Shown here: positions 1-34,339 of the stretch, piece after piece | How the letters are laid out: the number at the start of each line of letters is the position of its first letter | How positions within the stretch are numbered: the first letter of the stretch is position 1 | Source of the DNA: a virus | Taxonomy: Duplodnaviria > Heunggongvirae > Uroviricota > Caudoviricetes | IMG/VR virus record: IMGVR_UViG_2648501437_000013 | Direction: 5' to 3' (one strand) | Length of the DNA: 34,339 bases | Made by a program: the position numbers and the translations under genes | The notes under the pieces: generated by a model | The model's input: only the letters and a program-made list of their open reading frames with translations | The model's database searches: none | What the model was told of the DNA's origin: nothing

Positions 1-111
1 TGGCGATTGCCAGCCGCCTTTCTCGTTCCATCCTGGAACTGTGTCTTACCGACACATTGTCATCCTGACGCCGATAAGATACATGATTTAAAATGATAGG
101 TAAACACTTAC

Positions 112-705
112 TTACCACTTGTTATAAACAAAACCAATATCTTTCTTGTGAGGCATATCTGCTGCTGAAAAAGCTGCGATCTTCGCGAGTCGATCACATA
201 TTTCATTTTCACGATGCCCGGCGTGACCTTTAACCCACTTCCAGCGAACATTATGTCGACTTGCGGCCTCATCCAGACGCTTCCACAGATCAACATTCTT
301 TACCGGTTTTTTGTCAGAAGTCATCCATCCATTGCGTTTCCACCATTTCATCCACTGTGTCATGCCGTTTTTCAGATACTGGCTATCAGAGTGTAAAATA
401 ACGTTGCATGGATATTTCAAACGCTCCAGCCCGATAAGTGCCCCCATCATCTCCATGCGGTTATTGGTGGTGCTATGAAAACCATCTGAGAACTCGCGTT
501 CCTCTCCACGATACTGAAGAACGATACCGTAACCGCCCGGGCCACCCGGATTTTTAAGGCAAGAGCCATCACTGAAGATTTTCACGGTTTTAAGCTGGGG
601 ATTGAACTCTACGACAGGCGTTGTGGGATTGGTGCGGGGAGAATTTTTGTTTTTGGCTTTTTTGCGAGTTTTTGCTTGCGATCGGGCTGGTGTCTTCGTC
701 GTCAT
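112..705 (-). CDS. rnhA: Ribonuclease HI (RNase H), with ~40-aa Lys/Arg-rich N-terminal extension
   Basis: Translation shows RNase HI hallmarks (SDGSC...[19 protein letters not shown], [15 protein letters not shown]). Start moved from track 759 to ATG at 703-705, which is preceded by CAGGAG 5 nt upstream. Confidence 0.85.
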
Positions 706-1289
706 ATAAACTCCTGAATCAAGCGCCGCGCCGATTTTTTTCCTCGCGCGTGCGCACACGCGTGCGTGTTAATAATTATTAAAATAAACAAATTACTTCC
801 CAGAACAGGTTTTTATAAACCTGAACTGAACGAACGAAGTGAGTGAAGTTCACCTCGAACGAAGTGAGAGGTTGTCTTTTCAGGTAATACTCTCCCAGGG
901 AGGTGAGTATAAAAATCCCTCACCAACCTGGTCGTTTCATAACCTGAAAAGTTATGGTCTAAGTCTACTGCCAGCTTAGACTTGGGAAGTTATGGATGAC
1001 AGCACCCCAGAACCGAGATCTTCCCACACTTTATGAAGGGGAGTACTGGATTCAACCTCTCGAAACACCCCAGACTCGACAATCATAAAGTGACCCTTGT
1101 CTCCGCTCACTTTGGTTCCCCCTTCCCCGACACCTAAACGGCACCGGTTCTACGCTGGTAGTGAACTTTTTTAAACCTGACGCCAGTGACGCTTACCCCC
1201 ACCCATCAGGTCGAGTCTCCAGTCTACGACTGGAAACTATCAGATCTTAGCACTTACAATTCATCTTATGAATAGTTTGTACTTATCTA

Positions 1290-1520
1290 TCATTTCGATT
1301 GATTATTTTCTCGACCATGTAGTTGAACATTCAAGGCAAACACCTCGTTGATCAACTCACCTAAAAGCTGTTCAACAAGTTCGCGATGCTCCCCAAGATG
1401 CAAGCACTTAATTGCCCATTCGTACAAGTTGAAAGCCTGCTCGCGATCTTTCATCATTTCACGAGCCTTAGCCAGAAAATCGCTCTCTACGAGCGCAACA
1501 ACATTGGTCGGGTATGGCAT
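1290..1520 (-). CDS. Hypothetical protein (76 aa)
   Basis: Intact ORF, AAGGAAAA-type RBS upstream of ATG, same strand as flanking operons. No recognisable motif. Confidence 0.4.
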   Translation of the reverse strand: MPYPTNVVALVESDFLAKAREMMKDREQAFNLYEWAIKCLHLGEHRELVEQLLGELINEVFALNVQLHGRENNQSK

Positions 1521-1625
1521 GTTAGTTTTCCTTAAAGTGGTTCATAAAATCGATTTTAAAGCGTCTGGGAAGGGTTCTAGTGGATTCTGTAGTGATGTTC
1601 AGGTCTGGAGTCTCTGATACAAAAC

Positions 1626-1684
1626 AGCCTGCTTCCGTATATTAATAATTAATATGTAGTTATTTATATATACAGAAGCAGGCT
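1626..1684. terminator. Long imperfect hairpin (15-bp arms AGCCTGCTTCCGTAT / ATACAGAAGCAGGCT, AT-rich palindromic loop)
   Basis: Inverted repeat read directly; lies downstream of the minus-strand methyltransferase gene (stop 1706) with GTTTTGT after the stem on the minus strand. Confidence 0.4.
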
Positions 1685-1705
1685 AATTACAGACGCCAGA
1701 ACAAA

Positions 1706-2299
1706 CTAAGCAGCCTTCTTTGATGGTCTTTTTTTCCTGACCACATTCGCAGGATCATACCCTCCCAGACTTTTCATGACGTCCAAAGGGATCTTGCTTA
1801 TAGAGTGCCCAGCGTCCTGACAGAATCCTCGAAAAACAACGAGCATACTGCCACCGGGGTTGATGTTTACTTCTACCTGACCCAAATTGACGTCAGGCTC
1901 GACAAACGCTACGCGGCCACCAGACAGAATAATCGTCTCATTCGCATACTCTGTTGCACGCTCATACCACTTTGTATCGAGGGATTGAGGAATTAGAATC
2001 ACTGTTGTAACTCCGCGAGCCTGCTCACGTATAGCAGCATCAATCCAGGGGGAGATTTTGGAGTAGGGTGGATTGAGGAAGGCAATTGTACCTGGCTGTC
2101 CCCATTCAGATTTCAAAGCATCACGCTCAATGCCTATGAAATTAGGCAGCTTTGCGTTGTCCTTGTTGCAGGCAACGTCAACATCAAATGTCACTCCAAG
2201 ATAACGTTGAATGGCAGAAAACAGCCAATCAGGTGTTCTCCAGAGGTCACGAAGAGAGTTGTCGCGCTTTCGCTGTTTGATTTTTTCGGCTGCAATCAT
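1706..2299 (-). CDS. DNA N6-adenine methyltransferase, phage Dam family
   Basis: WRTPDWLF, FDVDVACN and FLNPPYS motifs typical of the phage N6-adenine MTase family (NPPY catalytic motif). Confidence 0.8.
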   Translation of the reverse strand: MIAAEKIKQRKRDNSLRDLWRTPDWLFSAIQRYLGVTFDVDVACNKDNAKLPNFIGIERDALKSEWGQPGTIAFLNPPYSKISPWIDAAIREQARGVTTVILIPQSLDTKWYERATEYANETIILSGGRVAFVEPDVNLGQVEVNINPGGSMLVVFRGFCQDAGHSISKIPLDVMKSLGGYDPANVVRKKRPSKKAA

Positions 2300-2310
2300 C
2301 TTCTTTCTCG

Positions 2311-2330
2311 ATAGGTAAGTGATTACCTAT
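2311..2330. promoter_or_regulatory. 20-bp palindrome ATAGGTAAGTGATTACCTAT (8-bp arms, 4-bp spacer), 12 nt upstream of the MTase ATG
   Basis: Perfect inverted repeat; member of a motif family recurring at heads of transcription units in this window. Confidence 0.5.
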
Positions 2331-2363
2331 TTTTGCATTTAATTTTATGTATGGCAATCAAAT

Positions 2364-2440
2364 AAAACGCGCCAGAAATGCGAACAAGAAGCTCTCTGGC
2401 GCGTTTTTGTGGTGCTGGGTATGGGTTAGCTTACCCAGCA
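2364..2440. terminator. Tandem rho-independent terminator hairpins (AAAACGCGCCAGA...TCTGGCGCGTTTT and TGCTGGGTA...TACCCAGCA)
   Basis: GC-rich inverted repeats flanked by A-run and T-run on both sides, so bidirectional; sits between gene 2482..3291 (stop) and the MTase promoter region. Confidence 0.7.
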
Positions 2441-2481
2441 CTATAAAGCTCTCTATGGGCTTTATTTTCAGTAGGGGAACG

Positions 2482-3291
2482 TCATCCAATAGTGTACTCC
2501 GCGACAAACTTCTTAACGATCGGTGATTCTTCGTTCAATGTTAGATTTCCACCGTCTCTAACAGCAATTCCTGTAGCTGGAAATACAGCCATCATTTGCC
2601 CAGCCTGAGTTGACGCAGTGTTAAGCGGATACGGTTTTTCTGGATTGCTCATTAAAGCAATCTTAATACTATTACTTGTAGCCTTCTTTTCTGTGAGAAG
2701 GTGTCTCATGGAAATTACCGTGTAAACACTAATATCTGGACCTCCGCTAAACCAATTAAGAAGGTTTAATATCTTATCCTTTGCTTTGACAGGCGCGTTT
2801 TCGTAAGCGTCTAAGAAAATATCTTTTTCTAAGCCTGCTTTATTGAAAAACAAATAATCTTTATCACTTAAAGTAAAACGAGGACCTCTTGCAGTACGAG
2901 CTTTTTTATTTGTATTGCTATCATTTGACTGTTGAACTTTTAATTCATCATTAACCTCAACACACTCTTCAACCTCAATAAATCCCAATTGTTCTGGCTC
3001 GTTTTCGGCAGATTCAACACTTTCAGCCTTAATTACGTTTATAGGCTCATGAGCTAACTCCAACTCATTTAAAGCGGAGCTGAAATCACCTGCTTTTTCT
3101 TCATTGAACAGTTCTTCGGCAACATCATCAGAACTCATGGCTACGCCAGCATCGAGGCCGAGAAGCAGATCGTCAATATCATCAGTATTTTCAACCTGTG
3201 CAGCTTTTTTTACTGGTTCATCAAGTGATTGCAACATGGCTGTCAGCTCATCCAGATCATCATTTGTCATTACATTTTCAACCGAACTCAT
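2482..3291 (-). CDS. Hypothetical protein with acidic N-terminal half (269 aa)
   Basis: Long intact ORF in operon orientation; D/E-rich N-terminus; no recognised catalytic motif. Confidence 0.5.
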   Translation of the reverse strand: MSSVENVMTNDDLDELTAMLQSLDEPVKKAAQVENTDDIDDLLLGLDAGVAMSSDDVAEELFNEEKAGDFSSALNELELAHEPINVIKAESVESAENEPEQLGFIEVEECVEVNDELKVQQSNDSNTNKKARTARGPRFTLSDKDYLFFNKAGLEKDIFLDAYENAPVKAKDKILNLLNWFSGGPDISVYTVISMRHLLTEKKATSNSIKIALMSNPEKPYPLNTASTQAGQMMAVFPATGIAVRDGGNLTLNEESPIVKKFVAEYTIG

Positions 3292-3414
3292 GTAAGTCTC
3301 CTTCTGTTTAGTTGCATTTGCGTTTCGATGGCTACATTTTGACTAAACCTATCAGGCGGAAAAGTATTAAATACAGGCAGGAAATGATTGAAAGGCGACT
3401 GTTCTTTAAAAGAA

Positions 3415-3450
3415 AGCCTACTTTAAACTTTTTAAAGTAGGCTTTTGTTT
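3415..3450. terminator. Rho-independent terminator hairpin (AGCCTACTTTAAA / TTTAAAGTAGGCT) with T-run
   Basis: 12-13 bp perfect inverted repeat immediately downstream of the exonuclease stop codon, T-rich on both flanks. Confidence 0.6.
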
Positions 3451-3998
3451 TACACAATTTCAGAGGGTAATTTAAAAAATCCGTACTTATTACGTGCCTT
3501 AAAGAAGCATTGCATCATTAAGTTTGTGTCATATAAGGCACTATGTGCTTTGGCATGATCGTATATAAAGCCAAGAGAGAAGGCCAACTCTTCAAGGCGG
3601 GGACGTTTACCGTCTTCTGTGGCCCACAGGGAAAATAGAGTGTCAATCAATGGGATGTCTGGAAGCGAAAAACCGTAACTTTTCAGCTCATGCCTAATAA
3701 ACGGAATATCGAACGCTTCGCCGTTGTGGGCTATCCAAATATCGGAAGAAGAGAGATACGAAGCGACAGATGAAGCGTGATCGGCTAGTAACGGCTCGGC
3801 GGCTAAATCTTCAAGACTGATGCCGTGTACCGCTTGCGCTTTCGGATCGATACTGCGACGCGGGTTGAACCGCATTACAAAACTATCAACCATTGTCTGT
3901 GTCTCAATTTCGTACTTCACCATTGCGATTTCAATGATTTTATGGCCTGAGAGGAAATCAAGACCTGTTGATTCGATGTCCACCCCTGTAGCAATCAC
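3450..3998 (-). CDS. DnaQ-like DEDDh 3'-5' exonuclease (Pol III epsilon-like proofreading exonuclease)
   Basis: Exo I (VDIESTGL), Exo II (HNGEAFDIPF) and Exo III (HSALYD) motifs in canonical order. Confidence 0.75.
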   Translation of the reverse strand: MIATGVDIESTGLDFLSGHKIIEIAMVKYEIETQTMVDSFVMRFNPRRSIDPKAQAVHGISLEDLAAEPLLADHASSVASYLSSSDIWIAHNGEAFDIPFIRHELKSYGFSLPDIPLIDTLFSLWATEDGKRPRLEELAFSLGFIYDHAKAHSALYDTNLMMQCFFKARNKYGFFKLPSEIV

Positions 3999-4789
3999 TT
4001 TTTATCTCCTTTTACTGGTCGTTTGGACGGTGTGAAGATGGCAGCTTCAACATCCCACCCCCTCAAAATTCGCTGCGAGATAATGGTCGCAGTCAAGCCA
4101 ACCTCTCTAGCCCATTCGGTAATTCGCTGAGTTCTGCCGCGACACTCGATCAGACGCTTACTATCTCGGTTGGCATACGTGTCGACGCTGGCGTTAAGCG
4201 CGCGATCTAATGGCCACCCTTTCTTGATTCGATAGTGAAGAGTTGATGTCTGAATCCCGGCTCTTTTAGCCCATTGTGAGAGAGTCAGCTTTTCCCCCTT
4301 ATGCTCCAAAATTAAGTTTGAACGCGTGTTATTGGCCTGTTCTTCAAAAGTCGCCCATCTGCAATTTTCAGGTTCGTAGTCACCATTCACATCTTTGCGA
4401 TCAAGAGACATCCCCTCTGGTCGCTCTCCCATGTCAGCATAAAAGTTTTCAAATATTTGCCACCGCTCGCAGACTTTGATACCTCGGCCGCCATACCACT
4501 TATAGGCGTGATGGGTTGGTTTTTCACATCGTTCCCGCATACCCAGCCATATACGATAAATTGGCGTTTTACTCATACCATGAGGCTTTACGCTACGGCG
4601 ATGTGCGTTGTAGACACAGCCACACGATATTGTCGCCCCGTGATTTAGCTTCCCGTAACTAACCAGGCAGGTGTTGCCGCAATCGCAGATGCAATCCCAA
4701 AGTCGCCCTTGTTTGTTTGAAATACCGGAATATTTAAGTGCAACCAACTTTCCAAAACGTTTACCTGTTATGTCTACCGGTTGTCCCAT
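3995..4789 (-). CDS. HNH-like (degenerate) homing-endonuclease-like DNA-binding protein with N-terminal Cys cluster and two C-terminal HTH-like repeats
   Basis: Cys-rich N-terminus (CICDCG...SCGC); YGGRGIKVCERW and LDRKDVNGDYEPENCRWATFEEQANN resemble the NxRWAT..EN tail of HNH_3-type endonucleases; repeats LTLSQWAKRAGIQTSTLHYRIKKGW and QRITEWAREVGLTATIISQRILRGW look like HTH modules. Function assignment from memory only. Confidence 0.45.
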   Translation of the reverse strand: MGQPVDITGKRFGKLVALKYSGISNKQGRLWDCICDCGNTCLVSYGKLNHGATISCGCVYNAHRRSVKPHGMSKTPIYRIWLGMRERCEKPTHHAYKWYGGRGIKVCERWQIFENFYADMGERPEGMSLDRKDVNGDYEPENCRWATFEEQANNTRSNLILEHKGEKLTLSQWAKRAGIQTSTLHYRIKKGWPLDRALNASVDTYANRDSKRLIECRGRTQRITEWAREVGLTATIISQRILRGWDVEAAIFTPSKRPVKGDKK

Positions 4790-4798
4790 TACTACTCC

Positions 4799-5218
4799 TT
4801 ACAACTTCTTAGCGCCCTTAAGTAGTGCGCTACGTACAAATTGAGCCGCTTTTTTCAAAGTTTCTTCACTGGTTTCACAGACAATCGGATCTTTCCACTT
4901 ACCTGACACAGTGTTGAGAATATTGATTTGGTTGCTATCCAGACAAACAGAGATATAAAGCACCGTGCCACCAGCCAGCATCAAATGCATAGGAAACAGA
5001 GGCTTTTTACTGCCTTCACTGAACTGAGACATGGCGATGTTAATGGCTTCACCCACTTGTGTACCAACAAGCCCCTGCGCAGTTTCGAATATGGCACGAA
5101 TAGCCAGACGAGCCTCTCGATCGCTCATAAGCGACCGGGAATGTTCGTCCGCTACACGAATCAAAGCCTCTGTTGTTTTCCGATCCAGTTCATCTTCAAG
5201 CAACATTTCACTAAACAT
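4799..5218 (-). CDS. Hypothetical protein (139 aa)
   Basis: Intact ORF in operon; no recognised motif. Confidence 0.45.
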   Translation of the reverse strand: MFSEMLLEDELDRKTTEALIRVADEHSRSLMSDREARLAIRAIFETAQGLVGTQVGEAINIAMSQFSEGSKKPLFPMHLMLAGGTVLYISVCLDSNQINILNTVSGKWKDPIVCETSEETLKKAAQFVRSALLKGAKKL

Positions 5219-5279
5219 TTTTTATCCTTAACCCATTTTGAGAGTTTTATTGTCGCAATGTAGAAGAGGCGAACAATTT

Positions 5280-5924
5280 CTAATGAACGGTCACTCGGCC
5301 ACAGAACCGGTTTTCTATCTTTTCTACAGCGTTATCTAGCATTCTCATCACTGATCTGGCTCTTGCTTCAACCGTGCGATATCGGTTGGAAACGACGAAG
5401 GTTTGCAGATCTCCCCTTTGCGGATGCAGGTGAATTTTTGTCAGTTCCCCGCACATCAACGCATCAATACGAGCAACATACAGACGGTCTAATGATGCTC
5501 GTTGTGATCGCAAGTAATCTCGCTCTGAGAGAGCGACTCCCGGGCGTAAGCCAGCAATGGCGTTAAAGTTTGAAATGGCAGTTTTGTGGCAAAACTTTTC
5601 GATATCGAGGGCTAACTCAATACACCGCTCTTCATTTGTATGGCCGACCAAATCCAACGTGTAGGCCATAACATCAGCAGGTGTGCGATCGATAACAAAG
5701 CCTTCAACACCACGCGTAAGTAGCTCTATGTGCTTTGCTATTTCCATTTGAATCTGAAGCCGCTCATATAGAGGCATAGACTCACCTACTCGAACACCGA
5801 GGCGGCTCATCAAACTTCCGACACCAGCATCCACGTAAGGGATTCCGTAATGTTTGTCGATATATTTAGCCAGGGTTGTTTTCCCACTGCCCTGAGCACC
5901 AGTGATCCCAATCCGGTAATCCAT
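5280..5924 (-). CDS. P-loop nucleotide kinase, thymidylate-kinase-like
   Basis: Walker A GAQGSGKTT near N-terminus followed by VIDRTPADVMAYT, resembling the DRY/AYQ region of dTMP kinases; start overlaps the DHFR stop. Confidence 0.5.
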   Translation of the reverse strand: MDYRIGITGAQGSGKTTLAKYIDKHYGIPYVDAGVGSLMSRLGVRVGESMPLYERLQIQMEIAKHIELLTRGVEGFVIDRTPADVMAYTLDLVGHTNEERCIELALDIEKFCHKTAISNFNAIAGLRPGVALSERDYLRSQRASLDRLYVARIDALMCGELTKIHLHPQRGDLQTFVVSNRYRTVEARARSVMRMLDNAVEKIENRFCGRVTVH

Positions 5925-6400
5925 TACGACCTTCTGTATACGATCTGCGAAAAGCCAGGCTCTTCCTCGCTGGCTCGTTGGGTATAAGCTGTTTCAACAG
6001 ACACAAAGCCTAAGTTACGCATCATGCTTGCCGGGAAGAATGCATCAGCGTTTGGTACATCAACGCCGATGTGGGAGAGCCAAATCTCTTCAACATGCGG
6101 CATGAATAGCGAGTAAATTTGTTCCCCGCCAATCACCCACACAGGCTCTGGTAATCGCAACACATCATCCACACCAGCAGGGTAGAATCCATTTGGTACA
6201 AAGCCATGAGAGCGCGTCAAAACGAGATTATGACGCTCTGGAAGAGGGCGTTTGAGACTTTCCATCGTTTTACGTCCCATAACGACAGTGGCGTTTTTGG
6301 TGAGTCTCTTAAATAGCTTCAGATCGGTAGAGCAACGCCAGGGCAGTTCGTTCGCTATACCGATCTCATAATTACGGCCAACAGCAGCTATCATCTTCAT
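5924..6400 (-). CDS. folA: Dihydrofolate reductase
   Basis: 158 aa; IAAVGRNYEIG...LPW, GRKT, VIGGEQIY motifs; GAGGTG RBS; sits next to thyA as in phage dTMP modules. Confidence 0.8.
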   Translation of the reverse strand: MKMIAAVGRNYEIGIANELPWRCSTDLKLFKRLTKNATVVMGRKTMESLKRPLPERHNLVLTRSHGFVPNGFYPAGVDDVLRLPEPVWVIGGEQIYSLFMPHVEEIWLSHIGVDVPNADAFFPASMMRNLGFVSVETAYTQRASEEEPGFSQIVYRRS

Positions 6401-6858
6401 TTGCCCACCTCATAGATGACCGGTCTATGATGAGAGTCAGCTAAAGCGGCACGGAGTCGAGGATCGTGCACCAGCGCAGCGATAAGCAGATCGCCTTTAT
6501 GCTCCGCTAATGTGCGCTTAATATGCTTCTCATAACTGATGCCATTCGGTACGAGATGAAGCCAGTCGTAATCAACACCAAAATCTTTCAGCCATCGTTT
6601 AGTGGGCGCTTCAAGAGTTTCAGAGCGGCTACTGATAAGCACCACTTCAGCCCCTGAGCGAGCAAAACCACGCAACATACGGCTGGTGGGGAAAATGAGG
6701 TCATCACCGGCAATGAGCTGGCCTGCATCCGCGTCAAATACAGATTTACGATGGCTGGTATTTGCCAGCACACCTTCAATTTCGCATAAGACATACATAC
6801 CTCTTGCCATATCACACCGCCACTGGAACCTTGATCCACGGTAGAGGGTCATAGCCAA
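6397..6858 (-). CDS. Hypothetical protein (start uncertain; alternative Met at ~6810)
   Basis: ORF between thyA and DHFR, translationally coupled to DHFR (ATGA overlap); no clear family assignment. Confidence 0.45.
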   Translation of the reverse strand: MAMTLYRGSRFQWRCDMARGMYVLCEIEGVLANTSHRKSVFDADAGQLIAGDDLIFPTSRMLRGFARSGAEVVLISSRSETLEAPTKRWLKDFGVDYDWLHLVPNGISYEKHIKRTLAEHKGDLLIAALVHDPRLRAALADSHHRPVIYEVGK

Positions 6859-7942
6859 GAATCAGAATATCGTCCCATTTGAAATCATCCAGCTCAGACC
6901 ATTCATGAGGGAAAATAACGACCGGATCTGAATGCTCTGGAGCCTGTCGTTTCATTAGCTCACACACACTTTCCATGTGGTTATTGTACAAATGCACGTC
7001 AAAGCCAAAATGCACAAAGGCACCGGCCATGTGACCCGTAATCTTCGCGAGAAAATGAGTGAGAATGCCATAACCAGCAATATTGAATGGCATACCAACA
7101 AAAGTGTCTACGCTACGCTGTACGAGGCAGGAGTTGAGGATGCGTTTGGGGATTCCAAGTTCATCCAGTTCAGCTTCAGTAACACTGCCGTCCATCTCCA
7201 GATCGTATAGCATCTTGGTGTAGATAGACTCGTAACCGAGGCGACTGTGTTGAAGACCAATGTCAGTTGCCATCGTTAAACGGGTTTCAAAATCAAGCTC
7301 ACGACTCCACAAAGAGAAGACAAAGTGGCAAGGTGGCAGTTTCATATCCTCAAGCTCGCCTACGTTCCATGCGTTAAGCATGATGCGACGATCGGTAGGG
7401 TTCGTGCGCAGTGTATCGACAATACGCTGTAGCTGATCGATTTCACGGGACAGCACTACGCGATCTTCACTGATACCTAGGTATCCCTCGACTTTGTACC
7501 CGCGTTCACGGAAAGTAGCGATCTTGCTCAGATATTCACTATGGCTCACGATGCGGGTATCTTCCCATCGACGCCACTGCTTACCGTAAACTGGCCCCAA
7601 ATCGCCATTCTCATCGGCCCATGCATCCCAAATCTTAACGCCGTTATCCTTGAGAAATTGAATGTTACCCGTGCCTTTCAGATACCACTCAAGTTCGACA
7701 AGTAGTGGCTTAAGATTTACCGCCTTTCCAGAAATAAGCGGCACAGTCCCACCAGTAAGCATGTAGTAAGAGGGAACGTAGCAGGTGCTTAAAGTACCAG
7801 TGCCTGTGCGATCATCAGCCTGCACGCCGCTTTTAAGCACCGTCTCAATAACTTTTGCATACGATGCGTTTGTTACCTGACCGTTCGTATGCTCACGATT
7901 CAAAAGGAGTGACACAAAAACCTCACAAAGATAAGTAACCAC
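6812..7942 (-). CDS. thyA: Thymidylate synthase (ThyA) with ~45-aa internal insertion; annotated start uncertain
   Basis: DRTGTGT, LPPCH (catalytic Cys) and QRSVD...MPFNIAGY motifs; insertion between LPPCH and QRS blocks relative to E. coli ThyA; track start (GTG at 7942) lies inside a nested palindrome, so the true start is probably 10-25 codons downstream. Confidence 0.8.
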   Translation of the reverse strand: MVTYLCEVFVSLLLNREHTNGQVTNASYAKVIETVLKSGVQADDRTGTGTLSTCYVPSYYMLTGGTVPLISGKAVNLKPLLVELEWYLKGTGNIQFLKDNGVKIWDAWADENGDLGPVYGKQWRRWEDTRIVSHSEYLSKIATFRERGYKVEGYLGISEDRVVLSREIDQLQRIVDTLRTNPTDRRIMLNAWNVGELEDMKLPPCHFVFSLWSRELDFETRLTMATDIGLQHSRLGYESIYTKMLYDLEMDGSVTEAELDELGIPKRILNSCLVQRSVDTFVGMPFNIAGYGILTHFLAKITGHMAGAFVHFGFDVHLYNNHMESVCELMKRQAPEHSDPVVIFPHEWSELDDFKWDDILILGYDPLPWIKVPVAV

Positions 7943-7958
7943 TTATTCATTGTGTGAG
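7922..7958. promoter_or_regulatory. Nested palindrome CTCACA-aag-ATAAGT-aacc-ACTTAT-tcat-TGTGAG at the thyA operon head
   Basis: Read directly; the inner element belongs to the recurrent ATA(A/G)GTAA...TTAC(C/T)TAT family. Confidence 0.45.
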
Positions 7959-7991
7959 TTTACATTTATTGAGAGAACAAGACCAGATAGA

Positions 7992-8024
7992 TAAAAAAAT
8001 GGTGGCCATAGGCCACCAAAAACG
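7992..8024 (-). terminator. Rho-independent terminator (TGGTGGCC-ata-GGCCACCA + T7 on minus strand)
   Basis: 8-bp GC-rich stem with A7/T7 run; downstream of gene 8087..8956. Confidence 0.75.
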
Positions 8025-8086
8025 GATAGTTGTTTCAGAAATTTAACGCGCCGACACAATATACATAGATAGATAACTACCTACAA

Positions 8087-8956
8087 TTATTTTTTGATCA
8101 TTTCGTACATTGCTGAGGCTTTAGCTTGCTCAACAAAGGAGGATAAATCGACATCACTATAGGTTGGAGACTTCAGAATTTTTCCATCGGAAATTCGAAA
8201 ACCGATCATCTTATCGGTGCCATCAGCATGGCGAAATCCCAGGTCTGAAGAGTCGTATTTGCAGTTGGCCACAGCCTGGCGACGTTCCTCGACATCAGCA
8301 GGCCATAATTTTGTCATGTTAGACCGATGAATTTCGCCAACCAGCTCGACGACATTGATACCGAGGAAATCAGCCAGTCGATAGGTCATCATGCACGCCA
8401 CATAGATTTTGTTCATGACACGGCGCAGTTCCTGAATCAGCTCAGAATCCTTAACAGTCTTGTTCTCAAGTTTATCTGCCAGCTCTTCGAGCATACATGA
8501 CGCCTCACGAGCTTCCTGAAATGGCATTGCCATATCATCGAAAACAGTGTTACCAGGCACAAAAATTGTCTGCATAAAGCGATCAATGCTCTGTTCCTGC
8601 GTGTAATAGGTCATGCCGGTAGAAATGCCGCCTTTGATGGCGACCATCGTACCAACACCAACGTATAAAAAGTCGGCCATTGCATCCAGCAGTTGCTCAA
8701 TATCCCCATTCATTGCGGCTGGAATACCTTCCACTACAGCTTCTTCATGAATCAGGCTTGCACGGAGACGAAGCAGCTCTGGTGTCGGCATAACGCGTCT
8801 CGGATGCTGGAAGAGTTCATGAAACTGATCGACCATCTTGTAAATACTTTCAGTGGCTACACCATGGCCTTCATGCAACTCATATGGTTCTGGCTTAAAT
8901 CCAATGAGTCGATCGGTGGCAAGTTTCAGGTGGTCAGTCAGTTTGGTAAAGTTCAT
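8087..8956 (-). CDS. Hypothetical protein; N-terminal region possibly MazG/HisE-like all-alpha NTP pyrophosphohydrolase
   Basis: 289-aa ORF; HEEAVVEG...DIEQLLDAMADFLYV resembles the EExxE/DxxxD metal-binding helices of MazG-like enzymes. Weak, memory-based. Confidence 0.4.
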   Translation of the reverse strand: MNFTKLTDHLKLATDRLIGFKPEPYELHEGHGVATESIYKMVDQFHELFQHPRRVMPTPELLRLRASLIHEEAVVEGIPAAMNGDIEQLLDAMADFLYVGVGTMVAIKGGISTGMTYYTQEQSIDRFMQTIFVPGNTVFDDMAMPFQEAREASCMLEELADKLENKTVKDSELIQELRRVMNKIYVACMMTYRLADFLGINVVELVGEIHRSNMTKLWPADVEERRQAVANCKYDSSDLGFRHADGTDKMIGFRISDGKILKSPTYSDVDLSSFVEQAKASAMYEMIKK

Positions 8957-9033
8957 GCTAGTTTTGTTCCTTCTTAATTCTTGTGATCCATTGTGGCCCA
9001 GCGTTGCCAGGCCACATAATGCTTTGTATCGGT

Positions 9034-10176
9034 TTACAGGTCTGCAAACTGGCTTAGAGAAGCCTTATCCACGGTAGAATCGATCTGACCTACCAGATAT
9101 GTGCTTTGCTCTGCCTCTTGTGGTGCAATTTGCAGTGTGTCGGTTAACAACCACTTGTTCATCCAGACCAGCGGATCAGTGGTAACTTCTGGAAATAAAG
9201 CCTTCAGGCCAAGACGATTCATAGCCAGATTGGTGCGGTATTTTACATAGGTTTTGAGAATATCCGCGTTTAAACCAATCATCGAACCGTCTTTGAAGAG
9301 ATAGTCTGCCCAGTTCATTTCTTGTTCGGCGACTGATTTCATGGTGTCGTAAATGACGTTTTCTTCATCAGCAGCAATCTCTTTCCACAATAAACCTTCT
9401 CGACCGGTACGCATGAAGCGGATCATGCGTTCAGTTCCTTCGCAATGCAGAGCTTCATCACGGGCAATAAAGCGCATAATTTTGGTGTTACCCTCAAGCA
9501 ACTTCCGTTCGCCAAAGGCAAACGTACATGCAAAACTTACATAGAAACGGATCGCCTCAAGCGCATTAATGGACACCAACGTGCGGAAAAGCTGACGATG
9601 CAAAGGGTATGGCTCCCAGCCATATTCATTTACGTACAGACGTTCAAACTCCTTCTCACCTAACGACTGGCGCTCGCATGTCATCCCATAAAGCCTGTCA
9701 TATTCAGCAGAGATACTGATCGCTCGGTTGATGATTTCTTCATCCGTAACAATACCGTCAAAAACAATGCTCGGATCGTCCACCATGCCACGAATAATGT
9801 GGGTGTAGCTACGGCTATGGATAGTCTCAGAGAAAGACCACGTTTCAACCCACGTTTCCAGTTCAGGAATAGAGATAAGCGGCAGCAGCGTTGCATTTGG
9901 GCTACGTCCCTGAACTGAATCGAGCAACGTTTGATAACGGAGATTACTCAGGAAAATGTGGCGTTCGTGGTCCCGCAGCTTCGTATTGAAGTCGATGCGA
10001 TCGCTCGAAATATCAACTTCTTCCGGCCGCCAGAAGAAAGACAATTGACGTTCAATCAACTTTTCAAAATCACGGTATTTTTGCTGATCGTAACGTGCCA
10101 CGTTGACAGATTGTCCGAGGAACATAGGCTCTTTGGTTGCATCATTAGCACCCAAACGGAACGTTGAATATGACAT
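9034..10176 (-). CDS. nrdB: Ribonucleotide reductase class Ia beta subunit
   Basis: Near-collinear similarity to E. coli NrdB from MSYSTF... to ...YLVGQIDS (di-iron and tyrosyl-radical regions); start set at ATG 10176 with AAGGAAAAACAC leader. Confidence 0.9.
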
Positions 10177-10281
10177 GTGTTTTTCCTTTTGCTTTTTGAT
10201 GTGTTTAAACAAGTTGTTATCTTATTTGTTTAAACAAGGCTTACAAATCAAAGAGAAGGTGGGGATACACCCCACCATATG

Positions 10282-12597
10282 TCAGATTTTGCAGGCTCCG
10301 TCGCACTCATCTTCTGGCTCGACGGCTACAGCTTGCGTCAGTGGATTCTGCGGTTCGTCGTCATCACGCTTTCCTGCCCCATCTCTGGTGTTGTGGTAGT
10401 AAAGCGTTTTAACTCCCATCTTGTAGGCGAGAAGCAAATCTGACAGTAGCGTCATCATTGGGACTTTATCGCCTTCAAAGCGAGAAGGGTCATAGTTGGT
10501 ATTGGCTGAAATAGCCTGGTCAAAGAACTTCTGGATGATCGCCACCTTTGTCAGATAGCCGCGGTTGTCCGGCATATCCCACAGGTATTCATACTGTTCC
10601 TTCAGTTTTTCAAACTCAGGCACGACCATCTTAACGATGCCGTCCTTAGAAGATTTCACCGACACCGGGCCACGAGGCGGTTCGATGCCGTTGGTGGAAT
10701 TAGTGATCTGGCTGGAAGTCTCGCATGGCATTTGTGCCGTCAGTGTGGAGTTGCGAAGGCCGTATTTTGCAATACGTTCACGCAGTTCTTCCCACGGCAT
10801 CTTTAACTCAAAGTTGGTTTCACCACTTTCGTCTAATGAAGAACGGTAATGGTCGATAGGCAACTGACCAATTGCGTATTTGGTCTGCTCAAACCAGTCA
10901 CACTCACCTTTAGCTTCAGCAAGTTGGCAGCTGGCATCGAGAAGGTAATACTGGATAGCTTCGAACGTTTCATGCACCAGTTTATTGCCAGCGGTATCAG
11001 AATAACGAAAGCCATTCTTTGCCAGGTAATAAGCAAAGTTGGTTACACCGATTCCCAGGCTACGACGAGCTTTGGCAGGCACTTCGGCAGCCTCCATCGG
11101 ATAGTCTTGATAATCCAGTAACGAATCCAGTGCAGCGACGGCATAGAACGCCACCTCTTTAAGAGACTCCAGTGAACGGATGGCTCCGAGGTTAAAAGCG
11201 GATAAAGTGCAAAGCGCGATCTCACCGTTCGGGTCGTCGGTAAATGTCAGTGGACTGGTGGGTAGGGTGATCTCCATACACAGGTTTGACTGGCGGACAG
11301 GTGCAAGAGCAGGAATGAAAGCGCCATGCTCGTTAATATGATCGACGTTCGCAATATAAATTCGGCCCGTGGACGCTCGTTCCTGCATCAGAGATGAGAA
11401 CAGCTCAATGGCAGGCACTGACTTCTTGCGAATTGAATCATCGGCTTCGTATTTATGGTACAGCTTTTCAAACAGATCCTGGTCTGTGAAGAAGGCTTCG
11501 TACATATCAGGCACATCATGCGGGCTGAACAGAGTGATGTTCTCGCTTCTGACGAGTCGACGGTACATCAGACGGTTACTCATGACACCGTAATCAAGAT
11601 GGCGAACGCGGTTTTCATCGATACCACGGTTATTTTTCACCACCAGCAGACTTTCAACTTCAAGATGCCAAATCGGGTAAAACGCTGTTGCTGCGCCACC
11701 ACGGACACCACCTTGCGAGCAAGATTTAACAGCCGTCTGGAAATGCTTCAGGAATGGAATAACTCCGGTATGGGTGGCTTCACCATTGCGGATCTCACTG
11801 CCCAGCGCACGGATACGGCCAAAACCAATACCAATTCCAGCACGACGTGAAACGTAGTCGATAATTGCGGCTGAAGCTGCGCTAATCCCTTTCAGACTAT
11901 CGCCAGACTCAATCAGCACACAACTGGAGAACTGACGGGTTGGAGTACGGACGCCGGCCATGATTGGTGTGGGCAGAGACAGTTTGAACGTACTTGTAAC
12001 GTCATAGAAACCTTTGACCATCTCCATACGTGTTTTGCCAGCGCAGTCGTCTTCCCAATTCTGGAACAGACACATGCCTACCAGCATATAGATATGTTGC
12101 GGCCCCTCATGAATCTCACCAGTAACACGGTTTTGAACGAGGTATTTGCTTTGCAATTGCACCGTAGCTGCATAGCCAAAAAGATCGTCACGTTTAGGCT
12201 TAATGTAATTGCCGAGTTCTTCGATCTCTTCAAACGAATAACGTGTCAGCAAATCCTTGTCATAAACGCCCTTGTTAACGTTCTTGACAATGTGTTGGTA
12301 GAAGTTCGGATAGTCGTAACGACCGAAGGCATCTTTGCGGATTTTAAAAATGTTCAGGCGGGCAGCCACCTGTGAGTAATTTGGTGCATCTGGTGAGATC
12401 AAATCAGCGGCAGATTTAACCAAAGCCTCATGCAACTGGCTGGTGGTAATCCCATCAAAAATGCTGGCCGCAGCTCCCATTGCTACAGCGGATGCGCTTA
12501 CACCACGAATGCCTTCTACGCCATACATTACGACGCGGTTGTATTTTTCTTCGGATAACGGCTCTGTTTGGCCGTTACGTTTTACGATGCTTATCAT
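10282..12597 (-). CDS. nrdA: Ribonucleotide reductase class Ia alpha subunit
   Basis: 771 aa, collinear with E. coli NrdA including SLPTPIMAGVRTPTRQFSSCVLIE, NLCMEITLPT and C-terminal CDGACKI; no intein-sized insertion. Confidence 0.9.
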   Translation of the reverse strand: MISIVKRNGQTEPLSEEKYNRVVMYGVEGIRGVSASAVAMGAAASIFDGITTSQLHEALVKSAADLISPDAPNYSQVAARLNIFKIRKDAFGRYDYPNFYQHIVKNVNKGVYDKDLLTRYSFEEIEELGNYIKPKRDDLFGYAATVQLQSKYLVQNRVTGEIHEGPQHIYMLVGMCLFQNWEDDCAGKTRMEMVKGFYDVTSTFKLSLPTPIMAGVRTPTRQFSSCVLIESGDSLKGISAASAAIIDYVSRRAGIGIGFGRIRALGSEIRNGEATHTGVIPFLKHFQTAVKSCSQGGVRGGAATAFYPIWHLEVESLLVVKNNRGIDENRVRHLDYGVMSNRLMYRRLVRSENITLFSPHDVPDMYEAFFTDQDLFEKLYHKYEADDSIRKKSVPAIELFSSLMQERASTGRIYIANVDHINEHGAFIPALAPVRQSNLCMEITLPTSPLTFTDDPNGEIALCTLSAFNLGAIRSLESLKEVAFYAVAALDSLLDYQDYPMEAAEVPAKARRSLGIGVTNFAYYLAKNGFRYSDTAGNKLVHETFEAIQYYLLDASCQLAEAKGECDWFEQTKYAIGQLPIDHYRSSLDESGETNFELKMPWEELRERIAKYGLRNSTLTAQMPCETSSQITNSTNGIEPPRGPVSVKSSKDGIVKMVVPEFEKLKEQYEYLWDMPDNRGYLTKVAIIQKFFDQAISANTNYDPSRFEGDKVPMMTLLSDLLLAYKMGVKTLYYHNTRDGAGKRDDDEPQNPLTQAVAVEPEDECDGACKI

Positions 12598-12614
12598 GTA
12601 TCACCAAATAAAGA

Positions 12615-12636
12615 GGGCCACTAAATATAGTGGCCC
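12615..12636 (-). terminator. Hairpin GGGCCACTA-aata-TAGTGGCCC followed by TCTTTATTT on the minus strand
   Basis: 9-bp stem between the RuvC-like stop and the nrdA ATG; possible attenuator in the nrdA leader. Confidence 0.5.
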
Positions 12637-12645
12637 ATGTTAATA

Positions 12646-12663
12646 GATAGGCACTTACCTATC
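12646..12663. promoter_or_regulatory. Palindrome GATAGGCACTTACCTATC upstream of nrdA
   Basis: Arms GATAGG/CCTATC; recurrent motif family. Confidence 0.45.
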
Positions 12664-12670
12664 AATGAGA

Positions 12671-13240
12671 TCAAATGAGAGACTTGAGAACATCGCGCAC
12701 CTGGCGGAACTGATCTGTTTGCATACCGGTATGGATGGCAGCCACCGCATCAGCCAAATGTTCGTTTTTGTTTACGAGAACATCCTGTCCAGATTGCTTA
12801 CGACGCAGCCACGGTGCTTTAGGGTGTTTTTTCGTAGCCCACTGGATAATCTCTTCTTTCGATGTTGTAAGTTTATTGCCGACAAAATGTTTAATTTCGT
12901 TTGGAGTAACCTGGATCAATGGCTTATCCACACACGCAAGTACACCGATGCAAATACCGTAAGACGTCTGCGAACGAGAGTTTTGGCTCCCAACCGGTAG
13001 CTCACAAAAAACCATATTTGCCTTATCAATGATTGGCTTCGCAACACGCCATATTTCACTGGCGCGGCGAAGATCGTCACTGTTCACACGAACTGTCTTT
13101 TTGTTATTCCCCGCTTTAGTCTCAACAAGAGTAAGGCCGTGAATCTCAAGTTCGTCCGTTTCAAGGTCTAAAGTGCCCACAGCAAGCCCAAAGTTGCTCA
13201 TTGAAGGATCAACACCAACTACGCTGATTTTTTTACTCAT
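12671..13240 (-). CDS. RuvC-like Holliday junction resolvase
   Basis: N-terminal VVGVDPS...FGLAV (catalytic Asp), CELPVGSQN (Glu) and C-terminal EHLADAVAAIH, matching the RuvC-fold acidic residue layout. Confidence 0.55.
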   Translation of the reverse strand: MSKKISVVGVDPSMSNFGLAVGTLDLETDELEIHGLTLVETKAGNNKKTVRVNSDDLRRASEIWRVAKPIIDKANMVFCELPVGSQNSRSQTSYGICIGVLACVDKPLIQVTPNEIKHFVGNKLTTSKEEIIQWATKKHPKAPWLRRKQSGQDVLVNKNEHLADAVAAIHTGMQTDQFRQVRDVLKSLI

Positions 13241-13249
13241 ATAGTCTCC

Positions 13250-13993
13250 TTACCATGTTCCCCATATAGGGTTTTCCAATAATCTCGCCTCCAACGAATT
13301 GGCTACTATTGCCGTTTGCAACGTTGGTTGGGGATAGTTTGCAAAGTCTGAATACTCATTTTCCTGCGTGACAAGTTTATCTGCGGCATCTTTAACGCCA
13401 CTTGCTATGAAATGACGCATGATGCCCAACAGCCTCCGACTGTCTGCACTATCGTTTGCTAAAACATGAGGGAGCTGAAGTTCGATTTCTACCATTTCTC
13501 CATACTTACCAACAAACTGTAGTTTGTCCGCACTGTACTTTTTATCCCTCCTTTGGATAAGGAAACCAGTAAAAGCATCACCTGGCGATGCCAAACTATC
13601 CGCCCGCTTATTGGCAAGTCGAATAAGGTTCGTGAAAGCCATACAGAGATGCGCATCCATTGCCCCAAAGAACCCTTCGCTATTAATGTTAAGATCTTCA
13701 GTTTCATGGGTTGCGATAAACCCAGGTCCGACGTTGGGAAGATATCCCCCCTCAACAAAAGGATTAATCAAGATCGGCGCAATACATCCAGACGGCAGTG
13801 ATTCCAAACTTTGCATCAATGGTGTCTCGGATATTAGACCAAGCAACGGGGCGAATTGTGCTTTGTCAATATTATTGCTGCCCCACAGAATACGTGGAGC
13901 CGCACTATTGGAAGTATGCCCATTGATCAGTTTTATCGACTGCATCACTGCAAACACCTGCAAAAACTGCGAGCGGCTTAATTTAAACGACAT
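13250..13993 (-). CDS. Hypothetical protein (247 aa)
   Basis: Intact ORF between sbcC and the resolvase; no recognised motif. Confidence 0.45.
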   Translation of the reverse strand: MSFKLSRSQFLQVFAVMQSIKLINGHTSNSAAPRILWGSNNIDKAQFAPLLGLISETPLMQSLESLPSGCIAPILINPFVEGGYLPNVGPGFIATHETEDLNINSEGFFGAMDAHLCMAFTNLIRLANKRADSLASPGDAFTGFLIQRRDKKYSADKLQFVGKYGEMVEIELQLPHVLANDSADSRRLLGIMRHFIASGVKDAADKLVTQENEYSDFANYPQPTLQTAIVANSLEARLLENPIWGTW

Positions 13994-15899
13994 AGCTGCG
14001 CCCCTCTTTAACTTCCAGCGTAATAGTTTCGCGGAACCATGACTTCATCTCTTTATGGGAGATAATCAGCACAGTGCCCCGTTCGCGAGCTTTGGACTCC
14101 AGAATACCCATGAGGCGTTCAAGACCGGCTGTATCGAGTGCATCGTCAATTTCGTCGCCGATAAACAAATCGATGTTTTTACTCGCCCGGTTACTAACCA
14201 GATCCTGCAATGCCAAAGAACACGCAATGCGAACCTTCCGCTTCTCACCACCAGAGAGGGTCTGGAACGACTTACTTGAACCTTTCTTCTGCACACTAAT
14301 GTTGAATTTGTCGCGATACTCACCTTTTTTAGTGACATCCATCGTCGACCACTCAGCAGTAATATTCCCGTCAGACAACGTATTGAGATACTCGGCTGTG
14401 CGTGTATTCAGGAAAGGCGTAACAGACGTCAAAATATGAGAACGCACCCCGGCAGGAGAGTAGACCTGACGAGCTTTTTCCAATAGCAACGTTTGTTCCT
14501 GAATAGCCTTCAACTCATCTTTTAAGGACTTGAAGGTAGACTTACTGGATACCAGGTTATCTTCGTGTCTGGCGATAAGAGCAATAAACGGATTAATCTC
14601 TTTTGATATACGATCGACCTCAGTACGAGCACGAGTAACAAGAGACTCAATAGCAACAACCTCCTTCTCACGATGACGCAAAGATGAGAGTTGTTTAGTA
14701 AGTTCTTCAATCCGGGCAATGATAGCCGTTACATCAGGTGTCGTTTTAACAAGGGCAGACTCAATGCTTAACGCCTTCTCAAGATTCGTTTTGTGTTTAG
14801 CCATTGCCTCTGCAAGTGTCTTCGCCTGACCAATTTCCTGACGTGCTTGTTCAATGAAATTCTCCTTCACCGTTGATAGATCTTTTTCGCAGTAGGCTTT
14901 GCCACAAGTAGGGCATGGTGATCCTACTTTAGTACCAACCTCTTCTGCTTTGGTCTTAAAATTGCGCGCGCGGCTCATTGCATCAGCCTGACTATTTTCT
15001 GTAGCTTTGATGCTTGCCCGAATATCAGTTATCGCTCCACGCACTTTGAGCAACTTGGCGTCATGTTCTTCTTTTGAGGCTAACTTTTTGCGCTCACTTT
15101 CGATTGCCTTCTCGGTATCACAGATCTGTTCGGGAAGAGTGCGGATCTCAAGTTCAACTTCTGTTAACTCAACTTCGGCACTTGCCAGCCCAGCCAGGGC
15201 ATCGTCATAACGTTTAGAACGCTCTTGTTCCCATGATTCAGAGGAGGCTTTCGCGGACTCAATTTCTGACTGTGTTGCCTCAATGGTCGAGATTGTCGAC
15301 TCCAATTTGGTTTTAACCACGTCCATACGTGCGGCAGCTGCGTTAGCTCGTTCACGAGCAATAGCGTAGGCGCGTGTCAGTCTGTCAACGCCAGCGGCTT
15401 CTTCTACGATGGTTTTGAGGTTTTTGTCGGACATTCCAGGTAGATCTGGCATAGCTTCTTGGCTTGCATAGATGGAAGCCATGAAAACCTCTTTAGATGC
15501 ACCGATCAGACGTTCGACGAACTCTTGCGTCAGCGCATCTTTGCCTTTCGTCATATCGCCGTCTTCACCACGAACGATAAGCCGATTTTTGAACTCTTTG
15601 TGTTTACGGTGACGAATGATCGCATATCTCTTGCCTTCATCCTCGATGGTTACTGCAACACGACAGTTCTTTTCATGGTCGGTAGACAACACATCGTCCC
15701 CCTTCACACCATGAGCTGTTTCACCATAAAGACACCACATCAGGCTATTCATTAGAGTTGACTTTCCAGAGCCATTACTTGATGCGGAACTATCATCACT
15801 ATTAACGCCCTGAATTAACACTAAACCACGCTGATCTAACTCGACCTCCGCGCTGGCGATAGCCATAAAATTCTCAACCTGGAGTTTTAAAAACTTCAT
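13983..15899 (-). CDS. SbcC/Rad50-like recombination ATPase (T4 gp46-like)
   Basis: N-terminal Walker A (NGSGKSTL), central coiled coil with CPTCG zinc hook, C-terminal ABC signature LSGGEKRKV and Walker B LFIGDEIDDALD. Confidence 0.8.
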   Translation of the reverse strand: MKFLKLQVENFMAIASAEVELDQRGLVLIQGVNSDDSSASSNGSGKSTLMNSLMWCLYGETAHGVKGDDVLSTDHEKNCRVAVTIEDEGKRYAIIRHRKHKEFKNRLIVRGEDGDMTKGKDALTQEFVERLIGASKEVFMASIYASQEAMPDLPGMSDKNLKTIVEEAAGVDRLTRAYAIARERANAAAARMDVVKTKLESTISTIEATQSEIESAKASSESWEQERSKRYDDALAGLASAEVELTEVELEIRTLPEQICDTEKAIESERKKLASKEEHDAKLLKVRGAITDIRASIKATENSQADAMSRARNFKTKAEEVGTKVGSPCPTCGKAYCEKDLSTVKENFIEQARQEIGQAKTLAEAMAKHKTNLEKALSIESALVKTTPDVTAIIARIEELTKQLSSLRHREKEVVAIESLVTRARTEVDRISKEINPFIALIARHEDNLVSSKSTFKSLKDELKAIQEQTLLLEKARQVYSPAGVRSHILTSVTPFLNTRTAEYLNTLSDGNITAEWSTMDVTKKGEYRDKFNISVQKKGSSKSFQTLSGGEKRKVRIACSLALQDLVSNRASKNIDLFIGDEIDDALDTAGLERLMGILESKARERGTVLIISHKEMKSWFRETITLEVKEGRSYVV

Positions 15900-16087
15900 A
15901 TAACACCTTTGATACCGTGTGTTAGCTTTTGACCTTCTTTCAATCTGAACTCCGTATGCGCCGGGAAGGATCTGCGCCTCAATACGCCTTTTCTGGTTAA
16001 CCTTCCAAGATAAAACGCTACGGGATTTCCTTGTGGCGGGTAGGGCTTGTGAAACATCACCGTCTGGCCTCGTTCAAGTCTTTTCAT
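15896..16087 (-). CDS. Possible small basic protein (63 aa) between sbcD and sbcC
   Basis: Arg/Lys-rich ORF fills the 229-bp sbcD-sbcC gap; its stop overlaps the sbcC ATG in ATGA configuration; no convincing RBS. Confidence 0.25.
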   Translation of the reverse strand: MKRLERGQTVMFHKPYPPQGNPVAFYLGRLTRKGVLRRRSFPAHTEFRLKEGQKLTHGIKGVI

Positions 16088-16128
16088 CGTGATGGCAAAG
16101 TCTCGAAAGCTCCCATAACGACTTTGCC

Positions 16129-17214
16129 TCACACAGCCTCCGAACTCTCCGCTTCGGTGAGGATTTCCTGACACAAAATATCCAACTTGCTCAGATCAAA
16201 TCCGCCGTCAGTATCGTGGACAATCTTGCAATAAGCAGATACCGACTCTCCCAGGCTATCGATTTTGCTGGTTTCCGTTGTGCTTGCTGTCCCTTCCATC
16301 ATTGATGACTTACGGATGAAGTTGCACACAACACCTTTTGCACCCATTGTTTTGAGGATGTTCTGGTACTTAATGCCTTCTTCGTCGTTCTCGATTACGG
16401 CGCGGAAACGCACGTAGTTGCCGCGAATTTGGTCATCAGCAACATAATCTTCCAGGTTAATGAATTTAGGCGCACTGGTTTCGTAGTGACTGAAACTGCC
16501 GTCCGGGTTTACGATCATGTAACCAGCCAGAGATCCAACATCTCCCCAATTTTGATGGGTCAGTGCACCGACACTGATAACTCCAGGAATGACCTCTTTG
16601 TGGTTGTGGTAATGCCCACTAAGCACGAGACGAAAGCCGATATCCTTTAACTCCTGCGCATCGATACCGACGTCAGGCATTGTTGGAATGGCTTTGTTAA
16701 TGGATGTATGGATAACAACATCATGATTATCACCTTCTACGCTCTTACGTAATGCTTTCAGATCGCTGATAAGCTCTGCATGATTGTTACGCCAGCTAAT
16801 CAGGTGGACAGTCACATCACCAATTTTTATTGAGTGTGGGCGCTTGCCACATACGATTACCACGCCGATAGAACTCAGCGATGCTGCTGCGTTGGCGCTA
16901 TATACTGAATCGTTGGTTTCAAGATCGTGATTACCGGCCAGCATTACTACTGTCAGATCAAGCTCGTTGATAATCCACTTGTACGTTTCAGTTACGTAAT
17001 GCAAAACAGAAGGGGACACAGTTCCTCGGACGTGAAATGTATCACCGGCAACCAACATGTACTTACAACCGGCCTTCTTCATGGCGATGGCTGCTTCTTT
17101 CGTTGCTTCCAACTGTATTTCAAGTCTGGAGTTAAGCCCCTCAGCGTTCGTCGTGGAGAACGCATCCCATTTGTGGTAGTGGCAGTCAGAAATGACGCCG
17201 TATGGCAAAGTCAT
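16129..17214 (-). CDS. SbcD/Mre11-like nuclease (calcineurin-like phosphoesterase)
   Basis: Motifs ISDCHYH, AGDTFH, GNHD, GHYH; start moved from track TTG (17244) to ATG at ~17214 preceded by CCACAAAGGAAAAACAC. Confidence 0.8.
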   Translation of the reverse strand: MTLPYGVISDCHYHKWDAFSTTNAEGLNSRLEIQLEATKEAAIAMKKAGCKYMLVAGDTFHVRGTVSPSVLHYVTETYKWIINELDLTVVMLAGNHDLETNDSVYSANAAASLSSIGVVIVCGKRPHSIKIGDVTVHLISWRNNHAELISDLKALRKSVEGDNHDVVIHTSINKAIPTMPDVGIDAQELKDIGFRLVLSGHYHNHKEVIPGVISVGALTHQNWGDVGSLAGYMIVNPDGSFSHYETSAPKFINLEDYVADDQIRGNYVRFRAVIENDEEGIKYQNILKTMGAKGVVCNFIRKSSMMEGTASTTETSKIDSLGESVSAYCKIVHDTDGGFDLSKLDILCQEILTEAESSEAV

Positions 17215-17324
17215 GTGTTTTTCCTTTGTGGTTATTTGATACAAATCTTAAGCTTGCTCGAGAGGTGAGCAACCAAGACAGCACGGCACAGAAGAACATC
17301 AACAGGCATAGTATTACAAAATAA

Positions 17325-17344
17325 ATAGGTAAGTGAATACCTAC
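17325..17344. promoter_or_regulatory. Palindrome ATAGGTAAGTGAATACCTAC in the divergent AT-rich region upstream of sbcD
   Basis: Arms TAGGTA/TACCTA; same motif family as 2311..2330. Confidence 0.45.
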
Positions 17345-17466
17345 CAAAATTGTTGAATGGATTGCTTACAAGGCGGCTAGAGTTTCATTGAAGTGCTTAG
17401 ATGTATATGGTAGGCAAAAGTCTCATCGTTACATATGAATGAACTATCTCATGGGTCATGTATCAT

Positions 17467-17500
17467 TTGATATTTTTATTATCAACAATTACTGTATAAG
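17467..17500 (+). promoter_or_regulatory. Candidate sigma70-like promoter for the plus-strand 85-aa gene (TTGATA ... TGtATAAG)
   Basis: TTGATA at 17467 and TATAAG at 17495 in an AT-rich tract; spacer is non-optimal, so weak. Confidence 0.25.
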
Positions 17501-17535
17501 AGGAATTTTCCAAATTGAAAAAGGATTGATTATCA

Positions 17536-17793
17536 ATGGCTATTGATGAAAGAAATATTGTTGTTGGTGGATTGTACAAGACCCATACGAATCAAGAACG
17601 GGTCGTTCTAGAAATAAAAGATGATGAAGTGAAATACGCTCCTCGAGGTGGAAATGTAGAAAATAAATTTGACCATATGCAAAAAGCCAAATTGATCACA
17701 TTTGCAGGAGCATGTTCAGAAAAAATTAAAGATTTACCCTCCGATGAATTTAATAAAATTCGACAACTATTTGTGGATAGAAAACTTATTTAA
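17536..17793 (+). CDS. Hypothetical protein (85 aa) in an AT-rich island, opposite orientation to flanking operons
   Basis: ATG preceded by AAGGA RBS; followed by a plus-strand intrinsic terminator; codon composition visibly more AT-rich than neighbours. Confidence 0.55.
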   Translation: MAIDERNIVVGGLYKTHTNQERVVLEIKDDEVKYAPRGGNVENKFDHMQKAKLITFAGACSEKIKDLPSDEFNKIRQLFVDRKLI

Positions 17794-17884
17794 ATAGTTG
17801 TATTAGTTTTGAGGGTTTGTCTCTTAAAGGATTACCATTACTTGGATGAGTAAATTTTAAACAGGAAAAGTTCTAAAAGCCAAT

Positions 17885-17915
17885 GAGCGCCTATGTAACG
17901 AGCGCTCTTTTTTTG
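17885..17915 (+). terminator. Rho-independent terminator (GAGCGC...GCGCTC + T7)
   Basis: 6-bp GC stem, 11-nt loop, TTTTTTT immediately after on the plus strand only. Confidence 0.7.
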
Positions 17916-17940
17916 TTTGTGGATGGGCCTACTAAACCAT

Positions 17941-18594
17941 TTAAATCGTGTCGGAGGGCTTTTTACGCGCGTTACGCGCTGCGTTTATGCTTATGACGCC
18001 AGCTTTTGGACGTGGGTCAACAAGGTTAAGCTCTTCTTCACTGTGGTATTCGAGGTCGAACTCACGTTTTACATGTCTGATGTAGATTGCGGTGAGCAGG
18101 CTATCTTTGGTTAGGAAGTGTCCGTAGGATTTGCGGATCACTTCTTCTACCTTCTCGATTTTCTCACCCCCCATACAGAGATGATTAAACCGGCTGTGTT
18201 TTCGCAACATTTCGTCTACTGGACCTGAGTAAACCTTGTCTACTTTCCCAAAACGGATGATTTTCCCTGTGTCTGCGGATACAAGGCAAATCAGCTTGTC
18301 TGGTGATAAACGATCTCGCCACGTCACACCTGAACGGAGTGTGTTGAAGTAGGGGGCATCCAATCCGATGATCGGTTTACGAAATGCGAGCAATGGAACG
18401 TACCTGATGCAACTGTTTAAATGAAAATTCACACCAGCCTTATCAAGTTTAATTCTGGTTTCGTAGATCGGGCACTTCGCCGCTATACCGCAGATGTCAC
18501 AAAGCAACTTCTGCTTATTCAGGTTGGAATTTGATTCGATAGTGTAGGAGCCGTCTTCAAGACGACGAACCCAGCGCGTGCGTTTTAGATCCAT
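17941..18594 (-). CDS. Hypothetical protein (217 aa), divergent from the replication origin
   Basis: Intact ORF; N-terminal CDICG...C pair; no confident family assignment. Confidence 0.5.
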   Translation of the reverse strand: MDLKRTRWVRRLEDGSYTIESNSNLNKQKLLCDICGIAAKCPIYETRIKLDKAGVNFHLNSCIRYVPLLAFRKPIIGLDAPYFNTLRSGVTWRDRLSPDKLICLVSADTGKIIRFGKVDKVYSGPVDEMLRKHSRFNHLCMGGEKIEKVEEVIRKSYGHFLTKDSLLTAIYIRHVKREFDLEYHSEEELNLVDPRPKAGVISINAARNARKKPSDTI

Positions 18595-18672
18595 ATGTCA
18601 TTTTTCTGTGATTGTTAGCCGAGGCAACGATAACCCACCAGGTGCGCCGAAGGTAGTAAATGCCTGTTTTAA

Positions 18673-18690
18673 TTATTCACATATCCACAG
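18673..18690. promoter_or_regulatory. Two tandem DnaA-box-like 9-mers (TTATTCACA, ATATCCACA)
   Basis: Each matches TTATNCACA at 8/9 positions; located just upstream of the GATC cluster and iterons. Confidence 0.55.
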
Positions 18691-18694
18691 GATA

Positions 18695-18753
18695 GATCCT
18701 AATAAAGAGATCCATAGATAGATCCTTGTATAGATCAAATAAGATCCCCGATC
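18695..18753. promoter_or_regulatory. Cluster of six GATC sites in 59 bp (repeated AGATCC units)
   Basis: GATC at 18695, 18709, 18721, 18733, 18743, 18750; resembles the Dam-methylation-dependent GATC repeats of P1 oriR and oriC. Confidence 0.6.
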
Positions 18754-18793
18754 GCTGTAAGCCGCGCCACGACTGGTCTGAAGCCATGTTCAT

Positions 18794-18895
18794 GTATGCT
18801 ACCAGCGGTAATTGATAGTCTGTCAACGGTTCGCCGTATGCTGCCAACTGTTTTTGGTATGCTGCCAGCGGCAAATCAAGTATGCTGTCAGCGGT
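18794..18895 (+). repeat. Origin-proximal iteron array (about 4 copies of TATGCTGYCAGCGGT, two degenerate)
   Basis: Copies at 18794, 18837 (degenerate), 18858, 18881, directly upstream of the repA start. Confidence 0.75.
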
Positions 18896-18915
18896 TGAAT
18901 GACAAAGGTGTCCAC

Positions 18916-20010
18916 ATGTCCACAAAAAATAAAAAAGGTAAAAATAACAAAGAAGTAGAAGATAATCTCGACAACTTTGAAGAAGGTTCCCTTGAATTGT
19001 ACACAGGGGAACTTGTCCCTAATAGCAACAATACAGTCCAACCAATTGCGTTGATGCGGCTGGGGTTGTTCGTGCCCACGCTCAAGGGGACAAAATACAG
19101 CAAGCGTAACAAGCCAAATGAGATCGATGCTTCAAAGGAGCTTGTTCAGCTCGAAGTAGCCCGTTCTGAAGGTTATTCCGATATCAAGATAACCGGTCCT
19201 CGTCTCGACATGGATCATGATTTCAAAACGTGGGTGGGCGTTGTGCGTTCGCTGGCAGAATACGGCGAACCTAACGGTCGTGTCGAGTTAAGCATCACGA
19301 AATTTGCGAAGTTTTGTGGCTATCCATCGTCACAGATCCGCAAAACACTCCGCGACCGGCTTACAAACAGTCTTTTGAAGATCATGCGTACAACTCTGTC
19401 TTTTCAGAGAACGTATGAAGAAAAGAACGTCGACGGCTCTAACAAGATCTCGCTTCTGATGGTGCACCTCATCAATAGCGTGGACTACAACGAGCAGAAA
19501 GATACGGTGGTGTTCTATGCAGAACCGAAGCTGGCCGAACTATATCGCTTTGACCATAAAGTTCTTTTGCAGTTAAAGGTTATCAATAAGCTACCACGCA
19601 AAGAAACAGCACAGGCTCTGTACACCTTCATCGAAAGTCTTCCAACCAAGCCTGCGCCGGTATCGCTTGCTCGATTACGTGCGCGACTCAATTTGAGTAG
19701 CAGGAATGTCAGCTCGCAGAATCAGACTATACGTAACGGCTTAAAAGCTCTCCAAGATTTGGGCTATCTCGAATACAGCGAGATTAAGCGAGGGCGGTCG
19801 ATCTATATCCAGATTCACAGCCGCAATCCAAAACTCAAAGTCGCACCGCCAAAACCTGAAGACATCGAACCCAAAAAACCAGATGAGAAAGCTGGGGAAA
19901 TTGATGCCAAACAGAACATTATCAACAAGATAACCGAACTTTCGCAGAATTTGACGCCTGAAAATATCAAGATGATTGAGATCCTTTCCAATAGTCTCAA
20001 ACTGCTTTGA
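18916..20010 (+). CDS. repA: Replication initiator RepA (P1 RepA / RepFIB-type)
   Basis: Recalled similarity to P1 RepA (NSNNTVQPIALMRLGLFVP, DIKITGPRLDMDHDFKTW, YTFIESLP, HSRNPKLK); start moved to ATG 18916 (AAAGG RBS) because the track start reads through the iterons. Confidence 0.85.
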   Translation: MSTKNKKGKNNKEVEDNLDNFEEGSLELYTGELVPNSNNTVQPIALMRLGLFVPTLKGTKYSKRNKPNEIDASKELVQLEVARSEGYSDIKITGPRLDMDHDFKTWVGVVRSLAEYGEPNGRVELSITKFAKFCGYPSSQIRKTLRDRLTNSLLKIMRTTLSFQRTYEEKNVDGSNKISLLMVHLINSVDYNEQKDTVVFYAEPKLAELYRFDHKVLLQLKVINKLPRKETAQALYTFIESLPTKPAPVSLARLRARLNLSSRNVSSQNQTIRNGLKALQDLGYLEYSEIKRGRSIYIQIHSRNPKLKVAPPKPEDIEPKKPDEKAGEIDAKQNIINKITELSQNLTPENIKMIEILSNSLKLL

Positions 20011-20542
20011 TATGCTGTCAGCGGTGAAATGTATGCTATCAGCGGCTATTTTTCTGAAAAGTATGCTGTGAACGGTTAAAGATATGCTACCAGCGGTATA
20101 GTGAGATAAACGTATGCTGTGAGCGGTAAATCATCTATCACCACTCAATGCTCTGGCATACCTCCCCAGTGGTTACTAACCTCGAAGAGTGCATTCCATA
20201 TAGGTTTGCGCTCACTAACATTCTATTGCCGTTGCGCTGATTGCTTGTAGTGAAAGGCATTTATTGCCTGCTGCTCCCTGATAGAACGTATGCTGTCAGC
20301 GGTGTTTTATTGAGGAATTTTTGTTTGGATATGCTATCAGCGGTAATTAATGGTATATGTCAGACCTTCGTATGCTGCCAGCGGTAATTTTGTTCTGGTT
20401 ATACCCATACCGGTACACATTATTCATGCAATGTCTTAAGTATGCTGTCAGCGGTAAAAAATCGAGTAAAGTATGCTGTGAGCGGTGAGATAAACTCTCG
20501 ATATGCTATCAGCGGTAATTGATTGTGTATGCTGTCAGCGGT
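20011..20542 (+). repeat. Downstream iteron array, 12 copies of TATGCT(G/A)(T/C)(C/G)A(G/A)CGG(T/C) in two groups (5 + 7) separated by a ~160-bp spacer
   Basis: Copies at 20011, 20032, 20062, 20083, 20113, 20289, 20330, 20371, 20441, 20472, 20503, 20528, all in the same orientation; position matches a P1 incA-like copy-control locus. Confidence 0.8.
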
Positions 20543-20558
20543 GACGACTATGAAATAT

Positions 20559-20580
20559 GACTGCGGCACGTGCCGCAGTC
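20559..20580. terminator. Perfect 22-bp palindrome GACTGCGGCACGTGCCGCAGTC
   Basis: Read directly; sits between the iteron array and the stop of minus gene 20590..20802; no strong T-run, so it may be a protein-binding site rather than a terminator. Confidence 0.4.
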
Positions 20581-20589
20581 AGTTTGCAT

Positions 20590-20802
20590 TTAGTGTATTT
20601 TCTTTAACAGACCCCAAAGTGTTCCGGCTTTTGTAGTCAGTTTTCCTGTTTCTGGATCGTACATACGCCATTCACGCCGCTGGTGGACGATATACCCATC
20701 TTCACGTTCCAGACGCTCAAGAATGCCAGGCTGCTTGAAACCCTTAGCACGCCAGTAGCCGCTTGTTTTCTCGATTTCCAGACCTGCCAGTGTTAATGCC
20801 AT
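20590..20802 (-). CDS. Hypothetical protein (70 aa)
   Basis: Intact ORF translationally coupled to the upstream gene. Confidence 0.4.
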   Translation of the reverse strand: MALTLAGLEIEKTSGYWRAKGFKQPGILERLEREDGYIVHQRREWRMYDPETGKLTTKAGTLWGLLKKIH

Positions 20803-21137
20803 TATCCAACCTCCTTGCAGTCATCGAAAAGGTAGCTTTGCTGAGAAGCGTGAACGCCATAGAAGCCCTTGTATTTGTTGTATACGAAGTGGTCTTCTCC
20901 GACGCCGGTTAATTTGCCATTACGGTTTGTGAGATATGGGGATGACAATACTCGATCGTCACGCACTACATAGAACTGGTCGCCGCTGTCTACGACCATC
21001 GCGCCATATGGTGCTTTTATGACGTCGGTAAAAGCGCCATTCTTAATGTCGGCTACAGACATTTCACACTGATAAACAGTGGTGTCGGCCACAACGATCG
21101 AAGAAAGGAACAACAGAGCGAATGGGATGGCCTTCAT
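20802..21137 (-). CDS. Predicted secreted/periplasmic protein (111 aa) with N-terminal signal peptide
   Basis: MKAIPFALLFLSSIVVA hydrophobic leader followed by a polar mature region with two Cys. Confidence 0.55.
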   Translation of the reverse strand: MKAIPFALLFLSSIVVADTTVYQCEMSVADIKNGAFTDVIKAPYGAMVVDSGDQFYVVRDDRVLSSPYLTNRNGKLTGVGEDHFVYNKYKGFYGVHASQQSYLFDDCKEVG

Positions 21138-21313
21138 GCTGCCACCTCTTTGATTACATCAAATGCTGAATTAAATACGAGCACGATAGCCAAAGCGTTT
21201 ATGACTACTTCGTTCACCGGGGAAAAGACTTTACGAATGACACCAGTGAAAATGCAGTCGATGACAAAAGCTATTGACACGATGAGTAACAAGTATTCAA
21301 TAAAAATCTTCAT
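21134..21313 (-). CDS. Small hydrophobic membrane protein (59 aa, two predicted TM helices), absent from the ORF track
   Basis: My translation: MKIFIEYLLLIVSIAFVIDCIFTGVIRKVFSPVNEVVINALAIVLVFNSAFDVIKEVAA; its TGA overlaps the ATG of 20802..21137 (ATGA coupling). No strong RBS. Confidence 0.35.
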   Translation of the reverse strand: MKIFIEYLLLIVSIAFVIDCIFTGVIRKVFSPVNEVVINALAIVLVFNSAFDVIKEVAA

Positions 21314-21352
21314 GATAGGTAGATACTAACTTATATAAATTTTACTGTAAAC

Positions 21353-21628
21353 TCACTCAAAAGTGCTGATGCTTAAAATACGCTCAAGATGTGCGGCATC
21401 TTCATCACTGATTTGTTGAGTCTCTTCTACGTACCAACAGTTGCCGTTATGCCAACAAACACCATCATCATCAACCATCACTGAATCAGCGTCATGACCT
21501 GTATATTCAACGAGAATGCGCTGGATCAGCGCGTCAGTTTCTTCGTCGTTAAGGCCATCGGCTTTGACCATAAAAAGCGGAAACACGTCATAGACAGTGC
21601 TGGTAACGATTCGAACTAAAACTCTCAT
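21353..21628 (-). CDS. Hypothetical protein (91 aa)
   Basis: Intact ORF preceded by the conserved CCACAAAAGGAAAAACAC leader. Confidence 0.5.
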   Translation of the reverse strand: MRVLVRIVTSTVYDVFPLFMVKADGLNDEETDALIQRILVEYTGHDADSVMVDDDGVCWHNGNCWYVEETQQISDEDAAHLERILSISTFE

Positions 21629-21683
21629 GTGTTTTTCCTTTTGTGGTTAGTGTTTACTTATTTTGTTAGTTATGAATAGGCGA

Positions 21684-22109
21684 TCAATCTTCTTGTTTAG
21701 GGAAAAACTGTTCAATAACTCTGTCAACGGCTGTGTCTATATGGAGTAGATGCCACACAACCATATCTTTGCTTCCCATGCCTTGTGTGAATATCACGTC
21801 ATACTTACGCCATGCGCAGTGGAACCAATATGCTGAGTCATCAATTGGTAAATCCTCTCCCGCCTCTTTGAAGTATTTCAGCAGCATTGCCTGCTCTGCC
21901 GTTGGCGTTGGACCTATTTCCTGAGCGTACATACGGATGAATCGCTGCCAGTCTGTCTCGTCGGGGGTTGGATCTGGTGGGGTCATTTCTGCGATAGCGT
22001 TTCGTAGCTGATGCGCCCAATCAGGTTCAGGAAAGCCTTTTGCTACTTCATCATCAATAACATCCAGAGCCACGTTTGCGGCATCGTAGAGTTTCTTAAT
22101 AGCTGTCAT
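21684..22109 (-). CDS. Hypothetical protein (141 aa)
   Basis: Intact ORF, first gene after terminator 22160..22196. Confidence 0.5.
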   Translation of the reverse strand: MTAIKKLYDAANVALDVIDDEVAKGFPEPDWAHQLRNAIAEMTPPDPTPDETDWQRFIRMYAQEIGPTPTAEQAMLLKYFKEAGEDLPIDDSAYWFHCAWRKYDVIFTQGMGSKDMVVWHLLHIDTAVDRVIEQFFPKQED

Positions 22110-22159
22110 GTTTTCTTATCCTTTTAAACAAATTGTTTTCTTAATAAGATAATTGCGAT

Positions 22160-22196
22160 AAAAAAGGCGTCCAACTGGACGCCTGAACTTTTTAGG
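22160..22196. terminator. Rho-independent terminator A6-GGCGTCCA-act-GGACGCC-T5
   Basis: GC-rich stem flanked by A-run and T-run (bidirectional); downstream of the SPFH gene. Confidence 0.8.
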
Positions 22197-22200
22197 GGAG

Positions 22201-23031
22201 TTATTTCACTGTAATGAAAGGAGTGTTAGCCCCTTGAGTCATGTACTGCGGTAACTGGCCATTCCATTTATTGATGGCTTCCAGTTCCATAACGTTCGGG
22301 TTTTGACGCAGAGCTTCACCGCGCAGACGAATGGCGTCTGCTTCTGCTTGCGCACGAGCACGGATAGCATCAGCTTCACCATTAGCCTGTTCACGTAGCA
22401 TATTCGCCTCAGCTTTACGTTGTTCAACTTCCTGCTGACGTTGCAGAGTACGCTGGTTAGCCGTTACTTTGGCGTTAATAGATTCAATGACAGTTTTTGG
22501 GTAATCAGGCTTTCCAACCCATGACAGGCTCAGTACCTCAATACCAACCGGAGACATCTCTTTCTGAATATCTTTCAGTGCGTTGTCCAGCAATTGTGCC
22601 TTACCACCGTCGATAAATGAGTCAGTGGTCATACGGCTGGCCAAACGGTTTAGAGAGTCGGCAATTTTCTGACGCAGATCTGATTCGGTGATATCGTCTA
22701 CGCCTTTGCGATAGGTCTGGAACACCGTCGTTACCTTGTCACGATTAACCAGATACGCAACGCCAATTTTGTGACCAATAGCAGTACCGTCACTCATCTG
22801 GAATGTGAACGGCTCGTCGTAGGTCTTCATTTGTTTGAAGGTCGGGAATACGTAAAGTTCGGTGTTAAGACCTGTCCATTGGCGACCAACGCCAACCACT
22901 TCACCAATCCCTTTGTCTTCACCTAATTTGTTTACTTTGATGCCAACGTATCCAGGCTCCACGCGATCGCAGCCAGTAAGACCCATTGTGCAAATAGCCG
23001 CCAGAGCAACTGCAAGTAAACCTTTCTTCAT
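22201..23031 (-). CDS. SPFH/Band-7 (stomatin/prohibitin-like) lipoprotein
   Basis: Signal peptide with lipobox LTGC; core resembles the SPFH domain; C-terminal Ala/Glu/Arg/Gln-rich coiled-coil region. Confidence 0.65.
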   Translation of the reverse strand: MKKGLLAVALAAICTMGLTGCDRVEPGYVGIKVNKLGEDKGIGEVVGVGRQWTGLNTELYVFPTFKQMKTYDEPFTFQMSDGTAIGHKIGVAYLVNRDKVTTVFQTYRKGVDDITESDLRQKIADSLNRLASRMTTDSFIDGGKAQLLDNALKDIQKEMSPVGIEVLSLSWVGKPDYPKTVIESINAKVTANQRTLQRQQEVEQRKAEANMLREQANGEADAIRARAQAEADAIRLRGEALRQNPNVMELEAINKWNGQLPQYMTQGANTPFITVK

Positions 23032-23034
23032 TAC

Positions 23035-23235
23035 TTATTTCCCCTTTGCTTTGATTAATGAGTTGATAAACTTACGACCAGCAATAAGACCGATTACAGG
23101 AGCACCAAAACCAACGATAACTCCAAACATGACGGCTAAATCACTCTTGGTAGAAATCAGCGACGGAACCAGTAAACCGTAGATGAGAGCCACTGAAAGG
23201 CCTGTGGCTACTGCCAATAGATAGATTTTGATCAT
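23035..23235 (-). CDS. Small membrane protein (66 aa, two TM segments), first gene of the SPFH operon
   Basis: Hydrophobic sequence MIKIYLLAVATGLSVALIYGLLVP...VIVGFGAPVIGLIAG; conserved leader upstream. Confidence 0.5.
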   Translation of the reverse strand: MIKIYLLAVATGLSVALIYGLLVPSLISTKSDLAVMFGVIVGFGAPVIGLIAGRKFINSLIKAKGK

Positions 23236-23267
23236 GTGTTTTCCTATGTGGTTGTTATGCGAAAATA

Positions 23268-23283
23268 ATAAGTAAGTGCTTAT
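23268..23283. promoter_or_regulatory. Palindromic motif ATAAGTAAGTGCTTAT upstream of the SPFH operon
   Basis: Arms ATAAG/CTTAT; recurrent motif family. Confidence 0.4.
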
Positions 23284-23297
23284 ATATTTTCAAGAGA

Positions 23298-23325
23298 TAA
23301 AAAAGGCGTCCTGTGGACGCCTTGT
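23298..23325 (-). terminator. Rho-independent terminator A6-GGCGTCC-tgt-GGACGCC (T6 on minus strand)
   Basis: Same GGCGTCC...GGACGCC stem as 22160 and 25635; downstream of the recombinase gene. Confidence 0.8.
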
Positions 23326-23327
23326 GT

Positions 23328-24401
23328 TTACTCTTCTACTGACTCGGTGGGGTTGTCTTTTGCTCTTCGGTCGTCGATTGCCTGCAAAGCCGCAATGATT
23401 TCAGCCAGTGGCTTCTCCCGATACATCTCGACGATCTGCGATTTGGTGTATTTCTTGTCACCAATTTCAACTCGCCCGCTGGCGTTCTTTGGCAGGTATC
23501 CTTCTTCCAGCATGTACTCGACGAGCGATTCGATAACGTCGAGGCCACGAGTAGGATCGAAGTAGAATTTCCAGGTGCATTTGCCATACGGTGGTGCAAC
23601 TTTGTTTTTGATGCATTCTGCGCCTACGTCCTGGCCGATCTTCTCTTTACCATCCTTCATCACCGATGCACCAAGACGGATACGTACAGAAGCGTAGAAC
23701 TTCGGTGAATCTCCACCTGGCGACGTAGTAGGGTCGCCAAACATTACACCGATTTTTGTGCGAACCTGATTCAAGAAGATGATGCAGGCGTTGTATTTGC
23801 GTGCCCACAAAGCCAGAGTAGGGAAGTTCGCACTCGTCGCACGAGCCAGTGCCGTATTGTCGTTCATGTTTAGCTGATCTTTGTCTTTGGCAGTGCCTTC
23901 AGCCATCTTTTCGAACTTCTCGGCTTTGGAGTTCGGAACCATAGACGCAAGAGAGTCAGCCACGATACAGATTGGTGCTGATTCGGGGATAAGCTCTTCA
24001 TCACGAACCAATTTAAGTATTGTGCCGATCAACTCTACAGAGTCTTCGAAGGTATCTGGCTGCTTGTATACCCACTGACCGTCATCCTCATCTGCGTTCA
24101 GGCCATTGGCGACAGCCAGGCCAACGTCAAAACTGTTTTCATGATCGAGGAATACCGCCAGACCATCTTGTTTTTGAGCGGAGATCATCGCTGCTGTTGC
24201 AAGGAACGTTTTCCCTGCACTTGGAGGACCGAATACTTCGACGATACGACCACATGGGAAGCCGCCATCGTAACGACCAGAAATAGCTTTGTTTAACGGT
24301 GGAAAGCCTGTATCAATCCAATGAGTTACTTTCTGAATTTCGTCGTTGCTACCGATTTTCTTTTTCAGAGCAAGTGCCAGTGCGGATTTTCCTTTTGCCA
24401 T
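23328..24401 (-). CDS. RecA-superfamily recombinase (UvsX/RecA-like)
   Basis: Walker A VEVFGPPSAGKTF, Walker B-like VFLDHENSFD; ~357 aa as for RecA/UvsX. Confidence 0.8.
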   Translation of the reverse strand: MAKGKSALALALKKKIGSNDEIQKVTHWIDTGFPPLNKAISGRYDGGFPCGRIVEVFGPPSAGKTFLATAAMISAQKQDGLAVFLDHENSFDVGLAVANGLNADEDDGQWVYKQPDTFEDSVELIGTILKLVRDEELIPESAPICIVADSLASMVPNSKAEKFEKMAEGTAKDKDQLNMNDNTALARATSANFPTLALWARKYNACIIFLNQVRTKIGVMFGDPTTSPGGDSPKFYASVRIRLGASVMKDGKEKIGQDVGAECIKNKVAPPYGKCTWKFYFDPTRGLDVIESLVEYMLEEGYLPKNASGRVEIGDKKYTKSQIVEMYREKPLAEIIAALQAIDDRRAKDNPTESVEE

Positions 24402-24403
24402 GA

Positions 24404-24676
24404 TCAGGCTCCTTTTGTTTCGTTGATTCGTTTTAAAGCGGCGGATTCATCGAATACAATCGCATCGTGGTTAAGGAGTCTGGATACACGAGCGAGGATT
24501 TTTACGACCTGCTCGCTGACTAATCCAAACTCGCGATCTGTCGCTTTCATTCCGGCAGCGCCTAGAATTGACGGCAGTGCGATGACAGCGTACTCACCGT
24601 GATAAAAGACAATCTCTTTTGCCAGTTGGGCAGGGGTGGTTGTAGCGCCATTGATAATCGATTTAAGCATTAGCAA
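24404..24676 (-). CDS. Hypothetical protein (90 aa)
   Basis: Intact ORF between FEN and recombinase, overlapping both. Confidence 0.45.
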   Translation of the reverse strand: MLMLKSIINGATTTPAQLAKEIVFYHGEYAVIALPSILGAAGMKATDREFGLVSEQVVKILARVSRLLNHDAIVFDESAALKRINETKGA

Positions 24677-25614
24677 TACCTTTCGAATGGAAGAACAAAC
24701 ACTTCAAGGTCTTCAAGGAACGAACGGAAATTCAGCTCGTAGCACAGTTGCTCGAATGCTTTCACGTCACGATTGCCTTTGATTGTTTCGATTTCGGTAG
24801 GCGGAAACTTCGTCTCAATCAGGTTCATTAGCGTGATGTTTCTCTTGAACGCTTCGAGCATTCGACAGCCTGTTTTCTCGTTGAAGGCATTCTTCGCTAG
24901 TTTGTTGAAGGCGGTCTTATGACGCCCTTTATTAACCACGATTGAGCCGTCGTTGATGCCGCGTACCATCGTTGCGACACTTCCCCATTCATGCAGCAGC
25001 TCTTTCGCACCGCCAGCACCAATGCCACCAACACCGCTAATGTTGTCCGAGTTATCGCCTTGTAATGCTTTTGCTTCCAAAAATGCGCGAGGCGTGGCGA
25101 ATCCTGTCAGCTCCGCAAATTGCTCAAAATTAACCTGCTTGTTTTTGGCGTCTTCACGCAGGCTTACCCAGCTTACGTTTTCACGAACTAACTGAAGCCA
25201 GTCGCTATCGCCTGTTAACAGATAGATGTGTTCAACGGTTGGCTGCGGTGCCATGCGGGATACCAGCAGCCCGGCCAGATCATCCGCTTCTGCATCTTTT
25301 GCAATGAGTTGGGTAACTCCAAGCGCGGTCATCATTTTGAGGATGTATGGCTTCTGGATAGCAAAGCCTTCCTTCATCTTTTTCATATCAGGATCGTCGT
25401 CGCGATTTGCTTTGTAGTCCGGGTAAAAGTCGCGACGCTTGTCACTAAATCCATCCCAAAGAATCATAGGTCGGGCATGGAGGATGGAGGCATAACGACG
25501 GACGTTCTTAACAAAGCCGAAAGCAGCCTGTACTTCCATTTCGCCGTTGTGCAATTTGTCAGATTGTTGGTGGTAATAACCCAGGCTATTGCCATCTACG
25601 AAGAGATAATTCAC
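24670..25614 (-). CDS. 5'-3' exonuclease / flap endonuclease (FEN, PIN + H3TH)
   Basis: Motifs VDGNSL, YKANR, EADD, TGDSDWLQL, GDNSDNISGVGGIG; track start (GTG 25665) lies in the upstream terminator hairpin, so start moved to GTG ~25614 preceded by GGAAGG. Confidence 0.8.
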   Translation of the reverse strand: MNYLFVDGNSLGYYHQQSDKLHNGEMEVQAAFGFVKNVRRYASILHARPMILWDGFSDKRRDFYPDYKANRDDDPDMKKMKEGFAIQKPYILKMMTALGVTQLIAKDAEADDLAGLLVSRMAPQPTVEHIYLLTGDSDWLQLVRENVSWVSLREDAKNKQVNFEQFAELTGFATPRAFLEAKALQGDNSDNISGVGGIGAGGAKELLHEWGSVATMVRGINDGSIVVNKGRHKTAFNKLAKNAFNEKTGCRMLEAFKRNITLMNLIETKFPPTEIETIKGNRDVKAFEQLCYELNFRSFLEDLEVFVLPFERYC

Positions 25615-25634
25615 CGGTACATTCCTTCCAAAAA

Positions 25635-25660
25635 GTAAGGCGTCCGTAGACGCCTTACTG
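25635..25660 (-). terminator. Rho-independent terminator GTAAGGCGTC-cgta-GACGCCTTAC (T5 on minus strand)
   Basis: 10-bp stem; downstream of the SSB stop (25675). Confidence 0.7.
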
Positions 25661-25674
25661 GTCACGTAATGGGA

Positions 25675-26703
25675 TTACAGAGAGTCCAGCTCTCTCAGTA
25701 GGTCATCCAGACCTTCATCTTCCGTCGCAGATGCGGTTGCTACAGATGTCGCTGCGACTGCTTCAGACTCTTTGACTGATACGGCAACGGCAGCGGAACT
25801 TGCCTCTGGTTTAAATTCAGTTTCAACGGCACGGAGGATTTCTTCATCAACCAGACTGGTTGGTTCAGAAGCCGGTGTGTGCGCGGTTGCTACAGCCGTC
25901 GCTCCTTCTGTATGACCAGTGACAGAGCCAAATCCAGGTAGTGCCGCAGCCGATGTTTTCGCGGTTGAGGAAATTGCTGGTGCAGATGCTGCGGCAGTTG
26001 GTGCAGCGATGCCAATCAGACGACCCATAGTGCGAACTGTCGACAGAAGACGAGTTTCATCAGCCTGATTTGCGTATGCGATCAGATCATGCTGGGTGTT
26101 CCAGAATTTATCTTCGATATCGCCTTTGTAGACTTTACGCTTAGGCGAGACGTCATATTTGGTATCGCGACCAGAGCCAGTACGTTTAATCAGGAATGCG
26201 TAGCCTTCCTCTTTGCTCAGTGGATTGCCGATATCATCAGCGATGTCTTCGGTGATTGCTTTGCAGATATCATCGAATACAGTAGACGGCAGCTCGATTA
26301 ACTGGCATTTCTCAGCATCTGCGAAATCCTCACGAGCAGAAAGAATGCCGTTGACCAGGTAGCGAGGAGTGGCACGCATTTGACCGATGCGTTCTTCCAT
26401 TGCTTTGTTACCCTTGTGACGAGCGCGACCTTCCATCACCATTTCGCATAGCTGACAAGCGCGACCGTGAGTATGTTGCTCACAAATATAAGCGTTGGTT
26501 GCTTCTTTACCTTCCTCGTTCTGATACTTAACGTAGTGCATACCGAAAGTCTGGAAGAACTTACCGTTTGGGTCGTCTTTATTCGGGAAGATGCGGATAT
26601 AGTTGACGCCGTCTTTTAAGCGAGTCAGATCAACGTTGTTACCACGTTTGGCGGCAATGTCTTCACGAGTTTTGTTAAGCAAATCAAGTAATGTCTTAGA
26701 CAT
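25675..26703 (-). CDS. Single-stranded DNA-binding protein, T4 gp32-like
   Basis: Cys/His cluster CEQHTHGRACQLCEM, Ala/Ser/Thr-rich linker, acidic C-terminal tail EDEGLDDLLRELDSL. Confidence 0.55.
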   Translation of the reverse strand: MSKTLLDLLNKTREDIAAKRGNNVDLTRLKDGVNYIRIFPNKDDPNGKFFQTFGMHYVKYQNEEGKEATNAYICEQHTHGRACQLCEMVMEGRARHKGNKAMEERIGQMRATPRYLVNGILSAREDFADAEKCQLIELPSTVFDDICKAITEDIADDIGNPLSKEEGYAFLIKRTGSGRDTKYDVSPKRKVYKGDIEDKFWNTQHDLIAYANQADETRLLSTVRTMGRLIGIAAPTAAASAPAISSTAKTSAAALPGFGSVTGHTEGATAVATAHTPASEPTSLVDEEILRAVETEFKPEASSAAVAVSVKESEAVAATSVATASATEDEGLDDLLRELDSL

Positions 26704-26786
26704 GTGTTTCTCCTTGTTGTGATTTGGCCGATGGCGCTATGCGCGTTGGGCTTTCGTTCATTCGTGGCTCTTTCGAGCTGTTAAAT

Positions 26787-26815
26787 GATAGATCAGTGCT
26801 TACTTATTATCTATC
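26787..26815. promoter_or_regulatory. Palindrome GATAGAT-cagtgcttacttatt-ATCTATC upstream of the SSB gene
   Basis: 7-bp outer arms; inner part matches the recurrent ATAAGTAAG core. Confidence 0.4.
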
Positions 26816-26820
26816 AAAAA

Positions 26821-27252
26821 TCAACGGGGAGTGATAAAGCGTTCAGAGCCTAATCGCTCTAATTCAACGATGGCCATCTTTGACGCCTGAACGATCATGT
26901 CTCGGCGATGCGAAAAGGCGGCGACAGCATGTTTGTATATGTCTGCGATGTGCCGTGCTTCATCCAACTTCTGCCGTTTAGACAGATACTGTGGGTTTGT
27001 TTTAACCTTAGCGTCCAGTACAGATTCGTTGAACTTAATGCCGTTCATACTCAAGTTCTTACGCTCTGTGTCGTATAGCTTTGCTTCAACAGCTTCAAGG
27101 TTAAGTTTTGCTTCTGCGACACTTCTTTCTGCATGGGCGAGTTTTGAGCCATATTCCATCAACAGGCGGGGTTGTCTACGCCAGACTTCTTCCAGATTGT
27201 CTCGGTCAAACTCGAGATCAGACATTATTTTCTCGTAAATATCGGCGATCAT
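26821..27252 (-). CDS. Hypothetical protein; possible UvsY-like recombination mediator
   Basis: Start set at ATG ~27252 (AAGGAAA RBS) rather than track 27276; weak, memory-based resemblance to T4 UvsY plus neighbourhood with UvsX-like and gp32-like genes. Confidence 0.4.
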   Translation of the reverse strand: MIADIYEKIMSDLEFDRDNLEEVWRRQPRLLMEYGSKLAHAERSVAEAKLNLEAVEAKLYDTERKNLSMNGIKFNESVLDAKVKTNPQYLSKRQKLDEARHIADIYKHAVAAFSHRRDMIVQASKMAIVELERLGSERFITPR

Positions 27253-27286
27253 GCACATTTCCTTATCACTTATCATTTTGTATTGA

Positions 27287-27295
27287 TTATATCAT
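27287..27295 (-). promoter_or_regulatory. Extended -10 promoter element TGATATAAT (minus strand)
   Basis: Perfect TATAAT with TG two nt upstream, ~35 nt upstream of the ATG at 27252. Confidence 0.5.
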
Positions 27296-27325
27296 TGTAA
27301 TGATGAGGCAATGAGCTTGAAGATA

Positions 27326-27371
27326 GGGGGGGGAGGGGATAAGGGAAAACATGGCCTTTATGGCCATGTTT
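27326..27371. other. G8-A-G4-ATAA-G3 tract followed by 10-bp hairpin AAACATGGCC-tttat-GGCCATGTTT, just downstream of the dnaE stop
   Basis: Read directly; on the minus-strand transcript the hairpin is followed by a C-rich run, not a U-tract. Confidence 0.5.
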
Positions 27372-27377
27372 ATTGGA

Positions 27378-30300
27378 TCACGTCTTAATAGTTTCTGCTA
27401 CGTCGGCTAATATCGCTTCTAGTCGTTCTCCCTCTTCAGGTCTGAAGTAAAGAATGTTGGGGTTAAACCCGTAAAAGACAGTAACGTCAAGGTCTGGAAG
27501 ATACTCCTTCCTGCCGACCAAATCGGATGGCTTGTTTTTGTTGTTAAACAATGCCGTTGCCCGGCTGCCACACGTCAGCACATAGGTCGGACGCACCAGA
27601 TTGATCTCTTCACGTATAAAGTCGGTGAACTGGCCGATCTCGTCTTTGGTGTAGTCTTTTTCTTTGTCTTTAACCTTCTTGCAAACGCCTGTGACATAGA
27701 GATCGCCCATGCGTAAATCTCCAGCCGTCAATAGCTTGGCCTTAAAGTCGTCGTATCCGTTCTCCATAAAGTAACCGGTTCGAGCATCATTGCCGTTCGC
27801 ATTGTCCAGAATGATCATGATTTTCGGCTTAATACCAATGCTGGGGCGGATTAGTTCATCACCTAAGCCCATTTCAGCCGCCATCCGCGTCATGAGTACG
27901 TTAATTTCAGCCGAACGTTTGGGGTTCATCTCAAACGGACGTGAGGCTTTAACTGCGTCTATGACAAGATTTCCCATCAATTCAGCCTGGTCGCGTAGGC
28001 GCTCTGGAGCAGTTGCTGGCAGACTACCTGGCTCGATGGATGCAAACGCCCCTACTTTTTGCAGCGATTCGCGCACTCGACTATTACAGGCACGTTTCTC
28101 GACAGCTTCTTCGAATTGCGCCAGTGACTCGAATTTGCCGCCAACTTTTTCTCGCGCTCTCATGATGGCTTGGCAGCCATTCTCAGAACACCCCTTCACA
28201 GCAGAGAATGGCGCATACAGCACCTGGCTGCCATCTTCAAGCGTGCGGATCTCGATTCGGTTAGATGACACGTTAACGTCTGGTGGCAATACGCGAATAC
28301 CATAGGTCAGCGCATCTTTAACCAGCCCTTGGTGTTTATCTTCGCCAAGAATAGTGAGAGCAGCAGCGAAAAACTCTGCGGGATAATGAGTTTTCAACCA
28401 CATAGATTGATAACTGATTAAGGAGTAAGCAACAGAGTGTGATTTGTTGAACTGGTAGGCACCATTTTTTTCGAATGCGGTCCAGATCTCCTTCGCTTTC
28501 ATCTCTGATAGCCCTGGATGTGACGCTGTAACGCGTACTGCGTTTATAGGTAGTTTTGCGCCGTGCTCAAGTGCCTCTTCGACAGTTTTCAGAGTTCCGT
28601 CTTCGCATTTAAAATGTTCCGCACGGTGAATGCGCTGTGTAGTGCCATCTTCCAGCTCAACGTCTATCCAGCCAGCTTGAGCCTGAACGATGAACTTCTC
28701 GCCCATGCTCTTCATTTTTTCCATGTCCTTTTTGCCGATCGCTTTACGAACACCGTCAGCTTCAGCCATTGTGAAGCCAGCAAGCAATCGAGTCGCGTTC
28801 ATCGTCTGTTCCTGATAGAGAATCACGCCATTTGTTTCTGCGGTAAGTTCATCAAGAACGGGGTGTAATGATTCCGGCGTCATAAAGCCTTTGGCTACAG
28901 AAACATAGTCATCCAACATGCCTGACTGAATTGGCCCTGGCCGGAAGAGCGCAGTCGTAGCGACGACCGTTTTAAAGCTCATTGGCTCAATTCCACCACC
29001 TAAATCTTTAAGCAGCTTGCGCATTGGGCCTGATTCAAGCTGGAAAACACCTTGAGTATACCCAGCAGCAAAACCATCCAGCACCTTGCGATCTTCAAGA
29101 GAAATGGCATCAAGATTGATATCTTCACCTGTGTTCTCTTTTATGTAGCGTTTTGCACTATCGAGCAAATCGAGAGTTGCCAGGCCAAGCACGTCCAGCT
29201 TAATTAGGCCCATAGCCTCGCAGTAACGCTTGTCAAATGCGATACAACGCGCGTCACCACGGCGCTCAACCGGTGTACGTTCTGTCAGAAGAACACCTGC
29301 TACGATCATCCCTGCCGCATGTCTACCAAAGCCACGCATAAGGCTTTGTAACTTGCAGGCTGCATTGAATGCATCAGGATATTTTGTTGCGTATTTGTCG
29401 AGACTTGCCAGTTGTTCGCGCAGCTCTTCCAATGGAAGGCTATCATCCTCGACGTTCTTCAGTTCTTTTGATACCGCCATATCTGCGGACTCCACACCAT
29501 AAATACGAGCGGTATCACGTAGTGCAGAGGCTGCGCCCAGGTAGGTGAAGTTCGGAATGCCTGCAACGTAATCTTCGCCGTAGCGTTCATTCAGATACTC
29601 GATCACTTCATGGCGACGTGCCTGGCTGAAGTCCAAATCCGCATCCGGCAAGTCGAGACGCTCAGGGTTGATGAAACGTTCAAACAGAAGACCGTGACGG
29701 ATTGGGTCGACGTTGGTTATGCCTATGCACCATGCCACCAGAGATCCAGCGGAGGAACCACGACCAGGCCCGACAGGAATGCCAGTTTCACGGCTGTGAT
29801 TCATCAGATCGCGTACCATCAGGAAGTAACCACAAAATCCCAGGCGAGTCAGCGTGTCCATTTCGTACTTTAGCCGCTCAACATAAACCCTGTTCTCAGA
29901 AGCAGGTGGTGTGTAGCCAAACTCTTTTGTGGTAAGACGTTTACGCAGCCCTGCAACAGCCAGTTTCATAAGCGTTGCAGGCTCGTCGTCTGCCATCTTT
30001 GGCAGTGCTGGCGGCAATTCATGCCAGCGCCATGTGCAGGCATCGATAATGGTATCCTGCGTTGTTGAGGCCATTGCAGCTGTTACCGGCACATCCATGC
30101 GAACGGAGAAGGCTTTAAGCGCCTCAAGGAGATGGCGGCGACCATTGACGGCGTTATCTCGCTGGTGGGGGATACGCAGACGATGCGGCTGGTCGATTTT
30201 GATGTTGTTCGTAACCATGTGCGCAATGTCTTTAATGTCTGCATCGTCGATCGATTCGTAATAAGCGGGATAGAACGCCACTGGCTCTATTTTCAATGCG

Positions 30301-30896
30301 CTGGCGACTTTCATCGCCCGGACGTTAATCTGGTCGTAGAATGGGGTAGGGTGCGGATAAACCACACTATAGAAGTTGTCTTTTCCACCCGCTGTAATCA
30401 GTGTGCTTATAATTTTTGCAAAATCGTTGCGTTGGAACACGCTACCGATGTCGGAAGTAAGCAGGATGATGTTGCCTTTGGCATATGTAGAAACCAACTG
30501 TTCGAGCGAGAGACGCGGTACAAAGTAGAACTGTTCTCGTGTGTTGGCCGCCGTCATTAGTTCGCAGATGTCGCGATATCCTTTCTCATTTTTAATTAGA
30601 GCGGTAAACGAGTAGTTACGTCCTCGCTCTAATGATTCCATACATCCCTTAGATTCTTTAGCAAGTTTAGCCCGGTGCTCGTATGTGGGATCATCAACGA
30701 TATTTAGTTTCACACCACAAATAACCGCCATGTCGCCACCAGCGGCACGTTGTAGTGGAATAACACTCGCAATATTCATGCTATCTGCTGAAATTACAGC
30801 GGTGTAGCCAGCTTCTCTGGCAATCTTCACCGCGTTTTCTGCTTTTAAAGCCGACTCCCCAAGTGAGAAGTCAGTTCGAACCATCAGTGCCTTCAT
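27378..30896 (-). CDS. dnaE: DNA polymerase III alpha subunit (DnaE-type replicative polymerase, N-terminal PHP domain)
   Basis: 1172 aa; PolC/DnaE palm motif GYFLMVRDLMNHSRETGIPVGPGRGSSAGSLVAWCIGITNVDP; PHP-like N-terminus; length close to E. coli DnaE, no intein-sized insertion. Confidence 0.9.
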   Translation of the reverse strand: MKALMVRTDFSLGESALKAENAVKIAREAGYTAVISADSMNIASVIPLQRAAGGDMAVICGVKLNIVDDPTYEHRAKLAKESKGCMESLERGRNYSFTALIKNEKGYRDICELMTAANTREQFYFVPRLSLEQLVSTYAKGNIILLTSDIGSVFQRNDFAKIISTLITAGGKDNFYSVVYPHPTPFYDQINVRAMKVASALKIEPVAFYPAYYESIDDADIKDIAHMVTNNIKIDQPHRLRIPHQRDNAVNGRRHLLEALKAFSVRMDVPVTAAMASTTQDTIIDACTWRWHELPPALPKMADDEPATLMKLAVAGLRKRLTTKEFGYTPPASENRVYVERLKYEMDTLTRLGFCGYFLMVRDLMNHSRETGIPVGPGRGSSAGSLVAWCIGITNVDPIRHGLLFERFINPERLDLPDADLDFSQARRHEVIEYLNERYGEDYVAGIPNFTYLGAASALRDTARIYGVESADMAVSKELKNVEDDSLPLEELREQLASLDKYATKYPDAFNAACKLQSLMRGFGRHAAGMIVAGVLLTERTPVERRGDARCIAFDKRYCEAMGLIKLDVLGLATLDLLDSAKRYIKENTGEDINLDAISLEDRKVLDGFAAGYTQGVFQLESGPMRKLLKDLGGGIEPMSFKTVVATTALFRPGPIQSGMLDDYVSVAKGFMTPESLHPVLDELTAETNGVILYQEQTMNATRLLAGFTMAEADGVRKAIGKKDMEKMKSMGEKFIVQAQAGWIDVELEDGTTQRIHRAEHFKCEDGTLKTVEEALEHGAKLPINAVRVTASHPGLSEMKAKEIWTAFEKNGAYQFNKSHSVAYSLISYQSMWLKTHYPAEFFAAALTILGEDKHQGLVKDALTYGIRVLPPDVNVSSNRIEIRTLEDGSQVLYAPFSAVKGCSENGCQAIMRAREKVGGKFESLAQFEEAVEKRACNSRVRESLQKVGAFASIEPGSLPATAPERLRDQAELMGNLVIDAVKASRPFEMNPKRSAEINVLMTRMAAEMGLGDELIRPSIGIKPKIMIILDNANGNDARTGYFMENGYDDFKAKLLTAGDLRMGDLYVTGVCKKVKDKEKDYTKDEIGQFTDFIREEINLVRPTYVLTCGSRATALFNNKNKPSDLVGRKEYLPDLDVTVFYGFNPNILYFRPEEGERLEAILADVAETIKT

Positions 30897-31076
30897 GTGT
30901 TTTTACCTTTCTGGTTTTTTTGATTTTGTCATTTGGGAAGCCTACGAACTTCCCATGCATCGAAATCGCAACTTCTTTTGCTGATTGGTGACAATCAGGC
31001 TTGTCTGGACACACCAGACAAGCCTTACCAGTTTCAGAAGCAGCGATAAGAGAGCCGAAACATCCTTTACGCACGA

Positions 31077-32312
31077 TCAACCAAATATTTTTTGAACAAC
31101 TTCACGAGCCGCTTGTGCAGAAGCTGAAGGGAGTTTGTTAATGAAAGAACGCTCAATACCTGTCACAAAGTCGCCTCGCATCATTCCAATCTTGGCCGAC
31201 AACAAAAGTTCACGAGGGCCAATTGGCTGACTGATAAGGTGTTCTTCGTATCCATCGCGAACGATACCGGCAAACTTAACCATCTTTTCTGCGTATTCAC
31301 CCACGATACCGGCATTTATCAACATGTTGATCTCTGCCTCTTTGCTCATGTATTTCACATTCGAAACGATGCCAAAACGCGAAAAGTTCGCGGCGTTCTG
31401 GATGTTTGTACCCTGGTACAAGCCGGTTTCATCACCAGATCCGTTCGTGTTGCCAGTGCCAATGAAAGCAAACCGTTCATGCGGAGTAATGCGACGCCAT
31501 TCTGGAGTCGCCTCTTTGATGACCAACGCTTCACCTTCCAGCACTGGCTGATACACGCCAAGAATCTGTGGAAACGCAAAGTCGTATTCATCCGCGAGGT
31601 AAACCCAGCCATGCTTCATTGCGAGCGCAAGCAAGCCAGGCTCGAAATACGTAGAGCCATCACGCGCCAGAATTTGCCCCGTAACATGTGCCTCTTCCAT
31701 TGATGCTGTATGTTGGGCACGGATCAACGGACGATTGAGCAAAGCACATAGCTGTGTAGGCAATGACGATTTGCCTGTTCCTGCATGACCCCACAAATAG
31801 CCAGGTATGCCAAGTTCAAGCATCATGAAAATATCTTTGATCAGTTCGAAGTCGCCATATACGTAGCCCTTCTTCACTTCTGGAACGAACTCTGGATACG
31901 GCGTATTGACGTTGACGCTAACCATGAGCGGCGTCCCACGTTTTGTTCCGAGTTCTTCCACCGTTACGTTTAGCAGTTCGTGAGCTGCGACCAGATCTGT
32001 CTTGTACTCAACTGTGCCTGTGTAGCCAGGGCTACTGGTCAAGCCAGAAGATTTGGCCATTTCGCTTTTTTGCTCGGCACGTTTAGCTTGAATTGCATCA
32101 AGTGCCTTTTTCGATAGCGTTGGCTCATCTGGAAACTGCGTTGTGTACATTTTCAGTACGGTGTCAGGATCGGCATCTTTTACTGACTCAGGAATGCCCT
32201 CGCAATTACCATTGGCTACATGGGACTTAAAATAGTGAAATGATTTGCCGCACCACTTGCAAACAAGGTAATCAGAATGATTTTTTTCATTTTGCAGTGC
32301 AGTAGTCGTCAT
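31077..32312 (-). CDS. MoxR/CbbQ-class AAA+ ATPase (CobS-like) with N-terminal Cys-rich zinc-finger-like segment
   Basis: Walker A GHAGTGKSS, Walker B-like WVYLADEYD; N-terminal CKWCG...H...C; directly upstream of a vWA protein. Confidence 0.7.
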   Translation of the reverse strand: MTTTALQNEKNHSDYLVCKWCGKSFHYFKSHVANGNCEGIPESVKDADPDTVLKMYTTQFPDEPTLSKKALDAIQAKRAEQKSEMAKSSGLTSSPGYTGTVEYKTDLVAAHELLNVTVEELGTKRGTPLMVSVNVNTPYPEFVPEVKKGYVYGDFELIKDIFMMLELGIPGYLWGHAGTGKSSLPTQLCALLNRPLIRAQHTASMEEAHVTGQILARDGSTYFEPGLLALAMKHGWVYLADEYDFAFPQILGVYQPVLEGEALVIKEATPEWRRITPHERFAFIGTGNTNGSGDETGLYQGTNIQNAANFSRFGIVSNVKYMSKEAEINMLINAGIVGEYAEKMVKFAGIVRDGYEEHLISQPIGPRELLLSAKIGMMRGDFVTGIERSFINKLPSASAQAAREVVQKIFG

Positions 32313-32371
32313 GCGTTTTTCCTTTGTTCTCTAATGAGCGTTCAACTTCTTATATAAATATACCATTAACT

Positions 32372-32391
32372 ATCGTAAGTGGTTACTTATC
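32372..32391. promoter_or_regulatory. Palindromic motif ATCGTAAGTGGTTACTTATC upstream of the AAA+ ATPase gene
   Basis: Matches the 7931..7946 variant (ATAAGTAACCACTTAT). Confidence 0.4.
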
Positions 32392-32407
32392 ATTAAGGCT
32401 GTTTTAT

Positions 32408-33907
32408 TCACTTCAAAATGATACGAGATAGTTCAGTAACTACAGATGAACCAAGACTATCAACGCTCGTTACCAGGGCATGATTTGAGTAAAATCTCTC
32501 CGGTGCGTCAGTCATGATGCCAATTGCCATCAAATCAATGTCAGTCTGCGTTTCAATTTGCTTCGCAACCGAACGCAAATGAGCGTCAAAACCTCTCCCA
32601 ACAGCCCACGGCGCGCCATCACTCAGAACAAGCATGATCTTCCTGTCCTCCATGCGACCGGAAAATAACGATGCAAGGCTGGCTATGCTTTCACCATCCA
32701 CGTTATTAAGAAGTGGGAATGTGTAGCCTACGCACCCCATACGTGAGCGAACTTCGCGAGAATTTACCTTTTCATTCCAATTTTTGATGATAGGTAGCAT
32801 TAAAGATTCAAAGCGAGAGAACTCATACTTGACAGCCTTAAGTTCTCCTGCCGCCATATGACTACCAAATGTAGTGAAGCCGGTGATAATGTTGGGAACA
32901 TTTATTCGATCAAGGGCATCGGCGATGGTATATGCACTTGCAAGAGCCAATTGTATCGTTATACCACTCATTGAACCTGATAAATCAATCACTTGTTGAA
33001 CACAGGCGTTAACGGCTTTAGATTCTTCTTTTTTACGAAACACGCGATCATCATTCATTGCTAATCTGTAGATACTAGAACCATGAATGCGCCCCCGACG
33101 CTGGCCCGGTATAAACTGAACTCTGTTTCTGCTTGCTATTGCTCGCTCCAAGTCTTTTGCCAGCGTCGACGAAACACCTGACGAAAGATGCTTTTCAATA
33201 TATTTGTCGAAGAGCTGGTTGCCTTCAGGAACGATGCGATAGCGGCTGATTGGATATCCTCCTAAATCAATATCGGAGAATGTTTTAATAAGCCGTTTGA
33301 TATGGGCTTCTGCCTGATCAATCGAGCCGATGAAGTCGTATGAGCGATTGTATGGCCTGTATTCGCTTTTCGAGCTTTCTGTTAACTCGCTTTTAATCGT
33401 TTCGGATAGAGCATCTTCTGTCATGCCTCCGACTTCATCTTCTATGCTATCCAGCTCCTCTAAAGCCTCTTCCAGACTCATTTTTGACGGAGTTGGAATA
33501 TCTGAAGAGCCGTCTTCTGTCGTTTTTCTTTTTTCGTGGTCAGCGATAAATGATTCTGACACCGCGTTATCAGAAGCATCAGAATCTGATACCTCTTTAT
33601 CATTTTCTGTATCATCGAATATTGTTTCTGATGATTCAGAATTATCTGAATCATCACTGTCGTTATTATCATGTTTGTGCTTACTGTGTGATTCTGATTT
33701 GATAGATTTGTGATTATCTAACGCTGAGGGTGTCTCATGATCTTCGTTGTCTTCATTGTTTTCTCCAGAGGCATCCGTCTGGTCAGCGTCTGAAGGATCG
33801 GAAGTTTTTCCCGGAGCTGACTCCTTACCTTTGCTTTCACTTTCAGTGTCTTTGAGGATCTTAGCTATGGTCGCAGCCACCTTTACACAATCCTCGGTGC
33901 AAGACAT
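32408..33907 (-). CDS. von Willebrand factor A (vWA) domain protein, CobT-like, with ~150-aa acidic Ser/Asp-rich N-terminal region
   Basis: MIDAS motif VIDLSGSMSG; ATG at 33905-33907 lies 1 nt from the IS2 terminus. Confidence 0.7.
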   Translation of the reverse strand: MSCTEDCVKVAATIAKILKDTESESKGKESAPGKTSDPSDADQTDASGENNEDNEDHETPSALDNHKSIKSESHSKHKHDNNDSDDSDNSESSETIFDDTENDKEVSDSDASDNAVSESFIADHEKRKTTEDGSSDIPTPSKMSLEEALEELDSIEDEVGGMTEDALSETIKSELTESSKSEYRPYNRSYDFIGSIDQAEAHIKRLIKTFSDIDLGGYPISRYRIVPEGNQLFDKYIEKHLSSGVSSTLAKDLERAIASRNRVQFIPGQRRGRIHGSSIYRLAMNDDRVFRKKEESKAVNACVQQVIDLSGSMSGITIQLALASAYTIADALDRINVPNIITGFTTFGSHMAAGELKAVKYEFSRFESLMLPIIKNWNEKVNSREVRSRMGCVGYTFPLLNNVDGESIASLASLFSGRMEDRKIMLVLSDGAPWAVGRGFDAHLRSVAKQIETQTDIDLMAIGIMTDAPERFYSNHALVTSVDSLGSSVVTELSRIILK

Positions 33908-33908
33908 G

Positions 33909-34339
33909 TGGATTTGCCCCTATATTTCCAGACATCTGTTATCACTTAACCCATTACAAGCCTGCTGCCGCAGATATTCCCGTGGCGAGCGATAACCCAG
34001 CGCACTATGCGGATGCCATTCGTTATAATGCTCGAACGCCTCTGCAAGGTTCTTTGCTGCCGTTAACCCGTCTGGTTTGGGCATGATACTGATGTAGTCA
34101 CGCTTTATCGTTTTCACGAAGCTCTCTGCTATTCCGTTACTCTCCGGACTCCGCACCGCCGTGTTCTTCGGTTCAAGTCCCAACATCCGGGCGAACTGGC
34201 GTGTTTCATTAGCCCGGTAGCATGAACCATTATCCGTCAGCCACTCCACTGGAGACGACGGAAGATCGTTGCCGAAGCGGCGTTCCACCGCTCCCAGCAT
34301 GACGTCCTGTACTGTTTCACTGTTGAAGCCGCCGGTAGT
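33909..34339 (-). mobile_element. IS2 (IS3 family), right ~430 bp including the right inverted repeat; truncated by the window edge
   Basis: Terminal TGGATTTGCCCCTATATTTCCAGACATCTGTTATCACTTAA matches the IS2 right inverted repeat as I recall it; adjacent ORF is the C-terminus of the IS2 transposase. Confidence 0.85.
33920..34339 (-). CDS. insD: IS2 transposase OrfB (InsD), C-terminal part; 5' end lies beyond the window
   Basis: DDE integrase-type C-terminus ...[50 protein letters not shown]...; ORF is open to the window edge. Confidence 0.8.

Follow-up and report, generated by a model that had tools for sequence, protein, structure and literature searches.

The stretch of DNA analysed here (the window, 34,339 nucleotides) carries near its beginning a series of minus-strand genes whose order is 3'-5' exonuclease, 269-aa protein, Dam methylase, 76-aa protein, an ORF-free gap and rnhA, and all genes in the vicinity of the gap share this strand (Table 1). 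The region is 97-99% identical to Escherichia phages CMS-2020a, PhiR41_1 and Cyrano, and 88% identical to Salmonella phage SSU5. It also matches 689 plasmids in PLSDB of ~105-120 kb, including pHCM2 of S. Typhi CT18, from the genera Klebsiella, Escherichia, Enterobacter, Salmonella, Citrobacter and Cronobacter. Given the matches to phage SSU5 and to these plasmids, we conclude that the window is part of a phage-plasmid of the SSU5/pHCM2 type. The 76-aa protein encoded immediately upstream of the gap has no match in Pfam, and its predicted three-helix model (pLDDT 84) found no match at E<1 in a fold search of the PDB. With PHROGs likewise uninformative, we set aside this protein as a clue to function, for example as a Rop-like protein.

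The initial annotation of this DNA had singled out positions 760-1289 as lacking an ORF of at least 60 codons on either strand, which our ORF listing bears out; its figure of ~34 codons for the longest frame is slightly off, as GTG-started ORFs of 46 aa and 44 aa are present. The inverted and direct repeats it had listed were recovered by a repeat search of the region, with inverted repeats at 1214-1224/1228-1238, 895-907/919-931, 876-888/939-951, 801-812/817-828 and 1027-1036/1083-1092, and an exact 13-nt direct repeat, CGAACGAAGTGAG, at 831-843 and 856-868. When folded, the minus strand reaches a minimum free energy of -183.9 kcal/mol (z-score -5.5), which is 34 kcal/mol more stable than the plus strand at -149.4 kcal/mol (z-score -4.9), and for neither strand did any of 100 dinucleotide shuffles fold as well. 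From the analyses described below, the true extent of the feature comprises a promoter at 1244-1272 and an RNA running from ~1238 down to ~785-793, with a conserved core at ~793-1238. An AT-rich spacer occupies positions 760-790, and a GC-rich tract at 735-775 is a distinct conserved feature.

Table 1. Features of the RNA locus and its surroundings. Positions refer to the window unless another sequence is named; "close" denotes the alignment of 24 close representatives, "distant" the 12-sequence alignment that includes distant relatives, and "two-sided" base pairs that change on both sides.
Feature	Position	Strand	Remarks
rnhA (RNase HI with basic N-terminal extension)	112..705/759	minus	Pfam RNase_H 9.9e-45; downstream neighbour in the window
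Conserved downstream element: alternating purine-pyrimidine GC tract, CGCGAGG, A7	735..775	minus	Between the RNA and the next gene; inclusion tentative
Structured non-coding RNA gene, ~450 nt	785..1238	minus	Conservation, covariation, strand bias, RNA-seq; conserved core ends at ~793
Candidate 3' end: hairpin H18 (799-830), invariant CUGGGAAGUAA (793-803), U-rich tail	780..830	minus	
H17, hairpin from the second copy of the 13-nt repeat, CGAGGUGA / UCACUUCG	831..861	minus	Invariant close; 4/9 two-sided distant
Central multi-helix domain	866..1103	minus	H8-H16, closed by H6/H7
H6/H7, predicted long-range pairing	1093-1103 with 866-872	minus	Closes the central domain
H15/H16, long hairpin	876-951	minus	H15 covaries in L252
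H14	957-981	minus	8/10 pairs two-sided
H12/H13, UGGGAAG/CUUCCCA and invariant 30-nt loop region	983-1026	minus	H12 covaries in L254 and L252
H8-H11	1027-1092	minus	In the central domain
5' branched domain, H3 enclosing H4 and H5	1105..1166	minus	Helices 3 and 4 with 4 two-sided pairs each, distant
P2, hairpin with invariant GGGUGGnGG / CnCUGGC	1174..1212	minus	3 pairs two-sided close; 7/14 distant
P1, 5'-terminal hairpin, sequence variable, pairing constant	1215..1237	minus	5/8 pairs two-sided close; 6/8 distant
Extended -10, TGcTAAGAT (hexamer 1249-1244)	1244..1252	minus	TAnnAT positions T, A, A, T invariant in 24 representatives
-35-like hexamer, TTCATA	1267..1272	minus	17 bp upstream of the -10; TT (1272-1271) invariant in a variable stretch
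46-aa ORF, GTG start	839..979	plus	
44-aa ORF, GTG start	976..1110	minus	CYRAN_81 in the Cyrano record
Upstream gene, 76 aa, PHROG 5343 ("unknown function")	1290..1520	minus	Sole constant neighbour of the RNA locus
Dam methylase	1706..2299	minus	Nearby gene
B-type element, ~455 nt	L166:3420-3875		After the PHROG 5343 gene and before rnhA; unrelated conserved RNA-like block

We aligned positions 1-2400 of the window with ten relatives from six genera and determined identity in 50-bp blocks. Mean pairwise identity was 0.905-0.983 in the blocks spanning 851-1200 and 0.888 in block 801-850, and fell at 1201-1300 and 751-800, while most blocks in the flanking coding sequences were at ~0.72-0.88. 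The same difference is apparent at the level of BLAST, with 83-87% identity for positions 700-1350 versus 76-79% for 1-2400. Conservation of the non-coding core thus clearly exceeds that of the surrounding proteins: over ~793-1238, relatives share 91-98% identity, compared to about 80% in their flanking genes. Using nhmmer, we identified the element in ~150 IMG/VR loci that had been retrieved through rnhA or the 76-aa protein, and these reduce to 65 distinct sequences. Eleven ORFs of 20-46 aa were then checked for integrity across these homologues and none was intact in all 65, contrary to the suggestion in the initial annotation that the stretch might hold several micro-ORFs. Three frames that overlap one another come closest, each being intact in 46-47 of the 65, among them the 44-aa ORF recorded as CYRAN_81 in phage Cyrano (46/65); indels of 1-2 nt disrupt the frames in the Klebsiella lineage and two lineages of the Salmonella type. 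That overlapping frames are equally often intact points to conservation of nucleotides, not of coding capacity. Furthermore, no candidate ORF is preceded by a Shine-Dalgarno sequence together with an ATG start, and none is hydrophobic or toxin-like. The region is non-coding.

With RNAalifold, about 18 helices were predicted from 24 representatives of the close relatives. The 131 pairs that fall inside the putative transcript are standard in 99.2% of alignment cells, compared to 37-49% in controls in which the pairing partners were slid, and 14 pairs change on both sides versus 8.8±1.3 in shuffled alignments (0/500 as high); the covariation signal in this set is limited by its high identity. 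A profile search with the 76-aa protein and the contigs encoding it yielded four more divergent lineages, which nhmmer scored at 366, 174, 159 and 49 bits. In a 12-sequence alignment that includes these distant relatives (A3), 95.6% of cells are paired across 107 predicted pairs (slid controls, 34-48%), 51 of the 107 pairs change on both sides versus 18.9±3.1 in shuffles (0/500), and the covariation score reaches 0.346, compared to 0.179 for shuffled alignments. As structure was predicted on the same alignments, the percentages of paired cells are inflated; more informative are the numbers of pairs that change on both sides and the comparison with slid partners. This is the outcome of the folding with comparative alignment that the initial annotation had proposed as a check.

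Individual helices illustrate how pairing is maintained. In H12, UGGGAAG/CUUCCCA becomes UGGAAGG/CCUUCCA in the divergent homologues L254 and L252, and in H15, UUCAGG/CCUGAA becomes UUCUGG/CCAGAA in L252. The sequence of the 5' hairpin is wholly replaced in the distant relatives while its stem is kept, and the inner stem of H18 switches from UA to GC in 6 of the 24 close representatives. Other parts barely vary: the GGGUGG.GG segment of P2 is the same in all 12 sequences, and the long-range pairing H6/H7 is a prediction, as it is invariant among close relatives. The most distant homologue, L257, carries an insertion of ~80 nt in the 5' branched domain that is visible in the 12-sequence alignment.

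The pairing also identifies the strand. G·U pairs account for 377 (~12%) of 3138 paired cells; as these turn into A·C on the opposite strand, the same pairs are standard in 99.2% of cells on the minus strand versus 87.5% on the plus strand. Independent alifold energies agree, at -152.9 kcal/mol for the minus strand versus -119.4 kcal/mol for the plus strand. The G·U pairs and these energies therefore indicate that a transcript of the minus strand, and not the DNA duplex, is under constraint. Conserved secondary structure is present on this strand, which also carries the genes.

Upstream of the RNA we found a conserved promoter. The middle bases of its -10 hexamer and the flanks vary among the 24 representatives, TGn precedes the hexamer in most lineages, and relatives have TTTAAA, TTTACA or TTTACT as the -35 at the same spacing. 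Distant homologues keep this layout (TTTACC-17-TGcTAACAT, TTCTAA-17-TGaTAAACT and TTTACT-17-TATGAT), their versions of the -10 being TGtTAACAT, TGaTAAACT, TGcTAACAT and TATGAT. A consensus promoter scan calls the site on the RNA strand in the relative L004 (TTTAAA-17-TAAAAT with TG) and in L257; the window's own promoter scores 8/12 and therefore lies just below the threshold of the scan. Judged by its distance from the -10, the 5' end of the RNA probably lies ~7 nt after that hexamer, which would place the covarying P1 at the very 5' end. On the 3' side, scans of four homologues identified no canonical intrinsic terminator on the RNA strand. The tract at 735-775, ~20-40 nt beyond the end of the conserved core, is found in every A-type lineage, including those without rnhA, and on the plus strand its sequence reads as a hairpin followed by a T run, terminator-like in L004.

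Published RNA-seq data indicate that the RNA is made. A re-analysis of RNA-seq from E. coli LF82, which carries Cyrano, found few genes of this phage to be expressed in the lysogen; CYRAN_81 is one of them, with a signal 12-fold above the prophage background in LB (PMC9928086). This annotated ORF lies inside the RNA, and Cyrano is 97% identical to the window here. The log2 values in S1 Table of that study are 6.8-6.9 for CYRAN_81 in LB overnight and up to 10.3-10.35 in macrophages at 6 h, while the ten samples give 3.1-5.8 for the upstream 76-aa gene and 2.6-5.0 for rnhA (PMC9928086). CYRAN_81 is thus 8-40 times above both neighbours in 10 of 10 samples, by counts that cover 135 nt of the RNA and are not established as strand-specific. 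When the RNA rises, rnhA rises no more than the upstream gene. A discrete, abundant transcript is therefore present in the dormant phage-plasmid. Poor conservation among relatives, a lack of compensatory changes and the lack of a transcript had been named at the outset as grounds for doubting a structured RNA, and the data contradict all three.

To place the RNA among known classes, we searched the whole window with Rfam 15 (4227 models, among them GOLLD, ROOL, HEARO, OLE, 6S, RNase P, tmRNA, group I/II introns, riboswitches, RNAI and Sok) and obtained no match at gathering thresholds, at which a whole related plasmid gave only tRNAs, located elsewhere. At E<=10, positions 650-1400 gave only noise, mainly of the hairpin type, and the distant homologues gave only miRNA-hairpin noise. 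ARAGORN identified no tRNA or tmRNA gene in the window, in accordance with the initial remark that no convincing tRNA cloverleaf could be folded. A full-text literature search found no description of this RNA. Two kinds of toxin-antitoxin RNA were considered and rejected: a type I (hok/sok-like) mRNA, as no ORF is conserved and none is hydrophobic, and a type III RNA (ToxI-like, with tandem repeats of ~36 nt), as the repeats here are two-copy, the largest exact one being 13 nt, and form no tandem array.

The RNA resembles GOLLD, ROOL, HEARO, OLE and raiA in that it is a multi-helix RNA of several hundred nucleotides with covarying stems and highly conserved loops and junctions, borne on a phage-like carrier, with no coding potential and no known function. 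It differs from them in lacking an Rfam match even at E<=10, in its narrow range (SSU5-type phage-plasmids of Enterobacteriaceae) and in its position away from tRNA genes. The tRNA genes of the phage-plasmid lie elsewhere.

The antisense immunity RNAs of other plasmid-prophages, c4 of P1/P7, CI of P4 and CB of N15, are 60-80 nt long and have clear complementary targets in the same element. Like them, the window RNA is a non-coding RNA made in the lysogenic state, but it is ~450 nt long and has no target of at least 14 nt outside its AT-rich 3' flank in a 109-kb genome. In that genome, the relative pEC881_2, neither strand contains a match of at least 14 nt beyond chance hits of the AT-rich tail (E>=0.19), and within the window there are six complementary 11-mers, against roughly seven estimated by chance. 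The lack of extended complementarity in pEC881_2 or the window makes a classical antisense RNA for immunity or copy control unlikely. Abundant trans-acting RNAs such as 6S RNA and CsrB/CsrC work through shape and protein binding instead of antisense pairing, and theirs is the mode we prefer as a working model, although the window RNA has neither the open-promoter mimic of 6S RNA nor the GGA-hairpin array of CsrB/CsrC, and no Rfam match to either.

Among 5426 complete E. coli genomes, 232 (4%) carry the element, which lies on plasmids of ~110 kb in all but two places and is never annotated by RefSeq in these genomes. A degenerate 42-nt pattern from the central loop retrieved 55 metagenome contigs, many labelled human gut; all 55 contain the full element, and the complete ones are about 105-120 kb. 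A scan of species-representative genomes returned just two contigs, both from Kluyvera and both close relatives. Across PLSDB, the E. coli genomes, the metagenomes and the species representatives, we found no copy outside phage-plasmids of the SSU5 type, to which this RNA family is confined. The gene that follows the RNA is less constant. The initial annotation had placed the stretch between rnhA and an upstream operon, which is correct for the window, yet rnhA is not a constant neighbour: L254 has a Tad2-like (anti-Thoeris) gene in its stead, and L252 has a gene for a 200-aa DUF7557-like protein followed by a Tad2-like gene and no rnhA, while in L257 rnhA again lies downstream.

With its own promoter, a transcript, a covarying structure and no conserved ORF, the element has the attributes of a structured non-coding RNA gene, and the ORF-free stretch is very probably just that. 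Of the options raised by the initial annotation, a structured non-coding RNA is the one that conservation above the flanks, covariation, the G·U strand bias, the conserved promoter and the discrete transcript uphold. It represents a new, previously undescribed family of ~450-nt structured non-coding RNA, encoded by an unannotated and probably stand-alone gene. In the explanation we favour, the minus strand would be transcribed from a sigma-70 promoter of its own, with a -35 and a TGn-extended -10, to give an RNA that would start with a hairpin at ~1238. Its approximately 18 helices would be arranged as the 5' hairpin and a second, G-rich one, followed by a branched domain of small size, the large multi-helix domain in the centre and a pair of 3' hairpins. 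The RNA would accumulate as a discrete transcript during the plasmid state of the phage-plasmid, and its folded shape would act in trans as a protein-binding or scaffold RNA of the ribonucleoprotein type, being neither an antisense regulator nor a leader dedicated to rnhA. Action in trans through shape or bound protein, and not as a cis leader, seems to us the probable mode, because loops and junctions are invariant as in housekeeping RNAs, the phage-plasmid offers no target and the downstream gene differs by lineage. This part of the argument proceeds by elimination, from searches that addressed extended complementarity within the phage-plasmid. Taken as a whole, from stand-alone gene and own promoter to discrete transcript and trans action, the explanation is likewise a probable one.

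Its main rival is a cis-acting leader or attenuator, in which the promoter would drive a long structured 5' leader that is usually terminated or processed before the next gene. We consider this rival unlikely; in it, the leader would gate the variable downstream cargo (rnhA, the Tad2-like gene and others) by conditional read-through or processive antitermination. The genes that follow lie immediately downstream of the RNA and share its strand, and a terminated leader would give the pattern observed, in which a short transcript is abundant and the signal on the next gene is ~12-40 times lower; the drop in expression before rnhA is compatible with termination or with processing. A conserved GC-rich element is located between RNA and next gene, and invariant duplicated motifs would allow alternative pairings, with CUCACUUCGUUCG occurring twice around CGAGGUGA and UGGGAAG twice around CUUCCCA. 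However, the 3' copy of UGGGAAG is not kept in L254 and L252 (CUGGGUAU), which weakens the case for such a switch, and no terminator/antiterminator pair is recognisable on the RNA strand. Moreover, 450 nearly invariant nucleotides are far above the needs of known leaders or of put/EAR-type elements, and rnhA does not rise beyond the upstream gene when the RNA does. That the downstream gene is rnhA, DUF7557-like or Tad2-like, depending on the lineage, argues against a leader specific to rnhA. A terminated or processed leader retains some probability because the 3' end of the RNA is a candidate and no canonical terminator accompanies it.

Much less probable is a replication primer or R-loop origin, modelled on ColE1 RNA II and the origin transcripts of T4 and T7, in which the RNA would stay hybridised to its template and be cut by phage RNase H from the neighbouring gene, so priming (lytic) DNA synthesis. 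ColE1 RNA II is a structured primer RNA of ~500 nt at the plasmid origin that depends on RNase H and is paired with the antisense RNA I. The window RNA is of comparable length and structured, adjoins an RNase HI gene with all catalytic residues, and has G-rich segments (GGGUGGGGG, GGGGAAGGGGG). Unlike RNA II, however, it lies ~17 kb from repB, as a RepB-type replicon with DnaA boxes occupies positions 17.4-20.4 kb of the window, and the locus itself shows no GC-skew switch and no enrichment in DnaA boxes. Neither the G runs, which are not conserved in distant homologues, nor the adjacency of rnhA, which is absent from beside the RNA in L252 and L254, is a stable feature; no RNA I-like family or antisense partner was found, and expression is high in the non-induced state. 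The replicon and skew data, together with the inconstant rnhA, thus speak against a ColE1-like primer coupled to RNase H.

Least credible are two readings that do without a functional RNA. A DNA-level site for partition, packaging or repressor binding, the protein-binding locus of the initial annotation, would account for the many inverted and direct repeats and for palindromes of the GGTAAGT..TTACC type, which are found in a number of intergenic regions of this phage-plasmid and, in relatives, also immediately upstream of the promoter, but it is extremely improbable given compensatory changes that preserve pairing and not sequence, pairing that favours one strand, the lack of an iteron-like array and transcription as a discrete unit. 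That the region encodes one or more small proteins, as implied by the Cyrano depositor's annotation of the CYRAN_81 ORF as a CDS and compatible with its transcription, is equally hard to credit in view of the broken frames and missing start signals described above.

A second RNA-like element occupies the corresponding position in a group of Klebsiella phage-plasmids with the same gene order, whose rnhA and small protein are 51% and 46-54% identical to those of the window. This B-type block is 87-96% conserved, compared to 52-65% for its rnhA, folds better on the gene strand, and contains 15 predicted pairs that change on both sides. It shares with the window RNA its locus, a near-equal length and a conservation above that of the neighbouring rnhA. 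Homology between the two was rejected, as no similarity emerged from BLAST, from shared k-mers or from a covariance model built on the central domain. The RNAs at this locus are thus lineage-specific, with hardly any variation inside a lineage, a pattern that, speculatively, would suit a specificity determinant. A doubtful extension is that the locus is a slot for large lineage-specific functional RNAs, occupied by at least two unrelated ones of ~450 nt, and that the window RNA belongs to a new RNP-forming, self-assembling or catalytic class that would serve as a specificity determinant of the dormant phage-plasmid, with specificity for, e.g., immunity, incompatibility, defence or anti-defence. 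The Tad2-like anti-defence cargo that adjoins the RNA and the rise of the RNA in macrophages would fit such a role.

Phage-plasmids of the SSU5/pHCM2 type are common in clinical Enterobacteriaceae and can carry resistance genes, and the RNA of ~450 nt, abundantly expressed but unannotated, is their most conserved non-coding feature. Few structured bacterial RNAs this large combine strong covariation with the lack of a known function, and earlier cases opened new biology. The RNA may act in lysogeny or plasmid maintenance, in host modulation, or in defence or anti-defence. Because the hosts are culturable, the phage is inducible, RNA-seq exists and Klebsiella provides a natural comparison, a role in lysogeny, plasmid maintenance or defence is directly testable. 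An entry in RNA family databases would also end the annotation of a spurious 44-aa "hypothetical protein". In one plasmid, L012, an IS3 insertion has removed both the element and rnhA; as this plasmid still exists, the element is dispensable for plasmid survival.

The alternating GC-rich tract downstream of the RNA is kept in all lineages that carry the window's RNA, including those in which the next gene differs, and was found 3' of the RNA in the relative L004, in the divergent lineages L252, L254 and L257, and at the related locus L256. On the plus strand of the window, the tract is flanked by CCTCGCG, a run of seven T residues and a small GC hairpin; read on this strand, the element looks like a terminator that faces the genes. 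The alternating tract could also form Z-DNA.

The presence of Tad2-like genes, which resemble anti-Thoeris sponges, close behind the RNA in L252 and L254 suggests that the segment 3' of the RNA is a slot for variable cargo or anti-defence genes. In one Enterobacter plasmid (L012, NZ_CP090793.1), an IS3-family element (1347-2517) directly follows the 76-aa gene in place of both the RNA and rnhA, and the RNA is therefore not needed for plasmid persistence, at least in this plasmid. The Klebsiella phage-plasmid group has a different conserved non-coding block at this locus, equal in length to the window's RNA; it had no match in Rfam and probably represents a second structured RNA that is new.

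Features of the RNA locus and of other regions of the window and its relatives
Feature	Location	Strand	Context
GGTAAGT(n)TTACC / TAAGT(n4)ACTTA-type palindromes	window 99-116, 2314-2327, 7932-7945, 32376-32389		intergenic, between co-directional early genes
Tad2-like (anti-Thoeris sponge) genes	L252:4105-4416; L254:3598-3912		close downstream of RNA, two divergent lineages
Different conserved non-coding block, ~455 nt	L166:3420-3875 (NZ_CP055187.1); also L241-L247		Klebsiella phage-plasmid group, at the RNA's locus
264-aa ORF	window 3995..4789	minus	inside 3629-4793, adjoining 3'-5' exonuclease gene
Alternating purine-pyrimidine GC-rich tract, ~24-26 nt	window 735-775	plus-strand reading CGCGCGTGCGCACACGCGTGCGTG	alternation perfect

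Within the RNA, the record of phage Cyrano annotates a 44-aa 'hypothetical protein', CYRAN_81 (window 976-1110, minus strand). This CDS was very probably called in error; published tables show the RNA's expression under the label CYRAN_81.

The intergenic palindromes, for which chance expectation is 0.0-0.2, may serve as operators for a phage regulator or form intercistronic RNA hairpins. Degenerate or additional copies lie at window ~1270-1285 and at ~2090-2105 in L004, respectively, and relatives have a perfect GGTAAGTACTTACC immediately upstream of the -35 element of the RNA promoter.

The phage-plasmid RNase HI (window 112-759) has a lysine/arginine-rich N-terminal extension of ~40 aa that is absent from E. 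coli RnhA. The annotated start of rnhA varies among records, either at the ATG at 705 or farther upstream, giving CDS lengths of 588-669 nt. Elsewhere, window 3629-4793 is unaligned with the near-identical plasmid pEC881_2 and is probably a mobile insertion; its 264-aa ORF looks, as read from sequence, like an HNH/AP2-type homing endonuclease.

Follow-up and report, generated by a model that had tools for sequence, protein, structure and literature searches.

Our analyses revealed that a phage-plasmid of Escherichia coli carries an origin of replication that is homologous to oriR of P1, with six closely packed GATC sites, and that the adenine methyltransferase (methylase) encoded by the same element is dispensable for carrying this origin. 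We consider it probable that this P1-type origin is methylated by the Dam enzyme of the host, and that the element's own methylase serves a separate function in the lytic cycle, likely at GATC as well.

A Predicted P1/RepFIB-Type Replicon in an SSU5-Like Phage-Plasmid

The DNA analyzed, a stretch of 34,339 nucleotides that we refer to as the window, can be assigned from its sequence to an SSU5/pHCM2-like phage-plasmid of Escherichia (E. coli). It is 98 to 99% identical to phage PhiR41_1 and to nonmobilizable E. coli plasmids of ∼110 kb, its gene order is syntenic with those of SSU5 and Cyrano, and its complete sister plasmid is pEC881_2 (109 kb). The plasmid pECOH89 and the closest relatives of the window fall into a common MOB-suite cluster, rep_cluster_488; we take the matching PlasmidFinder type to be IncFIB(H89-PhagePlasmid), one of the IncFIB types. 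An Rfam scan of the whole window gave no matches. The features of the replicon and the methylase gene are collected in Table 1.

Table 1. Positions of the methylase gene and of the replicon features in the window
Feature	Position	Strand	Basis
Phage N6-adenine DNA methyltransferase, 197 aa	1706..2299	-	PF05869/TIGR01712, NPPY motif
Two tandem DnaA boxes, left origin edge	18673..18689	+	Consensus scan; alignment to P1 DnaA site
AT-rich block (30% GC), six GATC in (A/T)AGATCC-type heptamers	18694..18753	+	Aligns with P1 Dam sites 1-5
GC-rich spacer (62% GC), heptamers to iterons	18754..18792	+	GCCGCGCCACG common to P1 oriR in alignment
incC-like iteron array, GTATGCTNCCAGCGG, ~21-bp spacing	18794..18894	+	Position and length as P1's five incC iterons
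repA, 364 aa, iteron-binding initiator, P1 RepA/RepFIB family	18916..20010	+	Pfam Rep3_N WH1; tblastn
incA-like array, 12 further iterons in two blocks, downstream of repA	20010..20541	+	Iteron scan

The region from 18673 to 20541 is, judging by this arrangement, a plasmid-maintenance replicon and a member of the P1 oriR/RepFIB family. At its left edge, the consensus scan located a perfect DnaA box, TTATTCACA (0 mismatches, 18673 to 18681), and a second box, ATATCCACA, with one mismatch (18681 to 18689). In most of the aligned related origins, the GATC cluster has a DnaA-box-like motif next to it, with a mean majority fraction of 0.72 over those columns. Besides a degenerate copy near 18815, clear GTATGCTNCCAGCGG iterons lie at 18794, 18836, 18857, and 18880, and, if P1 is a guide, this incC-like array probably overlaps the repA promoter. 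The scan yielded 19 iteron matches in all, versus 0.68 expected, and the array downstream of repA is a candidate copy-number control (handcuffing) locus.

The RepA protein encoded in the window showed 43.5% identity to P1 RepA over 76% of the protein (E 2e-64, tblastn) and 47.9% identity to SSU5 RepA. The longer repA ORF annotated in RefSeq begins at 18796, within the iterons, and probably extends too far; the PhiR41_1 phage record annotates a 1095-nt version of repA, and an N-terminal alignment was also examined. An earlier, sequence-only reading of this DNA had called the origin analogous to the methylation-dependent origin of P1. The RepA identity, the alignment of the origin core, and the conservation of the GATC sites described below go further than analogy and mark it as a homologue.

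The GATC Cluster Is Dense and Conserved

The six GATC sites lie within 59 bp (18695 to 18753), beside the DnaA boxes and iterons, just as the sequence-only reading had placed them. They start at 18695, 18709, 18721, 18733, 18743, and 18750, with spacings of 14, 12, 12, 10, and 7 bp, and outside the cluster no 59-bp stretch anywhere in the window holds more than two. Six GATC per 59 bp was reached in none of 1,000 dinucleotide-preserving shuffles, the shuffle maximum being five (3 shuffles), and the Poisson expectation for such a concentration is ∼0.014 per 34 kb. The origin is also the sole dense GATC cluster in the 109-kb pEC881_2; when a second cluster resembling P1 pac was sought in this complete plasmid, none was found, the runner-up being 4 sites per 100 bp in the portal gene region. 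Overall, the window contains 165 GATC versus 144 ± 11 expected, and the observed/expected ratio for the whole element is 0.83, which is unremarkable among 4-mer palindromes. GATC is neither unusually depleted nor enriched in the element, and its frequency is uninformative on restriction pressure.

The GATC sites are conserved among related replicons. Counted with a tolerance of ±3 columns to absorb one-column gap shifts, each of sites 1 to 5 is retained by 66 to 72, and site 6 by 41, of 72 distinct related origins; the median core identity of these origins to the window is 54%. Among 80 RepA-family loci drawn from different species, 75 had at least five GATC per 65 bp upstream of repA. Of the remaining five, four are truncated on the upstream side and one has four GATC. 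From its alignment, the block at 18694 to 18753 is homologous to the heptamers of P1 oriR that Dam and SeqA control. Methylation dependence has been reported for both P1 oriR and RepFIB (REPI), according to titles referenced in PMC2865523. On the strength of homology and GATC conservation, we infer that the window origin would likewise require Dam methylation and would be bound by SeqA when hemimethylated.

The Methylase Belongs to a Phage Family with GATC-Specific Members

The sequence-only reading had also identified a Dam-family N6-adenine methyltransferase at 1706 to 2299, and profile searches bear this out. Specifically, the protein scored 127.8 bits (E 4e-37; cut-off 28.1) against Pfam PF05869 "Dam" and 112.8 bits against TIGR01712 phage_N6A_met (equivalog cut-off 97.05). 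Its NPPY catalytic motif (residues 76 to 79) is invariant in an alignment with T1 Dam, HK97 gp62, and M.Phi93DAM, and the family core is conserved. E. coli Dam itself lies outside PF05869, which is a family of phage enzymes; being called "Dam" is no proof of GATC specificity. The relatives compared (T1 Dam, HK97 gp62, Stx-phage Dam, and lactococcal M.Phi93DAM) are small orphan enzymes encoded in phage replication/packaging modules. The window methylase is 27 to 37% identical to them, well short of the 80% that one tool requires for motif transfer, and, unlike them, it has a basic C-terminal tail. A PDB search returned no sequence homologue of the methylase. Because M.Phi93DAM, which is 30% identical, is GATC-specific by SMRT sequencing and DpnI/DpnII digestion, GATC specificity is plausible for the window enzyme. 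The T1, HP1, and VT-2 members of PF05869 are GATC-specific as well.

The methylase gene lies within a long minus-strand cluster of DNA-metabolism genes and is a core gene of the SSU5 module for DNA replication and nucleotide metabolism, which is presumed to be lytic. A promoter scan near the gene gave one weak minus-strand match, fewer than in shuffles, and was therefore uninformative. We searched the literature for an explicit account of methylation or of a methylase in SSU5/pHCM2 phage-plasmids and found none.

The Origin Is Carried without the Methylase

The sequence-only reading had proposed that the element supplies the very methylation that licenses or times its own plasmid origin, an arrangement that would free the replicon in part from its reliance on host Dam. 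This proposal is not supported by what was found, and we regard it as very improbable. Where the methylase has been lost, the origin remains intact: in E. albertii, plasmid p2014C-4015-1 has an origin with 1 mismatch in 240 bp and all six GATC sites but no methylase, and Y. pestis pMT1 retains a related six-GATC origin and has no methylase homologue. The methylase occurs in 785 plasmid records versus at least 5,000 with RepA relatives, many of them annotated RepFIB, so the replicon family is far commoner than the methylase. Conversely, members of the methylase family are frequent in phages that have no plasmid replicon, such as T1, HK97, and Stx phages. All listed carriers are Enterobacterales, which normally carry a host Dam. 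Moreover, the methylase is silent in lysogens of the sister element Cyrano. In RNA-seq of LF82 lysogens in LB, its 98% identical orthologue CYRAN_79 gave log2(5+FPKM) values of 2.82 and 2.32, the floor being 2.32, and repA gave 7.39 and 6.63, ∼20 times above the methylase (PMC9928086 S1 Table); these figures describe a sister element with an SSU5-subtype replicon, in bulk cultures and under few conditions, and low basal expression could matter. As judged indirectly, from CYRAN_79, the methylase is not expressed in the plasmid state. In favor of the proposal, the methylase and the six-GATC origin occur together in every intact SSU5-like element examined, PF05869 includes GATC-specific enzymes, and P1, the archetypal phage-plasmid, likewise pairs a Dam-dependent origin with a GATC methylase of its own. 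In P1, however, the methylase is described as acting in pac cleavage and as relevant only in Dam-negative hosts. Given the constant co-occurrence in intact SSU5-like elements, the methylase of these elements may still assist the origin, for instance when an element establishes itself after infection.

A looser connection between the two would be that the methylase acts in the lytic cycle only, but that one advantage favored by selection is the arrival of the packaged genome in a new host with its origin fully methylated, so that the origin fires at once and the genome establishes as a plasmid more efficiently. The position of the gene in the DNA-replication/nucleotide-metabolism module and its silence in lysogens are in keeping with this. 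Moreover, since the 109-kb element has no dense GATC cluster other than that at the origin, a pac-like cluster that could account for the methylase, as pac does in P1, is missing. We nevertheless find such a selected benefit distinctly unlikely: the idea is purely inferential, and host Dam would methylate the entering DNA within minutes. In addition, both virulent and integrating phages that lack an origin of this kind carry members of the methylase family, so the origin is unnecessary to explain why the methylase is retained. If true, it would amount to an epigenetic transfer from the lytic to the plasmid state and would help explain the pairing of origin and methylase in P1 and SSU5. The methylase might, on the other hand, not be GATC-specific at all, but recognize another or a relaxed adenine motif in a purely anti-restriction role that is unrelated to the origin. 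Its low identity to the relatives compared, at which transfer of specificity is unreliable, and the lack of a solved homologue speak for this reading, as do reviews that call prophage and plasmid methylases often promiscuous. Yet the PF05869 specificities documented (Phi93) or otherwise known (T1, HP1, and VT-2) are all GATC, in phages of both Gram-positive and Gram-negative bacteria, and the window methylase passes the equivalog cut-off of TIGR01712. We therefore regard a specificity other than GATC as unlikely.

A Model with Host Dam at the Origin and a Lytic Methylase

The explanation that we favor, an origin methylated by host Dam alongside a separate lytic methylase, can be laid out by analogy with P1. 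DnaA and RepA would bind the origin boxes and iterons, the AT-rich block of GATC heptamers would open, and the origin would fire only with its GATC sites fully methylated. After replication, the hemimethylated GATC sites would be bound by SeqA, delaying re-initiation, and the downstream iterons would cap copy number through handcuffing. The methylation of the origin would come from host Dam. The methylase of the element, silent in the plasmid state, would most likely act during lytic growth, a timing suggested by its silence in Cyrano lysogens and by its gene module, and would most probably methylate GATC on the fast-replicating phage DNA. This lytic methylation would shield the phage DNA from restriction or from MutH; protection of the element from GATC-sensitive restriction, which the sequence-only reading had also suggested, is plausible. 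As a side effect, a premethylated origin would reach the next host.

In Escherichia and Klebsiella, phage-plasmids of the SSU5 kind are frequent vehicles of resistance genes (hundreds of records). If the origin is of the P1 type, control by Dam and SeqA is expected, from which predictions follow for the behavior of these elements in dam mutants and for the P1 and other RepFIB replicons with which they should be incompatible. The finding carries established P1 biology over to a sister lineage and raises no new question. P1 and SSU5 represent unrelated phage-plasmid lineages that each pair a GATC-dependent origin with an adenine methylase of their own, and on present evidence we attribute this pairing to the needs of the lytic cycle rather than to origin licensing.

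Comparison with P1, RepFIB, and SSU5-Like Replicons

The P1 oriR-repA-incA region (IncY) consists of DnaA boxes, GATC heptamers, a spacer, five iterons, repA, and downstream iterons, in the same order and spacing as in the window, and base by base the window origin core can be aligned with the features annotated in P1 oriR, which lie at matching distances. Both elements are phage-plasmids that encode their own adenine methylase, the window methylase being of another family than P1 Dmt. The two replicons differ in detail. The window has six GATC sites and P1 five, with AGGTCC in P1 at the second site of the window; the iteron sequence GTATGCTNCCAGCGG differs from that of P1; and the window RepA has a C-terminal extension of ∼55 aa relative to P1 RepA. 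Downstream of repA, the 12 iterons of the window, in two blocks, compare with nine in P1 incA. The right-hand DnaA boxes of the window are weak, unlike those of P1, and the P1 pac-like GATC cluster has no counterpart in the sister plasmid pEC881_2.

The RepFIB replicons (F/P307 RepFIB, REPI of pColV-K30, and pMT1) share the RepA family of the window, whereas most RepFIB plasmids differ from the window element in being conjugative and in lacking a phage methylase. The phage-plasmids SSU5, pHCM2, and Cyrano resemble the window in backbone and gene order, their methylases are 82 to 98% identical to that of the window, and, as in the window, an ASCH gene adjoins the replicon. The replicon itself is where they diverge: the RepA proteins of SSU5, Cyrano, and pMT1 are of a different subtype, with ∼48% identity to the window RepA, and these three elements carry a tandem pair of origin cores, with six GATC in one and three in the other, degenerate core, whereas the window has a single core.

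The GATC-dense origin is related to P1 oriR

The sequence-only reading had placed six GATC sites in a cluster beside DnaA boxes and iterons, and our analyses confirmed this arrangement (see the table). Outside the cluster, GATC occurs at most twice in any 59-bp stretch of the window, and six sites were reached in none of 1,000 dinucleotide-preserving shuffles, the maximum being five (in 3 shuffles). The heptamer stretch that carries the sites is 30% GC and leads into a 62% GC spacer, and the window contains 19 iteron matches in total versus 0.68 expected. The GATC cluster in this P1-family plasmid origin is real, nonrandom, and functionally meaningful.

Features of the window and of related elements (segments with L-handles have their own coordinates)
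Feature	Record	Position	Sequence	Remark
DnaA box, perfect	window	18673	TTATTCACA	directly left of GATC cluster
DnaA box, one mismatch	window	18681	ATATCCACA	directly left of GATC cluster
GATC sites	window	18695, 18709, 18721, 18733, 18743, 18750	GATC	in (A/T)AGATCC-type heptamers
Iterons	window	18794-18894	GTATGCTNCCAGCGG	right of GATC cluster; ~21-bp spacing
DnaA-box-like repeats, weak	window	18909-18924	TGTCCACA x2	overlapped by ATG at 18916
repA, RefSeq model	window	18796-20010		404 aa
repA, most likely extent	window	18916-20010		364 aa
Downstream iterons	window	20010-20541		twelve copies, 3′ of repA
Methylase	window	1706-2299 (-)		NPPY motif
CYRAN_81	Cyrano, L094	19658-19792		window equivalent about 970-1110 (-)
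Tandem origin cores	SSU5, L004	760-860, 1140-1240
Tandem origin cores	Cyrano, L094	2900-3330
Tandem origin cores	pMT1, L095	45840-46350
Unrelated "DNA methylase"	pMT1, L096	14672-15349		pMT1 64672-65349
DUF4942 gene	pEC881_2, L089	10774-12459		pEC881_2 60774-62459

RepA shares 43.5% identity with P1 RepA (E = 2e-64) and 47.9% with SSU5 RepA. The RefSeq model starts within the iterons; both an alignment to the N termini of P1 and SSU5 RepA and the record of PhiR41_1 point to the ATG at 18916 as the most likely start. In the fully annotated P1 record, the order is a DnaA site, five Dam sites, a spacer, five incC iterons, repA, and nine incA iterons. The window contains these same elements with very similar spacing: 22 bp separate the DnaA box from the first GATC (23 bp in P1), 41 bp separate the last GATC from the first iteron (40 bp in P1), and the iteron block is about 104 bp long in both. 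From the DnaA site through the heptamers to the spacer, the two sequences can be aligned base by base. The analogy with the P1 origin drawn earlier is thus borne out and is closer than proposed: RepA identity, part order, spacing, and alignment identify the window origin, at the sequence level, as a homolog of P1 oriR.

A RepA-alignment scan with one genome per species yielded 80 loci, nearly all of them in Enterobacterales, at 49-83% protein identity. In 75 of these, a 65-bp stretch located 5′ of repA holds at least five GATC sites; of the remaining five loci, four are truncated on the upstream side and the other has four sites. Alignment of 72 distinct origin cores revealed a median identity to the window of just 54%, yet GATC is kept at window sites 1-5 in 66-72 of the 72 cores (site 6, 41 of 72). 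This conservation pattern therefore indicates selection on the GATC sites as such, which fits the Dam requirement published for P1 oriR and the RepFIB replicon REPI, as given by titles in a reference list (PMC2865523).

Unlike the single core of the window replicon, SSU5-subtype replicons (SSU5, Cyrano, pMT1) have two tandem cores 5′ of repA. The distal core has six GATC sites and its own iterons; the repA-proximal core is degenerate, with three GATC sites left, and looks like a decaying duplicate origin or a control locus.

The replicon and methylase belong to an SSU5-type phage-plasmid

Escherichia phage PhiR41_1 matches the replicon region (17900-20100) at 98.5% identity, and many ~110-kb nonmobilizable plasmids of E. 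coli and E. albertii match it at 99%. By annotation, the closest, pEC881_2, is an SSU5/pHCM2-type phage-plasmid encoding capsid, tail, and terminase genes, with the replicon embedded in a long one-strand DNA-metabolism block (RNase H, adenine methyltransferase, exonuclease, DHFR, ThyX, NrdAB, SbcCD, RecA, and DnaE). A 561-residue DUF4942 protein (CYRAN_90 in Cyrano) is encoded in the same cluster, a few kilobases past the left end of the window. Methyltransferase domains often accompany DUF4942, and the element may encode a second DNA-modifying enzyme; if so, assignment of any methylation motif would be complicated. Several small genes flanking the replicon (window 20590-20802 (-) and neighbors) are annotated as P1 gene homologs in Cyrano, where Cra adjoins the replicon and TciA/TciB-like genes lie further along, past the methylase, which hints that the P1 and SSU5 lineages have more in common than the replicon alone.

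The predicted Dam-family N6-adenine methyltransferase scored above the curated cutoffs of PF05869 and TIGR01712, upholding that assignment. About 720 plasmid records contain orthologs at ≥60% identity; among the matches listed, every carrier has the size of a phage-plasmid (mostly about 105-125 kb, with a few above that), with Klebsiella, Escherichia, Enterobacter, Salmonella, Citrobacter, and Cronobacter as hosts. The methylase is therefore a conserved SSU5-lineage core gene. Its nearest relatives beyond this lineage share about 40% identity or less, including HK97 gp62 and Stx-phage Dam (37-39%), lactococcal and staphylococcal phage enzymes (about 30%), and the GATC enzyme T1 Dam (27%). One of these relatives, the lactococcal PF05869 member M.Phi93DAM, methylates GATC, as SMRT sequencing together with DpnI/DpnII digests showed (PMC4190342). 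GATC is thus the best guess for the window enzyme, at identities too low for confident transfer (one published pipeline sets 80%). A PDB sequence homolog search found no solved structure.

Evidence that the origin does not require the methylase

Deletions, distribution, expression, and hosts all indicate that the methylase is not required by the origin. E. albertii p2014C-4015-1 (63.8 kb; L005/L006, NZ_CP034165) is a decayed derivative that keeps window 14388-33909 at 96-99% identity. Its origin has one mismatch in 240 bp and all six GATC sites, and no trace of the methylase was found in it. A further six E. albertii plasmid records of ~62 kb share 99.3% identity with the window over the replicon region. 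In pMT1 of Y. pestis, which is related to SSU5, the origin core likewise contains six GATC sites, and a methylase homolog was not found. RepA-family replicons occur in at least 5,000 plasmid records (2,919 of the matches listed being conjugative), versus 785 for the methylase, whose family is common among phages without a plasmid replicon. The hosts listed are all Enterobacterales, which normally have Dam.

In Cyrano, a phage-plasmid of E. coli LF82, the methylase (CYRAN_79) is 98% identical to that of the window. Published RNA-seq values, as log2(5+FPKM) with a floor of 2.32, are 2.82 and 2.32 in LB and 3.0-4.1 in other conditions for CYRAN_79, versus 6.6-8.3 for RepA and 6.4-10.4 for the repressor; LB averages are 6.0, 133, and 96, respectively (PMC9928086 S1 Table). 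In the plasmid state, the methylase gene is thus essentially not expressed. Thus, methylase-free six-GATC origins, the wider RepA distribution, expression at the floor, and the hosts leave unsupported the earlier proposal that the element supplies its own methylation to license or time origin firing.

Other features of these elements were also observed. The 62- to 64-kb E. albertii plasmids, from wild birds and humans, are decayed SSU5-like phage-plasmids and a natural case of a phage-plasmid turning plain plasmid. p2014C-4015-1 has lost the structural genes and the nrd-to-methylase segment, gained IS elements and hdeAB, and has dnaE split by an HNH endonuclease gene. The unrelated pMT1 "DNA methylase" adjoins ardA in a conjugative-plasmid-like leading region. 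CYRAN_81, a 44-codon ORF two genes downstream of CYRAN_79, is expressed in lysogens about 12-fold over prophage background (average 117 versus 6 for the methylase) and could represent a small gene (moron, toxin, or RNA) inside the lytic module; its window equivalent had no Rfam match.

Comparison with P1

P1-type opening reportedly needs full methylation, with the hemimethylated origin sequestered by SeqA (Abeles, Brendler, and Austin). The window origin most likely operates like P1 oriR, via host Dam and SeqA. The methylase would most likely be a lytic-cycle enzyme that maintains methylation of fast-replicating phage DNA, probably at GATC; as a possible secondary benefit, packaged genomes would arrive with their origin already fully methylated and ready to fire. 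The origin is the sole dense GATC cluster of the 109-kb element, so a P1 pac-like use of methylation is not evident. Overall, GATC shows neither avoidance nor enrichment in the element. In P1 itself, the Dam-dependent oriR is accompanied by a GATC methylase that the phage encodes, Dmt, whose role is pac cleavage and which is essential only in Dam-negative hosts, according to a recent review (PMC12707154). The sequence-only reading therefore restates a known P1 arrangement, and assigns the methylase an unsupported role; the origin and methylase are distinct modules within a common type of phage-plasmid that had been sequenced before.

Follow-up and report, generated by a model that had tools for sequence, protein, structure and literature searches.

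An epsilon-like exonuclease and a DnaE-type polymerase with a UDG-like tail, encoded 23 kb apart in an SSU5/pHCM2-type phage-plasmid

Does a phage that encodes a DnaE-type polymerase and, 23.4 kb away on the same strand, an epsilon-like exonuclease carry its own proofreader, and does it depend on the Pol III accessory subunits of its host? The question is raised by a window of 34,339 nucleotides (the whole stretch of DNA analysed), which is that arm of an SSU5/pHCM2-type phage-plasmid that serves replication, recombination and nucleotide metabolism. The window is 97.2% identical in DNA sequence to Escherichia phage Cyrano, an element of this type, and 77.5% identical to SSU5. It shares the gene order of SSU5/pHCM2/Cyrano-type phage-plasmids, but differs from Cyrano-type elements in an added HNH ORF upstream of the exonuclease gene, a repA region without DNA similarity to Cyrano's, the absence of hicAB and of a recA insertion, and an IS2 in the cobT-like gene. 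Cyrano-type GenBank records already label the two products of interest "DNA polymerase III alpha subunit" and "Exonuclease, PolIII subunit epsilon".

3450..3998, minus strand: stand-alone epsilon-like DEDDh 3'-5' exonuclease, 182 aa, catalytic domain only (Pfam, PDB, PHROG, AF2, Foldseek)
3995..4789, minus strand: HNH homing-endonuclease-like ORF, directly upstream of the exonuclease gene (phrog_374, 2.1e-79)
23323-23303, 22184-22165, 12636-12615 and 8018-8000, minus strand: examples of terminator-like hairpins between the two genes (sequence)
18796..20010, plus strand: RepA-type plasmid initiator (repA), between the exonuclease and polymerase genes (Pfam Rep3_N, 5.3e-9)
27378..30896, minus strand: DnaE-type (C-family) DNA polymerase, 1172 aa, "DnaE-UDG" architecture (Pfam, NCBIfam, PDB relatives)
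31077..32312, minus strand: CobS-like MoxR-family AAA+ ATPase, immediately upstream of DnaE (Pfam AAA_5, 2.1e-15; TIGR01650, 9e-24, below cutoff)
32408..33907, minus strand: CobT-like VWA protein, 5'-truncated by IS2 (Pfam CobT_C, 6e-83)
33905-34339: IS2 (99.8% identity)

The sequence-only reading had assigned the two genes to different operons. Between them are the oppositely oriented repA, the only plus-strand gene, and several minus-strand terminator-like hairpins. The exonuclease gene closes a nucleotide-metabolism array (NrdAB, MazG-like, ThyA, PNK-phosphatase-like, DHFR and kinase-like genes) at the end far from the polymerase gene, a position conserved in relatives. Its GTG start is preceded by AAGGAG and overlaps the TGA stop of the HNH ORF, which is missing in Cyrano. 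On the polymerase side, the CobS-like gene keeps its place next to dnaE in nickie, RHEph10, N1_10, ANB28, an Acinetobacter phage-plasmid and pMT1, and homology to Cyrano begins 607 nt inside Cyrano's CobT-like gene. Separate encoding is unremarkable, because E. coli dnaE and dnaQ themselves lie 27.5 kb apart.

The polymerase had been described as a full-length Pol III alpha, of which the family assignment stands and "full-length" does not. Its 1172 codons match Pfam PHP, DNA_pol3_alpha (8.8e-73), DNA_pol3_finger (2.6e-44) and HHH_6 (1.7e-16), and its NCBIfam TIGR00594 score of 628 bits exceeds the cutoff of 434, while all NCBIfam DnaE equivalog models stay below cutoff. The alignment to its best solved relative, T. 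aquaticus alpha (phmmer, 5e-121), ends at residue 954, and E. coli DnaE residues 9-893 match up to window residue 956 (tblastn); beyond this point follows a UDG-like tail.

30369..30881, minus strand: PHP domain, residues 6-176, metal-ligand motifs degenerate (alignment)
29184..29972, minus strand: polymerase palm / NTPase core, residues 309-571, with the catalytic aspartates (alignment)
28518..28673, minus strand: 52-aa extra segment, residues 742-793, between fingers and HhH domains (alignment)
28032..28301, minus strand: HhH (beta-binding-type) domain, residues 866-955 (Pfam HHH_6; aligned to Taq alpha 789-947)
27963..28001, minus strand: conserved motif RLRDQAELMGNLV, residues 966-978 (homologue comparison)
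27381..27929, minus strand: family-4 UDG-like C-terminal domain, residues ~990-1172 (HMM, AF2, Foldseek)

Alignment predicts an intact polymerase active site: LPDADLDF pairs with E. coli MPDFDVDF (D401/D403), KLDVLGL with KFDFLGL (D555), and GPGRGS is kept. The PHP nuclease site, by contrast, is predicted to be dead. In place of the motif I HxH stands MVRTDFS, the motif II His is gone (SADSMNI), and NDxH is replaced by YPA--YY; identical ligand losses in nickie, RHEph10, ANB28 and N1_10 indicate that they are clade-wide. The 52-aa segment is missing in these four relatives and in E. coli, no DNA alignment with Cyrano spans 28452-28710, and the segment lies where dnaE of relatives breaks into two ORFs.

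The UDG-like domain occupies the place of the OB fold and the tau-binding domain. It matches NCBIfam TIGR00758 at 1.3e-8, with a score of 34.8 that is well under the cutoff of 125.3; its AF2 model (pLDDT 90.8) retrieves 4zbx, 1ui0, 1l9g and UdgX from the PDB (Foldseek E ~1e-11, TM 0.65-0.78). The tail thus shares the fold of family-4 UDG and UdgX and retains the motif A acidic residue, but motif A GE[AG]PG has become LDNAN, Asn stands in for the motif B His, and SSU5-like tails have lost the Fe-S cysteines, whereas those of nickie and Acinetobacter keep a Cys-X2-Cys pair. Judged from these motifs, the domain is probably catalytically degenerate. The architecture has been known since 2014 as DnaEX, an extra polymerase carried by plasmids of Y. 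pestis and S. enterica (pMT1/pHCM2 type), with an archaeal-type UDG domain standing where the OB domain and the C-terminal domain would be (Timinskas et al. 2014, PMC3919608). The window polymerase belongs to the same protein family, with no substantive difference and 94-95% identity to the plasmid copies in the tail; the window allele is continuous rather than split and carries the 52-aa segment.

The exonuclease was correctly recognized as a stand-alone DEDDh enzyme. Its 182 codons match Pfam RNase_T (1.3e-22) and phrog_192, "DNA polymerase exonuclease subunit" (6e-51), and all five catalytic residues (D7, E9, D97, H152 and D157) are present and invariant across 61 homologues. Among solved structures, the catalytic domain of E. 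coli epsilon is its nearest relative (28% identity; epsilon residues 12-176 aligned at 7e-12), and the AF2 model (pLDDT 96.3) superimposes on epsilon 1j53 with TM 0.79-0.82 and 2.4 A rmsd, with the S. aureus DinG exonuclease domain also among its neighbours. Across HMM, PDB and fold comparisons, its nearest neighbours are epsilon, DinG-N and the PolC exonuclease domain. The protein stops at the position of epsilon residue ~190, and alignment to epsilon reveals neither the Q-linker nor the alpha-binding C-terminal segment. Its conserved tail, YGFFKLP, is modelled inside the fold (pLDDT ~94), which leaves no evident free peptide for tethering. The claim that it is the only candidate proofreader holds: the PHP ligands are lost, and the window's other nuclease genes encode a 5'-3' FEN, SbcCD, a RuvC-like resolvase and RNase H.

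Exonuclease homologues (at least 40% identity) and homologues of the DnaE UDG tail occur in an identical set of 31 of 50,697 phage records (12 SSU5-like, 10 Rhizobium, 6 Pseudomonas, 2 Stenotrophomonas and 1 Xanthomonas), within which the exonuclease diverges down to 41-43% identity and DnaE to ~36%. Plasmid counts for the two genes by genus are nearly equal (Klebsiella 343 vs 346, Acinetobacter 136 vs 137, Salmonella 49 vs 49, Enterobacter 89 vs 91), and all four diverse relatives examined keep the gene order and a spacing of ~25-37 kb. This co-occurrence lies within one syntenic phage lineage and may reflect shared descent instead of functional coupling. In addition, ~63 Y. pestis pMT1-type plasmids carry cobT-cobS-dnaE without the exonuclease. 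That the exonuclease is the proofreading partner of DnaE appears plausible, given the lost PHP ligands and the exact coincidence of exonuclease and DnaE-UDG tail across the phage records. The partnership is unproven: the exonuclease is missing the C-terminal segment by which epsilon binds alpha, and assembly into a core or holoenzyme like that of E. coli should not be assumed. We found no interaction, activity or fidelity data in the literature on the element or the DnaE-UDG architecture. We slightly favour a phage-type replisome in which DnaE-UDG is proofread in trans by the exonuclease, with no canonical docking on tau.

The sequence-only reading had instead proposed that the phage DnaE assembles with the host beta clamp, tau/clamp loader and possibly host epsilon, like E. 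coli alpha; we consider this doubtful. It had reported no other polymerase, clamp, clamp loader, tau or theta in the window, and none of the 36 main ORFs has a Pfam match to any of these. The search it proposed of the full genome likewise returned nothing in the complete, 97%-identical Cyrano: no accessory-subunit gene is annotated, tblastn with E. coli DnaN and DnaX and T4 gp45, gp44 and gp62 gave a best E of 1.3, and Pfam detected no clamp or clamp loader among 17 hypothetical proteins. These absences favour borrowing from the host, as do the retained HhH "beta-binding" domain and the motif RLRDQAELMGNLV, whose R, D, Q and L are invariant in seven divergent homologues and whose pattern, DQxEL[LM], resembles a clamp-binding peptide (QADMF-like). 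However, by alignment this motif pairs with the E. coli alpha helix HRAALMNSL rather than with 920-QADMF-924, and it is modelled as a helix (pLDDT 61-71), which makes its role ambiguous. The QADMF position cannot be assigned a canonical clamp-binding motif, the polymerase lacks a C-terminal clamp motif, and the OB fold and tau-binding domain are missing. From sequence, host tau recruitment receives no positive support and support for a host clamp appears ambiguous. Moreover, viral polymerases of the C family whose C-termini diverge are generally found without clamps, and other processivity mechanisms are possible (PMC3201878). The replisome encoded by the element is phage-type: the window holds the DnaE-type polymerase, a gp32-like SSB, a UvsY-like mediator, RecA and the nucleases named above, and close relatives encode a DnaB-like helicase, a DnaG-like primase, ligase and UvsW elsewhere in their genomes. 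With its own helicase, primase and SSB, the element argues for a self-contained, T4-like replisome.

Alternatively, the exonuclease could act independently of the polymerase in nucleotide supply or DNA-end processing (like T4 DexA, ExoX or TREX), trimming or degrading DNA for replication and recombination. Its conserved place at the end of the nucleotide array and its lack of any epsilon-type tether fit this role, and RNase T, ExoX and TREX2 are also fold neighbours with only slightly weaker Foldseek scores. In addition, pMT1 kept dnaE but lost the exonuclease along with the entire nucleotide module. We nevertheless regard this role as unlikely: HMM matches are much stronger to epsilon, DinG-N and PolC exonuclease (1e-21 to 1e-17) than to ExoX and RNase T (~1e-4), the polymerase has no other proofreader, and co-occurrence with the DnaE-UDG variant is strict in phages.

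It is quite improbable that DnaE is not the main replicase, with RepA and host Pol III serving the plasmid state and DnaE/exonuclease serving repair or recombination-dependent synthesis or being a dispensable relic in some lineages: a RepA-type initiator does sit between the two genes, the non-phage plasmid pMT1 has dnaE without the exonuclease, homing-endonuclease ORFs split dnaE in many relatives and IS2 interrupts the CobT-like gene, but the active site appears intact, dnaE is conserved at ~36% identity across hosts of three proteobacterial orders, Cyrano has no second DNA polymerase (by annotation; tblastn for T4 gp43-like), and no other polymerase is evident within the 45-49 kb stretches examined of lytic relatives.

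Two known systems frame the favoured DnaE-UDG replisome. Like the E. coli Pol III core (alpha DnaE, epsilon DnaQ and theta), it combines a C-family polymerase with an inactive PHP and a separate epsilon-type DEDDh exonuclease, encoded by unlinked genes; it differs in the UDG-like domain that substitutes for the OB fold and tau-binding domain, in the lack of epsilon's clamp motif QTSMAF and 57-residue alpha-binding tail, in that theta was not found in the window element, and in that both proteins fall under the NCBIfam equivalog cutoffs. In vaccinia E9 with D4 (UDG)/A20, and in viral A-family polymerases with a fused UDG-like domain, a UDG-fold module is likewise physically on the replicative polymerase of a genome without a sliding clamp. 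Here, however, the polymerase is of family C, not B or A, and the UDG-like domain is covalently C-terminal and lacks canonical motif residues.

Most likely, the exonuclease would provide 3'-5' proofreading in trans to DnaE during phage-mode replication, and if the two associate, they would need to do so through an interface different from the epsilon-CTS/PHP tether of E. coli. Canonical docking of the polymerase on host tau would not be possible. Processivity could be supplied by the host beta clamp, bound via a putative motif, or by the fused UDG-like DNA-binding domain; an intrinsic processivity role has been proposed for fused UDG domains (PMC3201878). In the plasmid state, RepA-initiated replication may use the host replisome instead. 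The finding is largely ordinary and already known, as both genes are real, always co-inherited and already annotated in a well-known phage-plasmid type; what it adds to the description of DnaEX (PMC3919608) is the degeneracy of the UDG motifs and the co-inheritance with the exonuclease.

By DNA identity and synteny with reference members, the window belongs to an SSU5/pHCM2-type phage-plasmid. A megablast of window positions 3000-27900 against 50,697 phage records revealed 97.2% identity to Escherichia phage Cyrano over 84% of the 24.9-kb query and, in the same search, 77.5% identity to Salmonella phage SSU5 and related Klebsiella phage-plasmids. The window is colinear with the Cyrano annotation, and colinear DNA blocks are seen between the two. 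Phage-plasmids of this type are very common in clinical Enterobacteriaceae, with resistance genes among their cargo, and their polymerase is carried by about 980 plasmid records. Pfam, NCBIfam and PHROG scans of the 36 main ORFs gave the map listed here, in which nearly all genes lie on the minus strand, the exception being a RepA-type initiator.

Genes of the window in transcription order
CobT-like VWA protein, CobS-like MoxR AAA+ ATPase
27378-30896, minus strand, DnaE-type polymerase
UvsY-like protein, gp32-like SSB, 5'-3' FEN, RecA
SPFH protein; on the opposite strand, RepA (18796-20010, plus strand)
ASCH-like protein, SbcD, SbcC, RuvC-like resolvase
NrdA, NrdB, MazG-like protein, ThyA, PNK-phosphatase-like protein, DHFR, P-loop kinase-like protein
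ORF of unknown function, HNH endonuclease, DEDDh exonuclease (3450-3998, minus strand)
Second ORF of unknown function, Dam, RNase H

The replicon module appears, from DNA comparison, to have been swapped relative to Cyrano: the repA region (18783-20572) shares no DNA similarity with it, while both flanks are 88-98% identical. The Cyrano recA (L001, the Cyrano sequence, 30362-32701) encodes 780 aa against 357 aa in the window (23328-24401), and the insertion of ~1.26 kb is probably an intein or homing element. A further difference is hicAB, which lies between the UvsY-like gene and dnaE in Cyrano and is missing from the window. The thymidylate synthase ORF (6812-7942, minus strand) encodes 376 aa against a 266-position Pfam profile that matches in two stretches, suggesting an internal insertion.

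The polymerase ORF, which the sequence-only reading had placed correctly, encodes 1172 aa with PHP (8.5e-13), DNA_pol3_alpha (8.8e-73), DNA_pol3_finger (2.6e-44) and HHH_6 (1.7e-16) domains in Pfam. Its catalytic Asp triad is intact: LPDADLDF and KLDVLGL align to E. coli D401/D403/D555, and GPGRGS also aligns. The protein scores 628 on the NCBIfam superfamily model TIGR00594 (cutoff 434) and falls below the cutoff of all equivalog models, for example NF004226 (675 against 1002). Alignment showed that the window protein and its homologues from the relatives nickie, RHEph10, ANB28 and N1_10 no longer have the PHP metal-ligand motifs; in the window, HxH has become MVRTDFS, and both the motif II His and NDxH are gone. 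Because of this loss, the polymerase is considered to lack an intrinsic proofreader. Copies that are 98-99.5% identical over the C-terminal 218 residues occur in public plasmid records.

The description of this protein as a full-length Pol III alpha proved inaccurate at the C-terminus, where the OB fold and the tau-binding domain are absent and the last ~180 residues are UDG-like instead. T. aquaticus alpha aligned to the window protein only up to residue 954 (phmmer); with E. coli DnaE, the tblastn alignment covers E. coli residues 9-893 and ends at window residue 956. No Pfam match to an OB fold was found, both alignments ending at about residue 955, and E. coli residues 894-1160, which include the tau-binding domain, have no counterpart by tblastn or in the alignment, where the C-terminal domain is unmatched. 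The tail matches the family 4 UDG model TIGR00758 at 1.3e-8, below its NCBIfam cutoff. An AlphaFold model of residues 955-1172 (pLDDT 90.8) matched the family-4 UDGs 4zbx, 1ui0 and 1l9g as well as UdgX in Foldseek (E ~1e-11, TM up to 0.78, probability 1.0), and the region is thus predicted to adopt the UDG alpha/beta fold. Comparison with stand-alone family-4 UDGs (P0049-P0054) points to a catalytically degenerate domain: motif A, GE[AG]PG, reads LDNAN in the window with the acidic residue kept, and the motif B His is replaced by an invariant Asn, the window reading G-F-N-P. The 4Fe-4S cysteines are absent from the window and SSU5-like members, and a Cys-X2-Cys is still present in nickie and Acinetobacter relatives. 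The DnaE-UDG architecture has been published before (Timinskas et al., PMC3919608), and the GenBank note on the RHEph10 homologue also carries "uracil-DNA glycosylase-like".

Sequence comparison further suggests that dnaE is commonly "fractured" in this clade. The window protein has a 52-aa extra segment (residues 742-793, window 28518-28673) exactly at the split site of relatives' dnaE, and DNA similarity to Cyrano is lost at the same site. In the Acinetobacter plasmid pCMCVTAb1-Ab4 (L012, 5426-9669), the two pieces, an N-terminal one of 785 aa and one of 421 aa with HhH and UDG regions, are separated by a NUMOD4 ORF. In many relatives, SSU5-like or metagenomic, a C-terminal ORF of ~389 aa starting at residues 784-795 is called separately (P0009, 1459 members).

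The exonuclease ORF likewise lies where it had been placed; it encodes 182 aa, starts with GTG after an AAGGAG Shine-Dalgarno sequence and matches Pfam RNase_T at 1.3e-22. Among solved structures it is closest to the N-terminal domain of E. coli epsilon (7e-12, epsilon residues 12-176 aligned), and it has all five DEDDh residues (D7, E9, D97, H152 and D157), none of which varies across 61 homologues. In Foldseek, the AlphaFold model (pLDDT 96.3) superposes on epsilon 1j53 with a TM of 0.79-0.82 and an rmsd of 2.4 A, and also on the S. aureus DinG exonuclease domain. HMM comparisons ranked epsilon first (1e-21), followed by DinG-N (7e-21) and PolC exonuclease (1e-17), with ExoX or RNase T at ~1e-4. 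The protein scores below every DnaQ cutoff (NF004316, 77 vs 196; TIGR01406, 76.5 vs 222.7; TIGR00573, 59 vs 71.5). Whereas E. coli epsilon has a Q-linker and a C-terminal segment that tethers it to the alpha PHP domain, the window exonuclease has neither and consists of the catalytic domain alone: it ends 25 residues after Exo III, and epsilon residues ~190-243 have no counterpart. Its tail carries a conserved x-G-[FL]-[FY]-x-x-P, lacking the Q, at the offset from Exo III that the clamp motif QTSMAF has in epsilon. We considered G-[FL]-[FY]-x-x-P as a clamp-binding peptide and downgraded it, and it was not counted as a tethering peptide either, because the model shows it ordered within the fold (pLDDT ~94).

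Proteins 99.5% identical to this exonuclease occur in public plasmid records. More distant homologues (P0058-P0174) very often end in -AA (for example ...QQAA, ...KEAA or ...LAA), which recalls ssrA-type degrons; SSU5-like proteins lack such an extension. Directly upstream of the exonuclease gene lies an HNH homing-endonuclease-like ORF (3995-4789, minus strand; phrog_374, 2e-79), which is absent from Cyrano and whose TGA stop overlaps the exonuclease GTG start. The exonuclease is 79% identical to that of Cyrano and 93% to that of Klebsiella phage GArcari-2022b, amid flanking DNA that is 94-98% identical; together with the HNH insertion, this divergence suggests homing-associated mosaicism. 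The gene is flanked by proteins of unknown function, at 2482-3291 (minus strand, phrog_5235, 269 aa) and 4799-5218 (minus strand, phrog_5373, 139 aa). Partial homologues lie near the relatives' exonuclease gene, for the 269-aa protein in nickie and ANB28 and for the 139-aa protein in RHEph10, ANB28 and N1_10.

The assignment of the two genes to different operons is reasonable, since the opposite-strand repA and several minus-strand terminator-like hairpins, which are consensus matches only, intervene between them. Separate encoding of polymerase and proofreader is expected and already annotated: in E. coli K-12, dnaE (205,126) and dnaQ (236,067) also lie in different operons, 27.5 kb apart, and GenBank labels the Cyrano genes "DNA polymerase III alpha subunit" and "Exonuclease, PolIII subunit epsilon". 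The observation is real, with an inaccurate description of the polymerase, and the matter is known at the level of annotation and domain architecture; the E. coli arrangement, these labels and the public near-identical plasmid copies all lower the surprise.

The two genes are largely inherited together. A tblastn search of 50,697 phage records found exonuclease homologues of at least 40% identity in 31 records, and homologues of the DnaE UDG tail in the same 31 plus one 13-kb fragment. These 31 phages, all of 84-122 kb, comprise 12 SSU5-like, 10 Rhizobium, 6 nickie-like Pseudomonas, 2 Stenotrophomonas and 1 Xanthomonas phages; in plasmids, the genus counts for the exonuclease and the DnaE tail nearly coincide. 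All four diverse relatives examined share the order primase-ligase-CobT-CobS-DnaE-...-SSB-FEN-RecA-SbcDC-RuvC-Nrd-Thy-...-exonuclease, and in them dnaE and the exonuclease gene lie ~25-37 kb apart. This co-occurrence is not phylogenetically independent, because all the elements form one syntenic lineage. Against a partnership, about 63 Y. pestis pMT1-type plasmids keep cobT-cobS-dnaE and lack both the exonuclease and the nucleotide module; Yersinia accounts for 63 records with the DnaE tail and is not among the genera listed for exonuclease matches, which leaves at most 3 records. One such plasmid, NZ_CP084340.1 (L013), has cobT-cobS-dnaE(UDG)-FEN-recA-repA in SSU5 order and no nucleotide-metabolism module or exonuclease. 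A candidate fusion of the two activities was discarded, as the "DNA polymerase" match in Acinetobacter phage nACB2 is a stand-alone 178-aa exonuclease only.

Weighing the PHP loss, the epsilon-like HMM ranking, co-inheritance and synteny against kinship, the pMT1-type plasmids and the missing tether, we lean slightly towards the exonuclease being a trans-acting proofreader of the window polymerase. The main rival, that it serves nucleotide salvage or end processing, seems rather unlikely. We found no functional literature on the SSU5/pHCM2 DnaE or exonuclease. The earlier proposal holds in part: the proofreader idea is plausible, and recruitment of the host holoenzyme lacks sequence support.

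The window indeed contains no other polymerase, clamp, clamp loader, tau or theta detectable by Pfam in its 36 ORFs. The proposed search for dnaN and dnaX homologues was run by tblastn on the complete Cyrano genome, and none was detectable: E. coli DnaN and DnaX and T4 gp45, gp44, gp62 and gp43 gave a best E of 0.27 against Cyrano and the window. No clamp or clamp loader is annotated in Cyrano, and Pfam found none in 17 of its hypothetical proteins outside the window; very remote clamp homologues may sit among the remaining small hypothetical proteins. Recruitment of host Pol III accessory subunits has little support, given the missing tau-binding domain and an ambiguous clamp motif. The sole conserved short motif after the polymerase HhH is R-x-[RK]-D-Q-x-[ER]-L-[LM]. 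Its DQxEL[LM] part fits the clamp-peptide pattern, yet it aligns to the E. coli helix 897-RAALMNSL and is modelled as a helix. DQxELM was accordingly downgraded from a clear internal clamp-binding motif to an ambiguous one, as it aligns away from E. coli 920-QADMF-924, whose homologous loop holds no conserved motif in the alignment. The genomes of close relatives supply a DnaB-like helicase, a DnaG-like primase, UvsW and a ligase of their own, and the window encodes a gp32-like SSB, a UvsY-like mediator and RecA, which points to a replisome of the T4 kind that is largely self-contained. According to Kazlauskas and Venclovas, the C-termini of viral C-family polymerases differ from that of E. 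coli alpha and a clamp is usually missing; the same authors suggested that a UDG domain fused to viral polymerases could serve as an intrinsic processivity factor, on the model of vaccinia D4/A20 (PMC3201878).

In every clade member examined, pMT1 included, the genes immediately upstream of DnaE-UDG encode a VWA protein of CobT type and a MoxR AAA+ ATPase of CobS type (31077-33907 in the window; L008 4982-8383; L009 3988-7830; L010 44256-47432; L012 648-3959; L013 13254-16952). These two proteins are unlikely to act in cobalamin synthesis and are candidate accessory factors of the polymerase. In the window, the CobT-like gene (32408-33907), which heads the cobT-cobS-dnaE array, has lost its first ~202 codons to an IS2 copy (33908-34339, 99.8% identity), with possible polar effects on the expression of cobS and dnaE.

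A doubtful but more far-reaching proposal is that DnaE-UDG and the tail-less exonuclease form a virus-specific minimal C-family replicase, tau-free and perhaps clamp-free. The degenerate UDG-fold domain, with poxvirus D4 as its analogue, would take the place of the OB fold and provide DNA binding, processivity or uracil sensing from within the polymerase; the exonuclease would dock on DnaE by a new interface; and the always-adjacent CobS/CobT-like pair could be a further accessory factor. If true, a replicase of this kind, independent of tau and perhaps of a clamp, would be a rare example of a reduced C-family replisome that lends itself to experiment and, after poxviruses, the second instance of a replicative polymerase that has recruited a UDG fold.

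What the first reader, a model, noticed from the sequence alone, without database searches (positions are those of the whole stretch)
3995..4789. Degenerate HNH-like, Cys-rich DNA-binding protein embedded in the nucleotide-metabolism operon
The protein combines an N-terminal Cys cluster, an NCRWAT..EQ..N segment reminiscent of the C-terminal half of HNH_3 nucleases (but without the upstream His pair), and two HTH-like repeats. It is translationally coupled (ATGA) to the DnaQ-like exonuclease gene. It may be a domesticated homing-endonuclease derivative acting as a regulator or nicking enzyme; free-standing homing endonucleases often invade such modules in phages.
Basis: partly seen in the sequence, partly recalled or inferred. 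Interest (0 to 1): 0.5.

Follow-up and report, generated by a model that had tools for sequence, protein, structure and literature searches.

The report
Mobile PacI-type homing endonuclease gene
The gene is most likely a selfish, free-standing homing endonuclease of the PacI type (an HNH-superfamily nuclease that uses Arg/Tyr instead of the usual His) that has copied itself, together with about 370 bp of the neighbouring exonuclease gene, into a minority of SSU5-like phage-plasmids; this is an ordinary kind of element, but it is seen here with an unusually clean footprint.

Summary
The ORF is real: window 3995-4789, minus strand, 264 aa. The described features are present, except that the overlap with the exonuclease gene is GTGA, not ATGA.

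It is not a degenerate or domesticated HNH.
- It matches PHROG 374 "HNH endonuclease" (E=2e-79).
- No Pfam or NCBIfam model covers its core, and the core family is very large (114,189 representative clusters).
- It shares PacI's active-site string, D-R-x-D-x4-Y-x-P-x-N-x-R-x-A, in which His is replaced and a Tyr acts as base.
- 87 of 88 single-domain relatives keep [DE]-R-Y-N-[NH].

The gene behaves as a mobile element.
- It is present in 8 of 204 E. coli genomes that carry the locus and in 105 of 278 Klebsiella plasmids. It was not found in Salmonella, Enterobacter or Citrobacter relatives.
- It sits exactly between the Shine-Dalgarno sequence and the start codon of the DnaQ-like exonuclease gene.
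- In two divergent backbones it arrives with the same foreign tract (window ~3621-4793).
- HEG-less hybrid alleles keep part of that tract.
- dN/dS is 0.083.
- Homologues lie inside DNA-polymerase inteins.

Verdict: a new member of a known kind. No nuclease activity was tested.

The parts
3995..4789 (-). Coding sequence of the 264-aa free-standing homing-endonuclease-like protein (PacI-type beta-beta-alpha-metal nuclease with DNA-binding modules).
   Evidence: ORF list. PHROG 374 'HNH endonuclease' E=2e-79. The identical protein is in NCBI as 'hypothetical protein', plasmid, E. coli. dN/dS is 0.083 against the Klebsiella copy.
4610..4771 (-). N-terminal Cys-rich small beta-barrel / zinc-ribbon-like module (residues ~7-60: GxRFGxL...WxCxCxCG...SCGC). 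It occurs in one or two copies in relatives.
4316..4588 (-). Catalytic core domain (residues ~68-158), with no Pfam or NCBIfam model. Probable structural Zn ligands are H70, C88, C107 and C143 (inferred from conservation only).
4325..4411 (-). Beta-beta-alpha-metal motif: strand 1 is S-L-D130-R131; the omega loop 132-142 carries Y138; strand 2 is C-R-W-A; the helix carries N154. Proposed roles: D130 and N154 bind the metal, Y138 is the base or nucleophile, N142 is structural.
   Evidence: AF2 secondary structure E128-131, E143-146, H148-153. Same string and spacing as PacI D92-R93..D95..Y100..P102..N104..R106..A108. Among 459 domain copies: R131 97%, N142 98%, Y138 91%, D/E130 78%, N154 80%. 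The roles of the PacI residues come from PMC5714182 and PMC4081073.
4190..4312 (-). HTH-like DNA-binding repeat 1 (residues ~160-200).
   Evidence: AF2: hairpin 160-169 plus helices 170-177, 181-189 and 194-199. Weak PVL_ORF50 and HTH_8 matches. Repeat-to-repeat BLASTP E=2e-8.
4031..4153 (-). HTH-like DNA-binding repeat 2 (residues ~213-253).
   Evidence: AF2: hairpin 213-222 plus helices 223-230, 234-242 and 247-252.. Relatives carry one to three such repeats.
4794..4803 (-). Upstream insertion junction. The Shine-Dalgarno sequence (AAGGAG, 4795-4800) serves the exonuclease gene in empty sites and now serves the endonuclease gene. The backbone sequence resumes at 4804.
   Evidence: Empty site ...TAAGGAGT|TCTGATGACAACG...; occupied site ...TAAGGAGT|AGTAATGGGACAA.... 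Breakpoint between 4793 and 4804 in both the E. coli and the Klebsiella backbone.
3995..4011 (-). Downstream junction. The last codons of the endonuclease gene (AAA GGA GAT AAA AAG TGA) supply a new Shine-Dalgarno sequence (4006-4011) and a GTG start (3998-3996) for the exonuclease gene; the overlap is GTGA.
   Evidence: Sequence read directly. PGAP annotates the same 549-bp exonuclease CDS. No promoter-like or terminator-like site on the minus strand in 3300-5400.
3621..3994 (-). Co-transferred flank: the first ~125 codons of the DnaQ-like exonuclease gene, of foreign origin, carried with the endonuclease gene. Inferred to contain, or lie next to, the cleavage site in HEG-less alleles.
   Evidence: Over this tract the window is 93-97% identical to the Klebsiella HEG+ element but only 48-78% to the E. 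coli HEG-less backbone, which is otherwise 98-100% identical. The same tract is found in the Klebsiella backbone. Informative-site runs. dS of the tract (0.18) is close to dS of the HEG (0.14).
3603..3628 (-). Conserved patch (codons for LWATEDGKRP of the exonuclease) where the distal crossover lies in all four recombinant alleles examined.
   Evidence: Alignment of six alleles. Breakpoints at 3609/3629 (window, L004) and 3600-3609/3621 (L006, L012).
3450..3998 (-). DnaQ-like 3'-5' exonuclease gene, the host gene next to which the element is inserted. Its ExoI motif (D-I-E) starts 6 codons after the junction.
   Evidence: Pfam RNase_T E=1.3e-22; NCBIfam DnaQ models. The N-terminus is MTTIVAGIDIES in empty sites and (V)IATGVDIES in occupied ones.

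Best explanation
The gene is a free-standing homing endonuclease gene (HEG).

The protein is modular. It has an N-terminal Cys-rich beta-barrel, a PacI-type beta-beta-alpha-metal nuclease core and two HTH-like repeats that give an extended DNA-binding surface. In the core, the canonical HNH histidine is replaced by an invariant Arg (R131). An invariant Tyr (Y138) in the omega loop is positioned to act as base or nucleophile. D130 and N154 are the likely ligands of the catalytic metal.

Proposed mechanism, inferred and not shown:
1. A HEG-carrying and a HEG-less SSU5-like phage-plasmid meet in one cell.
2. The enzyme nicks or cuts the HEG-less allele in or near the 5' third of the DnaQ-like exonuclease gene.
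3. Recombinational repair copies the HEG, together with the adjacent ~370 bp of exonuclease sequence, from the donor.
4. Short repair tracts leave HEG-less 'hybrid' alleles that carry only part of the donor's exonuclease sequence.

The insertion sits exactly between the exonuclease gene's ribosome-binding site and its start codon. The HEG's own 3' end provides a replacement ribosome-binding site and a GTG start, so the host operon keeps working.
For: Family and fold:
- PHROG 374 and 3377 'HNH endonuclease', E=2e-79 and 1e-70.
- AF2 model at pLDDT 90 with a beta-beta-alpha unit at residues 128-153.
- The PacI sequence was verified. It shares the string D-R-x-D-x4-Y-x-P-x-N-x-R-x-A in the same register as hhalign (27% identity over ~100 columns, E=0.003-0.008).
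- PacI is an active enzyme in which Tyr replaces the His base (PMC5714182 and PMC4081073).

Selection on the site:
- 87 of 88 single-domain relatives keep [DE]-R-Y-N-[NH]. All but 9 of the 176 multi-domain relatives keep at least one intact copy.
- dN/dS is 0.083, from 22 synonymous and 7 non-synonymous changes.

Mobility:
- The closest phages (Cyrano, CMS-2020a, PhiR41_1, SSU5) lack the gene, and in the three whose annotation was read (Cyrano, SSU5 and an E. coli plasmid) the two neighbouring genes lie 9 bp apart.
- The gene is present in 8 of 204 E. coli genomes with the locus.
- It is present in 112 PLSDB plasmids, 105 Klebsiella and 7 Escherichia. The locus itself is in 278 Klebsiella plasmids and in 168 Escherichia, 87 Enterobacter, 42 Salmonella and 19 Citrobacter plasmids.
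- The same foreign tract, ~3621-4793, is found in two backbones that are only 50-80% identical around it.
- HEG-less hybrids retain the tract as far as 3881 in E. coli (27 genomes) or 3828 in Klebsiella.

Independent association with homing:
- Homologous ORFs are nested inside the DNA-polymerase intein annotated in Salmonella phage Ent3 and inside the equivalent insertion (ends CLAKGT...VHN|C, not annotated as an intein) of the APSE-7 polymerase.
Against: - No nuclease activity, target site or homing cross was tested. All mechanistic steps are inferred.
- The statistical support for homology to PacI is weak on sequence alone (hhalign probability 5-10%). Foldseek against the PDB gave nothing significant, and profile and sequence searches of the PDB found nothing.
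- D130 is acidic in only 78% of domain copies.
- The one 'PacI-like' phage HNH tested in vivo in the literature showed no exclusion activity (PMC12724721), and whether it belongs to this family was not checked.
- Mosaicism by ordinary homologous recombination between co-resident phage-plasmids could produce similar tracts without any endonuclease.
- The occupancy counts rest on megablast detection and on redundant, partly clonal collections.
Confidence: 0.78

Rival explanations
1. Domesticated, catalytically dead HNH derivative. On this reading it acts as a sequence-specific DNA-binding regulator of the nucleotide-metabolism/replication operon.
For: - There is no His at the general-base position.
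- There are two HTH-like repeats.
- The gene is co-transcribed and start/stop-overlapped with the exonuclease gene, with no promoter of its own.
- It is under strong purifying selection.
- Dead His-Me fingers that bind DNA do exist, such as the Smad MH1 domain (PMC5714182).
Against: - The gene is absent from about 96% of E. coli and about 62% of Klebsiella elements with the same operon, and from all Salmonella, Enterobacter and Citrobacter ones detected. A regulator of a core module would not be dispensable in this way.
- It moves across backbones with a flank.
- The His-less site is the PacI arrangement, which is catalytically active, and it is kept in 87 of 88 single-domain relatives.
- Homologues sit inside inteins.
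Confidence: 0.07
2. Passenger gene. On this reading the ORF is a nuclease or DNA-binding protein of some other role, for example interference with competing phage-plasmids or defence. Its patchy, mosaic distribution would then reflect ordinary homologous recombination between co-resident SSU5-like elements, not self-promoted homing.
For: - Crossovers lie in short patches conserved between alleles, as general recombination would produce.
- These elements encode their own RecA-like recombinase and exonucleases.
- All 8 E. coli HEG+ copies look like one acquisition, at 99.2-99.7% identity.
- A HEG can double as a competition weapon, so the two readings overlap.
Against: - Within the ~2.6-3 kb compared, the only segment that crosses the E. 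coli/Klebsiella backbone divide is the one that carries this gene. This was seen in both backbones, with matching ends.
- The insertion is at a precise RBS/start junction with a built-in replacement RBS.
- Family members are embedded in inteins, which spread by homing.
Confidence: 0.12
3. Decaying remnant of a HEG. On this reading it was once active but is now inactive and is kept only because its 3' end supplies the exonuclease gene's ribosome-binding site and start codon.
For: - The exonuclease gene in occupied alleles depends on the HEG's last codons for its SD and GTG start.
- The homing cycle predicts such stages.
- HEG-less hybrids outnumber HEG+ elements in E. coli, 27 against 8.
Against: - The reading frame is intact over its full length in all copies inspected, and dN/dS is 0.083 over the whole gene, not only the 3' end.
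- All signature residues are intact.
- 105 Klebsiella copies are at 96% identity, with no truncation reported.
Confidence: 0.03

Closest known systems
R.PacI, rare-cutting type IIP restriction endonuclease (PDB 3LDY/3M7K; His-Me finger group 20 of Jablonska et al. 2017, PMC5714182)
   Same: - It has the same active-site string, D-R-x-D-x4-Y-x-P-x-N-x-R-x-A followed by an Asn in the helix, with Arg at the canonical His position and Tyr in the omega loop.
- Cys-rich zinc motifs precede the beta-beta-alpha unit, and a conserved G-H lies upstream.
   Different: - PacI is a 142-aa homodimer with an 8-bp palindromic site and no HTH modules. It has two CxxC-type Cys4 sites and only a handful of close relatives (9 found).
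- The window protein is 264 aa. It has an extra beta-barrel, two HTH repeats and a different Cys pattern (CxCxC...CxC; C88, C107, C143), and it belongs to a family of more than 100,000 clusters.
- Sequence-profile support for homology is weak (probability 5-10%).
- The biological role differs: homing rather than restriction.
I-HmuI / I-BasI / I-TwoI-type phage HNH homing endonucleases (Pfam HNH_3, PF13392)
   Same: - They belong to the same superfamily and have the same lifestyle.
- They have the same modular logic, a small beta-beta-alpha-metal nuclease tethered to helix-turn-helix or other DNA-binding modules that reads a long asymmetric site.
   Different: - HNH_3 enzymes keep the D-H dyad (I-HmuI D74, H75, N96; PMC12724721), where the window protein has D-R plus Tyr.
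- No Pfam HNH model scores on this protein or on 39 relatives.
- The characterised HNH_3 enzymes are intron-encoded nickases. This gene is free-standing, and its cleavage chemistry is unknown.
Free-standing homing endonuclease genes of T4-like phages (Seg and Mob families, e.g. SegG; review PMC2988022)
   Same: - They are intergenic insertions between conserved genes of DNA and nucleotide-metabolism modules.
- They are present or absent between close relatives.
- Flanking markers are co-converted, and cleavage can occur at a distance inside the neighbouring gene. These points rest on my own knowledge of the SegG and MobE literature; the review was only listed, not read.
   Different: - The catalytic families differ: GIY-YIG for Seg and canonical HNH for Mob.
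- The host here is a temperate phage-plasmid, not a lytic T-even phage.
- Here only the genomic footprint was seen, not the cleavage.
Out-of-frame 'hidden' endonuclease genes inside in-frame insertions and inteins (ShiLan element, PMC11855218; endonuclease VII-like HEN in frame 3 of actinophage inteins, bioRxiv 10.1101/2025.01.02.630785)
   Same: Relatives of the window protein are encoded out of frame inside the DNA-polymerase inteins of Salmonella phage Ent3 and phage APSE-7. This is the same kind of nested arrangement.
   Different: The window gene itself is free-standing and not nested. The published cases involve canonical HNH or endonuclease VII-like enzymes, not this PacI-type family, as far as the passages read show.

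Membership tests
His-Me finger (beta-beta-alpha-metal / HNH) superfamily | Beta-hairpin followed by an alpha-helix that cradles one catalytic metal. | tested here: met
   [not shown]
His-Me finger (beta-beta-alpha-metal / HNH) superfamily | Metal ligands: an acidic residue at the end of strand 1 and an Asn/His in the helix; a structural Asn before strand 2. | tested here: met
   D130, N154 and N142 are present. N142 and N154 are invariant in 40 homologues. Among 459 domain copies: D/E130 78%, N142 98%, N154 80% plus 14% gaps.
His-Me finger (beta-beta-alpha-metal / HNH) superfamily | Histidine general base at the end of strand 1. | tested here: not met
   The position is R131, invariant in A1 and 97% in 459 domains. 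The superfamily has a documented exception, PacI, where Tyr takes this role (PMC5714182).
PacI-like clade (His-Me group 20) | His replaced, and a Tyr in the omega loop placed to act as base or nucleophile; motif D-R..D..Y.P.N.R.A. | tested here: met
   Window D130-R131-K-D133-VNGD-Y138-E-P140-E-N142-C-R144-W-A146, against PacI D92-R93-S-D95-SFEG-Y100-S-P102-Q-N104-A-R106-L-A108. Y138 is invariant in A1 and 91% Y / 8% F in 459 domains.
PacI-like clade (His-Me group 20) | Statistically significant sequence or profile similarity to PacI. | tested here: inconclusive
   hhalign, family profile against PacI: E=0.0084, probability 4.7%. Against a 9-sequence PacI profile: E=0.0034, probability 9.5%. 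hmmsearch and phmmer against the PDB did not return PacI. Foldseek ranked PacI 18th at E=2.5. HHpred against PDB70 could not be run.
PacI-like clade (His-Me group 20) | Two structural Cys4 zinc sites flanking the active site. | tested here: inconclusive
   Conserved Cys sets exist (C33/C35/C37/C56/C58, and C88/C107/C143 with H70).
Pfam HNH families (HNH PF01844, HNH_3 PF13392 and others) | Score above the gathering threshold against the family HMM. | tested here: not met
   No HNH-type Pfam model appears even at E<=10 for the window protein or at E<=0.01 for any of 40 family members. NCBIfam has none either.
PHROG 374 / 3377 ('HNH endonuclease', phage orthologous groups) | Significant HMM match over most of the protein. 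| tested here: met
   phrog_374 E=2.1e-79 over residues 1-256; phrog_3377 E=1.4e-70. The family name is an annotation, not a tested function.
Homing endonuclease gene (functional class) | Sporadic presence or absence at one conserved genomic site among close relatives. | tested here: met
   8 of 204 E. coli genomes with the locus. 112 PLSDB plasmids carry the gene, 105 Klebsiella and 7 Escherichia, against 278 and 168 that carry the locus. Empty sites have the two neighbouring genes 9 bp apart.
Homing endonuclease gene (functional class) | Co-conversion of flanking sequence with the gene. | tested here: met
   The foreign tract 3621/3629-4793 accompanies the gene in both the E. coli and the Klebsiella backbone. 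Partial-tract HEG-less hybrids exist in both. This is a footprint consistent with homing, not proof of it.
Homing endonuclease gene (functional class) | The encoded enzyme cleaves the HEG-less allele and spares its own. | not testable with these tools
   This needs in vitro cleavage or in vivo crosses. Sequence shows only that the occupied and empty alleles differ at many positions next to the junction.
Homing endonuclease gene (functional class) | Association of the domain with self-splicing elements (inteins or introns). | tested here: met
   Homologous ORFs lie inside the annotated DNA-polymerase intein of Salmonella phage vB_SenS-Ent3 (ORF 2348..3091 within intein 2256..3152 of L008) and inside the intein region of the APSE-7 polymerase (L009 2483..3133). 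Both are out of frame with the intein.

The most novel reading that the evidence does not exclude
The His-less 'D-R...Y...N...N' core may define one of the largest homing-endonuclease families. It has more than 100,000 sequence clusters, often occurs in 2-4 tandem copies, and has no Pfam or NCBIfam model and no solved or biochemically characterised homing member. On this reading it uses PacI-like tyrosine chemistry.

The SSU5-like phage-plasmids would then be a natural system in which the enzyme cuts at a distance inside the DnaQ-like exonuclease gene. That would leave both HEG+ alleles and frequent HEG-less, cleavage-resistant 'hybrid' alleles.
Probability: 0.4. Interest if true: 0.5.

Novelty: new member of a known kind. 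Interest (0 to 1): 0.33.

Why it matters
Annotation: PGAP calls this protein 'hypothetical' and neither Pfam nor NCBIfam covers its core, yet the core domain has 114,189 representative clusters. Recognising it as a PacI-type nuclease, and building a domain model for it, would name a very large number of phage and bacterial ORFs.

Mechanism: PacI is the only biochemically and structurally studied enzyme with this Arg/Tyr active site. Showing that a huge homing family uses the same site would make tyrosine-based beta-beta-alpha-metal catalysis a mainstream variant rather than an oddity.

Phage-plasmid biology: SSU5-like elements are common in clinical Enterobacteriaceae and carry resistance genes such as dfrA51. 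The tract mapped here shows that sequence crosses between E. coli and Klebsiella lineages at this locus. It also gives exact allele pairs (HEG+, HEG- and hybrid) for a direct homing experiment.

None of this changes the basic verdict that the element is of a well-known kind.

Tried and rejected
- Sequence and profile searches of the PDB with the protein and with the family alignment gave only chance hits: crystallins, mS23 and a pheromone lipoprotein.
- Pfam and NCBIfam gave no model for the core. The weak PVL_ORF50, HTH_8 and AsnC hits touch only the HTH repeats.
- I first assumed the tblastn hits inside phage DNA-polymerase inteins were in-frame endonuclease domains. BLASTP of the in-frame intein translations found nothing. 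ORF listing then showed that the homologues are separate out-of-frame ORFs.
- The 83%-identical copy in K. variicola plasmid CP133154.1 (L007) has 71 gaps over 831 columns and fragmented annotation. I set it aside as a likely low-quality assembly.
- I considered Enterobacter, Salmonella or Citrobacter elements as the source of the foreign exonuclease tract. They match only a ~100-bp conserved patch at ~79% identity, so the donor lineage remains unknown.
- My first estimate of Klebsiella occupancy (105/131) was an artefact of querying with E. coli-type flanks. A Klebsiella-type query gives 105/278.
- GC content does not set the gene apart from its flanks.
- The window holds no second copy of the family.
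- A literature search for the motif 'YGGRGI' found nothing relevant. The PacI structure paper itself (PMC2886031) is not held, so PacI residue roles are cited from reviews. I-PfoP3I (PMC3428280) is a canonical HNH enzyme and not this family.
- An HNH packaging factor was rejected, because the gene is far from any terminase and belongs to a different clade.
Full report
**1. What is there**

Window 3995-4789 (minus strand) is a 264-aa ORF with an ATG start preceded by AAGGAG. It lies in a long minus-strand gene array. The array encodes RNase HI, a Dam-like methyltransferase, a DnaQ-like 3'-5' exonuclease, a 139-aa protein, an AAA ATPase, DHFR, thymidylate synthase, a MazG-like protein and NrdAB.

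The window is an SSU5-like phage-plasmid. It is 98-99% identical to Escherichia phages CMS-2020a, Cyrano and PhiR41_1 and to many ~110-kb E. coli plasmids.

- a Cys cluster (C33, C35, C37, C41, C56, C58);
- N142-CRWAT, E150-Q151 and N154;
- D130-R131 where HNH enzymes have D-H;
- two HTH-like repeats.

One detail is wrong. The overlap with the exonuclease gene is GTGA (GTG start, TGA stop), not ATGA.

**2. What kind of protein it is**

Pfam and NCBIfam have no model for the core. This holds for the window protein and for 39 relatives. PGAP calls the identical protein (WP_001404446.1) hypothetical. PHROGs places it in phrog_374 and phrog_3377, 'HNH endonuclease' (E=2e-79 and 1e-70).

The family is very large. 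There were 7,776 hits among the 8,000 candidates scored. The 95-residue core alone gave 114,189 representative clusters at E<=1e-3, and many proteins carry 2-4 tandem cores.

An alignment of 40 members shows a modular build:
- one or two N-terminal 'GxRFGxL...WxCxCDCG...SCGC' units;
- the core 'HGMS.TP.Y..W..M..RC...Y..YGGRGI.VC.RW..F.NF..DMG..P.G.SLDRID..G.Y.P.NCRWAT..EQ..N';
- one to three HTH-like repeats.

Invariant residues are R87, Y99, G100, G103, C107, W110, F116, R131, Y138, N142, W145 and N154.

AlphaFold2 models are confident: pLDDT 90 for the full protein and 89 for the core alone. Residues 128-131 and 143-146 form a beta-hairpin followed by helix 148-153. This is a beta-beta-alpha-metal unit with an 11-residue omega loop that carries Y138.

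I recalled the PacI sequence and the tool confirmed it as 100% identical to 3LDY_A. The two active-site strings line up without gaps:
- PacI: V-D92-R93-S-D95-S-F-E-G-Y100-S-P102-Q-N104-A-R106-L-A108;
- window: L-D130-R131-K-D133-V-N-G-D-Y138-E-P140-E-N142-C-R144-W-A146.

hhalign finds the same register over about 100 columns at 27% identity. It also places the upstream 'SCGC' on PacI's 'CKGC' and 'HGMS' on PacI's 'EGH'. The statistics are weak, however (E=0.003-0.008, probability 5-10%).

According to Jablonska et al. (PMC5714182) and Pingoud et al. (PMC4081073), PacI lacks the catalytic His. A Tyr in the omega loop takes its role, and the metal is held by one Asp and one Asn. 'PacI-like HNH endonuclease' is already used as a class label for phage genes found by HHpred (PMC12724721).

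D130 and N154 would bind the metal, Y138 would be the base or nucleophile, N142 would be structural, and R131 sits at the old His position. These roles are assigned by analogy and were not tested.

Conservation supports a functional site. Among 459 domain copies from 264 proteins the frequencies are R131 97%, N142 98%, Y138 91% (F 8%), D/E130 78% and N154 80% with 14% gaps. 87 of 88 single-domain proteins have the full [DE]-R-Y-N-[NH] signature. Of the 176 multi-domain proteins, all but 9 keep at least one intact copy while extra copies sometimes degenerate.

**3. Evidence that it is mobile**

*Presence and absence.* In Cyrano, SSU5 and most E. coli plasmids the exonuclease gene and the 139-aa gene are adjacent with a 9-bp spacer and the ORF is missing. 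Occupancy is as follows.

| Collection | Carry the locus | Carry the gene |
|---|---|---|
| Complete E. coli genomes | 204 | 8 |
| PLSDB Klebsiella plasmids | 278 | 105 |
| PLSDB Escherichia plasmids | 168 | 7 |
| PLSDB Enterobacter plasmids | 87 | 0 |
| PLSDB Salmonella plasmids | 42 | 0 |
| PLSDB Citrobacter plasmids | 19 | 0 |

These counts depend on megablast detection and on redundant collections.

*Junctions.* The two sites read as follows.
- Empty site: ...AAGTTG TAA GGAGT|TCTG ATG ACA ACG ATT GTT GCA GGC ATC GAT ATC GAG...
- Occupied site: ...AAGTTG TAA GGAGT|AGTA ATG GGA CAA...[gene]...AAA GGA GAT AAA AAG TGA, with GTG ATT GCT ACA GGG GTG GAC ATC GAA as the new exonuclease start.

The element has taken over the exonuclease gene's Shine-Dalgarno sequence. 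It supplies a new one, plus a GTG start, from its own last codons. No promoter-like or terminator-like site lies on the minus strand nearby. The insertion is six codons upstream of the exonuclease's catalytic D-I-E motif.

*Mosaic tract.* Block-wise identity and informative-site runs give the following picture.
- The window equals the E. coli HEG-less backbone (98-100%) up to 3609 and again from 4804.
- From 3629 to 4793 it follows the Klebsiella HEG+ allele (93-98%) and is only 48-78% identical to the E. coli backbone.
- The same holds inside Klebsiella. The HEG+ plasmid L006 equals the native Klebsiella backbone L013 (93-100% per 60-bp block) except over the same interval (window-equivalent 3621-4790), where identity falls to 40-73%.

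The cassette, made of the HEG plus the first ~125 codons of a foreign exonuclease allele, is therefore foreign to both backbones. Those backbones are themselves only 50-80% identical around it. The donor lineage was not found.

The distal crossover always lies in a 25-bp patch conserved in all alleles (3603-3628, codons LWATEDGKRP).

The synonymous divergence of the HEG between the E. coli and Klebsiella copies (dS 0.14) matches that of the co-transferred flank (0.18). The rest of the exonuclease gene is saturated at synonymous sites.

*HEG-less hybrids.* 27 E. coli genomes carry the foreign tract only from 3629 to 3881 and have a native, empty junction. The figure is 35 genomes with the tract minus 8 with the gene (example L004). 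A Klebsiella counterpart (L012; roughly 27 plasmids in the 90-95% identity class) carries it from 3621 to 3828. The proximal breakpoints differ, so these are independent events.

Two explanations fit:
- loss of the gene by recombination with an empty allele;
- short repair tracts around a cut that lies inside the exonuclease gene, away from the insertion point, as I recall for T4 SegG.

The second explanation predicts that the cleavage site is within about 3630-3830. This is inference only.

*Selection.* dN/dS between the E. coli and Klebsiella copies is 0.083 (22 synonymous and 7 non-synonymous changes). All signature residues are intact.

*Inteins.* tblastn hits fall inside DNA-polymerase genes of Jerseyvirus and APSE phages. 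In Salmonella phage vB_SenS-Ent3 the 247-aa homologue (L008 2348..3091) lies within the annotated intein (2256..3152), in another reading frame. In APSE-7 a 216-aa homologue (L009 2483..3133) is likewise nested out of frame in the polymerase intein region. Both keep D-R, Y, N and N. Association with inteins is independent support for a homing role.

**4. Best explanation and rivals**

The best explanation is a free-standing PacI-type homing endonuclease gene, active now or until recently. It would spread between SSU5-like phage-plasmids by cleavage of HEG-less alleles and recombinational repair, dragging the adjacent exonuclease sequence with it (confidence about 0.78).

What is shown:
- family assignment by PHROG;
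- the predicted fold;
- motif identity with PacI;
- conservation of the site;
- patchy occupancy;
- exact junctions;
- the shared tract in two backbones;
- the hybrid alleles;
- purifying selection;
- intein-nested relatives.

What is inferred:
- catalysis, the residue roles and the zinc ligands;
- nick versus double-strand cut;
- the position of the target;
- that the tract results from endonuclease-driven repair rather than ordinary recombination.

Rivals:
- A dead, domesticated regulator (0.07). This is contradicted by dispensability and mobility.
- A passenger gene moved by ordinary recombination, perhaps serving in competition between elements (0.12). This cannot be excluded without crosses, and it overlaps with the main reading.
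- A decaying remnant kept for the ribosome-binding site it supplies (0.03). This is contradicted by dN/dS and the intact frames.

**5. Comparison with what is known, and novelty**

- It works like I-HmuI-type phage HNH homing enzymes, with a small nuclease tethered to HTH modules.
- It behaves in the genome like the T4 Seg and Mob free-standing genes.
- Its catalytic centre is that of PacI.
- It fails membership of every Pfam HNH family.
- It passes the PHROG 374 test.
- It meets the PacI motif and fold tests, but not a significance test on sequence.

It is therefore a new member of a known kind.

Three points are mildly new:
- this very large domain family has no curated model and, as far as I could find, no characterised homing member;
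- the natural footprint here is unusually clean;
- the hybrid alleles point to cleavage at a distance.

The single 'PacI-like' phage gene tested in vivo in the literature showed no exclusion activity. Whether it belongs to this family was not checked.

**6. Verdict**

Noticed in passing
L008 2348..3091 (Salmonella phage vB_SenS-Ent3, NC_024204.1) and L009 2483..3133 (phage APSE-7, LR794151.1): Homologues of the window protein (247 and 216 aa, with D-R/Y/N/N intact) are complete ORFs nested inside the DNA-polymerase inteins, in a different reading frame from the intein. The in-frame middle of each intein looks like low-complexity linker. Out-of-frame endonucleases in inteins and insertions were reported in 2025 for other nuclease types (PMC11855218; bioRxiv 10.1101/2025.01.02.630785). 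I did not find this family described in that arrangement.
   Followed up: partly
window 23328..24401 (-); compare L011 4413..6752 (NZ_CP117002.1): The window's RecA-like recombinase gene (357 aa, Pfam RecA E=2e-42) is intein-free. The same gene in a plasmid that shares the endonuclease gene at 99.7% identity (99.6% over the 1.8-kb locus) is 779 aa and contains an intein with a LAGLIDADG endonuclease. This is a second homing element that is polymorphic among these phage-plasmids.
   Followed up: partly
L004 (E. coli NZ_CP027369.1) and L012 (K. pneumoniae NZ_CP075258.1); window-equivalent 3621-3881: HEG-less 'hybrid' exonuclease alleles keep the distal part of the foreign tract but have a native 5' end and an empty junction. 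In E. coli they outnumber HEG+ elements, 27 genomes against 8. Their proximal breakpoints differ between the two backbones (3881/3890 against 3828/3867).
   Followed up: yes
family-wide (proteins P0002, P0005, P0121-P0124 and others): Many relatives carry 2-4 tandem copies of the nuclease core. About half of the two-copy proteins keep the full signature in both copies, and in most of the others one copy is degenerate. Whether tandem cores cut both strands, or the extra copies only bind DNA, is unknown.
   Followed up: partly
window 5924..6400 (-): In the near-identical RefSeq plasmid, PGAP names the DHFR gene of this module 'trimethoprim-resistant dihydrofolate reductase DfrA51'. A 2025 paper reports dfrA50 and dfrA51 in phage-plasmids (PMC12217456, listed but not read).
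   Followed up: no
window 1706..2299 (-); L010 1814..2320: The phage-type DNA N6-adenine methyltransferase gene is an intact 197-aa ORF in the window. It is annotated as frameshifted in the close relative NZ_CP117002.1.
   Followed up: no
L007 (K. variicola plasmid CP133154.1, 2501-3296): The only divergent copy of the gene in PLSDB (83% identity) has 71 gaps in 831 aligned columns, and the genes around it are fragmented. This is probably an error-rich assembly rather than a decaying copy.
   Followed up: partly

What the first reader, a model, noticed from the sequence alone, without database searches (positions are those of the whole stretch)
6812..7958. ThyA homolog with a ~45-aa insertion and a palindrome overlapping its annotated start
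Catalytic ThyA motifs are intact (DRTGTGT, LPPCH, PFNIAGY with the dUMP-specifying Asn), but there is a ~45-residue insertion between the catalytic Cys and the QRS block relative to E. coli ThyA. The longest-ORF start lies inside the nested palindrome 7922-7958, so the true N-terminus is uncertain. ThyA-like enzymes in phages are sometimes hydroxymethylases feeding base hypermodification. The adjacent DHFR and the thymidylate-kinase-like gene argue for a canonical dTMP pathway, but the insertion could alter specificity or regulation.
Basis: partly seen in the sequence, partly recalled or inferred. Interest (0 to 1): 0.45.

Follow-up and report, generated by a model that had tools for sequence, protein, structure and literature searches.

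The report
Ordinary phage-plasmid thymidylate synthase with insertions
This is a normal dTMP-making thymidylate synthase (ThyA) of an SSU5-like phage-plasmid that carries two surface insertions shared with many phage enzymes, and the palindrome at its start is one copy of a regulatory-looking motif scattered between genes, so the finding is real but ordinary.

Summary
The window is the replication and nucleotide-metabolism module of an SSU5-like phage-plasmid, 96-98% identical to Escherichia phages Cyrano and CMS-2020a.

**The gene.** The ORF is a bona fide ThyA:
- Pfam PF00303 scores 2.4e-79 and the NCBIfam equivalog TIGR03284 is passed.
- BLASTP gives 4e-65 to E. coli ThyA, against 6e-5 to T4 dCMP hydroxymethylase and 0.023 to SPO1 dUMP hydroxymethylase.
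- All checked catalytic, dUMP-binding and folate-binding residues and the C-terminal PVAV are kept.

**The insertions.** There are two, not one.
- ins1 is 40 aa and homologous to the insertion in the solved Burkholderia thailandensis TS (PDB 3V8H).
- ins2 is 52 aa, a three-helix insert at the tip of the hairpin after the catalytic Cys, with no solved counterpart.
- Both are confidently folded and under purifying selection. Both also occur in the TS of SPN3US; related jumbo-phage TSs appear to carry them.

**The start.** The true start is GTG 7915 (GAGG Shine-Dalgarno), not the longest-ORF GTG 7942.

**The palindrome.** It lies upstream of the coding sequence. It is one copy of a dispersed intergenic motif, ATAAGT-N4-ACTTAT, with 11 copies in the window against 1.35 expected. 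It is probably an operator.

Nothing supports hydroxymethylase chemistry. Interest is low.

The parts
6812..7915 (-). thyA coding sequence, 367 aa, GTG start, TGA stop at 6812-6814
   Evidence: ORF. Same 1104-nt CDS annotated in Cyrano, SSU5, pEH4236 and K. pneumoniae AR_0129. PF00303 2.4e-79. TIGR03284 223 bits against a cutoff of 108.
7916..7942 (-). Nine-codon upstream extension of the longest ORF (GTG 7942); most likely untranslated leader
   Evidence: TAA directly precedes GTG 7942 and there is no SD. 1-nt indels in relatives break the frame here.
7921..7924 (-). Shine-Dalgarno GAGG, 5 nt upstream of GTG 7915; invariant in five relatives
   Evidence: Sequence. Invariant columns G167-G170 of alignment A3.
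7442..7561 (-). Insertion 1 (D119-E158, 40 aa against 6 in E. coli): strands and two short helices, conserved RGY
7142..7297 (-). Insertion 2 (L207-R258, 52 aa): three helices at the tip of the beta-hairpin after the catalytic Cys; invariant R212 and P256, near-invariant R258 and D251
   Evidence: Helices 209-225, 231-242 and 247-253, pLDDT 96-98. No Pfam or PDB match.
7328..7330 (-). Codon of catalytic Cys196 (E. coli C146) in LPPCH
   Evidence: Sequence. Invariant column in A1, A2 and A4.
7931..7946 (.). 16-bp palindrome ATAAGT-N4-ACTTAT, 15 nt upstream of the start codon; a copy of a dispersed intergenic motif and probably an operator
7919..7961 (.). Outer imperfect inverted repeat (arms 7919-7927 and 7953-7961) enclosing the 16-bp palindrome and overlapping the SD; not conserved outside the E. 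coli lineage
   Evidence: Absent at the aligned position in SSU5 and the Klebsiella plasmid. RNA fold z = 0.11.
8000..8018 (-). Intrinsic terminator after the MazG-like gene, which makes thyA the first gene of its own transcription unit
   Evidence: 8-bp stem with 6 GC pairs followed by a T-run. Conserved in all five relatives.
6397..6810 (-). HAD / PNKP-phosphatase-like 137-aa gene; starts 1 nt after the thyA stop
   Evidence: PF25109 1.7e-5, below the Pfam cutoff. phrog_5387, function unknown. Annotated in Cyrano.
5924..6400 (-). Dihydrofolate reductase; overlaps the HAD-like gene by 4 nt
   Evidence: PF00186 7.4e-35.
5280..5924 (-). P-loop (d)NMP-kinase-like gene; overlaps DHFR by 1 nt
   Evidence: AAA_28 1.5e-9. 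PHROG 'thymidylate kinase' 2.3e-10. All NCBIfam kinase hits are below their cutoffs.
8087..8956 (-). MazG-like NTP pyrophosphohydrolase upstream of thyA
   Evidence: PF01503 1.2e-8. phrog_671 4e-48.

Best explanation
The gene (6812-7915, minus strand, 367 aa) encodes a canonical folate-dependent thymidylate synthase. It should convert dUMP plus 5,10-methylene-THF to dTMP plus DHF.

**Operon context.** thyA is the first gene of a tightly packed operon: thyA, a HAD-like gene, DHFR and a P-loop kinase. The operon lies downstream of a MazG-like gene and class Ia ribonucleotide reductase. Together these look like a self-contained dTTP supply line for lytic replication of an SSU5-like phage-plasmid.

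**Insertions.** The enzyme differs from the 264-aa E. coli type by two insertions.
- ins1 (40 aa) has strands and two short helices. It is inherited from a TS lineage that includes the Burkholderia type with a solved structure.
- ins2 (52 aa) is three helices grafted onto the tip of the hairpin formed by the catalytic-Cys strand and the dimer-interface strand.
- Both are folded and under purifying selection, and neither replaces any active-site residue.
- I infer, but have not shown, that they form an accessory surface lobe. Such a lobe could stabilise the dimer or dock a partner enzyme. I do not think it changes the chemistry.

**Start and palindrome.** Translation starts at GTG 7915. The palindrome lies in the leader or promoter region. 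It is one copy of a 16-bp inverted repeat found in front of many transcription units of this phage family. Most likely it is the DNA site of a dimeric phage-plasmid regulator (inferred).
For: **Identity as TS**
- PF00303 2.4e-79.
- TIGR03284 equivalog 223 bits against a cutoff of 108.
- phrog_160 1.3e-95.
- PDB TS hits down to 1.3e-64.
- BLASTP to E. coli ThyA 4e-65.
- AF2 model pLDDT 94.7, pTM 0.93.
- Foldseek TM 0.94 (target-normalised) to E. coli TS.

**Residues kept**, E. coli numbering with window numbering in brackets: R21 (R36), K48 (K64), E58 (E74), I79/W80/W83 (I95/W96/W99), Y94 (Y110), R126/R127 (R176/R177), C146/H147 (C196/H197), Q165/R166/S167/D169 (Q266/R267/S268/D270), F176/N177 (F277/N278), H207/Y209 (H308/Y310), and the C-terminal PVAV.

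**Context**
- DHFR lies in the same translationally coupled operon.
- RNR alpha and beta and a MazG-like gene lie upstream.
- No hypermodification enzymes are in the window.

**Insertions**
- Defined.
- pN is 0.03-0.23 where pS is 0.58-0.92.
- ins1 is homologous to the 3V8H insertion.
- Both insertions are present in SPN3US TS, 39% identity in one alignment.
- They also occur in TSs on jumbo-phage-like contigs.
- BFVD jumbo-phage TS models match at query-normalised TM 0.83-0.87, against 0.68 for E. coli TS.

**Start codon**.

**Palindrome**
- 11 copies in the window against 1.35 expected, with 0 of 100 shuffles reaching 11.
- 23 copies in the Cyrano genome against 6.8 ± 2.7. Twenty of the 23 are intergenic, although only 13% of that genome is non-coding.
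- The copy upstream of thyA is conserved in SSU5, Enterobacter and Klebsiella relatives.
Against: - No enzymatic or genetic data exist for this protein or any ins2-bearing TS that I could find.
- dUMP hydroxymethylases also carry Asn at position 177, so that residue alone does not exclude them.
- The neighbouring MazG-like, HAD-like and kinase genes superficially resemble the dTTPase, dTMPase and dNMP-kinase set of hmU phages described in PMC8989533.
- I could not get model coordinates. The position of the insertions relative to the dimer interface and to each other is therefore inferred from topology and from published knowledge of TS, not measured.
- No sigma-70-like promoter was found between the terminator and the palindrome.
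- No protein that binds the palindrome has been identified.
Confidence: 0.85

Rival explanations
1. The protein is a dUMP (or dCMP) hydroxymethylase. It would feed a base-modification pathway in which the MazG-like, HAD-like and kinase neighbours deplete dTTP and dTMP and phosphorylate the modified nucleotide.
For: Phage TS homologues can be hydroxymethylases, and hmU phages combine such an enzyme with a dTTPase, a dTMPase and a dNMP kinase (PMC8989533). The window has a MazG-like NTP pyrophosphohydrolase, a HAD phosphatase-like gene and a P-loop kinase next to thyA.
Against: - BLASTP to SPO1 gp29 is only 0.023 (19% identity) and to T4 gp42 6e-5, against 4e-65 to E. coli ThyA.
- In alignment A4, gp29 lacks DRTGTGT and W80, has N in place of H147 and Q165, and has a different C-terminus. 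The window protein keeps the TS state at each of these.
- Position 177 is Asn, not Asp, which excludes dCMP specificity (for the rule).
- The TS C-terminal tail PVAV is intact.
- DHFR is co-transcribed; I infer it is only needed if DHF is produced.
- No 5-HMUDK, aGPT-Pplase, glucosyltransferase or dCMP deaminase is in the window.
- Hundreds of these replicons are assembled in routine sequencing (692 PLSDB records). I read this as indirect evidence for ordinary DNA.
Confidence: 0.04
2. The insertions are functionally neutral structural decorations. They are retained only because removing them would destabilise the fold, and they have no partner-binding or regulatory role.
For: - The middle of ins2 varies greatly in sequence and length (29-65 aa) among homologues. 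Only the anchoring ends are conserved.
- Pairwise identity within the clade is 35-42% in the insertions against 62% in the core.
- Neither insertion resembles a known domain.
Against: - pN is well below pS in both insertions.
- R212 and P256 are invariant in 49 of 49 insertion-bearing sequences.
- The insertions are retained across lineages as distant as SSU5-like phage-plasmids and SPN3US-like jumbo phages.
- Both are predicted with very high confidence.
Confidence: 0.3
3. The nested palindrome acts at the RNA level. A 5'-UTR hairpin would sequester the Shine-Dalgarno sequence and control thyA translation.
For: The outer arms pair CUCACA with UGUGAG, which covers part of the GAGG SD.
Against: - The predicted fold is no more stable than shuffled sequence: -10.6 against -10.9 ± 2.5 kcal/mol, z = 0.11.
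- The outer arms are not conserved at the aligned position in SSU5, Enterobacter or Klebsiella relatives.
- The conserved part is the AT-rich 16-bp inner palindrome, which recurs genome-wide in intergenic DNA at variable distances from start codons. That pattern fits a DNA site better.
Confidence: 0.08
4. Translation starts at the longest-ORF GTG (7942), giving a 376-aa protein whose start codon lies inside the palindrome.
For: It is the first start codon after the in-frame TAA.
Against: - There is no purine-rich SD upstream of 7942.
- GAGG lies 5 nt before GTG 7915 and is invariant in relatives, which have TTG at that position.
- 1-nt indels upstream break the frame in relatives.
- All database annotations use the 367-aa form.
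Confidence: 0.04

Closest known systems
E. coli ThyA (EC 2.1.1.45; PDB 2TSC, 1TYS and others)
   Same: Same fold (target-normalised TM 0.94). About 46% identity over aligned core positions (120 identities). All catalytic, dUMP-binding and folate-binding residues and the C-terminal tail are kept.
   Different: Three additions relative to E. coli: a 17-aa N-terminal extension, a 40-aa segment where E. coli has 6 residues (103-108 region), and a 52-aa insertion at the V154-G157 hairpin tip.
Burkholderia thailandensis thymidylate synthase (PDB 3V8H; NCBIfam NF010393 / PRK13821 type)
   Different: It has no counterpart of ins2. The alignments stop at the hairpin. Overall identity is 28%.
Jumbo-phage thymidylate synthases (Salmonella phage SPN3US AEP84062.1; Erwinia phages Machina, Parshik and Huxley; Cronobacter CR5; Pseudomonas 201phi2-1 B3FJL1)
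   Same: SPN3US TS carries both insertions at the same positions, with the conserved E-x-R start and the LD...IPxR end of ins2. Identity is 39% in one contiguous alignment. The other listed phage TSs align over 95-98% of the query at 38-41% identity. Two BFVD jumbo-phage models, including 201phi2-1 B3FJL1, match at query-normalised TM 0.83-0.87.
   Different: The middle of ins2 and most of ins1 diverge: 12-22% identity to the window in the metagenomic insertion-bearing homologues. Some are longer (457-471 aa). They sit in lytic jumbo phages, not in a phage-plasmid.
T4 gp42 dCMP hydroxymethylase and SPO1 gp29 dUMP hydroxymethylase
   Different: BLASTP E-values are only 6e-5 and 0.023. The hydroxymethylases lack the TS folate and closure residues and the TS C-terminus, and have neither insertion.
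Dispersed operator sets of phage-plasmids, such as phage P1 C1 operators (comparison from my own knowledge, for the palindrome only)
   Same: Many copies of one short site lie in intergenic regions in front of transcription units across the whole replicon.
   Different: The sequence is unrelated. The site here is a symmetric 16-mer. No binding protein is identified, and some copies are followed by terminator-like hairpins.

Membership tests
Thymidylate synthase ThyA (PF00303 / TIGR03284, EC 2.1.1.45) | Scores above the curated family thresholds | tested here: met
   PF00303 266.7 bits against 24.3. TIGR03284 equivalog 223.3 bits against 108.35.
Thymidylate synthase ThyA (PF00303 / TIGR03284, EC 2.1.1.45) | Catalytic Cys in P-C-H, plus the dUMP phosphate-binding arginines (R21, R126', R127', R166) | tested here: met
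   C196/H197, R36, R176/R177 and R267 are invariant columns in A1 and A2.
Thymidylate synthase ThyA (PF00303 / TIGR03284, EC 2.1.1.45) | Asn177 (uracil specificity) and H207/Y209 (deoxyribose 3'-OH) | tested here: met
   N278, H308 and Y310. Rule for position 177 as in PMC8670742.
Thymidylate synthase ThyA (PF00303 / TIGR03284, EC 2.1.1.45) | Folate-binding and hydride-transfer set (E58, I79, W80, W83, Y94, D169, F176) and the C-terminal closing tail | tested here: met
   E74, I95, W96, W99, Y110, D270, F277 and C-terminal PVAV.
Thymidylate synthase ThyA (PF00303 / TIGR03284, EC 2.1.1.45) | TS fold | tested here: met
Thymidylate synthase ThyA (PF00303 / TIGR03284, EC 2.1.1.45) | Catalysis of dUMP + CH2-THF to dTMP + DHF; obligate homodimer | not testable with these tools
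   Needs an enzyme assay or thyA complementation. The co-transcribed DHFR is consistent with DHF production.
dCMP hydroxymethylase (T4 gp42 type) | Asp at the position of E. coli N177; short protein without the TS C-terminal tail; close similarity to gp42 | tested here: not met
dUMP hydroxymethylase (SPO1 gp29 type) | Similarity to gp29 and its substitutions (no DRTGTGT, no W80, N for H147 and for Q165, long divergent C-terminus) | tested here: not met
   BLASTP E 0.023, 19% identity. The window protein has the TS state at every one of these positions.
dUMP hydroxymethylase (SPO1 gp29 type) | Pathway context: dTTPase, dTMPase, dCMP deaminase and dNMP kinase, with no need for DHFR | tested here: inconclusive
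   MazG-like, HAD-like and kinase genes are present, but their specificities are unknown. DHFR is present, and no dCMP deaminase is found in the window.
Insertion-bearing phage TS subgroup (SSU5-like phage-plasmids and SPN3US-like jumbo phages; informal group defined here) | ins1 after W-R-x-W and ins2 at the hairpin tip, with invariant Arg (R212) and Pro (P256) and near-invariant R258 and D251 | tested here: met
   49 insertion-bearing sequences in A2. SPN3US pairwise alignment. BFVD query-normalised TM 0.83-0.87.

The most novel reading that the evidence does not exclude
ins2, possibly together with ins1, is a phage-specific accessory module of thymidylate synthase. It is shared by SSU5-like phage-plasmids and nucleus-forming-type jumbo phages. 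It would mediate something the host enzyme does not do. Candidates are docking into a phage dNTP-synthesis complex (DHFR, RNR, kinase), an extended dimer interface that prevents mixing with host ThyA subunits, or escape from host control of TS.
Probability: 0.2. Interest if true: 0.4.

Novelty: already known. Interest (0 to 1): 0.17.

Why it matters
It matters little for discovery. The gene is correctly annotated as thymidylate synthase in hundreds of SSU5-like plasmids and phages. A 99%-identical protein cluster has 1,101 member sequences, and 692 PLSDB records match at the DNA level.

Three modest points are useful:
- The start codon and the real anatomy (two insertions) are now fixed.
- ins2 defines an uncharacterised, apparently phage-restricted structural variant of a classic drug-target enzyme, with no solved structure.
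- The palindrome points to a genome-wide set of regulatory sites in SSU5-like phage-plasmids, whose lysogeny and lysis control is poorly described.

Tried and rejected
- **Is ins2 a known domain?** Pfam on ins1 and ins2 alone gave nothing, or Sedlin_N at E 0.11. A PDB profile search gave only BcsG at E about 1. A profile search of 1.84 billion representatives gave 6 hits. Four are TSs or TS fragments. Two are marginal non-TS hits, one on a sigma-70 region-4 HTH at 2.5e-4. I judge that hit to be chance, because the abundant sigma factors were otherwise not hit.
- **RNA hairpin at the leader.** Not more stable than shuffled sequence.
- **Rfam and tRNA scans of the window.** Nothing found.
- **Sigma-70 promoter scan between the terminator and thyA.** No site on the coding strand.
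- **afdb50 fold library.** Unavailable.
- **Literature.** Searches for TS insertions in phages, SSU5, pHCM2 or SPN3US TS found only annotations and nothing on the insertions.
- **Intein or intron remnant for ins2.** Considered and dropped. It is in frame, only 52 aa, well folded, under purifying selection and ancient. From my own knowledge, it also does not coincide with the T4 td intron site.
Full report
**Where the window comes from.** The region 6700-8100 is 96-98% identical to Escherichia phages Cyrano, CMS-2020a and PhiR41_1, and 78% identical to Salmonella phage SSU5. A 401-nt piece spanning the thyA 5' end and its upstream region matches 692 PLSDB plasmids. These are mostly 105-115 kb non-mobilizable replicons of Klebsiella, Escherichia, Enterobacter, Salmonella and Citrobacter. 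The window is therefore the replication and nucleotide-metabolism module of an SSU5-like phage-plasmid.

Its genes, all on the minus strand around the finding, are:
- RNase H, a Dam-like methyltransferase and a DnaQ-like exonuclease
- a P-loop kinase, DHFR, a HAD-like protein, ThyA and a MazG-like pyrophosphohydrolase
- RNR beta and alpha, RuvC and SbcCD
- RepA, an SPFH protein, RecA, a 5'-3' exonuclease, gp32-like SSB, Pol III alpha and a CobS/CobT-like pair

**Checking the observation.** The ORF 6812..7942(-) of 376 aa exists and contains DRTGTGT, LPPCH and PFNIAGY. Alignment to solved TS structures breaks into three blocks. These are query 27-127, 165-212 and 270-376 in 376-aa numbering, matching E. 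coli 3-102, 106-153 and 160-264. So there are two insertions, not one.

In the numbering of the 367-aa protein:
- ins1 is D119-E158, 40 residues where E. coli has 6.
- ins2 is L207-R258, 52 residues where E. coli has none or one.

ins1 was missed. The nested inverted repeat is real: inner arms 7931-7936/7941-7946 and outer arms 7919-7927/7953-7961.

**The start codon.** GTG 7942 is immediately preceded by an in-frame TAA and has no Shine-Dalgarno sequence. GTG 7915 has GAGG 5 nt upstream. Cyrano, SSU5, Enterobacter pEH4236 and K. pneumoniae AR_0129 all annotate a 1104-nt CDS starting at the position of 7915, with TTG in the last three. In the five-way alignment of the upstream region, GAGG and the start position are invariant. 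Two 1-nt indels lie between the palindrome and the start, so that stretch is not coding. The CDS is 6812-7915, and the palindrome lies wholly upstream of it.

**What the protein is.**
- Family thresholds. It passes Pfam PF00303 (2.4e-79) and the NCBIfam equivalog TIGR03284 (223 bits, cutoff 108).
- Similarity. BLASTP to E. coli ThyA gives 4e-65, with 120 identities across the aligned core.
- Residues. Every residue I know to matter in E. coli TS is kept: R21, K48, E58, I79, W80, W83, Y94, R126, R127, C146, H147, Q165, R166, S167, D169, F176, N177, H207, Y209 and the C-terminal tail (PVAV).
- Predicted structure. An AlphaFold2 model built on 65 homologues has mean pLDDT 94.7 and pTM 0.93.

**Hydroxymethylase alternative.** I fetched the two experimentally characterised phage hydroxymethylases and compared them directly.
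- T4 gp42 gives 6e-5 (27% identity over 75 aa). SPO1 gp29 gives 0.023 (19% identity).
- In the joint alignment gp29 lacks DRTGTGT and W80. It has Asn in place of H147 and Q165, Leu where TS has Ile in PFNI, and a long unrelated C-terminus.
- gp42 lacks the TS C-terminal region.
- Neither has ins1 or ins2. gp29's similar length (383 aa) comes from its C-terminus.
- The window protein has the TS state everywhere.
- DHFR lies in the same operon: the thyA stop and the HAD-like start are 1 nt apart, HAD and DHFR overlap by 4 nt, and DHFR and the kinase overlap by 1 nt.
- From established TS chemistry, DHFR is needed only when the one-carbon transfer oxidises THF to DHF.
- The MazG-like, HAD-like and kinase neighbours superficially recall the dTTPase, dTMPase and dNMP-kinase set of hmU phages (PMC8989533), so I kept this as a rival. 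No dCMP deaminase, 5-HMUDK, aGPT-Pplase or glycosyltransferase is in the window. I put this rival at about 4%.

**The insertions.**
- Both are predicted with high confidence (10-residue block means 93-98).
  - ins1 contains strands 117-124, 141-146 and 152-159 and short helices 125-130 and 132-137.
  - ins2 is three helices: 209-225, 231-242 and 247-253.
- ins1 has a solved precedent.
  - A 66-aa query centred on it hits only PDB 3V8H (Burkholderia thailandensis TS), at E 1.5e-5. The alignment is gap-poor and of equal length, and shares the RG[YF] motif.
- ins2 has no solved or curated counterpart. A profile of ins2 run against 1.84 billion representative proteins found six hits. Four are TSs or TS fragments with the match at the same position.
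- Conservation across 49 insertion-bearing homologues:
  - R212 and P256 are invariant; R258 and D251 are nearly so.
  - The middle of ins2 varies from 29 to 65 residues.
  - Every sequence with ins2 also has ins1. Some have ins1 only.
- Selection. Between the window and SSU5, Enterobacter or Klebsiella relatives, synonymous sites are near saturation (pS 0.58-0.92). pN is 0.03-0.23 in the insertions, so both are under purifying selection. ins2 evolves roughly 1.5-2.4 times faster than the core.

**Who else has them.**
- All SSU5-like phage-plasmid TSs (356-378 aa) carry them. These come from Escherichia, Salmonella, Klebsiella, Enterobacter, Raoultella, Providencia, Morganella and Xenorhabdus.
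- Outside that clade, the nearest phage relatives by tblastn are the jumbo phages SPN3US, SEGD1, Erwinia Machina, Parshik, Huxley, Wellington and Asesino, Cronobacter CR5 and Proteus phage 7. They align at 38-41% identity over 95-98% of the query.
- SPN3US TS aligns in one piece at 39% identity. It has RELSIDERL at the start of ins2 and MDALEIPRRIL at its end.
- BFVD models of jumbo-phage TSs, including 201phi2-1, reach query-normalised TM 0.83-0.87, against 0.68 for E. coli TS. The extra parts are therefore matched structurally.
- Two distant metagenomic members lie on 104-356 kb contigs with phage-like gene content.
- The architecture is thus an old, apparently phage-associated TS variant, not a peculiarity of this gene.
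- I found no paper that discusses it.

**How it most likely works.**
- Shown: the sequence, residues and fold are those of a TS, and the gene sits in a dTTP-supply operon.
- Inferred: it makes dTMP and DHF. DHFR would recycle the DHF. RNR would feed the pathway, and perhaps the MazG-like enzyme as a dUTP-to-dUMP step. The kinase would carry the product on.
- ins2 is grafted onto the turn between the strand that starts at the catalytic Cys and the next strand. That next strand is LSCQLYQRS in E. coli, which from my knowledge of the TS literature lies in the dimer interface.
- Along the strand, the turn is about ten residues from the Cys. I therefore expect ins2 at the edge of the dimer interface, distant from the active site.
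- In that position it would act as a structural or docking lobe, not as a specificity element. This is inference; I had no access to model coordinates.

**The palindrome.**
- Frequency. ATAAGT-N4-ACTTAT with at most 2 mismatches occurs 11 times in the window, against 1.35 expected (0 of 100 shuffles reach 11). Nine of the 11 copies are intergenic.
- Genome-wide. In the complete genome of the near-identical phage Cyrano it occurs 23 times, against 6.8 ± 2.7 in shuffles. Twenty of the 23 are intergenic, although only 13% of that genome is non-coding.
- Position. In Cyrano, most intergenic copies lie 16-130 nt upstream of the next start codon, in both structural and replication modules. Examples are thyA, the Dam-like gene, nrdA, sbcD, uvsY, gp32, parB, the tail genes and the fibre gene.
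- Spacing. For thyA and the Dam-like gene the gap to the start codon is the same 15 nt.
- Conservation. The copy upstream of thyA is conserved with 2 mismatches in SSU5, Enterobacter and Klebsiella relatives. Those relatives also carry a second copy just after the MazG-like stop.
- RNA-level reading. As RNA the region folds no better than shuffled sequence (z = 0.11), and the outer arms are lineage-specific.
- Best reading (inferred). It is the DNA site of a dimeric regulator that controls many transcription units, in the manner of dispersed operators in other phage-plasmids.
- Caveats. No sigma-70-like promoter was detected on the coding strand. Some copies are followed by terminator-like hairpins. 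The exact role is therefore open.

**Verdict.** The gene is already correctly annotated in hundreds of records. Two things remain uncharacterised: the function of ins2, and the protein that reads the dispersed palindrome. Interest is low (0.17).

Noticed in passing
window 96-111, 1271-1286, 1652-1667, 2315-2330, 7931-7946, 21646-21661, 23268-23283, 26792-26807, 32375-32390 (intergenic); 3475-3490 and 9175-9190 (in ORFs): A dispersed 16-bp palindrome, ATAAGT-N4-ACTTAT. It has 11 copies in the window against 1.35 expected. In the full Cyrano genome it has 23 copies against 6.8 ± 2.7, and 20 of the 23 are intergenic. Most intergenic copies lie 16-130 nt upstream of start codons in both structural and replication modules. 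It is probably the site of a genome-wide regulator of SSU5-like phage-plasmids.
   Followed up: yes
window about 8066-8084: A degenerate second copy of the palindrome directly after the MazG-like stop codon. SSU5, Enterobacter and Klebsiella relatives have a 1-mismatch copy at this place. The thyA upstream region is therefore bracketed by two sites with the terminator between them.
   Followed up: partly
window 3995-4789 (-): A 264-aa HNH endonuclease gene (phrog_374, 2.1e-79) sits between the DnaQ-like exonuclease and the next gene. It is absent at this position in the otherwise collinear phage Cyrano, so it is probably a free-standing homing endonuclease insertion.
   Followed up: partly
window 6397-6810 (-): A 137-aa HAD / PNKP-phosphatase-like gene is wedged between thyA and DHFR and is translationally coupled to both. 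Its substrate is unknown (phrog_5387, function unknown; Pfam hit below cutoff). A nucleotidase inside a dTMP-synthesis operon is odd.
   Followed up: no
window 8087-8956 (-): In the 289-aa MazG-like protein, only residues 42-106 match the PRA-PH domain. About 180 C-terminal residues have no Pfam or NCBIfam assignment.
   Followed up: no
window 33920-34300 (-): A 126-aa ORF with an integrase-core (rve_3 / rve) fragment at the edge of the window. It is probably part of an IS element inserted in the phage-plasmid.
   Followed up: no
window 23328-24401 (-) versus L012 5065-7404: The window's RecA ORF is 1,074 nt. Cyrano annotates a 2,340-nt RecA CDS at the corresponding place. The Cyrano gene may carry an insertion (an intein or a fused ORF) that the window lacks. 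This was not examined.
   Followed up: no
window 7142-7225 (C-terminal part of ins2): The ins2 profile gave one marginal hit (E 2.5e-4) to the sigma-70 region-4 helix-turn-helix of an unrelated protein. The ...EAELDELGIPKR segment resembles the first helix and turn of an HTH. It is a single hit among very abundant sigma factors, so probably chance.
   Followed up: partly

Follow-up and report, generated by a model that had tools for sequence, protein, structure and literature searches.

Start-associated sequences (SAS and ESAS) were described in 2011 in cluster K mycobacteriophages (Pope et al. 2011, PMC3203893) and were still without an explained mechanism in 2025 (PMC12699233). The window studied here, by which we mean the whole 34-kb stretch of DNA that was analysed, is an SSU5-like phage-plasmid and contains an independent, sequence-unrelated example: a leader of 17–20 bases that is near-identical between genes and ends in AAACAC-ATG. 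Judged by its arrangement, the cluster K SAS is the closest analogue of this leader and not a sequence relative. Both are short asymmetric repeats with about 10–20 copies per genome, placed in one orientation a few nucleotides from start codons that are almost always ATG. Both are confined to the non-structural half of the genome and precede different gene families in different relatives, and both combine a Shine-Dalgarno (SD) core with conserved flanks that are unable to pair with 16S rRNA. Inverted repeats accompany about half of the copies immediately on their 5′ side, namely the ESAS in the mycobacteriophages and, as possible counterparts, the type-1 and type-2 palindromes here. However, the sequences are unrelated (GGGATAGGAGCCC for SAS, ACAAAGGAAAAACAC for the leader), and the host phylum and the phage lineage differ. 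Unlike SAS, the leader abuts the ATG without a spacer and is best conserved between SD and ATG, and a candidate regulator can be named for it.

Four other systems resemble the leader in part. The T4 RegA regulon likewise comprises early mRNAs of replication and nucleotide metabolism with an A-rich region over the spacer and AUG, and SSU5-like phage-plasmids also carry T4-like gp32, UvsY-like and UvsW-like genes. However, RegA recognizes A/U-rich sites of low conservation, whereas the leader is A/C-rich and near-identical between genes, and a RegA homolog (PF01818) was not found among the approximately 100 non-structural ORFs scanned. FljA-type proteins, as summarized in PMC2652032 (citing Bonifield & Hughes 2003 and Yamamoto & Kutsukake 2006), stop the translation of fliC mRNA post-transcriptionally. 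A full-length FljA-family protein (PF03614) is encoded in the same replicon as the leaders, but the putative targets would be about 14–21 phage-plasmid mRNAs instead of one host mRNA, and the fliC leader CAAUAUAGGAUAACGAAUC-AUG is only loosely similar. The fliC 5′UTR, in which CAACGACTTG is found, is likewise only loosely leader-like, and its end, AUAUAGGAUAACGAAUC-AUG, has AUAGGA(U/A)AAC alone in common with the leader, ACAUAGGAAAACAC-AUG. The (A-R-N)n sites bound by the distal face of Hfq correspond to the leader core AGG-AAA-AAC, which forms (A-R-N)3 over the ribosome-binding site (RBS), and the candidate regulator is itself predicted to have Hfq-like Sm domains. Sites of Hfq, however, show degeneracy and have no fixed register with start codons. 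The conserved CAC and the upstream CCACA of the leader fall outside the A-R-N rule. C/A-rich enhancers and lacZ-type RBSs also provide an unstructured C/A-rich context around an AGGAAA-type SD. The lacZ leader CACACAGGAAACAGCT-ATG exemplifies an ordinary good E. coli RBS, and the general architecture of such sites is shared by the leader. Yet those are single-gene features, whereas the leader recurs across a defined regulon and is gained and lost as a unit.

Leader copies and neighbouring elements in the window

Seven minus-strand genes of the window open with ACAAAGGAAAAACAC-ATG, preceded by an optional CC at the 5′ side (Table 1): nrdB, sbcD, dnaE, the genes of a gp32-like SSB and a CobS-like ATPase, and two small ORFs. 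The initial annotation had placed the leader directly before the start codons at 10176, 17214, 21628, 23235, 26703, 30896 and 32312, and in all seven cases it abuts the ATG. Pfam searches also bore out the gene names given there (nrdB, SbcD-type phosphoesterase, gp32-like SSB, dnaE and AAA_5 ATPase), the SSB matching gp32 (PF08804) with E=1.7e-66. With a 20-nt ATG-anchored weight matrix that was built in part from the seven window leaders themselves, the scores of the window's start codons are bimodal, the leaders reaching 24–31.5 bits and all other starts at most 4.8 bits. The looser versions that had been listed at 1520 (−13 bits), 22109 (4.8 bits) and 27252 (−0.6 bits) do not belong to the family. 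In the E. coli relative PhiR41_1, the ortholog of the 27252 gene has a true leader copy, AAAAAGGAAAGCAC-ATG. Searching the window for CACAAAGGAAAAACACATG with up to three mismatches yielded five sites compared with 0.00 expected from shuffles, and the family was recovered independently by a repeat search (families D6/D7).

Table 1. Leader copies and examples of the two palindrome types, with positions in the 34-kb window
Feature	Sequence	Position	Strand	Gene or context	Score (bits)	Pfam
Leader	AGCAAAAGGAAAAACAC-ATG	10174..10193	-	nrdB (CDS 9034-10176)	30.5	Ribonuc_red_sm
Leader	CCACAAAGGAAAAACAC-ATG	17212..17231	-	sbcD-like phosphoesterase (CDS 16129-17214)	30.9	Metallophos
Leader	CACAAAAGGAAAAACAC-ATG	21626..21645	-	91-aa ORF (21353-21628)	31.5	
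Leader	ACCACATAGGAAAACAC-ATG	23233..23252	-	66-aa membrane-protein ORF (23035-23235)	25.1	
Leader	ACAACAAGGAGAAACAC-ATG	26701..26720	-	T4 gp32-like SSB (CDS 25675-26703)	27.6	
Leader	CAGAAAGGTAAAAACAC-ATG	30894..30913	-	dnaE (CDS 27378-30896)	24.2	DNA_pol3_alpha
Leader	GAACAAAGGAAAAACGC-ATG	32310..32329	-	CobS-like AAA_5 ATPase (CDS 31077-32312)	26.3	AAA_5
Type-1 operator-like palindrome	TAGGTAAGTGAATACCTA	17326..17343		111 nt upstream of sbcD start; families D8/D10		
Type-2 palindrome	AAACAAATTGTTT	22126..22138		16 nt upstream of 22109 start		

All 20 positions of the sbcD leader are kept across 13 distinct orthologous sequences, and the dnaE leader is identical in SSU5 and an Enterobacter plasmid. 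The nrdB leader lies downstream of a terminator-like hairpin (10276-10258). The best sigma70-like promoter of the window, TTGAAA-17-TATTAT at 23293-23265, is located directly 5′ of the 23235 leader, so that the predicted transcript start falls near the 5′ edge of this leader. The SSB gene is preceded by a promoter-like site (26813-26785) whose spacer holds an operator-like palindrome, and the leader of the 91-aa ORF is adjoined by the operator-like half-palindrome AATAAGTAAACACTAACC.

Two families of palindromes accompany the leaders. Further copies or near-copies of type 1 lie at 97-114, 2312-2329, 12644-12661, 21316-21333, 23268-23286 and 26788-26806; its consensus TARGTA-N6-TACYTA occurs in nine exact copies in PhiR41_1 compared with none in shuffles, and we read these palindromes as putative repressor operators of the promoters driving leader genes. 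Type 2 has a near-copy at 10207-10219, ahead of the nrdB leader, and in relatives it is often the element immediately 5′ of the leader. Its nine exact PhiR41_1 copies are all intergenic and 12–65 nt upstream of start codons, and AAACAANTTGTTT, which stands just 5′ of many RBSs, follows the same phyletic pattern as the leader. Most leaders have a palindrome of one of the two types 0–130 nt on their 5′ side, at variable spacing, and both types are also found without leaders.

Anatomy and distribution of the leader

According to the initial annotation, the conservation was greater than an SD sequence requires, and a restriction to the AGGA core would have spoken against this. The complete relatives conserve the flanks as well, in a subset of genes that amounts to 14 of 134 in PhiR41_1. 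The most informative positions are −7 to −1 (A A A R C A C) together with the A/C-rich stretch from −20 to −12, and the SD is not the peak. From 5′ to 3′ the leader consists of an A/C-rich, G/U-poor part, a moderate AAGGA SD, a run of A and a near-invariant CAC abutting the AUG; it has no G or U outside the SD, and position +4 is usually A or U. CAC at −3 to −1 was found in 15 of the 134 annotated PhiR41_1 genes, where 1.7 were expected (p=2e-10), in a test that is independent of the weight matrix. The predicted pairing with the anti-SD is weaker for leader genes than for others (−5.6 vs −6.95 kcal/mol, p=0.003), and in the E. coli, SSU5 and K. oxytoca lineages the primase leader has no GG at all and keeps its flanks. 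Leader regions are also predicted to be less folded (MFE −6.9 vs −10.8, p=3e-4) and more accessible (unpaired fraction 0.64 vs 0.49, p=4e-5). At least three consecutive A-R-N triplets occur in 12 of 14 leaders and in 13% of other genes (Fisher p=5e-8), an enrichment that follows in part from the leader's own composition.

Complete genomes contain 14 (E. coli PhiR41_1), about 10 (Salmonella SSU5) and 21 (K. oxytoca plasmid) leader copies. All high-scoring copies in these three genomes are on the gene strand and exactly at the ATG, none being antisense, and the genes behind them are always preceded by an intergenic gap of 43–254 nt. Only non-structural genes carry the leader, about one tenth of all genes, with functions in replication, repair and nucleotide metabolism that include nrdB, dnaE, helicase, primase, SSB and sbcD. 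In the virion and lysis block of PhiR41_1 (45–73 kb), no leader precedes a structural or lysis gene. The capsid genes, with the highest protein demand, are among those without a leader. In SSU5, the annotated start of the primase has a leader copy 68 nt on its 5′ side; in practice, the leader can be used as a predictor of start codons.

Orthologous genes gain and lose the leader between lineages by a swap of just the inter-cistronic 15–20 nt. For example, the K. oxytoca orthologs of the window genes at 13240, 5218 and 3291 have acquired it. Where orthologs both carry a leader, the upstream part diverges and AAACAC-ATG stays, even at a protein divergence above 30%, and conservation of the whole 20-mer across orthologs is only slightly above that of adjacent intergenic DNA. 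Copies within one genome are more alike than orthologous copies, with GGAAA(A/G)CAC in K. oxytoca and GGAAAAACAC in E. coli. The leader is absent from the Providencia relative examined, in which the type-1 operator is still present, and from the 41-kb stretch scanned in an Acinetobacter relative. In about 25 unrelated viral contigs, a single copy of the exact leader 18-mer serves as an RBS.

Competing explanations

The leader is likely to act in translation initiation at the level of mRNA, since its strict ATG register, single orientation, restriction to one class of genes and low predicted structure argue for a start-linked role in the mRNA. We infer that the leader acts in RNA. It exceeds the needs of an RBS and probably serves the shared translational control of its genes. 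The interpretation given in the initial annotation is supported in part: the start-linked role in the mRNA is well supported, and the translational repressor suggested there as an example is plausible, with an FljA-family tandem-Sm protein as candidate. Tentatively, we favour a translational operator for a trans-acting RNA-binding protein, for which the FljA-like protein is the candidate, over a leader that works in cis only. The latter is possible, if on balance doubtful, and would be a standard ribosome-binding leader, unstructured, A/C-rich, S1-friendly and with a moderate SD, that needs no dedicated regulator. At the head of each early transcript it would make translation of the first gene dependable. 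Ordinary selection for initiation efficiency would keep it, and it would spread as promoter-leader cassettes undergo duplication or short-patch conversion. Low predicted structure and high accessibility are consistent with this, as are the lack of G and U outside the SD, the use of the same 18-mer as a single RBS in unrelated viral contigs and the likeness to the lacZ leader and C/A-rich translational enhancers. Every copy also follows an intergenic gap, where translational coupling is impossible, and the regulator is still a candidate only. However, the late genes with the highest expression lack the leader. The SD of leader genes falls short of that of other genes in strength, and in three lineages the primase copy lost the SD and kept the flanks. 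Moreover, the near-invariant CAC is not predicted by known rules of initiation efficiency, and the Providencia relatives do without the leader, although their ribosomes are assumed to be equivalent.

The remaining explanations are considerably weaker. That the leader is a DNA-level element, be it part of a promoter, an initial transcribed sequence or a transcription-factor site overlapping the RBS, is quite improbable. Leader genes do lie just downstream of operator-bearing promoter-like sites, the predicted 23235 transcript starts at the 5′ edge of its leader and two other repeated palindromes occupy the same intergenic regions. Yet the register to the ATG is exact in all copies, whereas the predicted promoters lie anywhere from about 23 to more than 100 nt away; the motif is asymmetric, points one way only and stops right at the start codon, and it is also found after internal terminators, for example at nrdB. 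A recombination linker that marks module boundaries for gene shuffling, or a passive relic of one duplicated leader, would fit the replacement of the inter-cistronic 15–20 nt alone and the greater likeness of copies within a genome, but we consider this very improbable. Homology breakpoints between the window and seven relatives do fall at gene starts, but those placed directly at a start (3996, 4790, 22109, 27252 and 33909) belong to non-leader genes, and the breakpoints nearest to leader genes are 13–129 nt upstream of the start, so that there is no preference for leaders. In addition, the retention of the leader across more than 30% protein divergence with an invariant AAACAC argues for selection. 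C/A-rich sequences at RBSs are classical targets of GcvB, and ACA..GGA loosely resembles a CsrA site; a leader of this composition would suit either. That it is the target of a base-pairing sRNA, either a phage antisense RNA or a G/U-rich host RNA such as GcvB, or of host CsrA, is nonetheless the most improbable of these readings. An RNAduplex scan of the 108-kb genome gave a best non-self interaction of −17.0 kcal/mol, compared with −17 to −20 kcal/mol in shuffles. The weight matrix found no antisense match in this genome, the leaders' own opposite strands being the only pairing partners above the shuffle level, and Rfam 15 gave no match in the window at the gathering threshold. CsrA sites normally come in pairs, with at least two GGA typically in hairpin loops; 13 of 14 leaders contain at most one GGA between −60 and +20, in a region predicted to be unstructured, and CsrA was rejected. 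Two further candidates were dismissed: a DnaA box, of which CCACA gives only 6–7 of 9 matches by eye, and a MazF ACA site, which is inconsistent because 18% of the copies have G at −4.

The FljA-like candidate regulator

For the translational operator, the following course of events can be proposed. The leader would be common to promoter-proximal early genes of DNA replication, recombination and nucleotide metabolism in enterobacterial SSU5-like phage-plasmids. Its sequence would keep the initiation region unfolded and expose the (A-R-N)n A-rich tract over the RBS, and a trans-acting RNA-binding protein may use this tract as an operator shared by the genes. About 14–21 genes could in this way be throttled together post-transcriptionally, as T4 early genes are by RegA. 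Some protein would accordingly bind the leader, the first candidate being the element's own FljA-family protein, with host Hfq and the gp32-like SSB as possible fallbacks. For the SSB, which had been suggested earlier as a binder, the presence of its gene is the one supporting observation. In its most far-reaching form, which we regard as unlikely, the proposal is a RegA-like regulon in which a plasmid-encoded tandem-Sm FljA-family protein binds AAACAC-AUG and gates the lytic replication genes, Salmonella FljA being a specialized member of a wider family of Sm-fold translational repressors of mobile elements. In clinical Enterobacteriaceae, SSU5-like phage-plasmids are frequent and bring resistance genes with them (PMC9600943), and a shared translational switch on the replication genes, if true, would bear on the choice between plasmid maintenance and lytic growth. 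Ciprofloxacin gave a 39-fold induction of Cyrano in LF82 (PMC9928086). The hosts of elements with the leader include E. coli, Salmonella and Klebsiella, in which standard methods such as reporter assays, CLIP and ribosome profiling make the question directly testable.

The candidate is a 172-aa protein encoded at 37192-37710 of PhiR41_1, outside the 34-kb window, that matches PF03614 end to end (E=1.3e-68) and is 36–41% identical to genuine Salmonella FljA. Among the approximately 100 non-structural ORFs scanned (37 from the window and 62 from PhiR41_1), PF03614 was the sole Pfam family known for a role in RNA regulation, and RegA, Hfq, ProQ, KH, S1 and CSD proteins were not detected. We model the protein as two tandem Hfq-like Sm domains; a sequence search against solved structures returned no match. 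If confirmed, such a fold would explain the action on mRNA of a protein long labelled a transcriptional repressor. The start of the FljA-like gene itself has no leader, and the type-2 palindrome could be the target of the protein instead.

Leader and FljA-like gene are both present in the E. coli, Salmonella, Yersinia and K. oxytoca lineages and both absent from the Providencia relative, a co-occurrence that amounts to only one or two independent phylogenetic contrasts. No Acinetobacter plasmid gave a match to the FljA-like protein, and the 41-kb Acinetobacter stretch is free of leaders. The GC content of the Providencia plasmid is different as well (38% vs 46%). Of the roughly 1000 SSU5-like plasmids, those most informative for the link would be 10 from Klebsiella and 26 from Escherichia with sbcD and no match to the FljA-like protein, together with 11 from Aeromonas. 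A chromosomal homolog, P0072, was set aside as uninformative, being part of a degraded SSU5-like fragment with neither a flagellin gene nor leaders. The FljA-family protein is present in PhiR41_1, SSU5, pMT1, Cyrano and K. oxytoca, and its gene was found in 832 PLSDB plasmids, including 342 from Klebsiella and 62 from Yersinia; it is a core gene of SSU5-like elements. Klebsiella and Yersinia hosts are non-motile. As the gene is kept in plasmids of such hosts, host flagellin is unlikely to be its target.

Copies of the leader and their positions

The leader, a shared 17-20-nt sequence abutting ATG with the core AAACAC-ATG, is real and non-random. All seven minus-strand copies that the initial annotation had reported in the window were confirmed in place, five sites match the leader pattern with ≤3 mismatches against 0.00 expected, and an independent repeat search also recovers the family. 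A 20-nt weight matrix anchored on ATG separates the window starts into two groups, seven scoring 24-31.5 bits and the rest ≤4.8 bits. By this score, the "looser" copies proposed at 1520, 22109 and 27252 do not belong to the family; the PhiR41_1 ortholog of the 27252 gene carries a true leader copy.

In the complete genome of the Escherichia relative PhiR41_1 (108 kb, 134 annotated genes), 14 leader sites stand well above the shuffle background of 1-6 matches at a low 8-bit cut-off. Each lies exactly at an annotated ATG start on the gene strand; none of the 14 sites found by the whole-genome matrix scan is antisense, and the virion and lysis block (45-73 kb) is free of leader copies. The genes concerned are nrdB, sbcD, dnaE, gp32-like SSB, CobS-like ATPase, primase, the UvsY recombination mediator (named after the Cyrano annotation), a DnaB-like helicase (named after its SSU5 ortholog) and six small or unknown early genes. 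CAC occupies -3 to -1 in 15 of the 134 genes compared to 1.7 expected (p=2e-10). About 10 copies occur in Salmonella phage SSU5, some of them at orthologous and some at different genes, and 21 copies, at ORFs of at least 67 aa, in a diverged K. oxytoca plasmid (71% identity in SbcD). The exact 18-mer was found at 67 IMG/VR loci: SSU5-like loci hold 2-5 motif copies per ~12 kb, and about 25 unrelated contigs hold one 18-mer copy each, serving as ordinary RBS. One SSU5 copy, at 35837, precedes an ATG that lies 68 nt ahead of the primase start given in the annotation (35905); the ORF from that ATG has 23 codons, which suggests a frameshift, sequencing or annotation problem. A weaker PhiR41_1 copy (13.7 bits, ATG 80029) has no annotated start.

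Coordinates of features in the window and in PhiR41_1
Feature	Sequence	Position	Strand	Remark
Leader starts	window	10176, 17214, 21628, 23235, 26703, 30896, 32312	-	nrdB, sbcD, two further genes, SSB, dnaE, CobS-like ATPase
Type-1 palindrome, exact	window	97-114, 2312-2329, 17326-17343		
Type-1 palindrome, near-copies	window	12644-12661, 21316-21333, 23268-23286, 26788-26806		
Type-2 palindrome	window	22126-22138, 10207-10219		
Type-2 palindrome, exact (9)	PhiR41_1	15899, 16628, 30177, 30228, 32939, 45701, 73104, 76038, 102328		
repA	window	18796-20010	+	Rep3 family (Pfam)
Iterons (14), GTATGCTGTCAGCGGT-like	window	18794-18896, 20010-20543		both sides of repA; repeat search
Hairpin GGGCCACTATATTTAGTGGCCC, then T-run	window	12615-12665		terminator-like
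Promoter-like site; nrdA start	window	12665-12637; 12597		
RecA gene region	window	23328-24401		357 aa
RecA gene	PhiR41_1	98798-101137		780 aa
T4-like gene set	window	25675-27252		
UvsY-like gene	window	26821-27252		Cyrano annotation
rve ORF	window	33920-34300		integrase-core domain
FljA-like gene	PhiR41_1	37192-37710		outside window; 172 aa
Weaker leader copy	PhiR41_1	80012-80031		

Anatomy and evolution of the leader

Among 39 distinct leader copies from five genomes, the SD region carries ~1 bit per position, with the SD slipping by one base among copies, and positions -7 to -1 (A A A R C A C) carry 1.2-2.0 bits, which agrees with the initial proposal that conservation exceeds the needs of an SD. 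At +4, 98% of these copies have A or T, and the stretch from -20 to -12 is A/C-rich. Leader genes always have an upstream intergenic gap, of 43-254 nt, whereas that of other genes is often shorter or missing (p=0.03), and always start with ATG, compared to 105 ATG, 14 GTG and 1 TTG in other genes. Their start regions are less folded (median energy from -35 to +35 of -6.9 versus -10.8 kcal/mol, p=3e-4; median of the mean unpaired probability from -18 to +6 of 0.64 versus 0.49, p=4e-5). Predicted anti-SD pairing is weaker (median -5.6 versus -6.95 kcal/mol, p=0.003) and the primase copy CCACAAAAGAAAAACAC lacks GG, with both flanks kept in the E. coli, SSU5 and K. oxytoca lineages, so the leader is not simply a strong Shine-Dalgarno sequence.

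In orthologous leaders the upstream half diverges and GGA, the A-run, CAC and ATG are retained, as for nrdB in the window (AAAAGCAAAAGGAAAAACAC), SSU5 (ACATTCAGAGGGAAACAC) and K. oxytoca (AATAACAAAGGAAAACAC); -6 to -1 is invariant or almost so even where -20 to -7 varies. Each genome has its own flavour, usually GGAAA(A/G)CAC in K. oxytoca and GGAAAAACAC in the E. coli lineage. The leader is also gained and lost between lineages: at genes 13240, 5218 and 3291 the window has ordinary AAGGAG-type sites, and their K. oxytoca orthologs have the leader. For the 13240 pair, the sequences stay homologous as far as the stop codon of the preceding gene and differ only in the 15-20 nt between the two cistrons. 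When the window is compared with seven relatives, the mosaic breakpoints coincide with gene boundaries but show no preference for leaders, which argues against a role as recombination linker.

Candidate partners and function

Two further repeat families occupy the same intergenic regions as the leaders. The type-1 palindrome TARGTA-N6-TACYTA (typically TAGGTAAGTGNTTACCTA) is found repeatedly between genes, with 9 exact copies in PhiR41_1 compared to 0 in shuffles. Upstream of 23235 and 26703, copies occupy the spacers of the best sigma70-like promoters, and the palindrome probably serves the lysogeny repressor as operator. The type-2 palindrome AAACAANTTGTTT has nine exact copies in PhiR41_1; every one is intergenic and 12-65 nt ahead of a start codon, and the SD or a leader often follows directly. 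Upstream of most leaders lies a palindrome of one of these two types, which is consistent with leader genes opening early transcripts under repressor control. Of the leader genes that can be placed on the Cyrano annotation, none belongs to the set whose transcription in the Cyrano lysogen reaches 5-fold over background or more (PMC9928086).

An Rfam scan of the window gave no match, complementarity to the leader elsewhere in the genome did not exceed shuffle level, and Pfam found no RegA, CsrA, Hfq, ProQ, KH, S1 or cold-shock domain in 37 window and 62 further PhiR41_1 ORFs. CsrA is also argued against by the single GGA of almost every leader, unlike CsrA sites. The sole match in those Pfam scans to a family with a documented translational-repression role is an FljA-like protein, which spans the full PF03614 family model (FljA, 'repressor of phase-1 flagellin'; E=1.3e-68) and is 36-41% identical to genuine Salmonella FljA over 98% of its length. 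According to PMC2652032 (which cites Bonifield & Hughes 2003 and Yamamoto & Kutsukake 2006) and bioRxiv 10.1101/2025.10.27.684867, FljA-type proteins keep fliC mRNA from being translated. Plasmid records with the FljA-like gene (Klebsiella 342, Escherichia 229, Enterobacter 92, Yersinia 62, Salmonella 60) compare with those for the SbcD homolog (352, 255, 93, 63 and 49, respectively), placing the gene close to the core of enterobacterial SSU5-like plasmids. Klebsiella pneumoniae and Y. pestis are non-motile, so flagellin is an unlikely target there. A UvsW-like DEAD-box helicase gene, outside the window, adjoins the FljA-like gene.

Leader and FljA-like gene are both present in E. coli, Salmonella, Yersinia and K. 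oxytoca and both absent from the whole 103 kb of a Providencia relative (SbcD 56% identical). In Acinetobacter relatives, the FljA-like gene is unmatched in any plasmid record and the leader is absent from the 41 kb scanned. Exact type-1 copies occur in SSU5 (11), K. oxytoca (7) and also Providencia (5, versus 0.1 expected). The type-2 palindrome follows the leader and the FljA-like gene (SSU5 11, K. oxytoca 14, Providencia 0 exact copies), which makes it an alternative candidate target of the FljA-like protein.

Because the leader keeps a strict register with ATG, occurs in one orientation only and loses its conservation abruptly where the start codon begins, it probably functions in the mRNA at translation initiation. 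We tentatively favour a shared translational operator, to which an Sm-fold protein, plasmid-encoded or host Hfq, would bind, over a purely cis-acting standard RBS, which is somewhat less likely: the leader is excluded from late genes, those needing most protein, its SD is below average strength and dispensable in the primase copy, its best-conserved bases are not required by known rules of initiation efficiency, and its lineage-specific distribution matches the one seen for a regulator of RNA-binding type. With AGG-AAA-AAC as its core, the leader contains an (A-R-N)3 tract, the type of site bound by Hfq through its distal face, and at least three A-R-N triplets are found in 12 of 14 leaders versus 13% of other genes, which fits an Sm-fold binder of either origin. 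Protein binding is a candidate reading of this sequence pattern. Against the operator, the phyletic contrast comes down to just one or two independent events, the similarity between the fliC leader and that of the phage-plasmids is no more than loose, and the architecture is like that of ordinary good E. coli RBSs, e.g. lacZ.

The closest match in kind are the start-associated sequences (SAS) of cluster K mycobacteriophages, with 11-19 copies 3-7 nt from mostly ATG starts, restricted to the non-structural genome half. Their flanks are unable to base-pair to 16S rRNA, inverted repeats often lie directly ahead of them, and neither the 2011 description nor work from 2025 assigns them a function (PMC3203893; PMC12699233). 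The sequences are unrelated, so the leader is an analogue rather than a member. The nearest functional model is the T4 RegA regulon, although the phage-plasmid has no RegA homolog in the ORFs scanned by Pfam. No prior description of the leader was found in the searchable SSU5, pHCM2 and pMT1 literature. It is a fresh variant of a known but unexplained kind, and its value lies in a tractable experimental system with a named candidate regulator.

Gene content of the element

Identities of 95.7-98% to the Escherichia phages PhiR41_1, CMS-2020a and Cyrano and of ~80% to SSU5 and Klebsiella relatives identify the window as the arm of an SSU5-like phage-plasmid that is devoted to replication and recombination. 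Its genes lie almost exclusively on the minus strand, and Pfam identifies RNase H, Dam, epsilon-like exonuclease, DHFR, thymidylate synthase, NrdA, NrdB, SbcC, SbcD, an SPFH protein, RecA, 5'-3' exonuclease, T4 gp32-like SSB, DnaE and CobS-like and CobT-like proteins. RepA with its flanking iterons is the plasmid replication origin. The gp32-like SSB, RecA, the UvsY-like gene and, beyond the window, the UvsW-like helicase form a T4-like recombination/replication set. RecA, shorter here than in PhiR41_1 and Cyrano (CYRAN_55, also 780 aa), has its alignment broken at 24210-24212, where the relatives have ~1.27 kb extra that could be an intein or homing-endonuclease insertion; in an Enterobacter relative, dnaE is split by an HNH endonuclease gene. 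Homology to PhiR41_1 and Cyrano ends at 33909, the CobT-like gene encodes 499 aa compared to 702 aa in PhiR41_1 and the rve ORF lies upstream of it; the 5' end of the CobT-like gene therefore appears to be cut off by an IS element (33905-34300 region). SSU5, Enterobacter, K. pneumoniae and K. oxytoca all keep the hairpin between the promoter-like site and nrdA, which may act as attenuator or form some other nrdA leader structure.

Follow-up and report, generated by a model that had tools for sequence, protein, structure and literature searches.

The AT-rich island between an SbcD-like and an ASCH-like gene is very probably an autonomous accessory cassette, or 'moron', that occupies an exchangeable site in an SSU5-like phage-plasmid. 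This slot is bounded on one side by the stop codon of the ASCH-like gene and on the other by a backbone hairpin upstream of sbcD. Its single gene, ORF85, has relatives on several unrelated phage and plasmid backbones. A reading made from the sequence alone had proposed a moron-type, horizontally acquired cargo gene at this place, and the proposal is now strongly supported by the foreign composition of the gene, its rarity in relatives, the alternative cargo found in the same slot and its recurrence in unrelated phages. The reading had also named what would refute it, ordinary composition together with conservation in all relatives, and neither holds. The 85-aa plus-strand frame on which that reading was built is present as described (Table 1).

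Genomic setting of the island

SSU5-like phage-plasmids, whose accessory genes have been little charted, are common in Escherichia coli, Shigella, Salmonella Typhi and Yersinia pestis. The window, meaning the whole stretch of 34,339 nucleotides analysed here, is assigned to an SSU5-like phage-plasmid of E. coli because a megablast search with positions 16000-19500 finds the Escherichia phages PhiR41_1 (98.5%), CMS-2020a and Cyrano and, at a greater distance, Salmonella phage SSU5. In the IMG/VR contig L024, the proteins of ORF85, the ASCH-like gene and every gene beyond it are 100% identical to those of the window, while SbcC and SbcD are 99.4-99.7% identical.

Both genes that flank the island belong to the conserved backbone. 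The SbcD-like metallophosphoesterase on the left shares 98-99% identity with its counterparts in close relatives, where it is labelled exonuclease or SbcD. On the right, the ASCH-like protein is 97% identical to the PhiR41_1 homologue over its full length, with a 3-aa insertion near the C-terminus. ORF85 had been described as running opposite to all flanking operons; this holds for its immediate neighbours only, as repA is also encoded on the plus strand. Its reported place next to the replication origin is likewise approximate. The nearest iteron cluster begins at 18774, some 850 bp from the island, and the ASCH-like gene lies in between. Proximity to the origin has no demonstrated meaning, because the homologues carried by P2-like and lambdoid prophages lie away from origins.

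Table 1. Features of the island and its surroundings, in window positions
Feature	Position	Strand	Description or basis
SbcC-like gene	13983-15899	-	gene order left of the island
SbcD-like metallophosphoesterase gene	16129-17214	-	conserved backbone, left flank; Pfam Metallophos E=8e-10
Backbone intergenic segment	17215-17343		common to all slot alleles; alignments
Backbone terminator-like element	17328-17345	-	hairpin GGTAGGTATTCACTTACC and T-rich tail TATTTATTTT at the left slot edge; terminator scan
Variable cassette (true island)	17344-17940		alignment with PhiR41_1 and Cyrano; GC 0.333
Promoter and leader moving with the gene across phage backbones	17455-17535	+	cassette alignment
Putative sigma-70 promoter (inferred)	17467-17472 (-35), 17490-17495 (-10)	+	TTGATA, 17-nt spacer, TACTGT
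Shine-Dalgarno sequence	17521-17525	+	AAGGA, 10 nt before the ATG
ORF85	17536-17793	+	85 aa, ATG start; soluble, uncharacterised family; predicted SH3-like beta-barrel and C-terminal helix
Indel junction	17809-17825		BLASTN block structure and alignment with L006
Intrinsic terminator	17885-17914	+	stem GAGCGC/GCGCTC (6-7 bp) at 17885-17907, 11-nt loop, T7 at 17908-17914
ASCH-like gene	17941-18594	-	conserved backbone, right flank, convergent with ORF85; phrog_2105 E=4e-131
Iterons flanking repA	18774-18915 and 20011-20562		TATGCTGYCAGCGGT; repeat search
repA (Rep3)	18916-20010	+	gene order right of the island

Composition and borders of the cassette

The island is a pronounced dip in GC content. 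In 400-nt windows the profile reaches its minimum of 0.313 at 17401-17800, against 0.462 as the mean of the whole window. The lowest-GC 590-nt stretch of the 34-kb window begins at 17288, and the stretch 17344-17935 is equalled in AT content by just 0.3% of 590-nt windows. ORF85 has a GC content of 0.329 and a GC3 of 0.209, against a mean of 0.466 in the 35 other genes, and falls below all of them (z = -4.9 for GC and -5.4 for GC3; sd 0.028 and 0.048). The gene thus stands far outside the range of the rest of the window, at a z of about -5, and the lower GC that the sequence-only reading had noted relative to the neighbours is upheld. Its companion claim of different codon usage survives mostly as a third-position effect: the difference is essentially an AT3 bias, as the self-referenced CAI is just slightly reduced (z = -1.3). 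The cassette is shown to have been acquired horizontally, from a more AT-rich source.

The AT-rich region had been placed at 17245-17930. The dip itself is real, but these bounds need revision, as the variable part extends from about 17344 to 17940 and 17215-17343 is backbone. To judge from the alignments, the latter segment is not part of the mobile cargo: the window is 72-82% identical here to SSU5, L006 and two further loci (L011/L012), and homology with alleles that carry no ORF85 ends at about 17343. For PhiR41_1 the local BLAST match to the segment covers its first ~39 nt (95%), and a global alignment extends to about 17343. The segment presumably holds the promoter of SbcD.

The left junction of the cassette is the minus-strand hairpin of the backbone, which is kept in PhiR41_1, Cyrano and L006 and folds with a delta-G of -7.9 kcal/mol (z = -3.6; 0 of 200 shuffles fold as well). 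The right junction is set at the stop codon of the ASCH-like gene, because the ASCH-like protein is complete up to its C-terminal residues. Aligned with PhiR41_1 and Cyrano, the cassette occupies the place where the common 'empty' allele has ~120 bp of spacer unrelated to it.

Expression signals

The signals attributed to ORF85 are present, with some qualification. The AAGGA ribosome-binding site is found as reported, and six homologous cassettes all have the block GGATTGATTA unchanged directly before the ATG. The AT-rich, promoter-like region that had been claimed upstream contains the putative site TTGATA-17-TACTGT, which matches 8 of 12 consensus positions and is conserved in homologues; a consensus promoter scan of the window nevertheless called no plus-strand site, this one falling below the scan threshold. 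The aligned site in the metagenomic relative L006, TTGATA-16-TACCAT, is called by the promoter scan, and a TAnnnT hexamer is kept in the -10 column of 6/6 aligned cassettes. Identity to the P2-like cassettes is 0.33-0.41 upstream of 17455, 0.60-0.64 at 17455-17499 and 0.72 at 17500-17535.

Downstream, a hairpin followed by U7 bears out the claimed intrinsic terminator, which folds at -10.3 kcal/mol (z = -2.5; 2 of 200 shuffles fold as well) and whose stem is kept in L006. To call it clean is slightly generous. The consensus scan missed it, because its 11-nt loop exceeds 8 nt. The P2-like copies of the gene end at a different, stronger terminator, AAAGCCCCGCAATTGCGGGGCTTT.

No second ORF of at least 36 aa occurs in the island. 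Most of the shorter ones, which reach 35 aa at most, overlap either ORF85 or its start; none in the island was found to be conserved. One of them, a 35-aa ORF at 17439-17546 upstream of ORF85, was rejected as a gene since its frame is not kept in L006. The palindromes TTGATATTTTTATTATCAA (17467-17485) and TTGATTATCAA (17526-17536) were likewise rejected as conserved operators, as they are not kept in the P2-like cassettes. An Rfam scan of 16900-18900 gave no match, and no tandem repeats turned up in a repeat search of the leader upstream of ORF85; together these results make type I and type III toxin-antitoxin layouts unlikely.

Alleles of the slot in relatives

The sequence-only reading had suggested looking for presence/absence polymorphism in relatives, and the cassette proves to be polymorphic and rare among them. 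A query composed of sbcD, the island and the ASCH-like gene matched 463 plasmids in PLSDB, 189 of them at 95% identity or above. A single one of the 463, pEC00678_4, carries the cassette. In nearly all other close relatives the span is 1985 bp, as against 2466. The cassette is absent from all six matching phage records, PhiR41_1, Cyrano, CMS-2020a and SSU5 among them, and from 5,426 complete E. coli genomes in RefSeq.

What takes its place varies. In PhiR41_1 and Cyrano just ~254 bp separate sbcD from the ASCH-like gene, with no ORF85, and a spacer of this size is also found in most of the related plasmids. In SSU5 the slot holds SSU5_072, which encodes a 167-aa protein with a lipoprotein-type N-terminus, followed by a GNAT acetyltransferase gene. 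At least six E. coli plasmids have the 167-aa gene annotated, followed by DNA of the SSU5 type (88% identity over the slot), though their annotation records show no GNAT gene. The metagenomic relatives L005 and L006 hold a 76%-identical ORF85 homologue in the slot. In L006 this is followed by a 94-aa plus-strand gene and then by the terminator common to it and the window; at the indel junction L006 has an extra ~366 bp, which include this orphan gene. At least four alleles can therefore be told apart: empty, ORF85, ORF85 with an orphan, and a lipoprotein-like gene with GNAT. None of them matched known defence systems.

Since the great majority of close relatives are 'empty', turnover at the slot looks low. 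Neither the slot nor the ORF85 gene is mentioned in the literature consulted on SSU5 phage-plasmids and P2/P4 hotspots.

The same unit on other backbones

Homologues of ORF85 occur on elements that are otherwise unlike the window. Four IMG/VR loci (L025, L026, L028 and L029) encode homologues of 55-61% identity and have no other protein in common with the window; the neighbours there are ogr, gpD, gpU and the tape-measure gene of P2-like prophages. In E. coli EC11 a homologue annotated as hypothetical, WP_052318364.1, lies between the host yegQ junction and ogr. This P2-like version of the gene is found in 1 of 5,426 genomes. A further homologue (L027, 63% identity) belongs to a lambdoid region and sits downstream of antiterminator Q and an XRE-M78 peptidase gene. 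More distantly, the Acinetobacter radioresistens plasmid pARA1 carries a 47% homologue that adjoins parAB on the downstream side and is next to an integrase. A genome contig scan with a five-sequence sub-alignment returned a single, partial match, in a Desulfobacteraceae MAG.

DNA homology across backbones runs from about 17455 to 17810, some 355 bp that cover promoter, leader and ORF. Over the last 80 nt of the leader the identity is 0.60-0.72 and over the ORF 0.66-0.71; beyond these limits it is 0.3-0.4. These alignments show a ~355-bp unit recurring at cargo positions of P2-like and lambdoid prophages. The homologous genes are always far more AT-rich than their own locus, with a GC content of 0.38 against 0.52-0.54 as an example; this contrast is seen in five other host elements.

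No neighbour gene is conserved across the contexts of the family (P2-like, lambdoid, Acinetobacter and metagenomic). The neighbours met include BACON/Laminin_G, DUF6308 with CHAT-TPR, TM2/DUF4352, TctC, XRE-M78, ogr and integrase genes, which have no common theme.

The protein family and its predicted fold

The ORF85 protein is annotated by NCBI as WP_021512298.1. Over six sequences, dN/dS ranges from 0.13 to 0.41 (Nei-Gojobori), with synonymous differences of up to 0.59 per site, a substitution pattern that shows ORF85 to be a real gene under purifying selection. The family is small. A word-indexed search of 5.8 billion proteins returned just three clusters, and an exhaustive HMMER search gave 23 representatives at E<1e-3; a 559-aa repeat protein matching residues 40-63 only was left out as spurious, and the remaining members are all small proteins. 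They have in common the motif G..Y.T..NQER.V..I...V.Y.SRGGNV.N...FA.AC, in which Q20, R22 and F56 are invariant and G11, T16, V32, Y34, N43 and C60 nearly so. Isoelectric points range from 4.4 to 10.3 and net charge varies widely, which argues against a generic nucleic-acid-binding surface.

AlphaFold2, run on the shallow family alignment, gives a model with a pLDDT of 90.4 and a pTM of 0.79, which has strands at 12-16, 20-28, 31-38, 49-52 and 60-66, a short helix at 53-59 and a C-terminal helix at 69-81. The product is confidently predicted to be a five-stranded SH3-like barrel capped by the C-terminal helix. According to the secondary-structure string of the model, the conserved polar residues cluster in two places, one being the turn between beta1 and beta2 with the first part of beta2 (T16, N19-Q20-E21-R22), the other the loop after beta3 (R37-G38-G39-N40, N43).

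The top solved structures in Foldseek are Bacillus subtilis MazF (E 0.01, TM 0.63) and MazF-mt9 of Mycobacterium tuberculosis, and the nearest neighbours are toxins of the MazF/Kid/CcdB kind. The catalytic residues R29 and T52 of E. coli MazF would sit at the topological positions of the conserved polar residues of ORF85, which offers a lead. Homology to MazF at the sequence level was rejected: hhalign assigns a probability of 0.3% against an approximate MazF/Kid/ChpBK/EndoA reference alignment. For this reason the predicted fold is described as MazF/CcdB-like in topology, and the protein is not placed in the MazF/CcdB family.

Other libraries add little. None of the 23 members has a PemK (PF02452) or CcdB Pfam match at E<=1. 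The family profile finds nothing below E 0.3 among PDB sequences, and Foldseek against BFVD nothing below E 5e-3. Neither ORF85 nor any other member of the family has a match in Pfam, NCBIfam or PADLOC, and the PADLOC-DB v2 HMMs contain no family at E<=1 for either ORF85 or its ASCH-like neighbour. In PHROGs the sole match is weak, to phrog_7089, a family of unknown function (E 0.036; 3 of 23 members).

Proposed role and competing explanations

The explanation preferred overall joins the cassette described above to a binding-protein mechanism, and as a blend it is judged reasonably probable. Transcription of ORF85 would start at a weak sigma-70 promoter that belongs to the gene itself, would not depend on the phage operons of the minus strand and would end at the gene's own terminator; it would converge with that of the ASCH-like gene and diverge from that of sbcD. 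Because that promoter is independent of the phage operons, expression is probable in the plasmid (lysogenic) state. The protein would work alone, since no partner gene is conserved. It may be a small cytoplasmic binding protein that recognises its target through the conserved polar patch (T16, N19-R22; R37-N40, N43), a mechanism that is put forward tentatively. The role favoured for it, with a confidence well short of even, is in conflict between mobile elements, that is, phage exclusion or counter-defence by RNA or protein binding. This role is preferred because single-gene cargo of several types of temperate phage often serves competition among mobile elements; host modulation and self-regulation are the alternatives. 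The function suggested by the sequence-only reading, in immunity, anti-defence or host modulation, is neither favoured nor disfavoured by the searches, and immunity or anti-defence is speculative: in the absence of PADLOC, Pfam and NCBIfam matches, nothing ties the protein to defence or counter-defence.

The predicted fold invites a more specific proposal, which is improbable: that ORF85 founds a family of miniaturised, antitoxin-less MazF/CcdB-fold proteins that travel as single-gene morons and serve as exclusion factor or decoy. Such proteins would have spread among at least three kinds of temperate phage (SSU5-like, P2-like and lambdoid) and among plasmids. They could act as a narrowly targeted RNA-binding or RNA-cleaving exclusion factor, or as a toxin-shaped decoy that disarms the toxin-antitoxin-based abortive infection of the host, and on this view SSU5-like phage-plasmids would have, in the SbcD/ASCH slot, a cargo hotspot not described before. 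An equally doubtful version treats ORF85 as a solitary effector of the MazF/CcdB superfamily, either a mini endoribonuclease or gyrase-poison-like toxin that is tolerated though it lacks a cognate antitoxin, or a decoy that titrates antitoxins of the MazE/PemI/CcdA type made by the host. The hhalign figure and the 0/23 PemK and CcdB matches argue against it, as do the length of ORF85, which is ~25 residues shorter than MazF and has a much shorter beta1-beta2 loop, and the absence of an antitoxin-like neighbour in at least eight contexts. The leader has no upstream tandem repeats that could supply a type III RNA antitoxin, and a lone active toxin would not be stably inherited. The notion that ORF85 is what remains of a two-gene module after this lineage lost its partner, for instance an orphan antitoxin or immunity gene, with the L006 allele as the intact form, draws on the second plus-strand ORF between the L006 homologue and the common terminator and on the clean ~350-bp indel; it is nonetheless quite unlikely. 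The 94-aa gene of L006 has no homologue besides itself in 5.8 billion proteins or in the other loci compared, homologues of ORF85 are solitary in P2-like, lambdoid, Acinetobacter and metagenomic contexts, and ORF85 alone stays under purifying selection. A gain of the 94-aa gene by L006 is more parsimonious than the loss of half a module from the window and is, on the sequences compared, most likely what occurred. Two-gene, toxin-antitoxin-like ancestry was accordingly rejected as a general feature, the 94-aa gene being without homologues.

Whether the gene is cargo at all can also be questioned. ORF85 lies one gene from the repA iterons and the Acinetobacter homologue lies downstream of parAB, both of which would suit a backbone function in replication or maintenance, such as a regulator of copy number or partition. 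This is very improbable: ~99% of close relatives replicate without ORF85, homologues reside in integrated P2-like and lambdoid prophages far from any plasmid origin, and the composition of the gene is foreign to the backbone. That the ORF arose by chance within AT-rich spacer DNA, in a region that is merely regulatory or structural, might be entertained on the grounds that AT-rich DNA is poor in GC-rich codons, that short ORFs arise readily and that the consensus scan called no promoter in the window. It is effectively refuted by the dN/dS values at a pS of up to 0.59, by the 23 representatives with their invariant residues, by a pLDDT of 90 from a shallow alignment and by the existence of the NCBI annotation.

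Comparison with known systems

Several toxin-antitoxin types bear comparison with ORF85. In contrast to the MazF, PemK (Kid) and CcdB toxins, ORF85 has no sequence-profile similarity to them and is shorter. Unlike the toxins of type II systems it has no adjacent antitoxin and is inherited stably as a single gene, and unlike type III systems (ToxIN/CptIN) it is not preceded by tandem RNA-antitoxin repeats. The small beta-barrels of the SH3-like, Tudor, KOW, FeoA, DUF1653 and KTSC types match it over just 46-60 residues, without the C-terminal helix, and no sequence relationship to them was detected.

The slot resembles the P2/P4 hotspots (PMC9122126) in being small, in lying between two conserved genes and in the turnover of unrelated cassettes. 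It differs from them in being located on an SSU5-like phage-plasmid and in that no allele matches a known defence system. The cargo hotspot described for P2-like prophages lies between gpA and gpQ (PMC9122126), whereas the ORF85 homologue of these prophages is found at the ogr-attachment end. No hotspot definition was found in the 2026 NAR follow-up (PMC13586616).

The closest likeness is to phage morons, described as autonomous promoter-gene-terminator units between backbone genes of temperate phages (PMC9122126). Like them, ORF85 is a lone gene that runs against its neighbours, with an RBS, a promoter-like element and a predicted terminator of its own; its GC content is markedly below that of the backbone, it is absent in most relatives and it lies between two conserved genes. 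Unlike them, its product falls in no family with a known function in lysogenic conversion, and its expression and benefit to the host are putative here. The architecture is that of an ordinary, textbook moron, and the protein family is small, unstudied and without annotation in any library. In this sense ORF85 is one more uncharacterised moron and introduces no new principle. Genes with such a distribution have often proved to be exclusion, anti-defence or host-modulating factors. What the comparison yields is a defined site of cargo exchange in SSU5-like phage-plasmids, flanked by sbcD and the ASCH-like gene, and a small protein family that unrelated temperate phages have repeatedly taken up as single-gene cargo.

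Alleles of the SbcD/ASCH interval

In SSU5-like phage-plasmids, the interval between the SbcD-like and ASCH-like genes occurs in at least four alleles. One is an empty spacer of ~254 bp and a second holds ORF85; in a third, an ORF85 homologue is joined by a 94-aa orphan gene, and another encodes a lipoprotein-like protein of 167 aa as well as a GNAT acetyltransferase. The interval behaves like a small cargo hotspot, and no description of it was found in the literature searched. The orphan gene, carried by the metagenomic relative L006, lacks a Pfam match, and its only match among 5.8 billion proteins is itself.

Features and intervals compared
Feature	Location	Details
SbcD/ASCH intervals	window 17215-17940; L003 4205-5540; L011/L012 1587-2866; L006 2901-3967
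94-aa ORF (MTEITSLKINDQPF...)	L006 3548-3832	between ORF85 homologue and shared terminator
9-nt insertion relative to PhiR41_1	window 17959-17967 (-)	ASCH-like residues ~206-208
Iteron TATGCTGYCAGCGGT	window 18774-18915; 20011-20562	~5 copies; ~12 copies; on both sides of repA
Dam-like methyltransferase gene	window 1706-2299	neighbour of 269-aa gene
RNase T-like exonuclease gene	window 3450-3998	neighbour of 269-aa gene

Possible cassette boundary and antisense transcription

Compared with PhiR41_1, a related phage without ORF85, the ASCH-like protein has three extra residues near its C-terminus, which result from the 9-nt insertion, and its final four residues differ (SDTI versus TDAL). Together, these differences suggest a recombination junction for the cassette inside the final codons of the ASCH-like gene.

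Viewed on the minus strand, the ORF85 terminator hairpin (window 17885-17907) is followed by only AUUGGCUUUUAG. Transcripts of the ASCH-like gene may therefore run on through the cassette, antisense to ORF85, as far as the backbone hairpin at 17328-17345. Such read-through could possibly cause transcriptional interference.

Other features of the window

The longest repA ORF starts at 18796, but because the upstream iterons overlap its 5′ extension, the true start is probably 18916, which would yield a RepA of 364 aa, matching the PhiR41_1 annotation.

Elsewhere in the window, a 269-aa gene (2482-3291, minus strand; GC 0.39, GC3 0.31) ranks second in AT-richness among the window genes. Flanked by the Dam-like methyltransferase and RNase T-like exonuclease genes, it has no Pfam match and may be another acquired cargo gene.

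ORF85 relatives in other contexts

E. coli EC11 encodes a type II toxin-antitoxin pair, ParD/ParE (L031 3555-4149), directly upstream of yegQ; the pair adjoins the P2-like prophage bearing an ORF85 homologue and is probably unrelated host context. P0016, a distant member of the ORF85 family, resides in a tight operon on a metagenomic contig of 41% GC (L018 245-4642); the genes after it encode a 201-aa protein that matches DUF6308 weakly and then a TPR-CHAT protease-like protein of 1141 aa. The layout of this operon resembles that of conflict systems.
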